Positions 1 through 35,502 of a DNA stretch of 35,502 nucleotides are shown in pieces. The notes beneath the pieces were generated by a model. That model saw nothing but the letters and a program-made list of their open reading frames with translations. It did no database searches and had not been told where the DNA came from. A program made the position numbers and the translations under genes. Origin of the DNA: an uncultured Ilumatobacteraceae bacterium (lineage in GTDB: Bacteria > Actinomycetota > Acidimicrobiia > Acidimicrobiales > Ilumatobacteraceae); the NCBI GenBank assembly GCA_965601935.1, contig CBFCWZ010000001.1, positions 1-35,502 of the forward strand, written 5' to 3'. Positions within the stretch are counted from its first letter, which is position 1. Every line of letters starts with the position of its first letter.

Positions 1-177
1 CGCCTCGGCGGTGAACCGGACCACGATCTCGCCGACGACCTCATCCACGACGTCACCATCAGCGGGCGTCGAGGACTCGAAGTCAGTGTGCGCCGCCGCC
101 GGGCTCGACAACGACACGACCACAGCGACGAGCGCCACGGTCGCGACCGCCCAACGAACGAGCCAGCGATGCAACAT
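1..177 (-). CDS. CopC-domain copper-binding protein, N-terminal part (gene continues beyond the left edge)
   Basis: Minus-strand ATG at 175-177. My translation is MLHRWLVRWAVATVALVAVVVSLSSPAAA/HTDFESSTPADGDVVDEVVGEIVVRFTAEA. That is a signal peptide followed by the H-x(4)-S-x-P-A-x-G start typical of CopC domains. It is absent from the ORF track because only 59 codons lie in the window. Confidence 0.6.
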   Translation of the reverse strand, partial: MLHRWLVRWAVATVALVAVVVSLSSPAAAHTDFESSTPADGDVVDEVVGEIVVRFTAEA

Positions 178-418
178 GGCCGGAAAGGGTACCCGCCGCC
201 ACACCGACGCCGACTGCGCCGAGTTCACCGGAGACGCGCACGGTGCGAGCGAACCGACTTCGGCAGCGGACGTCGACACCCTCCGGATCCGATGGTTCAC
301 GCTGTCCGGTGCCGGCCCGAGTCGAGCACCCCGTCACGCTCTCACCGGGCGCGGCTGCACCATCAGCCGACGATCCCGCTCGGGCATCCCGGTCGGCTTC
401 GTCCATGCTTCTCAGTCT

Positions 419-462
419 GTTCACCGGCCCGCCAGCTGGCCCCAGGCGACAGTTCATGCTCG
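419..462 (+). promoter_or_regulatory. Candidate PHO-box-like direct repeats upstream of phoX
   Basis: GTTCACCGGCC (419-429) and GTTCATGCTCG (452-462) lie on the same strand, 33 nt (3 x 11) apart and about 50-90 nt upstream of the phoX ATG. They resemble the GTTCAYY 11-nt direct-repeat units bound by actinobacterial PhoP. Two further GTTCAC cores start at 223 and 295. Confidence 0.25.
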
Positions 463-508
463 CCGCGTACGTTCCGCGTACCCGTACCACTCGAGAAGGA
501 TCCGCCAC

Positions 509-2338
509 ATGCCAATCGATGACGACATCGTCAATCCGTCGAACAACACTCCGTTCGCCGACATCCTGAACGCCCGTATCAGCCGCCGCAACGCAATGGT
601 CGGTGGCCTCGCTGCGGCTGCGGTCGGCTTCTTCGCCCAGAGCAGGGTCGCCGGTGCCGCCGAGGGCGGCCAGAAGGGCCCAAACCTCCCGCATCCGAAC
701 CAGGGTCCGCTGCTCGGATTCACCCCGACCCCCAACCTCGGCGGCCCCCTCCCGTCGATCTCGGCGGACTACGAGTACCAGGTCGTCATCCCCTGGGGCA
801 CCCCGCTGTTCCCCGGGGTTCCCGACATCGACGGCGGCCGTCCCGCGAGCGCCGCTGATCAGGAGCGCCAGGTGGGCATCGGCCACGACGGCATGTGGTT
901 CTTTGCCGACAACGGGTCGAACGACCGCGGTCTGCTCTGCATCAACCACGAGTTCGGCCGCAACACCCACGTGTACGGCAAGGAGTTCCCGGAGAACCTC
1001 GAAGATGTCCGCATCTCACAGGCTGCCCACGGCGTCTCGGTGGTCGAGCTGATGAAGACGAACGGCACCTGGACCAGCTCCACGTCGAGCAGGTTCAACC
1101 GCCGGATCACCCCGAACACCCCGGTCGTGTTCGGCGGTCCGGTCCTCGGGAGCCCATACATCGAGTCGCTGACGGGCAACGCCCCGGCGGGGACGGTGAA
1201 CAACTGCGCGAACGGCTACACCCCGTGGGGCACCTATCTGACGTGCGAGGAGAACTTCAACGGCTACTTCGGTGCGGTCGACGAGTTCGTGCCGACCGAA
1301 GAGCAGGCCCGCTACGGCTTCACCGACACCGGCTTCGGCTACGGCTGGCACGTGTTCGACGAGCGGTGGGACCTCAACAAGAACGCCGGAGAGGAGAACC
1401 GGTTCGGCTGGATCGTCGAGATCGACCCGCACGACCCCGGCGCCCCGCCGGTGAAGCACACGGCGATGGGCCGCTTCAAGCACGAGGGCTTTGCCTTCAC
1501 CACCGGCCGCGGTGGCCGCGCCGTCGGCTACATGGGCGATGACCAGCGCTTCGACTACATCTACAAGTTCGTCTCGACGTCCAACTGGAAGTCGATGCGG
1601 GCGCGCGGCACGAGCCCGTTCTCGGAGGGCACGCTGTATGTCGCCCGCTTCGACGAGGACGGCACCGGCGAGTGGCTCGCGCTGACCATCGACAACCCGG
1701 CGCTCGCCGCCCGGTTCGCCGACCAGGCCGAACTGCTCACCTACGCCCGGATCGCCGCCGACATCCTCGGTGCCACGCCGATGGATCGGCCCGAGTGGAC
1801 CTCGGTCGCACCGAACGGCGACGTGTACTGCACGCTGACCAACAACAGCCGCCGTACCCAGGCCGACGCGGTCAACCCGGAAGCGCCGAACAACAACGGC
1901 CACATCATCCGCTGGCGCGACGCCGACAACCATGTCGGGACCACCTTCGAGTGGGACATCTTCGTGCTCTGCACCGACATCCTCGGCAGCGACCACGAAT
2001 TCACCGATCCCGACGGCCTGTGGGCCGACCCCGACGGGCGGATCTTCATCGAGACCGACGGCGGCCAGCCCAACGGCGGCAACAACCAGATGGTCGTCGC
2101 CGACAGCTACACCGAGGAGTTCCGCCGTCTGTTCACGGGCGTCACGAGCGACGAGATCACCGGCCTCACCGTGACGCCCGACCGGCGCACGCTGTTCTGC
2201 AACACCCAGCACCCCGGCAACGGTGACCCGACGCGGACGAACTTCCCGGTCCTCAACGACCCACCCGACGGCACGACGATCCCGCGGGACGCGACCTTCG
2301 TGATCACCCGCAAGGACGGCGGCATCGTCGGGTCCTGA
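509..2338 (+). CDS. phoX: PhoX-family alkaline phosphatase, Tat-exported
   Basis: In-frame ATG at 509 preceded by GAAGGA (494-499). Twin-arginine signal ISRRNAMVGGLAAAAVGFFA. PhoX/DUF839 signatures GTVNNCANGYTPWGTYLTCEENF, NRFGWIVEIDP, MGRFKHEG and TLFCNTQHPG. The 166 codons upstream in the track ORF (11-508) are R/S/T-rich read-through. Confidence 0.85.
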   Translation: MPIDDDIVNPSNNTPFADILNARISRRNAMVGGLAAAAVGFFAQSRVAGAAEGGQKGPNLPHPNQGPLLGFTPTPNLGGPLPSISADYEYQVVIPWGTPLFPGVPDIDGGRPASAADQERQVGIGHDGMWFFADNGSNDRGLLCINHEFGRNTHVYGKEFPENLEDVRISQAAHGVSVVELMKTNGTWTSSTSSRFNRRITPNTPVVFGGPVLGSPYIESLTGNAPAGTVNNCANGYTPWGTYLTCEENFNGYFGAVDEFVPTEEQARYGFTDTGFGYGWHVFDERWDLNKNAGEENRFGWIVEIDPHDPGAPPVKHTAMGRFKHEGFAFTTGRGGRAVGYMGDDQRFDYIYKFVSTSNWKSMRARGTSPFSEGTLYVARFDEDGTGEWLALTIDNPALAARFADQAELLTYARIAADILGATPMDRPEWTSVAPNGDVYCTLTNNSRRTQADAVNPEAPNNNGHIIRWRDADNHVGTTFEWDIFVLCTDILGSDHEFTDPDGLWADPDGRIFIETDGGQPNGGNNQMVVADSYTEEFRRLFTGVTSDEITGLTVTPDRRTLFCNTQHPGNGDPTRTNFPVLNDPPDGTTIPRDATFVITRKDGGIVGS

Positions 2339-2805
2339 CCGACTCCTTTCCCCCGGGGTCGCGAACCGACCTGGACCAACGAGAACCATCACCCTTGCTC
2401 CCATCCCGGGGGACACCTCCGTACCCGGGATCGGCCCTTGTGCCGTGAACGATCTTCGTGGCGCAGTGACGGCCTCAGACCGCCCGTGCCCGACATTCTG
2501 CTCACGCCGAAGTGTCCCATCTGCTCAGCCAGGACAGTTCGGCGACCGTGTACGCGCCGTTGAGGGACACCAGGCCGTGGGGTTGTCGCTCCTGTCGTGG
2601 GGCATCCACTCGGTACGCCAGCGAAGCCGGTGGCGATGGGAGATCGAGAACACGGCCCATTCCCCTGAAGACCGGCGAGGCGGGACAGCGTCACCACTGG
2701 ATCACCTCGACCACGGCGACTGAGTCGACGCAGGCGTCACGTAGGTGCCTGCTCGATCGGCAGCAGTGGGAATGGTGGAGACGGGGTCGGGCGCTGACGG
2801 GTGGG

Positions 2806-4119
2806 TCAGCGGAGGTTGCCGGTGTGGCCGAGGGAGTAGCGACCTGGTTGTGGCCATACGGTCAGACCGTGGGGTCCGCCTGCGACGGGGACTCGGGCGA
2901 GGAGTTCGCCGGTGGTGGTGTCGAATGCGTAGACCTCGTCGTGGAAGCGCCCGGAGAGCCAGAGGACGGTTCCGTTGGCGTTCACTCCGCCCATGTCCGG
3001 CGAGCCTCCACCGGGGATGACCCAGGTGTCGATCACTTCGTGGGTGCGCCAGTCGATCACCGACACGGTGCCGCTCACGCGATTGGAGACGTAGAACACC
3101 GACGCGTCACGGCTCGGGTAGATGCCGTGGGGATGCTCGTCGACTGGAATCTCGTGAAGTGTGTCGCCGGTGGCGGGGTCGAGGACGAGGACCCGCCGGT
3201 TGGCCATGTCGGCGAGGTACAGCGCCGAGCCGTCGGGGAGCAGTCGAATGTCTTGGGGTTTGCCGCCCGGTACGTCGATGACGCGCAGCACCTCCCCGTC
3301 GGTGGTCAGGTGGAGCAGTTGTGACGAGAACTCACAGGTGACCCAGAAGTCCGAACCGTCGAGGGTCCAGTCGGCGTGGTTGGGCCCGTCGCAGGGGGTG
3401 TCGATGGAGAAGTCGCGCTCCCACGACGACGGGTCGTAGTAGTCGATACGGTTCCGCCGCTCGGCCATCACCACGGCATGTGCGCCGTCGGGCGTGAAGT
3501 ACAGGTTGTAGGGGGCATCGACGGGGATCGGCTCCCCGGCGGTACCGGTATCGGGGTCGATCGGCACCAGTTGATTCCACCCCGACGCGTTGGCATAGAG
3601 GGTCTCCAAATCCCATGACGGGGTGACGTGTTGGGCGAGGTTGCCGACGAGGTATTCGTCGACGACGGTGAAGCTGGCCTGGTCGATGACCACGACCGTC
3701 GCCGCATCGTTCGTCGGCACGTAGACGAGTTCGAGGTCGTCACGGACCGATGTCCCGAGCTTGCCCACCATGGTTTCGGAATACACGTTGTCGGGGTCGA
3801 CCACCGGCGGCATCGACGGAGAGCTGTCCTGCGTCGGTGGTTTCGCGTCGTCCGACCGCTCCTCGCGGTCGCGATCCGGTTCTGTCGTCTCGTCGGAGCT
3901 AGCCGACTCCGACGTGGGAGTCGAGCTCTCCGGCTCGGTCGAGGCAGTCTCGGTGACTGCATCCACGTCGGGCCCGCTCGTCGTTACGGTCACGGTCGGC
4001 GTCGTCGACACCACATCGGCTCGATCATCCGTTTCGCCCGACCCGCCGCACGCCCCCACCACGACCAGCGACGCAAGCACGACCCAACGCACGGTCCGCG
4101 AGTGTCCCACACACCCCAT
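2806..4119 (-). CDS. Lipoprotein with YVTN/lactonase-type beta-propeller repeats
   Basis: Internal ATG (4117-4119) gives MGCVGHSRTVRWVVLASLVVVGAC/GG, a lipobox. An S/T/E/P-rich linker follows. Then come repeated propeller-like units: YVPTNDAATVVVID, LYFTPDGAHAVVMAE, IRLLPDGSALYLADMANRRVLVLD, IYPSRDASVFYVSNRVSGTVSVID and VNANGTVLWLSGRFHDEVYAFD. Confidence 0.7.
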   Translation of the reverse strand: MGCVGHSRTVRWVVLASLVVVGACGGSGETDDRADVVSTTPTVTVTTSGPDVDAVTETASTEPESSTPTSESASSDETTEPDRDREERSDDAKPPTQDSSPSMPPVVDPDNVYSETMVGKLGTSVRDDLELVYVPTNDAATVVVIDQASFTVVDEYLVGNLAQHVTPSWDLETLYANASGWNQLVPIDPDTGTAGEPIPVDAPYNLYFTPDGAHAVVMAERRNRIDYYDPSSWERDFSIDTPCDGPNHADWTLDGSDFWVTCEFSSQLLHLTTDGEVLRVIDVPGGKPQDIRLLPDGSALYLADMANRRVLVLDPATGDTLHEIPVDEHPHGIYPSRDASVFYVSNRVSGTVSVIDWRTHEVIDTWVIPGGGSPDMGGVNANGTVLWLSGRFHDEVYAFDTTTGELLARVPVAGGPHGLTVWPQPGRYSLGHTGNLR

Positions 4120-4149
4120 CCGAACGCACGACCGATGCGCCGACTCGAG

Positions 4150-4300
4150 CCGTCCGTGATCCCATTCGACGCGGTTGTCGGCGCACTGCGTCGTGTCGTG
4201 CCGCACCCACCGGTAGATGGTGACGTGATCGACCTCGACACCCCGTTCGCAGAGCAGCTCTTCGACACCGAGGTGTCCGAAACACCGGGTCAACTCCGAA
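4150..4300 (-). pseudogene. IS6-family transposase N-terminal (HTH) remnant
   Basis: Minus-strand translation ...GHLGVEELLCERGVEVDHVTIYRWVRH... matches the conserved ...LEEMLAERGIxVDHTTIYRWVQ... N-terminus of IS6/IS26/IS6100-type transposases. It has no own start codon, no DDE catalytic region and no terminal inverted repeat that I could see. It is read through into the lipoprotein ORF in the track. Confidence 0.5.
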
Positions 4301-4380
4301 GAGCGAAATCTGGCAACTTGACCATCCGTTCGGCCCGTCCGTACAGTCCCCCGGGGGATCACTCGAACCAGGGGGTCGTG

Positions 4381-5529
4381 GTGCTGGATGTGCCGATATT
4401 TGAGGTCGTGATCGGGGTCGTCTTCGTACTCACGTTGTTCTCGGTGGCCGTGAGTGCGCTCACCGAGGCCACGACGCGGTTCATGGGTCTTCGAGGCGCC
4501 CAGTTGCTGCGCGGGATCAAGTCGCTCGTCGACGGGACCACCGAGGACGGCCAATTCACGACCACGTACAAGCTCTTCGGGAGCGTGTTCCTCGGTACGG
4601 TCGGCCAGAAGGAGCGGACTCGCGACAGCTACGCCGCCGAGAAAGGGACCGATGCCACGGTCCCGCAGCTCGCCGACGGCGAAACGGGGTTCGAGGAGCT
4701 CGTGACCGGGGGCTTCAGCAATATGAAGGCGAAGCGAAAGCTGCCGTCCTACATCGCTTCGCGCCAGTTCGCATCCGCCGTACTCGGCGAGATCCTCCCC
4801 GACCTCGAGGACGGCGAGCCGCGGCCGCCGCTGTCGGGGATCCGCCAGAAGATCGAGCAGAACCTCGGTGACAGCCCGCTGCGCGACCAGTTGATGAGCA
4901 TCGTCAACGAGACCGGCAATGACGTCGACGCGATCCGTTCACGGCTCGAGACGACGTACGACGATCACATGGGGCGGGTGTCCGGTTGGTACAAGCGGCA
5001 CGCGAGCAAGGTCCAGATCCTGTTTGCCGTCGTGATCGTGCTGTTCTTCAACATCAACCTGCTCCGCATCGGCGACCACCTCCTCCAGGATGACGCCAGC
5101 CGCGCGGCGATCGTCGAAGTCGCTGCCGAGTTCGAGTGTGAGACCAACGAGGAAGGGGGGATCAGCGACGTCGCACAATGTCAGCAGCAAGCGCGACAGA
5201 CGATCGAGGAGCTGGAGGCCGGTGGACTGCCGGTCTTCTGGAACGGTTCGATCTCCTGCGAGGGCATCGACGAGAAGGGCGACCCGGAAGTGCGCGCCGA
5301 CAGCGGCACCGAGTGCTTCTTCCACTCACAGGGGATCTGGGTGGCGGACGAATCGACGATGCGCAACGTCATCTTCCTCGTCGTCGGGTACGGCGCCGCA
5401 ATCCTGGGCCTGATCCCCGGCTCGCGCTTCTGGTTCGACGCACTCGGCAAGCTCAACAGCCTTCGCAGCACCGGATCGAAGCCGCCGACCACATCCGGCA
5501 ACAAGAGCGTCACGCCGCCGCCGGCCTGA
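4381..5529 (+). CDS. Conserved-looking integral membrane protein of unknown function
   Basis: GTG start candidates at 4378, 4381 and 4390 follow GGGGG (4371-4375). Hydrophobic helices are IFEVVIGVVFVLTLFSVAVSAL, VQILFAVVIVLFFNINLL and VIFLVVGYGAAILGLI. A Cys-containing soluble loop (ECETNEEGG...CQQQ...CEGID...CFFH) lies between helices 2 and 3. The upstream 250 codons of the track ORF are antisense to the lipoprotein gene. The exact start is uncertain. Confidence 0.6.
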   Translation: MLDVPIFEVVIGVVFVLTLFSVAVSALTEATTRFMGLRGAQLLRGIKSLVDGTTEDGQFTTTYKLFGSVFLGTVGQKERTRDSYAAEKGTDATVPQLADGETGFEELVTGGFSNMKAKRKLPSYIASRQFASAVLGEILPDLEDGEPRPPLSGIRQKIEQNLGDSPLRDQLMSIVNETGNDVDAIRSRLETTYDDHMGRVSGWYKRHASKVQILFAVVIVLFFNINLLRIGDHLLQDDASRAAIVEVAAEFECETNEEGGISDVAQCQQQARQTIEELEAGGLPVFWNGSISCEGIDEKGDPEVRADSGTECFFHSQGIWVADESTMRNVIFLVVGYGAAILGLIPGSRFWFDALGKLNSLRSTGSKPPTTSGNKSVTPPPA

Positions 5530-5697
5530 ACTCGTCGTACGAACGCAGGTGCCGGCCTGTGTGGACCCAGTGCACGAGCCGAGAAGCCCGATCCAGGTCG
5601 CCCGCACCGACGTGACGGGTGTCCCGCGCAAAGCAGTTGCACAGCCACCGGGGCTGACCCAGAATGAAGCGGGGTCAGATTCGGGGAAGGGGCCGAG

Positions 5698-7392
5698 ATG
5701 CCAACACTCGTCGTACCAGGGGTTTCCGTCGAGGCGCGCTTCGACGTTCTCCCGCCACTCCCGGCCGCCGCCGGCATCCTCGGCGTGGCCGGCATCGTCG
5801 ACCGTCCACCACCCGAGGGCGACACCGTCGGGGTGTCGCGGGTCAGCGAACTCGTCGAACTGCTCGGGCCCGGTACCGAGTCGTCGATGCCGGAGGCCGT
5901 CCATGCCCTCCGCAACGGCTGCCGTGAGGTGATCGTGTCGCCGGTGCACAGCGGCGGCCCGGCGCGGGCCACCCTCGTCAACGCCGACGACGATCCGGCC
6001 GTCCGGTTGCGCGCCCGATCGAACGGCGAGTGGGGCAACGACCTCAGCGCCGACGTCCGGGTGGTCACCAACGCCGCCGGTGCCGTCGTTCGGGTCACGC
6101 TGCGCGTCCTGCGCTCCGGCGCCGAGGTCGAGCGATTCAACGATCTCGTGGTCGACGCGTCCGATCCAGCCGACCTGTTCGGTGCGGTCAACCGGCTGTC
6201 GAAGACGGTCGTGGCCGTCGATCCAGGTTTCGACAGCGAGGATCCAGCGGCCGGCGACTACGCGCTCGACGAGGCGGGTACAGCCGAGGTGCCCATGGAC
6301 GGTGCACCGGGCACACCGCTGATGGACGTCCGGACACTCCCCGGAGTCGATTCCGACGGGATGACCGTGCGGATCCAGGGCAGCGACGACGAACTCAGCG
6401 TCGAGATCCTCCGCAACGGGGCCCGCCAGGAGCTCTTCGAGGACCTGACGATGGACCCCGACAGCGCCCGCCATCTCCCGGCCCTCCTCGCCGCCGAGAG
6501 CCGCCTCGTCCACGTCACCGGCCGGAGCAGCCTCGACGCGAACGCCCGGCTGCCGGCGGCCACCACGGTCCCGGTCGAATTCACCGACGGGTCCTCGCCG
6601 AGCGTCGACGACTACCGCGAGGCGATCGACCTCCTGGCCGACGACCCGCGGATCGATCTCGTGCTGGCCGCGATCGAGCCCGGCCGTGACACGTCCGACG
6701 TGGTGCAGATCCATCAGGCGCTCGTCGGACACGCCGTCACGATGAGCGACAACGGAGCGCCGCGGATCGCCTTCGGCTCGATCACTCCCGACGACGCGGG
6801 CGACCTCGACGGAATCCGCGATCACTCGGCGGCGGTACGCAACCGCCGGATGGTACTCGTCGCCCCGCCAGGGAGTGCCGGTGCCGTGGCGGGGCTCGTC
6901 GGACGAATGACGCCGATGGACTCCCCGACGTTCAAACCGATCCCGATGCACGGGATCCCGCCGTCCAGCTATCGGGAGAGCCAGCTCAACCGCCTGCTCG
7001 GCCCGTCGACGAACCTCTGCGTCGTTCAGCAGCGGGCCGGTCGCGGAGTGATCGTGCTGAAGGGCATCGACACGACCGGGGACCAGATCTCGGTGACCCG
7101 TGTGGCCGATCAGGCGATCCGCGAGACGAAGGCGATCGCCGAGAACTTCATCGGCCGCCTCAACTCCGACGAGGCCCGCGCCGCCCTGCGTCAGCAGTTG
7201 GTGGCCACGTTCACCCGGATGGAGCGGGCCGGGGCGTTGGTACCGAGCACCGACGGCAGCGACCCCGCCTTCGTCGTCGACGTCTACTCGACGCAGCAGG
7301 ACTTCGCCCAGGGCATCGTGCGGATCGACATCGCGGTCCGACCGGTCCGGTCCATCGACTACGTCTACGCCACGATCCGCGTCAAGAACTGA
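5698..7392 (+). CDS. Contractile tail sheath protein (CIS sheath)
   Basis: ATG preceded by GGGGAAGGGG. The N-terminus MPTLVVPGVSVEA resembles the sheath-typical PGVYVEE start. The C-terminal region GRGVIVLKGIDTTGD...ISVTRVADQAIRETKAIAENFIG...FVVDVYSTQQDFAQGIVRIDIAVRPVRSIDYVYATIRV resembles the conserved sheath C-terminal domain. It is 564 aa and is the first gene of the tail cluster. Confidence 0.85.
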   Translation: MPTLVVPGVSVEARFDVLPPLPAAAGILGVAGIVDRPPPEGDTVGVSRVSELVELLGPGTESSMPEAVHALRNGCREVIVSPVHSGGPARATLVNADDDPAVRLRARSNGEWGNDLSADVRVVTNAAGAVVRVTLRVLRSGAEVERFNDLVVDASDPADLFGAVNRLSKTVVAVDPGFDSEDPAAGDYALDEAGTAEVPMDGAPGTPLMDVRTLPGVDSDGMTVRIQGSDDELSVEILRNGARQELFEDLTMDPDSARHLPALLAAESRLVHVTGRSSLDANARLPAATTVPVEFTDGSSPSVDDYREAIDLLADDPRIDLVLAAIEPGRDTSDVVQIHQALVGHAVTMSDNGAPRIAFGSITPDDAGDLDGIRDHSAAVRNRRMVLVAPPGSAGAVAGLVGRMTPMDSPTFKPIPMHGIPPSSYRESQLNRLLGPSTNLCVVQQRAGRGVIVLKGIDTTGDQISVTRVADQAIRETKAIAENFIGRLNSDEARAALRQQLVATFTRMERAGALVPSTDGSDPAFVVDVYSTQQDFAQGIVRIDIAVRPVRSIDYVYATIRVKN

Positions 7393-7411
7393 TCACGAGG
7401 GAACTTCCGCC

Positions 7412-7792
7412 ATGCCTACGATCTTCGCAGCCAACGAGAGCTCCGTCCTCGTCGACGGTGAGCCCCTACTCGGCGTCCAGGCGATCGACTACCGGACCCG
7501 CCGGGCACGCTCGAACCTCTACGCGCTCGGCAGCGCCGAACGGATCGGGGTCACCTCGGGCGCCCACGACGTGGAGGGTCGCCTCCGCGTTGCCTCCGCC
7601 AGCGGTGCGCTCGACGGGCTGGAGGAACAGCAGACATTCCAGGTGGTCGCCAACCTCCGCCACGGCGAGACCGAGGTGACGGTCACCTTCGACGACTGCT
7701 ACCTCACCGAGAAGACCTTCGACCTCGGGGTGGGCGGTCATGGTGAGGCCGTCTACAGCTTCAGCGCCACCCGGGTCCGCGAGGAGCACTGA
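7412..7792 (+). CDS. Tail tube protein (inner tube subunit)
   Basis: ATG at 7412, preceded by GAGGG (7396-7400). It encodes 126 aa, is beta-rich and lies directly after the sheath gene. The size and position are those of Afp1/gp19/Mu gp40-type tube proteins. Sequence: ...SSVLVDGEPLLGVQAIDY...VEGRLRV...TVTFDDCYLTEKTFDLG... Confidence 0.65.
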   Translation: MPTIFAANESSVLVDGEPLLGVQAIDYRTRRARSNLYALGSAERIGVTSGAHDVEGRLRVASASGALDGLEEQQTFQVVANLRHGETEVTVTFDDCYLTEKTFDLGVGGHGEAVYSFSATRVREEH

Positions 7793-7837
7793 CGTGCAAG
7801 CGCCGGGACGGGTGCGCGTGCCGGCGTCGGAGACGCC

Positions 7838-9172
7838 GTGACGGTCGTCATCGACCTCGCCGCCGGGGAGATGCGCGTCGCCGGTTCGGTGTTGGGTGGC
7901 GTGCGTGACGCCTCCGAGCACGGCCTGGGTGCGTTGGCCGTCGGCGACCAGGGCGTCGTCGCACCGGTCACGTTCGGGCAACGAGCCCAGCTCTGCGCAC
8001 TGCACCCTGAGCCGCGTGCCCTCGCCACCGCGCTCCTCGCCACCGCCGCCGTCGGCCGCCCGCTCGGCGACCACGACGACCGCGTCCTGCTGGAGGTTCT
8101 CGCCCTGCGGCTGGCGGGAGCGCGTTCGGAGGCCGATCGGGCCGGTTTCGGCGACGTGGCCGTCACGATGAACAGGGTGTTCGGCTGGCCGGCGTCCGAA
8201 CTCCTCACCGCGCCGGCTCACCTCGTCGACGAACTCGCGGCCAGCGTCCCGGATGACAACGTCCCGTCCACGCCATCGGCCGATGGAGGCGAACGCTCCG
8301 GATGGGTCCGCTACGAGTTGCGTGGCGGCGCCGACGACGAGGACCCGGATGCCGCAGAGCCGGCTGACGCGCTCGACGAACTCCGTGACCTCCTCGCCGG
8401 CGATCTCCTGCGTCGCGGTCGCTCCCCCCTGAGCAGGAGCCTCCGGACCACGTTGCAGCAGGCCGGGGATGCGACCGCTCCCCTTGACCCGACCGAGCCG
8501 AGTGGTGCGACCGAAGCGCGTGGTGCGACCGAGCCGTCTGGCACGAGCGGGCACACGGACGAACCGCCGGCCACCTCGCCGAAGGGCACCGTCACGACCT
8601 CGTCCGGAACCAGGTCGGAGACCGCGCCGACCACGGCGGACGAGCCCCGTCGGCGCGCGCCGAGGAGTGTGCACGACACCGGCGAGGCGGCTGGGTTCGT
8701 CGAGAACGCGGTGAGCGACCCGCAAGTGAACGGTGCTCACGGGGTCGGCGGCCGCGGCGACCTCGAGTCGCCCGCCACCCCAGCAGCCGTCCCGCCCGAC
8801 CCCGCGCCCTCACCCGGTGGCTGGCCGATCGGTGAGGTGACGGAGCAGGCGGCCACCCCGGCCGACGACCGAGCGGAGCCCGCGCCGCGGTCGTCGAGCG
8901 TGCAGCCCGGCCACTCGTCCCGACGAGTGCCGTCGCGAACACAACCGCCGCTCGACACCTCGCCTCCCGACACCCACCGGCCCGACGTCGGGACCCGATC
9001 CGCCCTCGTCGACTCGGCGTCGTCGGTCGCTCCGGTCGACGAGCTGTCGCTCGGGACGTCGGCGCATCTCGGGCCCGCGGCACGGGTCCGCCCGACACTC
9101 GACGACCTCACGGAGGAACTGGCCGTCGCCCTCGACGACGAGGCCGACCTGCGAGGGCTGCAGCGATGGTAG
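7838..9172 (+). CDS. Hypothetical protein with a tail-assembly-chaperone-like N-domain and a long P/S/T/R-rich disordered region (tape-measure position)
   Basis: GTG at 7838 after GGAG. The N-terminal ~140 aa ends in FGWPASELLTAPAHLVDEL, reminiscent of the LGWxPxEFWxxTPxEL motif of GTA/Mu-type tail assembly chaperones. About 270 aa of low-complexity PST-rich sequence follow, then an acidic C-terminus LDDLTEELAVALDDEADLRGLQRW. It lies between the tube gene and the hub genes. Confidence 0.55.
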   Translation: MTVVIDLAAGEMRVAGSVLGGVRDASEHGLGALAVGDQGVVAPVTFGQRAQLCALHPEPRALATALLATAAVGRPLGDHDDRVLLEVLALRLAGARSEADRAGFGDVAVTMNRVFGWPASELLTAPAHLVDELAASVPDDNVPSTPSADGGERSGWVRYELRGGADDEDPDAAEPADALDELRDLLAGDLLRRGRSPLSRSLRTTLQQAGDATAPLDPTEPSGATEARGATEPSGTSGHTDEPPATSPKGTVTTSSGTRSETAPTTADEPRRRAPRSVHDTGEAAGFVENAVSDPQVNGAHGVGGRGDLESPATPAAVPPDPAPSPGGWPIGEVTEQAATPADDRAEPAPRSSSVQPGHSSRRVPSRTQPPLDTSPPDTHRPDVGTRSALVDSASSVAPVDELSLGTSAHLGPAARVRPTLDDLTEELAVALDDEADLRGLQRW

Positions 9173-9837
9173 CGAGCGACTCGATGCCGATCGTCGGCGA
9201 CATCACGCTGAGCGCGGTCCAGCAGATCGACCACGTCGTCGACGCCGGATTCGTGACCGCTCCCGTCCCGGGTCTCGACGGCGACCCGGTCCAGCGAGCC
9301 GGCCGTGGCTCCCACGCCATCCGGATCCGCGGTGTGTTGCGGGGCGACACCGCGCTGGACGATCTCGCCGCTCTCCAGACCGCCGCCGCGGACGGCGAGG
9401 AGGTCTCGTTCGCGGCGGACATCACCACTGCGCTCGAGCTCCAGAAGGTGGTTCTCACCGACCTCCGGGTCCGGGAGGTGGCCGGGTTCGAGCAGATGGT
9501 TTCCTACGAGCTCGACCTCCTGGAGAGCCCACCGCTCCCCCCACCGGCCGAAGTGAGTGGCTTCGGTGGCCTCGACGGCTTCGGTCTCGGCGACCTCGGA
9601 TTCGACACCGACATCATGGGCGACCTGGCCGGCCTCGCCGACGACCTCTCCGGGGCCGTCGACGCCGTGATGGATGCCGCCGACCAGCTCCAGGCCCTCG
9701 CCTCACTCGCCTCGATCGACGTCGGCGGCCCACTGGCGCCGTTGGGCGAATCGGTCGGAGCGGCCTCCGACCTCGCGGCGGGGTTCGGATCGATCGCCTC
9801 GTCCTTGTCCGGACTGCTCGGAGGGGGCGACCCATGA
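9166..9837 (+). CDS. Baseplate hub-associated protein (Mu gp43 / DNA-circulation-N-like position) with a G/D/L-rich tail
   Basis: ATG at 9166 overlaps the previous stop (alternative ATG at 9184). The N-domain is ...GRGSHAIRIRGVLRGDTALDDLAALQTAAADGEEVSFAAD...VVLTDLRVREVAG...YELDLLES. The low-complexity tail is SGFGGLDGFGLGDLGFDTDIMGDLAGLADDL... It sits immediately upstream of the gpD-like hub, as in Mu. Confidence 0.45.
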   Translation: MVASDSMPIVGDITLSAVQQIDHVVDAGFVTAPVPGLDGDPVQRAGRGSHAIRIRGVLRGDTALDDLAALQTAAADGEEVSFAADITTALELQKVVLTDLRVREVAGFEQMVSYELDLLESPPLPPPAEVSGFGGLDGFGLGDLGFDTDIMGDLAGLADDLSGAVDAVMDAADQLQALASLASIDVGGPLAPLGESVGAASDLAAGFGSIASSLSGLLGGGDP

Positions 9838-10832
9838 CTCTCGTCTTCGGCGCCGTCGCCACCCTCGGGTCGTTGCGCTACGACACGCACGTGACGACCG
9901 CCCGTGTGTCGCTCGGTCTCGCCCCACGGGCGGGATCGACCCGCGTCACCCTCTCTCCACACGTGCGCGTCGACGCCGAGCCGGGCGACGACGCATCACT
10001 CCTGCTCCACGGGGAGCGCGCCGACGTCGAGACCTTCAGCGGCGTCGTCGTGGCGGTCGACCGCGACCTCGACCGCACCACCGTCACCCTCGTCGACGCG
10101 CTCGGCAGGCTCGCCCGATCGCGGCCCGGAACCACATTCGAGCAGCAGACCGCGGCGGCGATCATCGCCGCCCTGGCCGACGAGGAGGGGATCCCGACCG
10201 GTTCGATCGAGGCCGACACGGAGCTGCTCTCGTACGTCGCCGACCAGGGGCGGACCGCGCTGGAGCACACCGCCCGTCTCGCCGGATGGGCCGGCGCATG
10301 GGCGTCGAGCGCTCCCGATGGCGGGCTCACCGTGGCCCCCCTGCCCACGGGTCCTGCCGAACGGGCCCTTCGCTACGGCCGCGAGATCGCCGCGCTGCGG
10401 GTGCGTCGCCGGGAGACCGACGCCGACGTCGTCTGGGCCGGGTCGGGCCCGGCCGGGAACGTCGCGGCGCCCGACGCCCACGTCCACACCACCACCGTCC
10501 TGCCCGACGGGGCGCCGGGCCCCGCCCCACGGACGCGACGCGTCCCGGCGCCCGCCCTGCGCACACCGGCGGCAGCCACCGACGCAATCGCGGCAGCAGC
10601 CACCCGCAACTCCGGGGCCCGGCTCGTCGCGACCTGCTGGCTCCAGCCCGAGATCCGACCGGGGGCCTCGATCGAGATCGCCGATGCCCCCCAGCCCGAC
10701 TCGCTCGGACCCTGGTTCGTCACGTCGGTCACCCACCAACTCGGCCCGGGCCCACGTGGCGTCACCCGGATCGAGGCCGATCGTCTCGACCAGGGCGGCG
10801 GGCTGCTCGACGACCTCGGAGGGCTCCTGTGA
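9834..10832 (+). CDS. Phage late control gene D-like baseplate hub protein
   Basis: ATGA start/stop overlap at 9834-9837. It is 332 aa with gpD-like features, including TTFEQQTAAAIIAALADEEGIP..., LSYVADQGRTALEHTARLAGWAG and the C-terminal WFVTSVTHQLGPGPRGVTRIEA. It is followed directly by the gpV-like spike. Confidence 0.7.
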   Translation: MTLVFGAVATLGSLRYDTHVTTARVSLGLAPRAGSTRVTLSPHVRVDAEPGDDASLLLHGERADVETFSGVVVAVDRDLDRTTVTLVDALGRLARSRPGTTFEQQTAAAIIAALADEEGIPTGSIEADTELLSYVADQGRTALEHTARLAGWAGAWASSAPDGGLTVAPLPTGPAERALRYGREIAALRVRRRETDADVVWAGSGPAGNVAAPDAHVHTTTVLPDGAPGPAPRTRRVPAPALRTPAAATDAIAAAATRNSGARLVATCWLQPEIRPGASIEIADAPQPDSLGPWFVTSVTHQLGPGPRGVTRIEADRLDQGGGLLDDLGGLL

Positions 10833-11488
10833 GCGCCACCCTCTTCGACTCGGTGGCGCGCATCGCCCGCCACGAGGCGTCAGCCCGCCCGACGGTGTCG
10901 ATCGGCGTCGTCGTCGACACGTTCGACGGCAGCGGTGCTCCCGCCGACCATGCCGTCAGCGTCGAACTGCGCGAAGCGGGCATCGTGCTGCCGCGGGTTC
11001 CGCTCGCAGTCGGCGCACTCGGTTTCGCCGCGCTCCCGGCACCCGGCGACCTCGTGGTCGTCGCCTTCGCCGACGGCGACCATCACGCACCGGTCGTGGT
11101 CGGCCGGCTCTACAACTCCGATCTCGAGCCACCCCCACACGGTGAGGACGAGGTCGTCCTGCACCTGCCACCAGGTGCCTCGACACCGGAGGTGGCGGCC
11201 ACCATCCGGCCGACAGAGCCGACCGTCCGGCTCCAGGTCGGTGCCAATGTCGAGATCGAGGTGGCCGGGGACGCGATCCGCCTGACCGCAGGGGACGCGA
11301 CGGCTCTGGTCGAGGCAACCGGTGGGGGCCGCACGGAACTCACCGTCGGAGACGCCACCCTCGCCATCAGCGGCCGCGGTGACATCGAGATCAGCACCAG
11401 CGGGAAGTTCACGGTGCAGGCCACCGAGGTCGACATCCAGGGTTCCGCATCGGCAACCGTCACTGCGCCACAGGTGAAGGTGAACTGA
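10829..11488 (+). CDS. Baseplate spike protein (gpV / gp5-OB-fold, VgrG-like C-terminal beta-helix)
   Basis: GTGA overlap at 10829-10832. The OB-fold signature is SIGVVVDTFDGSG...VSVELREAGIVLPRVPLAV...PAPGDLVVVAFADGDHHAPVVVGRLYN. Repetitive beta-helix-like segments follow: VRLQVGANVEIEVAGDAIRLTAGDATALVEA...LTVGDATLAISGRGDIEISTSGKFTVQATEVDIQGSAS. Only the last 219 codons of track ORF 9674-11488 are real. Confidence 0.8.
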   Translation: MSATLFDSVARIARHEASARPTVSIGVVVDTFDGSGAPADHAVSVELREAGIVLPRVPLAVGALGFAALPAPGDLVVVAFADGDHHAPVVVGRLYNSDLEPPPHGEDEVVLHLPPGASTPEVAATIRPTEPTVRLQVGANVEIEVAGDAIRLTAGDATALVEATGGGRTELTVGDATLAISGRGDIEISTSGKFTVQATEVDIQGSASATVTAPQVKVN

Positions 11489-11889
11489 TGGGAGCACCCG
11501 CTGCCAACGGTTCCTCGATGGTCATCGCCACCGACATCCACATCGTGTTGGTGCCGTCCCCCGGCGGGCCCATCCCGATCCCACTCCCCCACCCGTTCCT
11601 GGGGCCGATCAGCGCGGCGCTGGTCCCCACCGTCCTGATCGGCGGTCAACCGGCGGCAACGGTCGGTTCGATGGCGAGCAACCAGGTACCGCACCTCCCG
11701 ACACCCCCTGGCATCGCGCTCCAACGGCCCCCGACCAACCAGGCGACGGTGCAGGTCGGCAGCGCCTCGGTCCTCATCGGAGGACAGCCCGCCGCCCGCA
11801 ACGGTGACACCGCCACGACCTGCAACGACCCGGCCGATGCGCCCGTCGGCACCGTGATCGCCCCGACTCCGACAGTGATGTTCGGATGA
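11488..11889 (+). CDS. PAAR-domain spike tip protein
   Basis: TGATG overlap. It is 133 aa with two PAAR-type repeats, VLIGGQPAATVGS and VLIGGQPAARNGDTATTCN. It lies immediately after the spike gene. Confidence 0.85.
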   Translation: MGAPAANGSSMVIATDIHIVLVPSPGGPIPIPLPHPFLGPISAALVPTVLIGGQPAATVGSMASNQVPHLPTPPGIALQRPPTNQATVQVGSASVLIGGQPAARNGDTATTCNDPADAPVGTVIAPTPTVMFG

Positions 11890-12422
11890 GCGACGTCGAC
11901 CTGGGCCGCGACCTCCGGGTGCTACGCGGGCCACCCGGGTTGGGCGCGCACGATGCCGCGCTGCTCGACCTCCGGCCGCGGCCGCGTCCCACACAGCAAC
12001 CGCGGCAGCCCCGATCGGCGCGGCGACAACCCACCGGCGCGTCCGAGCAGGGCTGGGCGCCCGAACCGCCGGGTGCCGGGGAGGTCGTCGACCTCGAGGT
12101 GATCGAGGGCCGGGAGAACCTGGCCCAGTCACTGGTGCTGCGCCTGCTCACCCCGCTCGGTTCGCTGGCCGACCTGGGCCATGCCGGCTATGGGTCGCGG
12201 CTGGGCGAGCTGATCGGACGCCGCAAGACCGAGTCGTTGCGCGGCCTGTGCCGGGCATTCATCCTCGAGGCACTGGAACGCGAGCCGCGTATCGCCCCCC
12301 GGGCCGTGTCGATCAGGTTCGACCTGCAACGAGAGACGTCGTCGTCGTTCGTGGTGGAGGTCGCGATTCGCCCGGTCGACGGCGGTGAGCCGATCACCGT
12401 GGGCGTGGAGGTGCCGCTGTGA
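11886..12422 (+). CDS. gp25/GPW-like baseplate wedge protein
   Basis: ATGA overlap. The core EGRENLAQSLVLRLLTPLGSLADLGHAGYGSRLGELIG...LRGLCRAFILEALEREPRI... fits the gp25-like lysozyme-fold family. An unusual ~70-aa R/P/Q-rich N-terminal extension precedes it. Confidence 0.8.
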   Translation: MSDVDLGRDLRVLRGPPGLGAHDAALLDLRPRPRPTQQPRQPRSARRQPTGASEQGWAPEPPGAGEVVDLEVIEGRENLAQSLVLRLLTPLGSLADLGHAGYGSRLGELIGRRKTESLRGLCRAFILEALEREPRIAPRAVSIRFDLQRETSSSFVVEVAIRPVDGGEPITVGVEVPL

Positions 12423-14131
12423 GCTTCACCCCGCGCGCCTATCCCGACATCGTGCGCGATGTTCTGACCACACTCACCGGCGGCACGGTCCGTGAGCAGA
12501 CGACGGCACCGGTCGAGGGGCCGATCGTCCTCGACCGCCTCGCCGACCGCCCGGTCCGACGTGTCTCCCACCTCGAGGGCGTGACCCTCGTCGGCGACAC
12601 AGAAGTGGCGGTCCGGTTCACCGACGCCGACTTCGAGCTCGTCGACACCGACGGCACCGGCACCTTCGACGCGATCTCGTTCCGGGACACGGGTCGGTCA
12701 CCGGTGCCGGGGAGCCGGCTCACCGTGAACTACTACCCGGTGGAGACGCGTCCCGCTCCGGTCACCGACCTGAACGTCGGGTCCGTCGTCCGCACCCTCC
12801 TCGAGTCGGTTGCCCGCGAGCTCGCGCTCGAGGAGCAGTACCTGGAGCGGATCTACCGCTCGGCCTTCCTCGAGACGGCGGAGGGCGGCTCACTCGACCG
12901 TGTCGCCGCCCTCGTCGGCGAGACGCGACTCCCGGCGGGTCATCCACTCGTCCGCGTCCGCTTCGCGCGCAACGCCACGACCGGCGGTCGCATCACCGTG
13001 CCGGCCGGAACGATCGTCACCGACGGTGACGGGAACCGCTTCCGCACCTCGGCCGTGCTGGTCCTCGAGCCGGGCGAGGCGTCCCGCGAGATCGTGGCCG
13101 TGGGTGTCACGAAGGAGACGGCGCCGGTCGCTGCGGGTGCGATCGACCGTCTGGAGGTGCTCGTCGCCGGTGTCTCGGCGGTCACGAACCCGGAGCCTGC
13201 CGCCCGGGCGGCAGCACCGGAGACCGACGACGCGTTCCGGCGGCGAACCCGCGGTGCGCTGCACGGAGTGGTCCGGGGAACGCTCGATGCGCTCCGCTAC
13301 GGCGTCCTCGGCGTGCCCGGCGTGAAGGACGTCACCCTCGTCGAGTTCCCGAACGGGGTACCCGGCGAGGTCCGCATCGATGTCGCCTACGACCAGCCGG
13401 GCAACACCGGGGCCGAGCAGGCGGTCGCCGAACGGATCGCCCAGCTCCGCCCGGCCGGGATCCGGGTGCTCTCCGCCGCCGCGGCCCATCGACGCGTCCA
13501 CACCACCATCGCCCTCGTACTCACCGGCACGGGCGTCTCCGGTGCCGAACTCGGTGAGCTCGAGGACGGGGTCGAGGAACGGGTCGCGGCCGGTCTCGCC
13601 GCCATCGCGCCGGGTGGCACCATCCGATCGAACCGGCTCGTCGCCACAGCCCTGGAGGACGCTCGGATCGCCGACGTGGCGATCACCTTCGCCGACGACG
13701 GCGGAAACCCGATCGAGTCGCTGACCCTCGCCGAGGGCGAGGTGCTCGAGGTCGTCCGTCCGTTCTCCTTCCCCCCGCCCGAGTCCGAGAGCGTCTCCGA
13801 GGACACGGTCCTCACCACAGCCGACGTCGATGCCCTCCTTCCCGTCACGCCCGAGATCGGGGTCACGATGGCCGAGGTGCAGTCGGCGGTCGAGTTGGCA
13901 TTCACGTCCCATCTCGGCTCACGTTCGCCCACCGCACCGCTGACCCTCGACGGGGTTGCCACCGCCATCCGCGACGACTCGCGCTTCGCGCTCGATCGCG
14001 CAGCCTCCACGGTCACCGTCGAGCACCAGGGCCGCTTCGTCCAGCTGATCGACGACGGTGGCAGCTACGCACCGGGAAGCGGCGAGACCCTGCGCCTCCG
14101 CACCCTCGACGTGATCGAGGCAACCTCGTGA
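12419..14131 (+). CDS. Baseplate J-like (gp6/gpJ) wedge protein
   Basis: GTGA overlap. It is 570 aa. Baseplate_J-like stretches include VGSVVRTLLESVARELA, ETAEGGSLDRVAALVGETRLPAGHPLVRVRFARN...GRITVPAGTIVTD, VSAVTNPEPA...ETDDAFRRRTRGAL and LGVPGVKDVTLVEFPNGVPGEVRIDV. Confidence 0.75.
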   Translation: MSFTPRAYPDIVRDVLTTLTGGTVREQTTAPVEGPIVLDRLADRPVRRVSHLEGVTLVGDTEVAVRFTDADFELVDTDGTGTFDAISFRDTGRSPVPGSRLTVNYYPVETRPAPVTDLNVGSVVRTLLESVARELALEEQYLERIYRSAFLETAEGGSLDRVAALVGETRLPAGHPLVRVRFARNATTGGRITVPAGTIVTDGDGNRFRTSAVLVLEPGEASREIVAVGVTKETAPVAAGAIDRLEVLVAGVSAVTNPEPAARAAAPETDDAFRRRTRGALHGVVRGTLDALRYGVLGVPGVKDVTLVEFPNGVPGEVRIDVAYDQPGNTGAEQAVAERIAQLRPAGIRVLSAAAAHRRVHTTIALVLTGTGVSGAELGELEDGVEERVAAGLAAIAPGGTIRSNRLVATALEDARIADVAITFADDGGNPIESLTLAEGEVLEVVRPFSFPPPESESVSEDTVLTTADVDALLPVTPEIGVTMAEVQSAVELAFTSHLGSRSPTAPLTLDGVATAIRDDSRFALDRAASTVTVEHQGRFVQLIDDGGSYAPGSGETLRLRTLDVIEATS

Positions 14132-15432
14132 GTGACGGGGCCGAGGCAATGTCCGCACCACCGACGGAGCGAGCGCGCTCACTGGCGTCCCGACTGCCGC
14201 TCCTGTACCGCGACGGCGAGATCCTCAACTCGCTGCTCGACACGGTCGGGCTCCAGCACGAGATCGTCGACGAGAACGCACGTCGTGTGCAGCGCCGCTT
14301 CTGGTTCGACACCGCCCCCGACTTCGACGACGCCGCCAAGCTCGGAGCGCTGCTCGACATCGAGCCCGAGCCCTGGCAGGAACTCGGCGAGTACAGGGCA
14401 TGGTTCCACGCCCTGCGGACCGCCCGTCTCCGTCGCGGTGCGGTCACGGTCGCCGCGCTGCGCGGTTTCGTCGAGGACTACGCCGACGCCTTCGAGACCG
14501 CCGACGACATCGAACTGCTGCCGGATTTCGACACCTGGAACGACGCACCCGTGACCATCGGGCACGCATTCGTCGAGAATCCCGTTCGCGCCCACCGCGC
14601 CGAGCTCGGCGGGCCGACCGGACCGTCGCCGCTCCACCGGCAGACGATCCGCAACGGAGGCCTCGAGGCCACCCCGCTCCACCTGCTGGCCACCGGCACG
14701 GCGAGCGGACCCGAGTACCTCCCTGTTGTCGTCAACGTGACGACGGGGACCGCGCTCGTGCATCACGGGGTCGTCGAGCCCGGACAGCGGCTCTGGATCC
14801 ACTCCCGCGACGACGGGCTCGTGGCCGATCTGGAGGGACGCGACGTGTCGGACCGGTTCCGCACTGTCACCCATGTGGCGCCGGGCGTCCCGTGGGAGGA
14901 CACCCAGACCGACACGGCCGCTCCGCTGATCCTTCGACCTGGCGACAACGAACTCTGGTTCCTCCCCGTCGCGCACTACGACGAACCGGGTCTCGACCGC
15001 GTCCTTCTCGGCCTCGCTGATCTCGACCTGGAACAAGGCCGGTGGAACGAGACCGGTTTCGACCAATCGTTGTTCTTCCAGGACCCTGCGCTCGTTCTCC
15101 AGCTGCTGTGGTCGGAGGCCACCCCCGCGAGCCTGCACGTCGACCTCGACGGTGGTGGACTGCTCAGCCCGGCGGGACGCCTCGACGAGGCCCTGGAGGA
15201 CCGCAGCCAGCTCGAGGCCTCGCTCGCACGGGGTGTCGCATCCCTGTCCGCCGCCGGCGTGGAGTCAGAGGTGCGGCTGCGTCCACACGCATCCAGCCAG
15301 CGCCAACGCGACCGCCTGCGACTCGTGCTTCCACTCATGCAGCACGAGGCGGGAACGGTCGGGATCGACCATCTCCCGGACGCAGGTGGCGTCTTCGGCG
15401 TCACCGATTTCAACGACAGCACGTACCGGTAG
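14128..15432 (+). CDS. Phage tail protein I-like (P2 gpI / Mu gp48 type) baseplate wedge protein
   Basis: GTGA overlap (alternative ATG at 14149). The N-terminus SLASRLPLLYRDGEILNSLLDTVGLQHEIVDENARRVQRRFWFDTAPDFDDAAKLGALLDI fits the LPxxYR...FDxxTAP...L pattern of the gpI-like tail protein domain. It lies directly after baseplate J. Confidence 0.6.
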   Translation: MSDGAEAMSAPPTERARSLASRLPLLYRDGEILNSLLDTVGLQHEIVDENARRVQRRFWFDTAPDFDDAAKLGALLDIEPEPWQELGEYRAWFHALRTARLRRGAVTVAALRGFVEDYADAFETADDIELLPDFDTWNDAPVTIGHAFVENPVRAHRAELGGPTGPSPLHRQTIRNGGLEATPLHLLATGTASGPEYLPVVVNVTTGTALVHHGVVEPGQRLWIHSRDDGLVADLEGRDVSDRFRTVTHVAPGVPWEDTQTDTAAPLILRPGDNELWFLPVAHYDEPGLDRVLLGLADLDLEQGRWNETGFDQSLFFQDPALVLQLLWSEATPASLHVDLDGGGLLSPAGRLDEALEDRSQLEASLARGVASLSAAGVESEVRLRPHASSQRQRDRLRLVLPLMQHEAGTVGIDHLPDAGGVFGVTDFNDSTYR

Positions 15433-15445
15433 GCGAGGAGGAATC

Positions 15446-15949
15446 ATGCGCGGCAGACTTCACCTGGAGGTCCGACGGAGGACAGGTGCCCTCGTCGCGG
15501 AGCGGACGGCGCGGAACACGGTGCTCCGGAGCGGTGGCGGGCTCGTCGCCGGGTTGTTCACCGGTGGCGGCGGGAGCATCACCCACATGGGCGTCGGCAC
15601 CAGCGACGCCGACCCCGCCTCGGTCACCGTGACCGCACTGGCCAACGACGACGGCGCCGGCGGTCCAGGACTCGAGGGGGACGTCACGACACCCATCCCC
15701 GCTGACGCCTTCCTCGTCTCGGACGACGAGACCCACCAGCGCATGGTCGTGCGTGTCCGCGCCACTCTGCCGGAAACGGCGGCGATCGGTACCGTCCGCG
15801 AGGCCGGGCTGCTGTCGCGTCAGGCCGATGGCGACGTGCTCTACAACAGGGTCATCTTCGCTCCCATCGACAAGGGCCCGGATCACGATCTCACCCTGTT
15901 CTGGGAGGTCGAGTTCCCATATGGCGATCTGCACTGGTTGGTGCAGTGA
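15446..15949 (+). CDS. Stand-alone tail-fibre N-terminal (baseplate-attachment, P2 gpH/Mu S N-domain-like) protein
   Basis: ATG at 15446 after GAGGAGG. It is 167 aa. The pattern NTVLRSGGGLVAGLFTGGGGSITHMGVGTSDA...VTALAND...VRVRATLPETAAIGTVREAGLLS...GDVLYNRVIFAPIDKGPDHDLTLFWEVEF resembles the N-terminal 'tail-collar fibre' domain (NxxTxAGxxxxA...I.H.A.GdG...T.L..E...irE.GLf...G.L...). This was recognised by eye only. Confidence 0.45.
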   Translation: MRGRLHLEVRRRTGALVAERTARNTVLRSGGGLVAGLFTGGGGSITHMGVGTSDADPASVTVTALANDDGAGGPGLEGDVTTPIPADAFLVSDDETHQRMVVRVRATLPETAAIGTVREAGLLSRQADGDVLYNRVIFAPIDKGPDHDLTLFWEVEFPYGDLHWLVQ

Positions 15950-16004
15950 TGTCCTCCATCCAGCCGGCTGCGCCGGCACCGCTCCGATCCCCGAGGAGGG
16001 AACC

Positions 16005-16967
16005 ATGAGCTTCGTCAAAGGCGCGATGAACCTCAAATTGCTCGGCCACGCCGCCGCCAACCGGGATGCCGAGATCCGGCTCCGCAACGAAGCGACCGGC
16101 GAGCAGATCACGCGCAAGCCGTTCCTCGACGGCTCGCTGGTGGTCCGCGACATCGACCCCGGCCAGTGGCAGGTGGAGGTGATCCACCCGAACCTGATCG
16201 AGCCGCTGTTCCAGGATCGCGTCCGCGTGATCCCACAACCCCGGCCGATCTATGTGCCGGTTCCCGTCCCGTCGACCCGCTTCGAGGACAACCCCATCCG
16301 CGACCTGCCCGACGCGGATCTCACTCCGATTCAACAGTCGGCGAGTGCCGTCCGCAGCGCGGTGGCCCCGATCGCCGGCAAGGCACCCGGCGAGGTGATC
16401 CGCGCCGACGACTGGAACCAGCTCGTCGCAGCCGTCAGCGACCTCGCGGGATCGGTGTTGGAGTTGACCCGGCTGGTCAGTCCCAGCGGGCACGACCACC
16501 CCGAGATCGCGGCCAAGATCGACGAGGTCCAGGGCAACATCAGACGGTTCGTCGAGTCGTTCGGCCGCAGCCTGCTCGAGCTGCGCCGCGACATCGAGAA
16601 CCAGAGTGTGCGCCGTGCGACCACCGACATGCTCGACCTGGCAGGTGTGGTCGGGCCGGCCCGCGACTCGGTGCTGCGGCGGATGGACGACCTCGAGCTG
16701 TCCCTGCAGGCCACGCCGACGGAGTTCACCCGCAAGATGTCGGCAACGGGGGCGGCTCTGGCGTCGGAGGTCAACCGGATCGCCACGACGCAGGGCACGG
16801 AGGCGGAGGTGTTCCTCGCCGCGCCCGAGACCAAGCGGGTGCTGGTGATGGCCGAGCAGCTGAGCACCAGCGGTGTCCAGACGGCGCCAGAGGAGGAGCT
16901 GGAGACCTATCGCCGCACAGGGCTCGCCGCGGGCGGTTCCAAGTTCACGTTCGCCACGCGGCGTTGA
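16005..16967 (+). CDS. Fibre-like protein with an N-terminal CarboxypepD_reg-like beta-sandwich, an ADDWN...HxH module and a helical C-terminus
   Basis: ATG at 16005 after GAGGAGGG. AEIRLRNEATGEQITRKPFLDGSLVVRDIDPGQWQVEVIHPNL looks like a carboxypeptidase-regulatory-type domain. PGEVIRADDWNQLVAAVSDLAGSVLELTRLVSPSGHDHPE is shared with the next gene. Confidence 0.5.
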   Translation: MSFVKGAMNLKLLGHAAANRDAEIRLRNEATGEQITRKPFLDGSLVVRDIDPGQWQVEVIHPNLIEPLFQDRVRVIPQPRPIYVPVPVPSTRFEDNPIRDLPDADLTPIQQSASAVRSAVAPIAGKAPGEVIRADDWNQLVAAVSDLAGSVLELTRLVSPSGHDHPEIAAKIDEVQGNIRRFVESFGRSLLELRRDIENQSVRRATTDMLDLAGVVGPARDSVLRRMDDLELSLQATPTEFTRKMSATGAALASEVNRIATTQGTEAEVFLAAPETKRVLVMAEQLSTSGVQTAPEEELETYRRTGLAAGGSKFTFATRR

Positions 16968-16994
16968 GCCGCGTCAACCGCGAAGGAAGGGTTC

Positions 16995-18554
16995 ATGTCC
17001 AACGTTGCCGAGATCGAACGGATTGCCGCCCTCGTGGAGCGACTGCTCCCGCTGCGCGACCGTCGGCCGGGTGAGCTCATCGAGGCCGACGACTGGAATG
17101 TCGTGGTCAAGGCGCTCCTCGAGGTCGCCCGCGCCGTGGTCACCGAGGCGGAGACGGCCGTCGCGCCACACAGCCACGCCGACCAGGTCACCGCAGCCTG
17201 GCTCGACCCGGTGTTGCGCGCCCGCCTGGAGAAAGGTCCGCTCACCGATCCGGGGTCCGTCGCCCGGGTCGCCAAGCTCGAACGCACGATCCACGCTCTC
17301 CGCGCCAACATCGACGGCGTGGCCGGTGACCTCACCGGTGTCCGCGCCGCGGCGAACCGCCTGGAGGCGGCCGACCTCGCCCGAGAATCGAACCTGACCC
17401 GGGTCACCCGCAAGGTCGACGGGCTCGACGACGCGCGCGACGCCGTCACCGACGTTCGATCCACGCTCGCCGTTCTGCAGACCGACCTCGATCGCGTGTC
17501 CACGTTGGCCCGCGATCTCGAGGTGGACGGCGACACCATCTCGATCTCCTCGCTCGTCGATCGGCTGGGGGCGCTCGAGGGCTTGCGGACGCGGCTGACC
17601 GGACCGGACGGCGAGGAACTCAACGCGACGACCTTCGCACTCCGGCTCGCCGAGCTGGAGAACACTCTCGTGACGGAGGAGGAGCTCGACGAGGCCCTCG
17701 GCAACGTCCGCGACGACTCCATCTCAGATGAACTCCGCGCGCGGTTGGTCGCCGATGCCCGGACCGCGGCGCGGGAGCAGGCGGACGCCTCGAACACCGA
17801 GCTGGAGGGACGGCTGACCACCGACATCAACGCTCGGCTCGCAGCTGCGGAGAGCGCAGCGACCGCGGCCGCGGCCACCCGCGCCGAGGAGATCGGAGGA
17901 CAACTCGCCGATCAGCTCCGCGCCGAGCTCACCGCCGACATCTCCGCCGGGGACGACGCCGTCCGCGGCACGATCGACGAGGCACTGAGCTCTCTCACCA
18001 CGACGATTCGGACCGAAGTCGACGGGCAGCTCGGCCTTCTCCGCGGCGACCTCGAAGCGAACATCTCCGACGGGCTCGGCAACCTCCGCGAGGAGCTCCG
18101 GGCGACCATCGACGAGTCGATCACCAGCCTCACCTCACGGGTCGACCCGCTCGCCGGGCAGATCGCAGCCGCGGAGAAGGCCAGCGCCACCGCCTCGGCG
18201 CGTGCGGAGGAGCTCGCCCGCGAGCTCGCCCGCACGAGGACGACTCTCACGGATCTGGTCGAGGAGCGCGTTGCCGCAGCCAGGGCTGCCTCCCGCGCCG
18301 ACGCCTTCGCCGCCGACTCGAAGGTCACATCCGGCATGCGCGCCGAGATGGCCGCCGAGCGACAGCGGGTCGACCGGGCCCTCGCCGAGATGCAGAAACG
18401 GATCCCGCGGCTGGTCGATGAGCGCGTCACTACCGCCCGCACCGAGATCGAACGCGACCTCGACGCCCGGATCGACGAGACCCGCACCTCACTCGACGAG
18501 CTGCTCCGCCGTACCGAACGCATCACTCGCCCCGACCTCCGCCGTCCGCAGTAG
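16995..18554 (+). CDS. Long coiled-coil protein carrying the same ADDWN...HxH N-module (fibre shaft or ruler candidate)
   Basis: ATG at 16995 after GAAGGAAGGG. The N-terminus PGELIEADDWNVVVKALLEVARAVVTEAETAVAPHSHAD is paralogous to 16005-16967. The remaining ~440 aa are an uninterrupted D/E/R/L/A/T-rich heptad-like sequence, e.g. LRAELTADISAGDDAVRGTIDEALSSLTTTIRTEVDGQLGLLRGDLEANISDGLGNLREELRATIDESITSL. Confidence 0.6.
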   Translation: MSNVAEIERIAALVERLLPLRDRRPGELIEADDWNVVVKALLEVARAVVTEAETAVAPHSHADQVTAAWLDPVLRARLEKGPLTDPGSVARVAKLERTIHALRANIDGVAGDLTGVRAAANRLEAADLARESNLTRVTRKVDGLDDARDAVTDVRSTLAVLQTDLDRVSTLARDLEVDGDTISISSLVDRLGALEGLRTRLTGPDGEELNATTFALRLAELENTLVTEEELDEALGNVRDDSISDELRARLVADARTAAREQADASNTELEGRLTTDINARLAAAESAATAAAATRAEEIGGQLADQLRAELTADISAGDDAVRGTIDEALSSLTTTIRTEVDGQLGLLRGDLEANISDGLGNLREELRATIDESITSLTSRVDPLAGQIAAAEKASATASARAEELARELARTRTTLTDLVEERVAAARAASRADAFAADSKVTSGMRAEMAAERQRVDRALAEMQKRIPRLVDERVTTARTEIERDLDARIDETRTSLDELLRRTERITRPDLRRPQ

Positions 18555-19460
18555 GTGGTCGTGCTCACGGACTTCGAATCCCGTCTCGCCGACTTCCTCG
18601 GTAGCGGCCTACCCGCCCCCTTCACCGGCCGTGTCGAGGTGGCGCCCGGACCGGCTGCGAGCAACCAGCCCTCGATCACGGTCGCTGTGGTGGAGGCCCG
18701 CCGACTCGCACCCGACTTCGGCAGCACCCGTCCTGAACAGGCACCGGGTGCGGACGACCCGCGCCGCGTCGTGCGACTCGACTGCGACGTCGCCATCGAG
18801 GTCCGCGCGGCGACGAACCAGGGCCGCCCCCAGGCGGTTGCCGGGCTCGACGCCCTCCTCTACGAACTCGACCGCCCGGAGCTCGCCCGGACACCCACGC
18901 TGGAGTCACCCGCCGACGATCCTGGCTTCGTCATCGAGAGCCTGGAGGTCACTTCGGCCCGGACCGCCCCCGAGGAGGGTCTGCCGCGCCTGCTGCTCCA
19001 CGTCGTCGGCTGGTTCTGGCCACCGGATGCGCCGGGAATCACCGGCGCACCCATCGCCGAGGCCCGCGTGCGGACGGTGGCGAGGCCGGTCGACCTGGCC
19101 CCGTGGCCGCTCCGGCTGCGTGCCGGCGACGGGTCGATCGCCCTGACACTGACCACGTCGGCAGGCGGAACCACCCTGCTCGACGGGCAGGGTGTCGCCG
19201 CCGACAGCTTCGGGGCCGTCGCCGTGCGCGTGATCGACGCCGGCGGCCGGCCGGGAGCGGGAACTCTCGCCGGAGGCGACTCCGGGCCGCCGGGGAGCCG
19301 CCTGATCGCGCTGACCGACGGGACGGCCACCGTCGAGTACGTCCCACCGGCCGAGGCCGCCACCGACCACCTCGTCGTGTCCGTCGCCCGTCCGGACACG
19401 GGCGACGGCGCGGAGATCGGAATCGAACTCGCACGCTTCTCGATCGAGGTGACTGCCTGA
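18555..19460 (+). CDS. DUF4255 (Pvc16/Afp16-type) tail terminator/cap protein with a C-terminal beta-rich extension
   Basis: GTG at 18555 abuts the previous TAG. The N-terminus VVLTDFESRLADFLGSGLP...VEVAPGPA...PSITVAVVEARRLAPDF...VRLDCDVAIEV fits the DUF4255 pattern (short N-terminal helix, then 'V.fs.P......p.i.l.L..') seen in CIS cap proteins. The C-terminal ~150 aa look Ig-like: IALTLTTSAGGTTLLDGQG...VAVRVIDAGG...TATVEYVPP... Confidence 0.5.
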   Translation: MVVLTDFESRLADFLGSGLPAPFTGRVEVAPGPAASNQPSITVAVVEARRLAPDFGSTRPEQAPGADDPRRVVRLDCDVAIEVRAATNQGRPQAVAGLDALLYELDRPELARTPTLESPADDPGFVIESLEVTSARTAPEEGLPRLLLHVVGWFWPPDAPGITGAPIAEARVRTVARPVDLAPWPLRLRAGDGSIALTLTTSAGGTTLLDGQGVAADSFGAVAVRVIDAGGRPGAGTLAGGDSGPPGSRLIALTDGTATVEYVPPAEAATDHLVVSVARPDTGDGAEIGIELARFSIEVTA

Positions 19461-21055
19461 TGATGATCGACGCCGTGCTGCTCCTCGCGAAGTCGGCGGT
19501 CTCGGTCCAACTGCCCGTCTTCACGACCCTGGCGCAGGCTGCCCTCCTCCCGATCCTCACCACCCGTGACTGCGGCCCCGAGCCGATCCGCATCCCGTTC
19601 GACTGGGAGCCGCTCGCCGGCACGGACGGCATCGAGGTCGACCCGACCGTGCTGCGGATCGGGCCCCCCGGCTGGAACGCCGCACCGATCCCGCTCGGCG
19701 AGATCGTCCATCGTGCCGACGCGGGGCAGATCGTCGTCGAGATCCCGGCCGGTCACCGGGTCCGCAGCCTCCATCTGGCCGGGCTCCGGGATGCCACCGC
19801 CGACGTCGACCTCTCCGACGAAGCAGACCTCGACGACTGGCGCCTGGCCGTCACTCCTGTCGACCCGTCCGGGCGGTACTTCGCTCCGGTGGTCACGGTC
19901 CCCGCCGTCCGGGCGCGTGGCCAACGCGCAGCGATGTTCGTCGGCGGCTCGTTGCACGACCGCACCCTCAGCCTCCCCGACCTCGAAGCAGCATCCATCC
20001 GCCTCGCGCTGGTGAAGGGCGAGGCACCGGAATTCACCGACTCCCACACCCTCGAGGTCGACCGGGTCACCGGGTGGGCGGCACCCCATCCGCACGGCCT
20101 CACCGTGGCGGGGCCGGACGGAGCCACGCTGTGGTCGTTCCCGGAGACGCTGCTCCCGGGCACCCCGACCGCCGACGCGGACCTCACCGTCGGGGTGCAG
20201 GGATTCCTCGACGCCGCGTTCGCCGCGGGTGGGCCCCTGGGCGGCGAGGTCACCGTCACCGCGGCCCGTCCGGGCCGGGTCGGCCTGTCGATCCCCGCCG
20301 TGCGTGGTGCGTTGCTCCGCAACGTGTCCGGTACGACGACCGCTGCGCTCGCGGGCGACCCGACCGGCGTTCCGCTCGACGGAGACCTGCCCGCGGAGCT
20401 GCCCTCGTCGGTGGTGGCCGACGTCCACGTCCGCTACGACGGAATCCGGCTCGCCGAGATCTCCGACCTGCTCCCCTCCGACCGTGCCGTGGCAGGAACC
20501 GTCGTCGGAGCCGAGCCCGTCGTGCGTGTGCTGCCGCCCGGCGCTCTCCGCGACGAGCAACTGGCTCGGGTCGGAGTCGTCGGACGTGCCCCGGCCGCCT
20601 GCGAGATGTCGATCCACGTGGTCGACTGCTCGCCCGGGGCCGACCACGCCCCACTTGCTCCTCCCGCCGTGTCGACCGTCGGCGCCTCGACCGCGTCCGA
20701 CGACTTCGAGGTCGTCTGGGCGACATTCGATCCGCCGCTCCCGATCGACCGGCCGATCGGGATCTCGGCCACGGCCACCACCGGGACCTTCTGGTGGGTC
20801 GGCGAACCCGATCCGCTCGTACGACTCGCGATCATCGATCCCGACCCGGGTGGTCGGCCGATCCTCCTCGCGGGCGAGACGCTCCTGACCCTCGACGAGC
20901 CGACCCTCACCGTCACCCGTGCCAGCCTGCCCGGCGCCGGGTTCGCCGGGGGTGCGAGCGCGTCGGCGCCGCTCACGCTGGCCAGCGCCCTCTACTGCGC
21001 GATCGAGCTGACCGATCTCACGCTTCGCTACGCGCGACCGAAGAACGGCACATGA
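19460..21055 (+). CDS. Hypothetical protein (531 aa), no family recognised
   Basis: TGATG overlap with the cap gene, followed by two consecutive ATG codons. Codon bias is consistent with coding. The N-terminus MMIDAVLLLAKSAVSVQLPVFTTLAQAALLPIL is hydrophobic. I could not assign the rest to any family. Confidence 0.55.
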   Translation: MMIDAVLLLAKSAVSVQLPVFTTLAQAALLPILTTRDCGPEPIRIPFDWEPLAGTDGIEVDPTVLRIGPPGWNAAPIPLGEIVHRADAGQIVVEIPAGHRVRSLHLAGLRDATADVDLSDEADLDDWRLAVTPVDPSGRYFAPVVTVPAVRARGQRAAMFVGGSLHDRTLSLPDLEAASIRLALVKGEAPEFTDSHTLEVDRVTGWAAPHPHGLTVAGPDGATLWSFPETLLPGTPTADADLTVGVQGFLDAAFAAGGPLGGEVTVTAARPGRVGLSIPAVRGALLRNVSGTTTAALAGDPTGVPLDGDLPAELPSSVVADVHVRYDGIRLAEISDLLPSDRAVAGTVVGAEPVVRVLPPGALRDEQLARVGVVGRAPAACEMSIHVVDCSPGADHAPLAPPAVSTVGASTASDDFEVVWATFDPPLPIDRPIGISATATTGTFWWVGEPDPLVRLAIIDPDPGGRPILLAGETLLTLDEPTLTVTRASLPGAGFAGGASASAPLTLASALYCAIELTDLTLRYARPKNGT

Positions 21056-21056
21056 C

Positions 21057-24000
21057 ATGACAGTGATCGAACAGCTGGCGACGCTGGACTTCGCCACCAT
21101 CGACGACGCACTCGGGCGCGTGCGCACCGCCGTCGACGTCGATGGCGAACTCGACCTCGGTTCCCTCGATGTCGGTTCACTGCTCGGCGATCTCGGACCG
21201 CTGATCGAAACGGTCGAGCAGATCGACAACGACCCTGAGGCGATGCTCGTGCTCGCCCGGTCGGTGCTCGACGACCTCGGCGCGATGTTCGACCTCCCCG
21301 ACGTCGCCGAGTTGGGTGAGCTGGTGGAGGCCATCGCCGCGCTGACCGATCTGATGACCGGTGTCGTCGACGTGCTCACGAGTGGTGACGGACATGAGCT
21401 CGTCGATCGGCTCCTCACCGAGGTCGGGCAGTCACTCGACCTCTCGACGCTCATCGCCGACGTCGTGGGTCGCTCCGCGGACGCCCTCGGCTTCGACGTT
21501 CCCGACGTGCTGGAGGACGCCCTCGACCAGCTCGCCCGGCTCGGCGGGGGCATCGACGACCCGGCTGTTCTGGCCGAGGTCGTGTTGCGGAGCATCGGCG
21601 GGTTCGATCTGGGCGCGATCTCGGCGCTGGCCGTCGGCCTCTCGGGGTCGCTCTCCATCGTCGCCGGTGCAGGCGACCACTCGCGCGTCGCCGGGCTCCT
21701 GGTGTCGCTCGACGTGGAGATCGACGCGGCGATCGCCGCCGCCGGACCGGCCGACGACCTCGAGATCGAGACGCTGGTCGGTGCCGTCGAGCAGGTCTCG
21801 GACACCCTCGACCTGCTCGCCTCGACCGAGTTGCCACGTCTCGTGAACGGCGTTGCAGCCGATCTCCGGAGCGCCCGCAACCAGCTCACCGACCTCGACC
21901 TGGCGTCGAGCCTCGACGACCTGCGGGCCCATCTGCCCGAACGCGGCATCGACTCGCTCGAGGTGCTCGTCGGGCCGCTGCGCGAGATCGCCGCCGCCCT
22001 CGACACCGTCACCTCCGGGTCGATCACCGCCGGCCTCGCCGAGGCCCGTGGAGAGCTCACGAAGTTCGCCACGGAGGGCCCTCTCGGGGATCTGCTCGAC
22101 GGCATCGAACGGGGACAGCAGCTGGTCGTCCGCCAGATCCGTGCACTCCCGCTCGAAGAGGTACGCGACACGGTGGTCACCGCACTGCGCGAGCTCCAGA
22201 ACGAGATCCTCACGTTCCGAGGTTTCGACGTGCTCGACGAGATCGTGGCACCGATCCGTGCACTCGTTCCGCCGCTCCAGGAGCTCGACACGTCGTCCGT
22301 CGAGAACGCCGTCGACGAACTCGTCGCGATGGTCAACGGGGTCTTCTCGGACTTCCCGATCGAGCAACTCCGCGACGCAGTCGACGAGGTCGTCGACCCG
22401 CTCGGCGAGATCATCGATGAGGCGACACCACTGATCGAGGGGATCGCCGACGAACTGGAGGCGCTCGTGGTCCAGATCGACGCGATCGACTTCGACGCCG
22501 CAGGGGCGCAGGTACTGGAGGCGCTGTCGGCGATCCGCTCCGAGGTGCAGGGGGCACTCGACGGTGGCCAGGTGCCCGACGCCCTGAAGGCCGTGATCGC
22601 CGGCGTCGCGTCGACCCTGAAGGCGATGGACCTCGGGGTCGAGCTGAGCGAACCCTTCGAGGCCGCCATGGCCGAGATCGACGTCGGCGCGCTGCTCGAA
22701 CCGATCGAGGAACTGTGGTCCGACCTCGGTGCCGCTCTGGAACGGGTCACGCCCGAGGCCCTGATCGGTGAACTCGACCCACCCTTCGACGACCTGCTGG
22801 CGAAGCTCGACGACATCTCCCTCGCCCCGCTCACCGACGCGCTGAGTGACGTGTTCGACCGCCTACTGGGCGCGATTCGCAGCGCCGACCCACGTACCCT
22901 CATCGCTCCGCTCGAAGCAGAATTCCAGCAACTGCTCGCCACGCTACGAGGGCTGCTGGATCCCGCTCCTCTGTTCGCTCCGCTGCGCCACGCGTACGAC
23001 GAGTTGCACGGAAGCCTCTCCTCGATCGACGTCGAGGCCGCGATGAACGAGGTGCTCGGGGGCATCTCCGACTCGCCGACCATGCTCACCGAGGCAGTGG
23101 GGCAGGAACTCGGCCGCCGCGCCGAGGGTGGTGCCGCCCTCCCCGAGGCCACCGACGAGCTGTTCCGCTTCGGCGACATCATCCGGCCCCTCGCCGCCCT
23201 CGTGGCCGAGATCCGCGGCCGCCTGCACGGTCTCGGCCGGGACGTCGTGGGTGAGGGCCTCGGCCTCGTCGCCGACGCGACCAGGACGCTCCGGTCACTG
23301 CTCGACCCGGCCGACGGAATGGCGACCCGGCTGGCAGCTGCCCTCGACGAGCGCCGGGGCTGGTTCGACGCGACCGCCGGTGACGGTCCGCTCGCCGCCA
23401 CCCGGGCGCGACTGGTCGGCCTGCAGTCGGCGCTCGACGGGCTCACACTCGAGGCGGCTGCCAGGGCGCGCCTCGACGCGGCCATCGGCCCCGTCCGGCT
23501 GGAGGCGCGGGTGGAGCTGGAGGCGTCCGTGACCGCACCGGCGCTCGACGAGGCCGGGCGCGTCGATGCTGCGGCCTCGCCGGGCGGCGTCGGGCGCAGC
23601 ATCCGGCTGCTGACCCGCGCCCTCGACGAACTCCTCCCCGGCCCGCTGCTCGATGAACTCGTCGACCCGCGTGAGGAAGTGGCCGGCTTCATCGACGCAC
23701 TCATCGACCCACTCGATCCTGCGCCGCTGGTGCAGGAGCTCGATCAGATCGGCGAGCAGATCTCCACCACGCTCGCCGGGTTCGTCGACGAGCTCAGCGT
23801 CGGTCTCCTCGATCTCTGGGACGAGCTGATCGCAGGGATGCAGCCGCTCATGCCGACGAGCCTGGCGGCGCGGCTCCAGGCCGTCGTGACCGCGGTCGCC
23901 GAGGAGTTGACGGCGCTCGACCCCGGGGTCATCGAGGTGGAGGCTCGTCAGGTCGTCGACGTGGCGGTGGACCTGCTCGCCCTGCATTCGCCGGCCACCG

Positions 24001-24350
24001 TCGCGGAGGAGTTGGGTGATGTCTTCGATGTCGCCGTGGCAATCGTCGAGGAGCTCGATCCCGCAGATCTCTTGGGCGATCTCGATCCCTTCGCCGGCCT
24101 GCGCTCCGACCTCGAGTTGCTGCGGCCGTCCGTCGTGCTGGCCCCATTGGTCGAGCGGACAGCGGCCCTCACCGACGCGCTCGAACTCGTCGCGTCGATC
24201 GACCTCGACATCGCCGGAGAGCTCGTCGCCCGGCTCGAGGCAGCATTCTCCTCCGTGCTCGAGGGCGTGGAGCGCGAGTGGGACGGCCTGTTGGACGAAC
24301 TCAGTGGGCTGGCGGGCGGAGCCTCGACGAGTGTCAGCGTGGGAACGTGA
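21057..24350 (+). CDS. Hyper-acidic, Leu/Asp/Glu/Ala-rich helical-repeat protein (1097 aa), function unknown
   Basis: ATG lies 1 nt after the previous stop. By my reading there are only 4 Lys and no Cys in 1097 aa. About 23 Asp+Glu against 3 Arg occur in the first 100 residues. Recurrent degenerate motifs include L(D/E)P..L...L..L...LD.. (e.g. LLEPIEELWSDLGAALERV, LIAPLEAEFQQLLATLRGLLDPAPLFAPLRHAYDEL, LIDPLDPAPLVQELDQIGEQI). Confidence 0.7.
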   Translation: MTVIEQLATLDFATIDDALGRVRTAVDVDGELDLGSLDVGSLLGDLGPLIETVEQIDNDPEAMLVLARSVLDDLGAMFDLPDVAELGELVEAIAALTDLMTGVVDVLTSGDGHELVDRLLTEVGQSLDLSTLIADVVGRSADALGFDVPDVLEDALDQLARLGGGIDDPAVLAEVVLRSIGGFDLGAISALAVGLSGSLSIVAGAGDHSRVAGLLVSLDVEIDAAIAAAGPADDLEIETLVGAVEQVSDTLDLLASTELPRLVNGVAADLRSARNQLTDLDLASSLDDLRAHLPERGIDSLEVLVGPLREIAAALDTVTSGSITAGLAEARGELTKFATEGPLGDLLDGIERGQQLVVRQIRALPLEEVRDTVVTALRELQNEILTFRGFDVLDEIVAPIRALVPPLQELDTSSVENAVDELVAMVNGVFSDFPIEQLRDAVDEVVDPLGEIIDEATPLIEGIADELEALVVQIDAIDFDAAGAQVLEALSAIRSEVQGALDGGQVPDALKAVIAGVASTLKAMDLGVELSEPFEAAMAEIDVGALLEPIEELWSDLGAALERVTPEALIGELDPPFDDLLAKLDDISLAPLTDALSDVFDRLLGAIRSADPRTLIAPLEAEFQQLLATLRGLLDPAPLFAPLRHAYDELHGSLSSIDVEAAMNEVLGGISDSPTMLTEAVGQELGRRAEGGAALPEATDELFRFGDIIRPLAALVAEIRGRLHGLGRDVVGEGLGLVADATRTLRSLLDPADGMATRLAAALDERRGWFDATAGDGPLAATRARLVGLQSALDGLTLEAAARARLDAAIGPVRLEARVELEASVTAPALDEAGRVDAAASPGGVGRSIRLLTRALDELLPGPLLDELVDPREEVAGFIDALIDPLDPAPLVQELDQIGEQISTTLAGFVDELSVGLLDLWDELIAGMQPLMPTSLAARLQAVVTAVAEELTALDPGVIEVEARQVVDVAVDLLALHSPATVAEELGDVFDVAVAIVEELDPADLLGDLDPFAGLRSDLELLRPSVVLAPLVERTAALTDALELVASIDLDIAGELVARLEAAFSSVLEGVEREWDGLLDELSGLAGGASTSVSVGT

Positions 24351-24351
24351 G

Positions 24352-32497: not shown

Positions 32498-32699
32498 TAC
32501 AGCGTAGGATCTCGACGGGAGGAGGTCAAGGGGCCGATCAGGTTTCTGCGACGCCGGATCTCCTCCTCCATCAGCGGCCTCAGAGCCGCGTTGACCATAC
32601 CGTTCTCGCAGGTCGGAGGATGAGTCGCGTCGAGAAGTCGAGACGACCACGTCGATACCGCCTCCATTGACGTCCAGTGCCGGCTGGCGTAGTCTCAGC

Positions 32700-32713
32700 C
32701 GAGAGCGCTCCCA
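32700..32713. promoter_or_regulatory. CebR-type LacI operator palindrome (box 2)
   Basis: CGAGAGCGCTCCCA has the reverse complement TGGGAGCGCTCTCG, which is 12/14 to the CebR consensus TGGGAGCGCTCCCA. It lies 26 nt upstream of the paralogue-2 ATG at 32740. Confidence 0.55.
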
Positions 32714-32739
32714 GCCCCCTGGCAGATCGGAGGATGGAG

Positions 32740-33747
32740 ATGCGGTTGAAGCTCGAGGACATCGGTCGGATGGCGGGTGTCTCGCGGTCCACCGTGTCCC
32801 GGGTGATCAACGACGAACCGAACGTGAGCCCCGAGGCCAGGGCACGCGTCGACGAGGTGATCCGTCGGACCGGTTTCACACCCCATGCCGCTGCCCGCTC
32901 TCTGGTGTCGCGGCGCAGCGGCATCCTCGGGCTGGTCATCCCGAGCCGGGTCCACGACCTCTTCGAGGACCCCTATTTCGCCCGCCTCATCCGCGATGTC
33001 ACGGTCGCCGGCAACACCGCCGGAACGACACTGTCGCTGTTCCTCTTCCAGACCGAGGAGGAGGAGCGGGAGATCTACCCCCGGGTGGTCGAGTCGGGTT
33101 TCGTGGACGGCGTGTTGATCACCGCGACACGAATCGGTGACCCACTTCTCACTCGGATGAGGGCGAGTTCGATGCCGATCGTCATGATCGGTCGGCCCGA
33201 CACCGACGGGGTGAGCTACGTCGACGTCGACAATCGCGGTGGCGCACGCCGTGTCGCGGAACACCTCGTCGATCTCGGGCGGCAGCGGATCGCAATGATC
33301 GCCGCGCCCGCCAACACCACGACCGGCGCAGATCGGCATCTTGGTTTCGTCGACGGCCTCACCGAGAGAGGAGTGGTGGCCGATCCCGAGCTCCGAGTCG
33401 TCGGGGACTACTCCGAGGCGAGCGGATACGAGGGAATGAAGTCACTCCTGGCCGAGCGACCGGACGCCGTCTTCGCCGCGTCCGACGCGATGGCGATCGG
33501 AGCAATGCGCGCCATCCGCGAGGCAGGTCTCGCCATCCCCGACGACATCGCAGTGGCCGGGTTCGACGGGTTCACTGCGTCGGAATCCACCGACCCGCCA
33601 CTCACCACGGTGCGTCAACCCGTCGACGCGACTGCGCAACACGCGGTTCGCCTGCTGAACCGGCTGATCGACGGTGAGATCCATGAGCCCACCGCCGAGG
33701 TCGTCCCCGTCGAACTCCTCCCCCGCCGGTCGACCGCCGCCACCTGA
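32740..33747 (+). CDS. LacI-family transcriptional regulator (CebR-like), paralogue 2
   Basis: ATG at 32740 preceded by GGAGGATGGAG (alternative ATG at 32734). It starts MRLKLEDIGRMAGVSRSTVSRVINDEPNVSPEARARVDEVIRRTGFTPHAAARSLV. It appears roughly two-thirds identical to paralogue 1 along its whole length. Confidence 0.85.
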   Translation: MRLKLEDIGRMAGVSRSTVSRVINDEPNVSPEARARVDEVIRRTGFTPHAAARSLVSRRSGILGLVIPSRVHDLFEDPYFARLIRDVTVAGNTAGTTLSLFLFQTEEEEREIYPRVVESGFVDGVLITATRIGDPLLTRMRASSMPIVMIGRPDTDGVSYVDVDNRGGARRVAEHLVDLGRQRIAMIAAPANTTTGADRHLGFVDGLTERGVVADPELRVVGDYSEASGYEGMKSLLAERPDAVFAASDAMAIGAMRAIREAGLAIPDDIAVAGFDGFTASESTDPPLTTVRQPVDATAQHAVRLLNRLIDGEIHEPTAEVVPVELLPRRSTAAT

Positions 33748-33760
33748 GCCTTGTCGACCA

Positions 33761-33778
33761 GCCGCGTGGAGACGCGGC
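33761..33778. terminator. Candidate bidirectional hairpin terminator between convergent genes
   Basis: GCCGCGT-GGAG-ACGCGGC forms a 7-bp GC-rich stem with a 4-nt loop. It sits in the 42-bp gap between the LacI-2 stop (33747) and the GH16 stop (33790). There is no U-tract, which is common in high-GC actinobacteria. Confidence 0.4.
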
Positions 33779-33789
33779 CCGGGGGATGC

Positions 33790-34749
33790 TCAGCTCGACC
33801 GGCCCGCGTCCTGGTAGACGCGTACGTAGTCGACGTAGTACGGGATCGGGTACACGAGGTCACGGTCCGGGAGACCGCCGAGGGTGCCCCCGAGTGCCAG
33901 GTTCAGGATCATGAAGAAGGGCTTGTCGAAGACCCACTCGCGGCCGCCCAGATCGTCCGGGCGGAGGTCGAAGTACTGCTCGCCGTCGAAGTACCAGCGG
34001 ATCCCCTCGGCGTCCCAGTCGATGGCGAAGGTGTGGAAGTCGTCGCCGATCTCGAAGTCCTGCCGGTTCCACTTGGTCCTGCCGCCGGCACCGGCGTAGC
34101 CGGGCCCGTGTACCGTGCCGAGGACCAGATCCGGTTCGCGACCGACGTACTCCATGATGTCGATCTCGCCGACATTGGGCCACTGGTCGGCGGGATCGGG
34201 AGCGTCCTGCTGGAAGCCGGACCCGAGCATCCAGAAGGCCGGCCAGGTGCCGGCCCCCTTGGGAACCTTGATGCGGCCCTCGATCCACCCGTACTGGAAC
34301 TCGCGCAGTTCCTGTGTCTTCAGTCGGGCCGAGGTGTAGTACGAGTCCTCGAACCGTTCCTGGTGGAGTTCGATGACCAGCAGTCCGTTCTCCGTCCGCG
34401 CGTTCTTCGGCCGGTCGGTGTAGTACTGCGCCTCACCGTTGCCCCAGCCCCACCCCCCGATGTCGTAGGTCCAGTTCGTCGGGTCGATCCCGTCGCCGTC
34501 GAACTCGTCGTTCCAGACGAGTTCCATCCCCTCGGGAGGAGCGATCGGGACCGGTTCCGGCGCCGCGATGGTCGTGGTCGGTCGTGGAGCGGCGGTGGAG
34601 CTGGTCGAGGTCGTCGCAGGCGGTTCTGCGGACGACGTGGTCCGACCGGTGCTGGTCGAGGCGCCGTCGTCGGGGCCACAGGCCACGGCCGCACCCAGGC
34701 CGACGGCGAGCAGAACGACTCCGAGGCGACGGACAGAACTCCCGGTCAT
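33790..34749 (-). CDS. Glycoside hydrolase family 16 beta-glucanase (laminarinase-type) lipoprotein
   Basis: ATG (34747-34749) gives MTGSSVRRLGVVLLAVGLGAAVAC/GPDD, a lipobox, followed by a T/S/P linker. The GH16 core is LVWNDEFDG...IDPTNWTYDIG..GWGNGEAQYYT, WPAFWMLG and the catalytic motif GEIDIMEYVG (ExDxxE). The upstream 220 codons of the track ORF are antisense to the permease gene. Confidence 0.85.
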   Translation of the reverse strand: MTGSSVRRLGVVLLAVGLGAAVACGPDDGASTSTGRTTSSAEPPATTSTSSTAAPRPTTTIAAPEPVPIAPPEGMELVWNDEFDGDGIDPTNWTYDIGGWGWGNGEAQYYTDRPKNARTENGLLVIELHQERFEDSYYTSARLKTQELREFQYGWIEGRIKVPKGAGTWPAFWMLGSGFQQDAPDPADQWPNVGEIDIMEYVGREPDLVLGTVHGPGYAGAGGRTKWNRQDFEIGDDFHTFAIDWDAEGIRWYFDGEQYFDLRPDDLGGREWVFDKPFFMILNLALGGTLGGLPDRDLVYPIPYYVDYVRVYQDAGRSS

Positions 34750-34769
34750 TCGAGTCGAAGTGGCGGGCG

Positions 34770-35502
34770 CTAGCCCTTCACCGCACCCGAGGTCAGCCCG
34801 GAGATGATGTAGCGCTGCAGGAACATGAACAGCACGAGCATCGGGAGCATCAGCATCAGGATGGCAGCGGCGAGCTTGGGCCAATCGCTGCCGTAGACAC
34901 CCTCGAAGACGATCAGACCCTTCGTGATGGGGAAGAGGTCCTCGTTGGTCAGGTACACGTTGGCGAGGATGAGTTCGTTCCAGATGTTGATCGCGTGGAT
35001 CACCGTGACCGTCGCAATGGCGGGTCGGATGAGCGGGATGAGGATCGACCACACGAACCTCACGTAGCCGCACCCGTCCACCGCGGCCGATTCGTCGAGC
35101 TCGCGCGGGATCGACTTGATGTAGTTGACCATGATGATCAACGCGATGGGGTTGACCAGGAACAGCATGATGTAGCCCTGCCGGGTGTTGAACATGCCGA
35201 GGTTCAGGATCAGCTGGAACTGCGGGATCAACGCCGGCGGGAGGAACAGCGCCACGACGTACAGGGTGAGCAGGGCGCCGGCACCCCGCACGTACCCCCG
35301 GGCGATCGGGAAGGCGACGAAGACCGACATGATCACGAACAGGGTCGTCCCGACCACCGTGTAGATCAACGAGTTCAGCAGGAAGCGAGGGAAGTTGGCG
35401 AGCTCCCACGCATCTGCGAAGTTGGCCAGCTGGAAGCTCTCCGGGAGACCGGTCGGGTCGGCGAAGAACTCCGGCAGCGTCTTCATCGACGCGAAGATCA
35501 AG
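34770..35502 (-). CDS. Carbohydrate ABC transporter permease (MalG/CUT1-type), C-terminal part (gene continues beyond the right edge)
   Basis: Multi-pass membrane protein with the EAA-loop region IPRELDESAAVDGCGYVRFVWSILIPLIRPA, typical of binding-protein-dependent sugar permeases. It ends 20 nt upstream of the GH16 start, so the two are probably co-transcribed. Confidence 0.85.
   Translation of the reverse strand, partial: LIFASMKTLPEFFADPTGLPESFQLANFADAWELANFPRFLLNSLIYTVVGTTLFVIMSVFVAFPIARGYVRGAGALLTLYVVALFLPPALIPQFQLILNLGMFNTRQGYIMLFLVNPIALIIMVNYIKSIPRELDESAAVDGCGYVRFVWSILIPLIRPAIATVTVIHAINIWNELILANVYLTNEDLFPITKGLIVFEGVYGSDWPKLAAAILMLMLPMLVLFMFLQRYIISGLTSGAVKG

Follow-up and report, generated by a model that had tools for sequence, protein, structure and literature searches.

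The window, meaning the whole 35,502-nucleotide stretch of DNA analysed here, carries 17 genes on the plus strand at positions 5698–30123, as delimited by third-position GC frame analysis and start-codon inspection. This confirmed the close same-strand arrangement described in an earlier note: the widest gap, 55 nt, lies between g11 and g12, and the genes overlap by 1–7 nt at nine junctions. Independent gene calls on related contigs reproduced the gene number and sizes. The genes are the following.

g1, 5698..7392, plus strand: tail sheath, 564 aa
g2, 7412..7792, plus strand: tail tube of the XkdM/diffocin type, 126 aa
g3, 7838..9172, plus strand: protein at the tape-measure position with a disordered P/S/T/A-rich middle, 444 aa
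g4, 9166..9837, plus strand: Mu gp43-like / DUF6046 baseplate hub-proximal protein, 223 aa
g5, 9834..10832, plus strand: baseplate hub of the gpD / Mu gp44 / YqbQ type, 332 aa
g6, 10829..11488, plus strand: central spike of the gpV type, 219 aa
g7, 11488..11889, plus strand: PAAR spike tip, 133 aa
g8, 11886..12422, plus strand: gp25/gpW-type wedge protein, 178 aa
g9, 12419..14131, plus strand: Baseplate_J / gp6-type wedge protein, 570 aa
g10, 14128..15432, plus strand: conserved protein, gpI/gp7/TssG by position only, 434 aa
g11, 15446..15949, plus strand: small conserved protein of PHROG 5417 (no known function), 167 aa
g12, 16005..16967, plus strand: fibre-like protein, 320 aa
g13, 16995..18554, plus strand: fibre-like protein, 519 aa
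g14, 18555..19460, plus strand: predicted tail terminator/cap ending in an Ig-like domain, 301 aa
g15, 19460..21055, plus strand: predicted all-beta multi-domain protein, 531 aa
g16, 21057..24350, plus strand: acidic helical protein, 1097 aa
g17, 24352..30123, plus strand: giant terminal YD/Rhs protein, 1923 aa

Profile or fold evidence supports the roles given for g1, g2, g4–g9 and g14; those of g3, g10–g13, g15 and g16 are guesses from position or composition. As the earlier note had anticipated, profile searches recovered the sheath, hub, spike, PAAR, gp25 and J families, and the tube through its relatives. The sheath, a single 564-aa protein, matched Pfam Phage_sheath_1C above the cut-off (E = 2.4e-8) and PHROG 279 'tail sheath' over residues 40–563 (E = 1.5e-19); it has 552 relatives at E ≤ 0.001, with 61–100% identity among the 120 matches listed. 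The window's g2 had no Pfam match on its own. Among 34 relatives, 12 matched Pfam Phage_tube_2 (best 4.5e-5), four DUF2001, and one each Phage_tube and Hcp, and the g2 family profile aligned over the full length with the diffocin tube CD1364 (8v3t, E = 0.0066) and an XkdM-like protein (6gkx, E about 0.007). The tube identity is thus transitive, as these matches come from relatives or the family profile and not from the window protein. Phage_T4_gp19, the Afp1/5-type tube family, matched neither the window's g2 nor appeared among the 19 families reported for the 34 relatives, a list that also contains unrelated single matches.

The hub and wedge genes gave similar signals. For g4, the Pfam matches to DUF6046 (E = 2.2e-4) and DNA_circ_N (E = 0.0099) were both below the cut-off, and DUF6046 matched seven members of a mixed set (A12) that contained seven g4 sequences (best 1.7e-6). 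The hub g5 matched Pfam Phage_GPD (E = 1.8e-9), YQBQ (5e-6) and Gp44-like_2nd (1.5e-4), and NCBIfam VgrG_rel below the cut-off (5e-12). The spike g6 matched Pfam Phage_base_V (E = 2.2e-5) as well as PHROGs 9992 and 430, while its matches to the NCBIfam VgrG and phage_P2_V models were all sub-threshold. The tip g7 matched the Pfam PAAR_motif (E = 2.1e-13) and PHROG 281. Hub and spike are separate genes, of gpD and gpV type, in the window and in all relatives, with no fused Afp8/VgrG. For the wedge, g8 matched PHROG 975 (E = 1.9e-14), PHROG 43 (E = 1e-7) and, below the cut-off, Pfam GPW_gp25 (E = 7e-4); g9 matched PHROG 6 (E = 2.3e-39), its homologues carry precomputed Pfam Baseplate_J matches, and it is 25–31% identical to J proteins of Bacillus, Meiothermus and halovirus phages. 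The gene identities proposed earlier held for the sheath, tube, gp43-like protein, gpD, gpV, PAAR, gp25 and J, and the assignment of g10 as 'I' is positional only: g10 overlaps g9 by 4 nt and is 42–71% identical in all related loci aligned, but matched no family or PDB entry and did not resemble Mu gp48.

The AlphaFold2 model of g14 (pLDDT 82.9), searched against the PDB with Foldseek, resembled the Pvc16 terminator (6j0f, E = 1.5e-4), terminator and cap matches ranging overall from E 1e-4 to 1e-2. They included the PlPVC1 cap (9qgn), the pyocin R2 collar (6u5j/6u5f), the S. coelicolor CIS cap (9gts), the Anabaena CIS cap (7b5i), lambda gpU (3fz2, TM-score 0.61 on the target), T5 p142 and the Mu terminator (9khy); the monocin cap is likewise similar in fold. 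The TM-scores are moderate because g14 carries an extra Ig-like domain. None of 32 g14 family members matched DUF4255, the Afp16/Pvc16 N-domain, at E ≤ 1; the modelled fold is nonetheless of the terminator type and identifies g14 as a predicted tail terminator/cap.

Several genes resemble little that is known. In an alignment of six homologues, the N-domain of g3 is ordered and its P/S/T/A-rich middle disordered, and a conserved motif, LAxxLDDEADLRGL, lies towards the C-terminus. The compositional half of its earlier description as a chaperone-like, PST-rich protein thus stood, but the chaperone half did not: g3 had no match in Pfam, PHROGs, NCBIfam or PDB, nor to Mu gp42, and no chaperone gene lies in the 45-nt gap between g2 and g3. 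The small g11 matched PHROG 5417 over its full length (E = 3e-13), with no convincing PDB match (best E = 0.1). Alignment of g12 shows an N-terminal beta domain, a PGEVIRAxDWN...HxH motif and a helical tail, with no family or PDB match; g13 has the N-terminal DWN...HxH motif in common with it, followed by some 400 residues in which A, L, R, E and D are abundant, and its N-domain had no PDB match. The AlphaFold2 model of g15 (pLDDT 86.9, pTM 0.73) predicts with confidence a stack of beta-sandwiches. Its best 50 matches by E-value in each of PDB and BFVD had query-normalised TM-scores below 0.2, and none of them therefore covers the whole protein; they are local beta-sandwich or jelly-roll likenesses, among them actinophage 'minor tail proteins'. 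The length of g16 is nearly constant, 1068–1102 aa in loci with an intact copy. It matched Pfam Baculo_PEP_C below the cut-off (E = 9.6e-7). In the mixed set A12, 13 members matched that family, and in the PDB the g16 profile found generic helical bundles only; g16 is a candidate length ruler or lumen cargo.

The giant g17 contains YD/Rhs repeats at about aa 150–400 and an Rhs core end at aa 425–490. It matched Pfam RHS_repeat (E = 4.5e-8), NCBIfam YD_repeat_2x (E = 3.4e-9) and Rhs_assc_core (E = 0.024), and the PDB Rhs proteins 8h8a and 8qjb (E = 4.5e-9; matched chains of 1065–1530 aa); the match to NCBIfam RHS_core (E = 1.1e-11) was sub-threshold, at 43 bits against a cut-off of 2000. The core-end motifs R.LDPxTGxFxxPDP and NNPxxxxDPTG aligned in 10 g17 homologues and are conserved across phyla. 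The YD region spans only about 300–450 aa; a closed Rhs cocoon takes about 1000 aa or more, and the region is too short to form one. After the Rhs core follow about 1400 residues with hydrophobic helices at aa 490–545 and about 1299–1318 and a DHELxHTxQ..WGP motif at aa 1237–1251, of which DHELxHTxQ is invariant across phyla. Homologues from different phyla can be aligned over this C-terminal region as far as about aa 1650, and it is not polymorphic; the far C-terminus lies outside the relatives' alignment, because their loci end at the flank limit. Two of nine members matched Pfam eCIS_core (DUF4157), at E = 0.17 only and sub-threshold. In the window and in one related locus (L016), g17 is the last gene of the operon and no immunity gene follows: next to it lie a convergent kinase gene and opposite-strand ORFs, respectively. 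The chances that g17 is a delivered effector seem evenly balanced to us; the conservation of its C-terminal region suits a structural or membrane-anchoring role as well as it does an effector.

These results revise the view of the distal part of the operon as unassignable, given the terminator/cap g14, which had gone unrecognised, and the YD/Rhs repeats, Rhs core end and HExxH motif of g17. The statement that three large distal proteins have no structural homologues fails for g17, which matches Rhs proteins, and survives for g15, with none found, and g16, with generic helical bundles only. Nor are the distal genes an unusual addition: they are conserved members of a 17-gene family that several phyla have in common.

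That family occurs in the same order in at least four phyla, Actinomycetota, Chloroflexia, Acidobacteriota and Proteobacteria. Genes g4–g17 are colinear in each of the 16 contexts that cover them, drawn from Actinomycetota, Acidobacteriota, Chloroflexia, and Alpha- and 'delta'-proteobacteria; a Variovorax context covers g1–g13. Among the matches listed, sheath identity across phyla is 61–87%, for example in Mycolicibacterium, Chloroflexia, Acidobacteriota and Variovorax. The colinearity together with this level of identity points to repeated horizontal transfer of a working machine. The same 17-gene limits recur wherever both operon ends are visible, and all 17 genes are intact at 40–90% identity over large evolutionary distances, which argues for selection. 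The hosts include both monoderm and diderm bacteria. BTAD regulators adjoin the operon in three phyla.

Housekeeping genes surround the operon: they lie on either side of it in the window and, in five other genomes (a Nitriliruptorales MAG, Variovorax, M. agri, a 3.3-Mb contig and Chloroflexia), on its upstream side. In the window, the flanking ORFs scanned encode PhoX, a YncE-type beta-propeller, a membrane protein with three transmembrane segments, fructosamine kinase, two LacI regulators, a GH16 enzyme and an ABC permease. Consistent with the earlier note, these ORFs (very small ones left out) contained no capsid, portal, terminase, integrase or lysis family, and the window locus has no tRNA and no flanking direct repeats of 10 nt or more. 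Head and packaging genes were absent within 5–10 kb in the window and in the five other genomes. The sheath and g11 had no tblastn match in 50,697 phage genomes (INPHARED), and sheath relatives were found neither in IMG/VR nor in PLSDB plasmids. All recognisable families of the operon are phage-tail families in the order of a Mu-type tail module, as they would be in a myovirus prophage, ordinary or decaying, that had only its tail module here and its head and packaging genes at another site. That explanation is already largely refuted and now hardly credible, given the housekeeping flanks, the constant limits and intact genes, the lack of integrase, tRNA or att-like repeats, and the lack of phage relatives; the earlier conclusion that this is a headless contractile nanomachine rather than a prophage is upheld.

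We compared the locus with the known contractile systems. With phage Mu it shares the order sheath, tube, X, gp43-like protein, gp44 (gpD), gp45 (gpV), gp46 (gp25), gp47 (J), a gene at the gp48 position, and fibres, as well as the Pfam families DNA_circ_N, Phage_GPD/Gp44-like, Phage_base_V, GPW_gp25 and Baseplate_J. The proposed likeness to Mu gp43–gp48 therefore applies to order and families but not to sequence, as Mu L, M, gp42, gp44, gp47 and gp48 showed no significant similarity to window proteins by hhalign or BLASTP. In contrast to Mu, the window has no chaperone or head genes, a PAAR gene is inserted, and the terminator gene lies downstream rather than upstream of the sheath.

PBSX/diffocin-type tails and R-type tailocins show the same gene order (sheath, tube, X, hub, spike, gp25, J, I-position gene and fibre-like genes), and the nearest solved relatives of the g2 tube, diffocin CD1364 and XkdM, belong to this group, as do the YqbQ/gpD hub and the separate gpV spike; the fold of the g14 cap is also that of the pyocin R2 collar and monocin cap. 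The locus could on this basis be an R-type tailocin: a domesticated myophage tail that is set free by lysis and kills related bacteria by puncture and depolarisation, without protein cargo. Its g15–g17 would then be receptor-binding or accessory proteins. The simple-myophage core with its YqbQ-like hub match, the similarity of g14 to the pyocin and monocin structures, and the fibre-like genes after the wedge genes would all fit. Yet neither the 17 proteins nor the scanned flanking ORFs include a holin, endolysin or other lysis cassette, six related contexts show no holin or endolysin among their precomputed Pfam matches, and neither INPHARED nor IMG/VR contains a related phage that could be the parent, J being only 25–31% identical to distant phages. 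Tailocin families are not known to reach beyond a genus or family, whereas this one spans phyla with strict colinearity and sheaths 61–87% identical. The PAAR tip and the extra conserved large proteins g15–g17 also set the locus apart, and a PAAR tip together with a giant Rhs/HExxH protein such as the 1923-aa g17 is not known to us from any described tailocin. With no tape measure, assembly chaperone or tail-fibre chaperone family recognised among the 17 genes, we regard a tailocin as quite improbable. No tape measure, assembly chaperone, ATPase or lysis gene was identified that would account for assembly control and particle release.

The Afp/PVC-type eCIS, catalogued or described in dbeCIS (Chen et al. 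2019, PMC6899500) and by Geller et al. 2021 (PMC8213781), whose core domains we used for the tests, are likewise headless chromosomal operons with sheath, tube, spike, PAAR, gp25 and J genes and, late in the operon, a gene for a Pvc16-fold cap. Geller et al. 2021 (PMC8213781) reported nearby BTAD regulators and an HExxH giant gene at the 3′ end, often without an immunity gene; here, too, several members have operon-adjacent BTAD regulators and a 3′ giant HExxH gene without an immunity gene. The differences are that the window operon lacks an Afp15-like AAA+ ATPase (neither the 17 proteins nor the scanned flanking ORFs gave an AAA match), a gp19-type tube, a DUF4255 sequence match and a fused Afp8/VgrG, that the gene order of its first half is Mu/PBSX-like, and that DUF4157 matched at E = 0.17 only. 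The earlier comparison with the Streptomyces-type CIS layout cannot be maintained, as those systems are Afp homologues and the window has a split hub and spike, no ATPase and no gp19-type tube or DUF4255 match.

The Streptomyces davawensis CIS group with its Tme effector (Nagakubo et al. 2024, PMC11126660) has a similar distribution, with reported occurrence in Actinobacteria, Proteobacteria and Chloroflexota and in both monoderm and diderm hosts. It has a giant HExxH (DUF4157) protein with transmembrane helices and long disordered regions, associated with spike and PAAR. The group consists of Afp homologues (Afp1/5, Afp7, Afp8, Afp11) and is included in dbeCIS; its giant gene occupies the tape-measure position, with an EndA-like nuclease at its end (PMC11126660). 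In the window, by contrast, the giant gene comes last and has an Rhs core, and no nuclease was detected. One S. davawensis-related cluster is plasmid-borne (Nagakubo et al. 2024, PMC11126660); pMYCSM01, a plasmid listed with the CIS proteins of that study, had no tblastn match to g1 or g9.

T6SS Rhs-PAAR effectors and Rhs toxins resemble g17 in having YD repeats and a core end (RxxDPxTGxFxxxDP ... NPxxxxDPxG) before the C-terminal region, and g17 is genetically linked to a PAAR and spike pair as the Rhs-PAAR effectors are. Unlike in those, PAAR is a separate gene, the YD region is short and no immunity gene follows, and unlike in Rhs polymorphic toxins, the C-terminal region is long and conserved across phyla. 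The window also differs from T6SS in having no membrane complex, TssK or ClpV: TssB/TssC two-part sheath, ClpV, TssJLM, TssK and TssA-like families all gave no match in it.

The locus very probably encodes a CIS, and it fits none of the described classes tested (Afp/PVC eCIS, R-type tailocin, T6SS, Mu-type tail). We consider it likely that it is a complete headless CIS of a distinct lineage, with 17 genes colinear across phyla, producing an eCIS-like released particle. The earlier impression that the combination is undescribed agrees with the literature searched, in which we found no description of the lineage, though such a search cannot prove absence. More tentatively, and with somewhat less than even confidence, we propose an unrecognised CIS class: a horizontally spread, ATPase-free 17-gene module derived from simple myophage tails independently of Afp/PVC eCIS and T6SS, with a self-cutting Rhs/HExxH g17 that is delivered or anchoring and with g15 and g16 lacking known structural relatives.

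In the proposed particle, the g1 sheath would surround a tube of XkdM-type g2 starting on a hub of gp43-like g4 and gpD-like g5, and this hub would bear the gpV-type spike g6, sharpened by the PAAR protein g7. The wedges would consist of gp25-type g8 and J-type g9, possibly completed by g10, and the putative terminator/cap g14 would close the distal end. Genes g11–g13 and g15 may provide peripheral baseplate components and target-binding fibres, g12 and g13 probably as trimers with HxH metal sites and helical shafts, while g16, helical and of constant length, and/or g3 could occupy the tube lumen as a ruler or plug. Target binding would open the baseplate and let the sheath contract, driving tube and spike through the target membrane. 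As a payload, g17 may cleave itself at the Rhs core end, at about residue 487, yielding a fragment of roughly 1400 residues with the hydrophobic helices and the HExxH metallopeptidase-like motif.

We lean slightly towards a particle that acts outside the producer cell. The converse would be a cell-bound or cytoplasmic CIS that stays in its producer or fires outward in a T6SS-like manner, with g17, and possibly g16, as a membrane anchor; the Streptomyces CIS particle, as Casu and colleagues reportedly found in 2023, stays inside its producer. An anchor would account for hydrophobic helices beside conserved motifs in all phyla and for a long C-terminal region conserved like a structural part rather than variable like a toxin, and retention in the cell would agree with the lack of a lysis gene in or beside the operon and of an immunity gene after g17. 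The family is also unchanged between monoderm and diderm hosts, which share only the cytoplasmic membrane. We nevertheless think this unlikely: the window has no recycling ATPase and no TssJLM, TssK or TssA-like family; the fibre-like proteins, the predicted Ig-like domain on the cap and the modelled beta-sandwich stack resemble outward-facing binding modules; and the hydrophobic segments of g17 are weaker in non-actinobacterial homologues.

CIS are investigated for their part in mediating bacterial competition, symbiosis and programmed cell death, and they are under development as programmable protein-delivery tools. Because the CIS catalogues rest on Afp-type profiles that include the ATPase and the gp19-type tube, a lineage without them would be missed. 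The colinear 17 genes imply that the machine transferred is indifferent to envelope type. The family has a compact core in which hub, spike and PAAR are separate proteins, and three large conserved proteins, one of which, judged by its motifs, appears to join Rhs self-processing to an HExxH module. As cargo, g17 would rank among the largest conserved CIS payloads; as an anchor, it would represent a new mode of CIS attachment to the membrane. Cultured carriers open to experiment include Mycolicibacterium agri (M. agri above), Occultella glacieicola, Agromyces sp. ISL-38 and Variovorax sp. J22R133.

The locus at 5698–30123 is predicted to encode a complete headless contractile injection system (CIS), with sheath, tube, hub, spike and PAAR tip, wedge proteins and cap. 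As raw ORF lists were uninformative at the ~70% G+C of the window, we called genes from third-position GC phase and start-codon context and resolved 17 plus-strand genes (g1–g17) within this interval. The widest intergenic gap is 55 nt, at g11/g12, overlaps of 1–7 nt occur at nine junctions, and related contigs that were called independently gave matching gene numbers and sizes. The layout described in the earlier note, with 17 genes on one strand and gaps of 55 nt or less, proved accurate. The flanks encode ordinary chromosomal functions and contain the following features:

11–2338, upstream flank, PhoX
2806 to ~4200, minus strand, upstream flank, YncE-type beta-propeller
4135–5529 (probable start ~4320–4410), plus strand, 3-TM membrane protein directly upstream of the sheath gene, 168-nt gap
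from 30278, minus strand, downstream flank, fructosamine kinase
other flanking ORFs of the window: two LacI regulators, a GH16 enzyme and an ABC permease

The 3-TM protein (4135–5529) had no family match, and a Nitriliruptorales relative carries an unlike membrane protein of 242 aa at the same place (L001 9125–9853). As it is not conserved, we left the upstream protein out of the system.

Profile searches recovered the sheath, hub, spike, PAAR, gp25 and J families expected of the CIS that the earlier note had read here, and the tube through its relatives. The matches of the proximal genes were:

g1, sheath: Pfam Phage_sheath_1C, 2.4e-8; PHROG 279, 1.5e-19
g4: DUF6046 and a weak match to DNA_circ_N (N-domain of Mu gp43)
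g5, gpD / Mu gp44 / YqbQ-type hub: Phage_GPD, 1.8e-9
g6, gpV-type spike: Phage_base_V, 2.2e-5
g7, PAAR protein: 2.1e-13
g8, gp25-like: PHROG 975, 1.9e-14
g9, J-like: PHROG 6, 2.3e-39; Baseplate_J on homologues

The g2 protein of the window matched no family by itself. Searching 1.84 billion representatives with phmmer gave 99 relatives of it, and of those aligned, 12 of 34 matched Phage_tube_2 and 4 of 34 DUF2001, while the family profile matched the diffocin tube CD1364 and an XkdM-like protein, both over the full length. Because of these matches we assign g2 as the putative tube, an assignment that is transitive and made through the relatives, not the window protein. In simple myophage tails, a chaperone and a tape measure are encoded at the position where the operon has g3. 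In members of the g3 family (387–445 aa), an ordered N-domain is followed by a disordered middle rich in P/S/T/A and, towards the C-terminus, by a conserved LAxxLDDEADLRGL motif; g3 had no relatives in any library searched. The g10 gene overlaps g9 by 4 nt and lies at the gpI/gp7/TssG position, an identity unsupported by every family, PDB-sequence or Mu gp48 search run. Scanned against Pfam, 44 homologues belonging to g3, g4, g10, g12, g13 and g16 returned DUF6046 (for g4) and coiled-coil-type families only, DUF6046 matching seven sequences in a set that held seven g4 homologues. Profile search against PDB sequences gave nothing specific for g3, g10, g11, g12, the g13 N-domain, g16 or the HExxH region of g17.

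The Mu-like baseplate order claimed in the earlier note is borne out as an order, the operon matching Mu L-M-(41)-42-43-44-45-46-47-48, but it does not extend to sequence relatedness: direct comparisons of six Mu proteins (L, M, gp42, gp44, gp47 and gp48) with the window proteins found no similarity, and we rejected close kinship to Mu. The nearest solved relatives of the operon's tube are PBSX/diffocin-type proteins, and the resemblance to Mu is that of the generic gene order shared by simple contractile tails.

The distal part had been regarded as unrecognisable, a view that holds neither for g14, which the fold identifies as a terminator/cap, nor for g17, which has YD/Rhs repeats and an Rhs core end. 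A model of g14 built from 32 homologues (pLDDT 82.9) was searched with Foldseek and matched the eCIS/CIS proteins Pvc16, PlPVC1 cap, S. coelicolor CIS cap and Anabaena CIS cap as well as the phage and tailocin proteins pyocin R2 collar, lambda gpU, T5 p142, Mu terminator and monocin cap; the C-terminal domain gave Ig-like matches. Since the search returned tail terminators and caps, g14 is predicted to be the terminator/cap, and its gene comes towards the end of the operon, as it does in eCIS. By sequence g14 gave no match as a DUF4255 member, and its role was settled by the fold search instead.

We infer further a peripheral binding apparatus, a ruler and a payload of the CIS. The g12 and g13 proteins share a PGE(V/L)IxAxDWNxxVxA...P.xHxH segment followed by helical sequence:

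16386–16529, plus strand, shared HxH segment, g12 residues 128–175
17067–17219, plus strand, shared HxH segment, g13 residues 25–75

The two copies are clearly homologous by sequence and suggest that an attachment or collar module bearing a metal-binding HxH site was duplicated; the segment had no match in PDB sequences. The motif and helical tails are compatible with fibres, for which g12 and g13 are candidates only. A confident model of g15 (pLDDT 86.9, pTM 0.73) consists of stacked beta-sandwiches and showed no global match to PDB or BFVD folds among the matches listed. The g16 protein is acidic, with short helices and a nearly constant length (1068–1102 aa in loci with intact g16), and gave generic helical matches only in Pfam and PDB-sequence profile searches. 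Afp14 lies late in eCIS operons, and by analogy g16 could be the length ruler.

The giant g17 protein (1923 aa) carries YD/Rhs repeats and, at residues ~425–490, a canonical Rhs core end made up of R.LDPxTGxFxxPDP and, after it, NNPxxxxDPTG; this second motif reads FDPLSRPDLDG in the window. Beyond the core end lie ~1400 more residues, alignable across phyla to residue ~1650, in which hydrophobic helices occur together with an invariant DHELxHTxQ..WGP motif; this motif resembles DUF4157 (Pfam eCIS_core), the match being sub-threshold and found in two of nine members (E = 0.17). The protein differs from Rhs toxins in lacking a full cocoon, a variable toxin and an immunity gene; neither the window nor a Chloroflexia relative (L016) has an immunity-like gene 3′ of g17. 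In the latter, the g17 homologue (L016 15749–19058) appears as two ORFs of 390 and 806 aa, falls far short of the overall length seen in Actinomycetota and is followed by ORFs on the opposite strand, reflecting either a long-read assembly frameshift or a real split and truncation. For the 2276-aa homologue in the Nitriliruptorales MAG (L004 15969–20900), the precomputed Pfam list contains Tyrosinase. As this domain did not come up when we scanned the first 1644 residues, it would sit in the C-terminal part, a hint that g17 may vary at its C-terminal end.

That the locus is not a prophage, as the earlier note had argued, agrees with the absence of phage head and packaging genes from the flanks of six genomes and of relatives among phages and IMG/VR, and on these grounds we rejected the prophage reading; a prophage remnant is unlikely. 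The sheath and g11 had no tblastn match among 50,697 phage genomes, conserved sheath peptides found no relative in IMG/VR, and g9 shares no more than 31% identity with the J proteins of distant phages. The PLSDB plasmids gave no sheath match. A tailocin that carries no cargo is likewise unlikely, the operon differing from tailocins in having neither a lysis cassette nor a parent phage. None of the T6SS-specific parts are present in the window, and several defining features of Afp/PVC-type eCIS are absent: there is no ATPase, VgrG is not fused, and the gp19-type tube and DUF4255 features give no match among the window's proteins.

The chief alternative is a CIS that stays bound to the cell and would use g17 as its membrane anchor. 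In its favour, g17 has conserved hydrophobic segments and a non-polymorphic C-terminal region, lysis genes are lacking, and monoderm and diderm hosts alike carry the family. We favour a released, eCIS-like particle that would carry g17-derived material, because the cap g14 has an Ig-like domain, fibre-like and beta-sandwich proteins are present, the regulators are BTAD-type, like those reported for eCIS, and the HExxH giant gene lies at the 3′ end, where eCIS toxins are found (PMC8213781). The S. davawensis CIS group was considered for its similar cross-phylum distribution and its giant HExxH/TM/disordered protein, which is bound to the spike (PMC11126660). Unlike the operon, that group is made up of Afp homologues that dbeCIS includes. 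The plasmid pMYCSM01, listed with the group, showed no similarity to g1 or g9, its CIS not being found in the one 50-kb stretch scanned, and identity with this group was rejected. No description of the 17-gene family came up in word searches of open-access text, though an earlier one may exist.

Sheath relatives numbered 552 at E ≤ 0.001, the best 120 of the 552 being 61–100% identical; those with a named source come from, among others, Occultella, Mycolicibacterium, Agromyces, an Anaerolineae MAG, a Nanopelagicales MAG and Variovorax. Searching genomes with one peptide pattern from g14 gave 17 loci, in Actinomycetota (Ilumatobacteraceae, Nitriliruptorales, Mycobacteriaceae, Agromyces, Occultella) and elsewhere (Pyrinomonadaceae and other Acidobacteriota, Chloroflexia, an alphaproteobacterial MAG and a 'delta proteobacterium' MAG), and prevalence is underestimated because a single pattern was used. 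By tblastn, the g4–g17 order is kept in all loci spanning these genes, and Variovorax has g1–g13 in the same order. The nearest relatives of the window locus are Ilumatobacteraceae and Nitriliruptorales MAGs, the closest being an Ilumatobacteraceae MAG (g12 90% and g9 81% identical).

No integrase, tRNA or repeat marks the operon borders, and no Rfam element or flanking direct repeat of at least 10 nt was found at the window operon. The operon has 71.0% G+C vs 66.4% and 66.6% in the flanks, an excess of 4.5 points that is compatible with horizontal acquisition; with this excess as the only sign, a mobile-element signature was rejected. Scans of the operon ends found no sigma-70 promoter-like site, and the sole intrinsic terminator match was on the minus strand within the kinase gene (30349–30332). 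The 17 proteins and the upstream membrane protein (4135–5529) are all acidic (pI 4.1–6.8), and lysine is nearly absent from the 17 (0–2.5%), a composition that points to an actinobacterial host of very high GC, possibly one adapted to salt.

The genes upstream of the operon are housekeeping genes that vary by genome. Mutually homologous BTAD/SARP-type regulators (27–32% identical) immediately precede the sheath gene in Variovorax (L003 8727–9551), M. agri (L025 8797–9537) and a Chloroflexia MAG (L027 8826–9749), and a sigma-54 activator takes this place in another genome (L026 8207–9520); the window and its closest relatives have neither directly upstream of the sheath gene. Small ORFs of 71–79 aa, with no mutual similarity by BLAST, separate regulator and sheath gene in three genomes (L003 9733–9972; L025 9677–9892; L026 9752–9976) and have no counterpart in the 168-nt spacer of the window (5530–5697). 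A few kb upstream, three unrelated hosts carry secreted-protease genes on the opposite strand (L025 2306–3946, L026 5524–7446 and L027 6484–8457, all minus), with Peptidase_S8 in two genomes and an M36 with P_proprotein gene in the third, which may be a coincidence or accessory processing enzymes.

What the first reader, a model, noticed from the sequence alone, without database searches (positions are those of the whole stretch)
15446..18554. Three-gene fibre-like module: a split-off fibre N-domain plus two paralogues sharing a PGE-I-x-ADDWN...P-x(0-2)-HxH motif
The 167-aa product of 15446-15949 looks like the baseplate-attachment N-domain of P2 gpH/Mu S-type fibres, but it is a stand-alone protein. 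The next two proteins share a collinear ~37-aa module. It reads PGEVIRADDWNQLVAAVSDLAGSVLELTRLVSPSGHDH at 16389-16499 and PGELIEADDWNVVVKALLEVARAVVTEAETAVAPHSH at 17070-17177. HxH motifs coordinate metal ions on the three-fold axis of several trimeric phage fibres, for example the T4 gp37 tip. As I recall, published Streptomyces-type cytoplasmic CIS loci were noted to lack tail fibres. A fibre set here would therefore hint at an extracellular, target-binding mode of action in an actinobacterial-type CIS.
Basis: partly seen in the sequence, partly recalled or inferred. Interest (0 to 1): 0.65.

Follow-up and report, generated by a model that had tools for sequence, protein, structure and literature searches.

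The report
Conserved split-fibre module of an unstudied injection system
Three adjacent genes next to the baseplate genes of a phage-tail-like injection machine encode a fibre-base domain and two related helical proteins that share an invariant His-x-His module; they are highly conserved across many bacterial phyla, so they look like fixed structural parts of an uncharacterised machine, not variable target-recognition fibres.

Summary
Genes N (15446-15949, 167 aa), O (16005-16967, 320 aa) and P (16995-18554, 519 aa) are real, with Shine-Dalgarno sites and GC3 of 0.85-0.90. O and P share a collinear module of at least 63 aa (helix, G-E-x-I-x-A-x-D-W-N helix, HxH loop, helix).

N models confidently and matches phage tail-collar/tail-fibre N-domains and many stand-alone phage proteins. 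It sits directly after the gpI-like gene, where P2 and Mu carry their fibre gene. O has a prealbumin-like beta-sandwich followed by helices. P is helical, with a conserved N-terminal half and a variable C-terminal half.

The locus is not a Streptomyces-type CIS. It is a 17-gene, Mu-like contractile operon (sheath to a 1,923-aa Rhs protein) with no AAA+ ATPase found. It is syntenic gene for gene in about 70 genomes from at least 12 phyla. N and O are as conserved as the wedge proteins. Outside O and P, the module turned up in only one other protein, which has the DWN helix but no HxH. It has no Pfam, PHROG or PDB match.

Best reading: an invariant split-fibre or strut module of a new CIS lineage. 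The trimer, the axial metal site and an extracellular role remain untested.

The parts
15446..15949 (+). Gene N, 167 aa: stand-alone tail-collar-fibre-N-like domain (candidate baseplate socket or fibre base).
   Evidence: AF2 pLDDT 89.9, pTM 0.84. Foldseek against BFVD gives 74 hits at E<=1e-3, including 'Tail fiber' and 'Tail-collar fiber protein' N-termini and stand-alone 150-200 aa phage proteins. phrog_5417 E=3e-13. hhalign against a gpH N-domain profile gives E=0.0038 over 113 collinear columns. Present in 70 of 70 loci; the listed homologues are 162-179 aa.
16005..16967 (+). Gene O, 320 aa: N-terminal prealbumin/CarboxypepD_reg-like beta-sandwich (residues 1-90), a linker, then seven helices.
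   Evidence: AF2 pLDDT 77. Foldseek against PDB matches only the beta-sandwich (CnaB2, pilins, EMC7). Distant hits carry CarboxypepD_reg/SdrD_B domains. 382 homologues; the 120 listed are 312-323 aa and at least 50% identical across phyla, with no Pfam domain.
16344..16529 (+). O copy of the shared module (residues 114-175): helix, P-x-G-K-x-x-G-E-x-I-R-A-x-D-W-N helix, S-P-x-G-H-D-H-P-E-I loop, start of a long helix. The HxH codons are at 16491-16499.
   Evidence: BLASTP O against P. Invariant residues G129 E130 I132 D136 N138 P160 G162 H163 H165 P166 E167 I168. This is the most conserved stretch of O; residues 161-180 have consensus 0.86. Heptad a/d positions W137 L140 V144 L147 V151 L154 V158 were read from the sequence.
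16995..18554 (+). Gene P, 519 aa: helical protein. The N-terminal ~240 aa are conserved and the C-terminal half is variable in sequence and length.
   Evidence: Composition: Ala 16.8%, Leu 12.5%, Arg 12.1%, Pro 2.1%. Helical amphipathic periodicity of 3.4-3.8 residues is about 3-fold above shuffles. Conservation falls from 0.5-0.65 to 0.22-0.33 after residue 240. Orthologues are 488-594 aa in the loci read.
17025..17213 (+). P copy of the shared module (residues 11-73) at the extreme N-terminus. The HxH codons are at 17169-17177.
   Evidence: Invariant residues G26 E27 A31 W34 N35 H59 H61 Q64 W69 P72. HxH variants HEH/HDH/HTH/HSH across orthologues.
12419..15432 (+). Context: the baseplate wedge genes J (gp6-like, 12419-14131) and the gpI/gp7-position gene I (14128-15432), immediately upstream. 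These are the likely docking partners.
   Evidence: phrog_6 baseplate wedge E=2e-39. Baseplate_J in orthologues. Gene order matches P2 V-W-J-I-H.
18555..30123 (+). Context: four further co-conserved genes, Q (301 aa), R (530 aa), S (1,097 aa, helical) and T (1,923-aa Rhs-repeat protein), which complete the operon.
   Evidence: Synteny in about 70 loci. RHS_repeat E=4.5e-8.

Best explanation
N, O and P are invariant structural subunits of the distal baseplate of a previously uncharacterised, Mu-like, ATPase-less contractile injection system that carries PAAR and a giant Rhs protein.

N is the fibre-base domain, made as a separate polypeptide. It probably sits as an oligomer on the wedge proteins J and I, as the N-domain of P2 gpH-type fibres does.

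O and P are paralogous helical proteins. Each has a conserved module of about 65-80 aa: helix, G-E-x-I-x-A-x-D-W-N heptad helix, HxH loop, long helix. The module most likely acts as their oligomerisation and docking core, possibly held together by a His-coordinated metal ion. From this core, P extends as a long and evolutionarily flexible helical strut or fibre. O presents a prealbumin-like beta-sandwich and a compact helical bundle.

Together they form a fixed fibre, strut or connector network. That network would link the wedge either to the outside or to the co-conserved Q-R-S-Rhs proteins. It is not an exchangeable receptor-binding fibre.

Shown: gene reality, paralogy, folds of the monomers, synteny and the conservation pattern.

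Inferred: particle incorporation, docking on the wedge, oligomeric state, metal binding and role.
For: - Gene order is Mu/P2-like, with N in the fibre slot.
- N has the fold of fibre N-domains, with a weak collinear profile match.
- O/P paralogy is recovered independently by an exhaustive profile search.
- The module and its HxH are almost universally conserved at fixed spacing.
- The whole 17-gene operon is syntenic in about 70 loci from Actinomycetota, Chloroflexota, cyanobacteria, Acidobacteriota, Gemmatimonadota, Proteobacteria and others.
- N (34-77% identity) and O (37-90%) are conserved like J and gp25, while P shows an N-to-C conservation gradient.
- The module region of O is predicted helical but with low tertiary confidence, as expected for an inter-subunit interface.
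- No transmembrane segments or signal peptides occur in N, O or P.
- The genes are tightly packed, with their own ribosome-binding sites.
Against: - There is no experimental or multimer-model evidence that any of the three proteins is in the particle, is trimeric or binds metal.
- No solved structure resembles the helical parts.
- Pfam PF12571 does not hit N, and the profile-profile probability is only 8.7%.
- The one PDB match of N is an internal domain of a siphovirus hub protein (HFTV1 gp44), not a fibre.
- Heptad periodicity in P is modest, so a helical-repeat bundle is as possible as a coiled-coil fibre.
- Strong conservation is also compatible with assembly factors.
Confidence: 0.45

Rival explanations
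1. N, O and P form a genuine receptor-binding tail-fibre set. The particle is released and the fibres bind a target cell surface, which triggers contraction (an extracellular mode).
For: - N occupies the fibre slot and has the fibre-base fold.
- P has a conserved N-terminus and a variable C-terminal half, as fibres do.
- O carries a prealbumin/CarboxypepD_reg-like domain of the kind used by adhesins.
- No membrane anchor occurs in N, O or P.
- eCISs and tailocins use fibres encoded after the baseplate genes (PMC12237407; PMC8213781).
Against: - N and O are at least 45-50% identical from cyanobacteria to mycobacteria to deltaproteobacteria, with constant length and no hypervariable tip.
- P's variable half has no recognisable globular receptor-binding domain and no match in Pfam, PHROG or PDB.
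- No tail-fibre chaperone or S74-type domain was found.
- No lysis cassette was noticed among the window ORFs scanned, although none was specifically searched for.
Confidence: 0.2
2. N, O and P are connectors that tether the baseplate to a structure of the producer cell, or to the large co-conserved Q-R-S-Rhs complex. This would be functionally like TssK in the T6SS, CisA in Streptomyces CIS or the baseplate extensions of the thylakoid-anchored CIS. The system would then fire from within or at the cell envelope.
For: - The extreme conservation fits binding to conserved partners.
- Seven co-conserved genes follow the wedge, including the 1,097-aa helical protein S with hydrophobic stretches at residues 185-229.
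- In CIS-Sc the same gene position encodes the membrane adaptor CisA (PMC12237407).
- PAAR plus Rhs is the T6SS way of loading cargo on the spike.
Against: - N, O and P have no transmembrane segments.
- No membrane protein or ATPase is conserved upstream of the sheath in 18 loci.
- The system occurs in both monoderm and diderm phyla, which argues against a specific envelope complex.
- Foldseek gave no TssK-like match.
Confidence: 0.22
3. O and/or P are assembly or loading factors that are not part of the finished particle. They could be fibre or Rhs chaperones, or scaffolds.
For: - In P2 and Mu a chaperone gene follows the fibre gene.
- Helical, coiled-coil-like proteins often act as scaffolds.
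- No structural homologue places O or P in a particle.
Against: - Their sizes (320 and 519 aa) and the beta-sandwich domain are unlike the ~175-aa gpG fibre-assembly protein of P2 (gene G is 528 nt in the P2 record).
- A paralogous pair with an invariant module suggests stoichiometric structural use.
- O is conserved to the same degree as the wedge proteins.
Confidence: 0.1

Closest known systems
N-terminal domain of P2 gpH / Mu S-type tail fibres (Pfam PF12571, Phage tail-collar fibre protein N-terminal)
   Same: - N has the same gene position, directly after the gpI-like wedge gene.
- It has a similar size of about 150-167 aa.
- Foldseek matches BFVD proteins annotated as tail-collar fibre or tail fibre, E 1e-8 to 1e-4.
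- A collinear profile alignment pairs the I-T-H-M-G-V-G and R-E-A-G-L motifs of N with I-T-x-M-A-V-G-D and R-E-x-G-L of gpH.
   Different: - N is a separate 167-aa polypeptide in all 70 loci, not the start of a long fibre.
- The Pfam model does not detect it.
- Its best structural matches (TM ~0.7) are stand-alone, uncharacterised phage proteins; by sequence it falls in phrog_5417.
- Its only PDB match is an internal domain of the HFTV1 hub gp44.
HxH metal sites on the three-fold axis of phage fibres and spikes (T4 gp37 tip, T4 gp12, P2 gpV / phi92 gp138 apex). This comparison rests on established knowledge and was not tested here.
   Same: O and P have an invariant H-x-H followed by an acidic residue, in proteins encoded in a tail locus. 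Three copies would supply six histidines for octahedral coordination.
   Different: - Here the HxH lies in a short Pro/Gly-flanked loop between two predicted heptad helices, not in a beta-helix or beta-prism.
- No sequence or structural relation to those proteins was found.
T4 fibritin (wac) and other segmented alpha-helical coiled-coil fibres
   Same: P is about 500 aa and helical, with Gly/Pro breaks. Its conserved N-terminal end is suited to attachment, and the rest is variable.
   Different: - No sequence similarity was found, and there is no conserved C-terminal foldon-like element.
- Heptad periodicity is only modest and the peaks lie at 3.67-3.8 residues.
- The trimeric state is unknown.
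Streptomyces coelicolor CIS (type IId eCIS) with CisA
   Same: Both occur in Actinomycetota and are contractile. In both, the slot after the baseplate genes holds a non-canonical protein instead of a classical fibre (PMC12237407).
   Different: - This locus has a different lineage and gene content: split GPD hub and V spike, a DNA_circ_N-like protein, no Cis15 ATPase and a conserved Rhs.
- CisA is a membrane protein, whereas N, O and P have no transmembrane segment.
- The sheath has no detectable sequence relative among solved CIS structures.
R-type pyocins and tailocins derived from P2/Mu tails
   Same: Both are head-less, chromosomal, Mu/P2-like tail modules with no AAA+ ATPase, and both have a fibre slot after gpI.
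   Different: - Tailocins have variable beta-structured fibres plus a chaperone, and they kill by depolarisation without cargo.
- This system has PAAR plus a 1,923-aa Rhs and seven conserved post-wedge genes. It is spread across at least 12 phyla with conserved 'fibre' genes.

Membership tests
Pfam PF12571 (Phage tail-collar fibre protein, N-terminal), the P2 gpH / Mu S-type fibre base | Match to the family HMM above the gathering threshold | tested here: not met
   No PF12571 match for N at E<=0.1, or for any of 26 family members at E<=1. P2 gpH itself scores 3e-57.
Pfam PF12571 (Phage tail-collar fibre protein, N-terminal), the P2 gpH / Mu S-type fibre base | Same three-dimensional fold as family members | tested here: met
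   A high-confidence model (pLDDT 89.9) matches BFVD proteins named 'Tail-collar fiber protein' (TMq 0.44-0.55, E about 1e-5 to 1e-4) and 'Tail fiber' (TMq 0.73, E 8e-8).
Pfam PF12571 (Phage tail-collar fibre protein, N-terminal), the P2 gpH / Mu S-type fibre base | Profile-profile homology to gpH-type N-domains | tested here: inconclusive
   hhalign gives N 22-150 against gpH 4-140, 113 collinear columns, E=P=0.0038, but probability only 8.7%. Against single sequences only a 12-column match was found.
Pfam PF12571 (Phage tail-collar fibre protein, N-terminal), the P2 gpH / Mu S-type fibre base | Encoded directly after the gpI-like wedge gene | tested here: met
   N starts 13 nt after gene I. 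The same order is seen in P2, Sulfurimonas phage SNW-1, Xanthomonas phage FoX2 and Clostridium phage CDMH1.
Pfam PF12571 (Phage tail-collar fibre protein, N-terminal), the P2 gpH / Mu S-type fibre base | Forms the N-terminus of a long fibre polypeptide | tested here: not met
   N is stand-alone: present as a separate gene in all 70 loci, and the 120 listed homologues are 162-179 aa. No fusion to O or P was seen.
HxH metal-binding trimeric phage fibres/spikes (T4 gp37, gp12; P2 gpV apex) | Conserved HxH motif | tested here: met
   O has HDH in 61 orthologues, HGH in 5 and HAH in 1. P has HEH/HDH/HTH/HSH/HQH/HAH/HNH. Spacing from the G-E motif is fixed.
HxH metal-binding trimeric phage fibres/spikes (T4 gp37, gp12; P2 gpV apex) | HxH embedded in a beta-structured (beta-helix or prism) trimer | tested here: not met
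   AF2 predicts helix 134-158, a low-confidence loop at 160-163 that leads into the HxH (163-165), then helix 166-213. No sequence or fold match to such fibres was found.
HxH metal-binding trimeric phage fibres/spikes (T4 gp37, gp12; P2 gpV apex) | Histidines of three chains face the axis and bind a metal | not testable with these tools
This needs an AF-multimer/AF3 trimer model, ICP-MS or a structure.
Afp/PVC-type eCIS, including the Streptomyces type IId CIS | AAA+ ATPase (Afp15/Cis15) and DUF4255 cap (Afp16) in the cluster | tested here: not met
   Neither family hits any ORF scanned in the window. The cluster is flanked by host genes (PhoX, beta-propeller, fructosamine kinase, LacI). No gene is conserved upstream of the sheath in 18 loci.
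Afp/PVC-type eCIS, including the Streptomyces type IId CIS | Sheath, tube, gp25, Baseplate_J and a PAAR spike tip | tested here: met
   Phage_sheath_1C, GPW_gp25 (weak), phrog_6/Baseplate_J and PAAR. No family matched the ~130-aa ORF after the sheath gene; it is taken as the tube gene from its position and size.
Afp/PVC-type eCIS, including the Streptomyces type IId CIS | Sequence relatedness of the sheath to characterised eCIS sheaths | tested here: not met
   phmmer of the sheath against all PDB chains gives no hit at E<=1e-3.
Receptor-binding tail fibre (functional class) | Conserved attachment end plus a hypervariable or exchangeable distal receptor-binding domain | tested here: inconclusive
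   O is alignable along its whole length, with consensus of at least 0.41 throughout. P has a variable C-terminal half (0.22-0.33) but no recognisable globular domain.

The most novel reading that the evidence does not exclude
The window holds a member of a distinct, pan-phylum class of contractile injection system that has not been described in the literature I could search. The class has a Mu-like baseplate, no recycling or loading ATPase, and a giant Rhs protein mounted via PAAR.

In this class the classical beta-structured tail fibre would be replaced by a three-protein split fibre. It would consist of a separate fibre-base socket (N) and two paralogous alpha-helical proteins (O and P). 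Their invariant helix-HxH-helix modules would assemble, possibly as a heteromer, around an axial metal ion to form the firing-trigger or strut network.
Probability: 0.3. Interest if true: 0.75.

Novelty: new variant of a known kind. Interest (0 to 1): 0.6.

Why it matters
How contractile injection systems recognise where and when to fire is decided at the baseplate periphery. Every characterised solution uses one of three devices: beta-structured fibres, TssK plus a membrane complex, or a membrane adaptor.

This module would be a fourth solution, based on helices. It is conserved from mycobacteria and Cellulomonas to cyanobacteria, Chloroflexota and Syntrophus, in a system that carries an Rhs protein but no ATPase.

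Two protein families, O and P, have no annotation in any library searched, yet contain near-invariant motifs that are easy to mutate. Several culturable carriers exist. The questions of whether these proteins are in the particle, whether they are trimeric, whether they bind metal, and whether the system acts outside or inside the cell are therefore directly testable.

Tried and rejected
1. Direct sequence searches of N, O and P against Pfam, PHROGs, NCBIfam and the PDB. The only result was phrog_5417 for N; the rest was coiled-coil noise.
2. Profile searches of the N, O and module alignments against the PDB gave nothing.
3. tblastn of N against 50,697 phage genomes, and scans of 2.9 million IMG/VR contigs with the O and N profiles, found no relatives. 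The module is therefore not a common phage element at the sequence level.
4. A third homology search with the 74-aa module profile returned only 13 short fragments of the same two families and added nothing.
5. The idea that the A-x-D-W-N-x-L-V helix corresponds to the conserved A-T-Q-[DQ]-[YW]-V 'neck' that follows the PF12571 domain in gpH-type fibres. hhalign gave E=0.83, so it is kept only as a lead.
6. The idea that P0348, a 470-aa protein with the DWN helix but no HxH, is paired with an N-like gene. Its upstream gene is unrelated.
7. I first took the PDB hit 9h4p_BD for the HFTV1 tail fibre. Its length shows it is the hub gp44 (954 aa), and N resembles an internal domain near residue 410.
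8. A search for a conserved ATPase or membrane protein upstream of the sheath found none in 18 metagenome loci. The window's 2-TM ORF at 4600-5529 is not conserved.
9. Literature searches for a description of this lineage found none.

Full report
**Observation**

The window is about 70% G+C, so I called genes by codon-position GC and ribosome-binding sites. The three genes of the finding are real.
- N: 15446-15949, 167 aa.
- O: 16005-16967, 320 aa.
- P: 16995-18554, 519 aa.

Each starts with ATG behind a GAGGAGG- or GAAGGAAGG-type site. GC3 is 0.85-0.90 and the gaps between the genes are 13, 55, 27 and 0 nt. The two quoted peptides are present as written, except that the given coordinates begin one codon after the leading Pro.

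O and P are significantly similar. BLASTP gives E=1e-7 over 166 columns. The core is O 114-175 against P 11-73 at 36.5% identity. It is the only significant pair among the 18 proteins of the operon and the only two xWN sites.

The shared unit is larger than the 37 aa reported. It consists of an upstream helix, an L-x-P-[LI] turn, a basic loop, the G-E-x-I-x-A-x-D-W-N helix, a Pro/Gly-flanked H-x-H-x-[DE] loop, and the start of a long helix.

**Context**

Pfam and PHROG scans show one + strand operon:
- sheath, 5698-7392
- tube
- a poorly conserved 444-aa protein in the tape-measure position
- a DNA_circ_N/DUF6046-like protein
- Phage_GPD hub
- Phage_base_V spike
- PAAR
- gp25-like protein
- Baseplate-J/gp6-like protein J, 12419-14131
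- a 434-aa protein in the gpI/gp7 slot (I)
- N, O and P
- Q (301 aa), R (530 aa), S (1,097 aa, helical)
- a 1,923-aa Rhs-repeat protein ending at 30123

The flanks are ordinary host genes: PhoX, a beta-propeller, fructosamine kinase, LacI regulators, a GH16 enzyme and an ABC permease. No AAA+ ATPase or DUF4255 cap was found.

The order DNA_circ_N, GPD, V, gp25, J, I is that of Mu and P2, where the next gene is the tail fibre (P2: V-W-J-I-H-G).

The sheath has no PDB relative by phmmer at E<=1e-3. The closest genome hit is an Ilumatobacteraceae MAG at 90% identity for O. This is therefore not the Streptomyces type IId CIS.

**Distribution**

O has 382 cluster-level homologues. The 120 listed are 312-323 aa and at least 50% identical, none has a Pfam domain, and almost all are unnamed. 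N has 481, and the 120 listed are 162-179 aa.

Gene neighbourhoods in Nodosilinea sp. E11 and Mycolicibacterium agri show the same 17 genes with the same sizes.

A scan of one genome per species found 67 loci. They fall in Actinomycetota, Chloroflexota, Gemmatimonadota, Acidobacteriota, Verrucomicrobiota, Nitrospinota, Binatia, alpha-, beta-, gamma- and deltaproteobacteria, Ignavibacteria, Kapaibacteriota and Rhodothermales.

In a tblastn matrix every gene from sheath to Rhs is found wherever the contig reaches. N and O are found in 70 of 70 loci and P in 69 of 70. The two most divergent loci keep the same gene sizes.

The identity ranking is:
- sheath, tube and PAAR highest
- then N, O, J and the DNA_circ_N-like protein
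- then gp25, V and I
- then Q
- then GPD
- then P and R
- then Rhs
- then S

Upstream of the sheath nothing is conserved in 18 metagenome loci. Neither O nor N has relatives in IMG/VR or in GenBank phages at the sequence level.

**Protein N**

AlphaFold2 with a 26-sequence alignment gives pLDDT 89.9 and pTM 0.84, a beta-rich domain with one helix.

Against the PDB, the single significant Foldseek match (E=6e-6) is a 953-aa chain of the HFTV1 tail. By its length this is the hub gp44, not the fibre gp42. A weak hhalign match places the similarity near gp44 residue 410.

Against BFVD there are 74 matches at E<=1e-3. The best (TM ~0.7) are stand-alone phage proteins of 150-200 aa. Next come N-termini of proteins annotated 'Tail fiber' (Xanthomonas phage phi31, TMq 0.73; Stenotrophomonas phage Ponderosa) and several annotated 'Tail-collar fiber protein'.

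Pfam PF12571 does not detect N. A profile I built from nine gpH-type N-domains aligns collinearly over 113 columns, N 22-150 against gpH 4-140, with E=0.0038 but probability only 8.7%. In those phages the fibre gene follows gpI, as N follows I here.

I conclude that N is a fibre-base-type domain expressed on its own. Such stand-alone versions are common in phages.

**Protein O**

AlphaFold2 gives pLDDT 77.
- Residues 1-90 form a confident beta-sandwich.
- Residues 107-124 and 134-158 are helices.
- A low-confidence loop at 160-163 leads into the HxH at 163-165.
- A 48-residue helix spans 166-213.
- Four more helices follow, with high confidence at 200-290.

Foldseek against the PDB matches only the sandwich: CnaB2, pilins, rhamnogalacturonan lyase domain III and EMC7. 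Distant sequence hits to that domain are CarboxypepD_reg/SdrD_B repeats of large adhesins.

The most conserved stretch is 121-200, with a peak consensus of 0.86 at 161-180. It carries many invariant polar residues: K126, E130, D136, N138, D146, H163, H165, E167, K171, E174, Q176, N178 and R180.

Read from the sequence, W137, L140, V144, L147, V151, L154 and V158 occupy a clean a/d heptad, and I168, I172, V175, I179, F182 and F186 continue it after the loop.

**Protein P**

P is rich in Ala, Leu, Arg and Glu, poor in Pro, and has no transmembrane segment. Its helical amphipathic periodicity is about three-fold above shuffles. The module sits at its extreme N-terminus.

Conservation is 0.5-0.65 for residues 1-240 and 0.22-0.33 beyond that, with indels.

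**The module elsewhere**

An exhaustive profile search of 1.84 billion representative proteins with the O alignment found only 114 proteins. These were:
- O orthologues and fragments
- P-family proteins, matched exactly at the module
- adhesins, matched at the sandwich
- one 470-aa protein that has the DWN helix but no HxH

The strict motif is present in 67 of 70 O orthologues and 55 of 69 P orthologues. Most of the rest keep relaxed versions; three P ORFs look truncated or mis-framed.

**Interpretation**

The evidence fits a split fibre-like or strut module that is a fixed part of this machine:
- N is the wedge-bound base.
- The shared module of O and P is an oligomerisation and docking core with a possible His-metal site.
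- P is a long helical extension.
- O carries a beta-sandwich.

It does not fit exchangeable receptor-binding fibres, because N and O are conserved like core baseplate proteins across phyla and no variable globular tip exists.

Three things remain open:
- whether the module points outward to a target
- whether it connects to Q, R, S and Rhs or to a producer-cell structure
- whether it only assists assembly

I found no description of this lineage in the literature I could search.

Noticed in passing
window 5698-30123: The whole 17-gene operon, from the sheath to a 1,923-aa Rhs protein, is conserved gene for gene in about 70 genomes of at least 12 phyla. It has a Mu-like split hub and spike plus PAAR. 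No AAA+ ATPase or DUF4255 cap was detected. It appears to be an undescribed CIS lineage.
   Followed up: partly
window 24352-30123: The Rhs-repeat protein is the last conserved gene, at 27-60% identity over the parts seen in other loci. No obvious immunity gene follows it; the next gene is a convergent fructosamine kinase at 30278-31408. I did not examine whether its C-terminus is polymorphic.
   Followed up: no
window 21057-24350: Protein S (1,097 aa) is 17% Leu and 10% Asp, is helical, and has moderately hydrophobic stretches at residues 89-107 and 185-229. It is the least conserved operon member (21-69% identity to orthologues, mostly 22-30%), and its only hits are coiled-coil-type matches (Baculo_PEP_C, phrog_1204 'tail protein').
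   Followed up: no
window 4600-5529: This ORF has two strongly hydrophobic segments (residues ~134-162 and 254-275 of the 309-aa translation) in a lower-GC stretch just upstream of the sheath. It is not conserved upstream of the sheath in 18 other loci, so it is probably unrelated to the system.
   Followed up: yes
window 5698-7392: The sheath protein has only a C-terminal Pfam match (Phage_sheath_1C) and no phmmer hit to any PDB chain at E<=1e-3. The lineage is therefore distant from every structurally solved contractile system.
   Followed up: partly
window 7838-9172: The 444-aa protein in the tape-measure position is the only operon gene that tblastn usually fails to find in other loci (11 of about 54 loci, at 28-42% identity).
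   Followed up: no
L073 5026-7890 (HFTV1 gp44): The baseplate hub of the archaeal siphovirus HFTV1 contains an internal domain near residue 410 that is structurally similar to N. This suggests the fibre-base fold also starts hub extensions.
   Followed up: partly
L005 and L075-L082 (gpH-type fibres, residues ~140-155): Directly after the PF12571 domain these fibres share an A-T-[QR]-x-[YW]-V motif that resembles the A-x-D-W-N-x-L-V of O and P. P2 gpH also has R-R-H-P-D-A shortly after it. Profile comparison was not significant (E=0.83).
   Followed up: yes
L074 473-1885 (P0348): This 470-aa metagenomic protein starts with G-D-L-I-R-S-S-D-W-N-A-L-V but lacks the HxH. It lies on a 3.2-kb contig next to unrelated small ORFs and may be a more distant user of the DWN helix.
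   Followed up: partly
L008, L044, L046, L050, L051: tblastn did not detect the PAAR gene in these otherwise syntenic loci. I did not check whether it is absent or merely divergent.
   Followed up: no

Follow-up and report, generated by a model that had tools for sequence, protein, structure and literature searches.

A strongly acidic 23-residue-repeat protein paired with a YD-shell protein in contractile-tail loci, a possible tape-measure-class component

The window (the whole stretch of DNA analyzed, 35,502 nucleotides) carries a contractile-tail locus (Table 1). Relatives of the locus have nothing in common upstream of the tail sheath gene, so the conserved cluster begins at the sheath, for which no solved relative was found in the PDB by sequence. 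A long ORF (9674-11488) was considered as a frameshifted VgrG and rejected, since relatives encode gpD and gpV as separate genes. Iterated searches identified a core common to different locus types, comprising the sheath, circN, gpD, gpV, gp25, J, g434, g167, the acidic protein studied here, and the YD core; the acidic protein and YD-shell genes are as conserved as the canonical tail core. No homologue of the 167-aa protein was found in the related locus L097 within the stretch examined, and none of the four genes spanning 16005..21055 had a detectable homologue in L022, L023, or L097.

No AAA domain (Afp15-type ATPase) was found in any window ORF scanned, and no window protein matched DUF4157. 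By the operational criteria that separate eCIS from phage tails and R-type tailocins (PMC12210884), the lack of an AAA ATPase groups the locus with phage tails and R-type tailocins rather than with eCIS in the strict sense (Afp/PVC-like). A preliminary description of this DNA had placed the acidic protein in a CIS-like setting, and a contractile-tail locus is indeed present here and in every homologue context examined (about 20 loci, with three gene orders).

Table 1. Features of the contractile-tail locus in the window
Feature	Position	Strand	Size	Basis or remark
Tail sheath	5698..7392	+		Phage_sheath_1C; first gene of conserved cluster
Tail tube protein	7412..7792	+	126 aa	Directly after sheath in all relatives
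Slot protein	7838..9172	+	444 aa	Between tube and hub genes
DNA_circ_N/DUF6046-like hub-associated protein	9166..9837	+	223 aa	pI 4.05
gpD-like baseplate hub	9834..10832	+
gpV-like spike	10829..11488	+	219 aa	OB domain; separate gene
PAAR spike tip	11488..11889	+
gp25-like sheath initiator	11886..12422	+
Baseplate_J/gp6-like wedge protein	12419..14131	+		phrog_6, E 2e-39
Second wedge-like protein	14128..15432	+	434 aa	Conserved in all locus types
Conserved protein	15446..15949	+	167 aa	phrog_5417; common to window type, L022, and L023
Lineage-specific gene	16005-16967	+	320 aa
Lineage-specific gene	16995-18554	+	519 aa
Lineage-specific gene	18555-19460	+	301 aa
Lineage-specific gene	19460-21055	+	531 aa
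Acidic protein	21057..24350	+	1097 aa	ORF without internal stops, composition, codon-position GC
YD-shell/RHS-repeat giant	24352..30123	+	1923 aa	PF05593; YD_repeat; Rhs core structures, E 4.5e-9

The acidic protein gene has GC contents of 0.80/0.43/0.87 at codon positions 1/2/3, a coding signature indicating that the gene is real, and an overlapping antisense ORF (18860..23704, 1614 aa) was rejected as a shadow ORF. Translation and residue counts confirmed exactly the reported ORF, with its four lysines and no cysteine. The most abundant residues are L (17.0%), A (13.9%), D (10.4%), V (9.4%), E (8.6%), and G (8.6%). There are 208 D+E and 64 K+R residues, giving a computed net charge of -144 and a pI of 4.05. 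Net charge per 100 aa is -20 at residues 1-100 and thereafter between -2 and -20. The earlier statement that the composition is extreme along the entire length thus holds at the N-terminus, at roughly -20 per 100 aa, and is slightly overstated for residues 701-800, which are near neutral. Weight had also been placed on the scarcity of lysine and cysteine, which is a trait of the whole locus (5 Lys among the 1923 residues of the giant, 5 Lys in the sheath, and no Cys in several neighbors); acidity alone therefore sets the protein apart, and it is kept throughout the family. An enzymatic domain was reported absent, and none was found in Pfam, NCBIfam, and PHROGs searches. The companion claim that hydrophobic motifs are lacking did not hold in full: the GRAVY score is +0.35, and a single uncharged 22-aa segment lies at residues 185-206. 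No segment is of transmembrane grade, the top 19-residue Kyte-Doolittle mean being 1.86. The ATG lies 1 nt past the stop codon of the gene upstream, and the stop codon (24348-24350) is followed after 1 nt by the ATG of the giant (24352), as described earlier. These 1-nt gaps on both sides suggest translational coupling with both neighbors.

The preliminary description saw dozens of degenerate units beginning with L(D/E)P and proposed computing the repeat structure and pI. Taken literally, L[DE]P is found at just 8 places (shuffled sequences would give 1.5) and the looser [LIVM][DE]P at 11; in substance the units are real, as a sharp 23-residue period (z = 10.6 at 23 by profile autocorrelation). 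In 101 of 120 family members, 23 was the strongest long period; the period is exactly 23, and there was no autocorrelation signal at 22. Profile-profile comparison of segments within the protein gave E-values down to 4e-11, and 1097 aa accommodates ~47 such units. Conserved prolines at positions 933, 956, 979, and 1024 punctuate the repeat, and the protein ends in a short, non-helical, S/V-alternating tail (GGxSVSVSVS) that is conserved in the family.

The AlphaFold model, also called for earlier, has 51 helices and no strands (pLDDT 79.8, pTM 0.49; 246 residues at pLDDT 90 or more), and on this model the protein is all-alpha. A deeper alignment raised the pLDDT from 64 to 80. The ~20-residue helices are packed on one another, and this packing, together with the gain in confidence, points to a folded protein more than to an extended coiled coil.

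No convincing match to the acidic protein was found in Pfam, NCBIfam, PHROGs, PDB sequence searches, or Foldseek, which bears out the earlier statement that no characterized CIS component resembles it. In the profile libraries it matched only PF04513, below cut-off, and, at E 1e-3, phrog_1204 ("tail protein"). The tape-measure families of PHROGs matched one or two of 13 family members at E >= 0.013, and PF01442 (Apolipoprotein) matched two of the 13 below threshold (E >= 0.064). The best matches in the PDB profile search were ApoB-100 (E 6e-8) and ApoA-IV (E 5e-6); FtbJ and one phage tape measure were also matched, and there were weak matches to sigma-1, a short tail fiber, and adhesin coiled coils. 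Fold searches were run twice against the PDB and once against BFVD. The best Foldseek matches in the PDB were HEAT/ARM-type solenoids, designed helical-repeat proteins, and UmbC (TM-scores 0.03-0.12), with UmbC recurring at the highest probability (0.51-0.80), and the top BFVD matches were a siphovirus "minor tail protein" and tape measures. Every TM-score was 0.14 or less, so that no fold is assignable to the protein, and Pfam gave no HEAT, ARM, or ALF match.

A genome-collection scan with window-specific peptides found nothing; a tighter alignment then recovered relatives. The family is large and unnamed, with about 1000 clusters at 50% identity from several phyla, and its members are annotated merely as "hypothetical protein." Sources include Actinomycetota, MAGs labeled Acidobacteriota, Proteobacteria, and Nitrospina, and other genomes. 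The locus is present in cultured Mycolicibacterium senegalense ATCC 35796, M. agri, Occultella glacieicola, and an Agromyces strain. No family member was found in 50,697 phage genomes (tblastn with the target and one distant member) or in IMG/VR (pattern scan), and literature searches found no description of the family or the tail lineage.

Length is nearly constant in this family. The 120 full-length members span 1013-1147 aa (median 1094.5, SD 18) despite about 20% identity. In matched loci, the length CV of the acidic protein is 0.5% (with the outlier L005 left out), and those of g519, g540, and the giant are 4.7-8.4%. No whole 23-residue unit has been gained or lost, even in the shortest member, and each helix is conserved in place. 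For the acidic protein, the indel-compensation ratio (observed net indel length over random-sign expectation) came to 0.69, compared with 0.76 for J and 0.57 for g300. Such values are like those of ordinary folded baseplate proteins and thus lend no specific support to ruler-type length selection; constant length by itself is no proof of a ruler.

The YD-shell gene directly follows the acidic gene in all three gene orders. The two genes overlap or lie within about 10 nt of each other in most relatives, with gaps of 69-215 nt in three loci, and the exception is L005, which keeps the acidic gene and has no RHS homologue. The YD-shell homologues that follow the acidic gene are 708-2276 aa long, and the DPxGL motif of Rhs cleavage is missing from them. 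The giant of the window is conserved at full length among relatives, and its end looks Ig-like in sequence. Identity as a canonical Rhs toxin was rejected, as the giant has no DPxGL, no RHS-core equivalog score, and no variable tip. An Arg-rich ORF (30133-30723, pI 12) was dismissed as spurious (GC3 0.51). The suggestion that the acidic protein is a chaperone neutralizing basic regions of the giant fails on the acidity of the giant itself (pI 4.92, net charge -89), of which only the N-terminal ~300 aa come near neutrality (+9). The preliminary description had mentioned neither the exact 23-residue period, nor the near-constant family length, nor the YD-shell pairing.

Gene position differs among the locus types. 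In the window and about 15 similar loci, the acidic gene comes after the baseplate genes as the penultimate gene. The L021 and L022 clusters run sheath, tube, a TAC-like gene (176/183 aa), a disordered protein, circN, the acidic gene (1140 aa), YD-shell, gpD, and gpV, and in L097 the acidic gene is followed by YD-shell, two further genes, hub, spike, PAAR, and gp25. In these three loci the acidic gene is thus approximately in tape-measure position, directly upstream of the YD-shell and hub genes; in phages Mu and P2 the tape-measure gene likewise has its place just ahead of the hub. The parts of these clusters examined contained no second long helical gene.

The gene occupying the slot between tube and hub genes in the window is a further candidate. 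Its relatives were recovered by synteny, as a word-index search returned the query alone. The slot protein is encoded by one ORF (401-601 aa in 14 loci, CV 12%); its N-domain of ~170 aa and its C-terminal helix (EADLRG[IV]xR) are conserved, and the stretch between them is hypervariable and disordered. The N-domain, whose profile matched nothing in the PDB, aligns with the split 176/183-aa genes of L021/L022, which in turn match PF10109 (Phage_TAC_7) below threshold (E 0.04-0.06). The N-domain thus bears a weak resemblance to gpE-type chaperones. The slot protein is a possible tail-assembly chaperone and also a rival tape-measure candidate.

Our leading interpretation, offered tentatively and with somewhat less than even confidence, is that the acidic protein is an inner-tube protein of the tape-measure class that is coupled to its YD-shell partner. 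A very long ruler or scaffold had been among the first suggestions, and it is the reading most favored by the evidence of conservation, gene position, anatomy, and length. The gene is conserved like the tail core while four other window genes are lineage-specific, and in L021, L022, and L097 it lies just upstream of the hub. Its predicted anatomy (all-alpha, with periodic internal repeats and a short conserved non-helical C-terminal tail) is comparable to that of the TP901-1 and lambda tape measures, which are helical save for a short coil/beta C-terminal extremity and have periodic repeats (PMC5099701). Length is near-invariant at about 20% identity, the weak BFVD, PDB-profile, and PHROG signals appear to point the same way, and the 1-nt gaps suggest that expression is coupled with the neighbors. 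The lack of an ATPase would also place the particle in the phage-tail/R-type tailocin class, whose members need a tape measure.

Several observations count against a tape measure. No significant similarity to any tape-measure family was detected with Pfam, NCBIfam, or PHROG models. In the window and most relatives, the operon end holds the gene, outside the tape-measure slot, which is filled by the conserved slot gene; that gene could encode a disordered tape measure like Streptomyces Tme (PMC11126660). The confident helix packing of the model and the alpha-solenoids retrieved by Foldseek suggest a folded architecture, and the indel-compensation ratio shows no length selection beyond that of ordinary folded baseplate proteins. 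The protein is without the hydrophobic or transmembrane segments common in tape measures, and the family was not found in the phage genomes or IMG/VR.

In this interpretation, the acidic protein is a core structural part of the central axis (tube, hub, and spike) of an ATPase-less, phage-tail-like contractile particle, and most likely its tape measure. Several copies may lie inside the tube during assembly, with the C-terminal beta-strand tail docking at the hub or on the co-translated YD-shell protein, and the fixed count of 23-residue helical units would set tail length. The helix rise is 1.5 Å per residue, at which 1097 aa would give about 165 nm. The lumen would be inherited from a phage tail that conducted DNA; a uniformly acidic surface could keep the protein from adhering there and so allow its expulsion upon contraction. 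A bolder version, to which we assign a low probability, is that the family represents a new class of inner-tube "DNA-surrogate ruler." Its ~47 acidic helix-plus-proline units, each about 39 Å (20 helical residues x 1.5 Å plus a short linker), would each correspond to roughly one tube ring, so that the protein, sliding through a lumen built for DNA, would count rings rather than merely span them. By its C-terminal beta-strand it would pull along, or let go of, a YD-shell cage seated on the hub, joining length determination and payload delivery in one conserved two-gene module.

The main rival, a possible though rather unlikely alternative, is that the protein is no ruler and instead forms a folded alpha-solenoid adaptor or scaffold, an acidic superhelix of about 24 helical hairpins. 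As a structural partner with a fixed geometry, it would bind the YD-shell protein and either assemble it on the hub, spike, or baseplate or hold it in position there. The tightly coupled pairing in all three locus types is as expected for such an adaptor, as are the confident helix-helix packing, the HEAT/ARM-type, designed helical-repeat, and UmbC matches, and the position of the window-type pair at the operon end, apart from the hub genes. Helices fixed in place, with no unit gained or lost, are what a defined tertiary architecture predicts. However, the TM-scores of 0.12 or less for these matches indicate no solenoid homology, and the pTM is 0.49. The acidic protein also keeps its length while its partner ranges so widely, L005 retains it without an RHS homologue, and the L021, L022, and L097 clusters would then have no visible tape-measure candidate.

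We consider it unlikely that the acidic protein is instead an ejected, tape-measure-derived cargo, that is, a polyanionic lumen payload like Streptomyces Sle1/Tme, with the slot protein setting length. Afp and PVC carry effector genes at the operon end, where the acidic gene of the window also lies, and conservation of acidity throughout the family fits a payload. Both Sle1 (PMC13277306) and Tme (PMC11126660) provide precedent: S. lividans packages Sle1, a helical protein related to tape measures, inside its particles; Sle1 is encoded outside the structural slot beside an adaptor, and particles without it look normal (PMC13277306). However, neither an effector domain nor a transmembrane hairpin nor a variable C-terminal module is present in the acidic protein, and the window yielded no DUF4157 partner; effectors as a rule vary in length and content, whereas members of this family are near-invariant in length across phyla and core-like.

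An external fiber, tether, or network protein, with a helical shaft on the baseplate and the YD-shell/Ig-domain giant as distal adhesin, is very improbable: the window-type gene does follow the baseplate wedge genes, as tail fiber genes do in P2 and Mu, the end of the giant looks Ig-like, and sigma-1, a short tail fiber, and adhesin coiled coils were weakly matched, but a proline every 23 residues argues against a continuous coiled-coil shaft, L022 carries a separate Peptidase_S74 fiber gene elsewhere in the cluster and has the acidic/YD pair among its hub genes, and fibers are normally the most variable tail parts while this protein is among the most length-constant.

About 1000 clusters of a ~1100-aa protein are thus unannotated, with a contractile-tail locus as every context examined, and they mark a tail lineage without a structurally characterized relative, a widespread and unstudied injection machine. 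If the acidic protein is a tape measure, it would serve as a ruler that is unusually regular and easy to work with: with exact 23-residue ticks, adding or deleting n units gives a quantized, easily measured tail-length prediction, and the presence of the locus in cultured strains makes the question directly testable. It would also reveal a new core partnership of ruler and YD-shell protein in a phage-tail-derived machine, relevant to payload carriage and to the engineering of particle length and cargo.

Among known systems, T6SS Rhs modules (VgrG, PAAR, chaperone, and Rhs) likewise have a YD/RHS protein near spike and PAAR genes with a dedicated accessory gene. Here, however, the accessory gene encodes a protein of 1100 aa with no relation to EagR/DUF1795, DUF4123, and DUF2169 (no Pfam match to any of them), and the giant, which has neither DPxGL nor a polymorphic toxin tip, is conserved from end to end among relatives. 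UmbC of the Streptomyces umbrella toxin particles (8w20) and alpha-solenoids share the local 3Di pattern of stacked helical hairpins, whereas TM-scores of 0.14 or less, the lack of Pfam ALF/HEAT matches, and the genomic context set the acidic protein apart. Exchangeable apolipoproteins (ApoA-I, ApoA-IV, and apolipophorin III) are built of tandem proline-punctuated amphipathic helices of about 22 residues; apolipoproteins gave the best PDB sequence-profile matches, and distant family members gave faint Pfam Apolipoprotein matches. Unlike theirs, the polar faces of the acidic protein are nearly devoid of basic residues; it has no lipid context, and the Pfam matches are below threshold, so the resemblance is probably convergent repeat chemistry.

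Streptomyces Tme (S. davawensis) and Sle1/Sle2 (S. lividans) also belong to actinobacterial contractile particles and combine a large helical protein with a dedicated partner gene. Their lumen location has been inferred or shown, whereas for the acidic protein we infer it. Unlike Tme/Sle1, it has no DUF4157 partner, transmembrane hairpin, or C-terminal enzymatic or variable module; it is not largely disordered, and it is length-invariant and core-like across several phyla. Compared with tape measures (lambda gpH, TP901-1 TMP, P2 gpT, Mu gp42, and Afp14/Pvc14/Cis14), it differs in its proline-punctuated period of 23 as opposed to their 11/18-residue aromatic repeats, in its strong acidity, in lacking significant sequence similarity and hydrophobic or transmembrane segments, in a gene position mostly after the baseplate genes and coupled to YD-shell, and in not having been found in any of 50,697 phage genomes. 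With them it shares great length, an all-alpha prediction, a place in the tail cluster, periodic repeats, a short non-helical C-terminus, a position beside the hub genes in two of three locus types, and constant length within a lineage.

The ORF encoding the acidic protein is uninterrupted, and its product contains 17% L, 14% A, 10% D, and 9% each of V, E, and G, with a net charge of −144 and a pI of 4.05. The GC content at codon positions 1, 2, and 3 (0.80, 0.43, and 0.87) is the coding signature of this window (~70% GC). An antisense ORF overlapping this gene and its upstream genes lacks the high-GC3 signature and was set aside as a shadow ORF of the kind common in GC-rich DNA. The ATG lies 1 nt past the stop codon of the upstream gene, and the ATG of the giant RHS/YD-repeat gene lies 1 nt past the stop of the acidic gene. 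The preliminary description had singled out the four lysines and the absence of cysteine. Both counts are right, but the scarcity is locus-wide, as the giant has five lysines and several neighbors have no cysteine. It had also called the composition extreme over the entire length, whereas the charge varies and residues 701–800 are nearly neutral. A single 22-residue segment is uncharged, and no hydrophobicity of transmembrane grade was found in the protein. Acidity is its sole distinctive compositional trait, yet the DNA_circ_N/DUF6046-like hub-associated protein (circN) reaches the same pI. Per residue, circN is as acidic as the acidic protein, and in the homologous loci L021 and L022 its gene immediately precedes the acidic gene.

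A word-index search returned only 13 relatives. An exhaustive profile search identified 999 representatives (each one 50%-identity cluster) at E ≤ 1e-3, of which 334 reached E ≤ 1e-30. The 120 full-length members are mostly 17–25% identical to the window protein and 1,013–1,147 aa long (median 1,094.5, SD 18). Every member is acidic (pI 4.05–5.33, net charge −20 to −144), and the window protein is the extreme of the family. No member bears a functional name. Among the hosts are MAGs of Ilumatobacteraceae and Nitriliruptorales, Occultella glacieicola, Mycolicibacterium agri, M. senegalense, one Mycobacterium strain, one Agromyces strain, Actinophytocola, MAGs of Acidobacteriota, Proteobacteria, and Nitrospina, and GCA_002075285.3 (complete genome, 5.6 Mb). 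Searches of 50,697 phage genomes and of IMG/VR gave no member of the family.

Autocorrelation of the family profile gave a sharp peak at 23 residues (z 10.6), with a second at 46 (4.9) and no signal at 22 or 24. Taken singly, 101 of the 120 members also have 23 residues as their strongest long period, and non-overlapping segments of the profile matched each other down to E 4e-11. The repeat-unit consensus is P-x-x-L-L-x-E-L-D-x-x-F-D-x-L. Prolines are the best-conserved residues, several of them exactly 23 apart (933, 956, 979, then 1002 and 1024). The dozens of degenerate units proposed earlier are borne out by this period, although the literal L(D/E)P occurs just 8 times (1.5 expected). No gain or loss of a whole repeat was seen in the family.

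Features of the window and of homologous loci in other genomes (L001, L003, and L022)
Feature	Coordinates	Strand	Remarks
PhoX alkaline phosphatase	11–2338		Left flank; ordinary chromosomal gene
Sheath	5698–7392		First gene of the contractile-tail cluster
Tube	7412–7792		Second gene of the cluster
Slot protein	7838–9172	+	444 aa; between tube and hub genes
circN	9166–9837		223 aa; pI 4.05, net charge −27
ORF over hub and spike	9674–11488		604 aa
gpD hub	9834–10832		After circN gene
gpV spike	10829–11488		Separate gene overlapping gpD gene
Antisense ORF	18860–23704	−	1,614 aa
Acidic protein	21057–24350	+	1,097 aa
Giant RHS/YD-repeat protein	24352–30123	+	1,923 aa
Arg-rich ORF	30133–30723		Just past giant; pI 12, net charge +47
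Two LacI-family regulators, ABC permease	31296–33747; 34770–35501		Right flank; ordinary chromosomal genes
L001: giant, then DUF7868 and PpoB2 genes	13412–21638		Giant of 2,276 aa with tyrosinase domain
L003: PpoB2 and tyrosinase+DUF7868 gene	19115–21167		Just past giant, on opposite strand
L022: excisionase-like (HTH_17) and integrase genes	1805–3192		Before the tail cluster
L022: Peptidase_S74 fiber gene	22847–23426		End of locus

The tail cluster is taken to begin at the sheath because relatives keep nothing upstream of it in common. After gpV come PAAR, gp25 (sheath initiator), Baseplate_J, a second wedge-like protein, five unknown genes, the acidic protein, and the giant. The 604-aa ORF had suggested a frameshifted VgrG, but gpD and gpV are two overlapping genes, and all relatives likewise encode them separately. 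No AAA ATPase is encoded in the cluster, and within the window it is joined by no capsid, lysis, integrase, or regulator genes. Sequence comparison with solved structures revealed no relative of the sheath. By operational criteria quoted in PMC12210884, the cluster resembles a phage tail or an R-type tailocin more than an Afp/PVC-type eCIS.

The preliminary description had treated frequent homologues outside tail-like loci as grounds for rejection. Every context examined was a tail locus, so the finding withstands that check; the family is large, unannotated, and, in these contexts, confined to tail loci. Three gene orders were distinguished. In the window-type order (at least 15 loci), synteny is identical from PAAR through the giant. 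L021 and L022 have sheath, tube, a 176/183-aa protein, a disordered protein, circN, the acidic protein (1,140 aa), a YD-shell protein (708–750 aa), gpD, and gpV, with gp25 and Baseplate_J further on. In the third order (L097), the acidic protein (1,131 aa) and a YD-shell protein (746 aa) are separated by two genes from hub, spike, PAAR, and gp25. A YD-shell/RHS-repeat gene lies directly 3′ of the acidic gene in all three orders, with an overlap or a gap of no more than ~10 nt in most loci. In the single exception (L005), an acidic protein of 1,013 aa is followed by a 690-aa TIG protein. Iterated searches recovered sheath, circN, gpD, gpV, gp25, Baseplate_J, the wedge protein, a 167-aa protein, the acidic protein, and the YD core across locus types; four other window genes are lineage-specific. 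L022 also carries excisionase-like, integrase, and S74 fiber genes, so its version of the cluster may lie on an integrated element.

The giant is conserved end to end among window-type relatives, and its YD core (approximately residues 190–530) is shared with the 708-aa versions. It has neither the DPxGL Rhs autocleavage motif nor a polymorphic toxin tip, and its C-terminal end has an Ig-like-looking sequence. By these features the giant is not a typical polymorphic Rhs toxin and behaves more like a structural YD-shell protein. A chaperone function for the acidic protein, neutralizing basic regions of the giant, is unsupported because the giant itself has a pI of 4.92. The Arg-rich ORF, which might pass for a basic partner of the acidic protein, has a GC3 of 0.51 and no counterpart in relatives and is probably spurious. 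Tyrosinase, PpoB2, and DUF7868 genes recur beside the giant in L001 and L003 and are absent in the window; they may hint at an accessory for oxidative cross-linking in this tail lineage.

A contractile tail of determinate length requires a tape measure. The genes conserved over all locus types include a candidate for each canonical role except this one, and the acidic protein is the only long helical protein universally conserved. Its gene lies just upstream of the hub genes in two locus types; in Mu and P2, the tape-measure gene is near that position. In L021 and L022 it also comes after a gene with a weak, below-threshold similarity to tail assembly chaperones. Because the role has no other candidate among these conserved genes, and because of this gene position and a tape-measure-like anatomy, we tentatively favor a tape-measure-class inner-tube protein, for which we infer a lumen location, a ruler function, and a role of the charge. 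Its C-terminal strand would dock at the hub or onto the co-translated YD-shell protein.

Several observations keep this reading short of probable. Sequence searches gave no significant match to a tape-measure family, and the acidic gene is located at the operon end in most loci. An indel sign test failed to set the protein apart from ordinary baseplate proteins. Furthermore, the classical tape-measure position is filled by another conserved gene, that of the slot protein (401–601 aa, CV 12%, 14 loci). In this protein, the N-domain (~170 aa) is conserved, the middle is hypervariable, disordered, and rich in P/S/T/G/A, and the C-terminal helix, LAxxLxxEADLRG[IV]xR, is strikingly conserved. In L021 and L022, the protein is divided over two genes, the first with a weak, below-threshold match to gpE/gp41-type tail assembly chaperones (PF10109, E 0.04–0.06) and no other Pfam similarity. 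Disordered tape-measure-like proteins occur in Streptomyces CIS (PMC11126660).

Predicted structure also bears on the choice. AlphaFold confidence grew with alignment depth, from pLDDT 64 (13 sequences) to 79.8 (120 sequences, pTM 0.49). The deeper model has 51 packed helices, mostly of 14–25 residues with 2–5-residue breaks, and no strands. The gain in confidence with packed helices, like the constant repeat number, suits a protein of definite fold no less well than an extended ruler, and a folded acidic alpha-solenoid serving the YD-shell protein as adaptor or scaffold is the leading alternative, although a somewhat unlikely one. In the PDB, Foldseek hits were long coiled-coil proteins (MukB, JetC), alpha-solenoids, designed repeat proteins, and UmbC, none with a TM-score above 0.14; against viral models, a siphovirus minor tail protein and several tape measures ranked on top with similarly low scores. 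Matches in a PDB-sequence profile search (apolipoproteins B-100, A-IV, and A-I, coronavirus HR1, designed bundles, FtbJ, and a phage tape measure) reflect, at the sequence level, generic amphipathic-helix similarity. An ejected cargo derived from a tape measure, as with Sle1 and Tme, is improbable, and an external fiber or tether very improbable.

The acidic family is best filed as a tape-measure-class or central-axis tail protein. It is unusual in its exact 23-residue proline-punctuated acidic repeats, its near-invariant length across phyla, and its obligatory YD-shell coupling. The exact repeats allow a clean, quantized experimental test of the putative function, and cultured carriers exist (M. 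senegalense ATCC 35796, M. agri, and O. glacieicola). Tape measures have been described as helical proteins with periodic repeats in which only a short C-terminal extremity is not helical (PMC5099701). The acidic protein is similarly built: it shares the helices and the repeats, and its short non-helical C-terminus is a conserved GG-S-V-S-V-S-V-S tail that looks like an amphipathic beta-strand.
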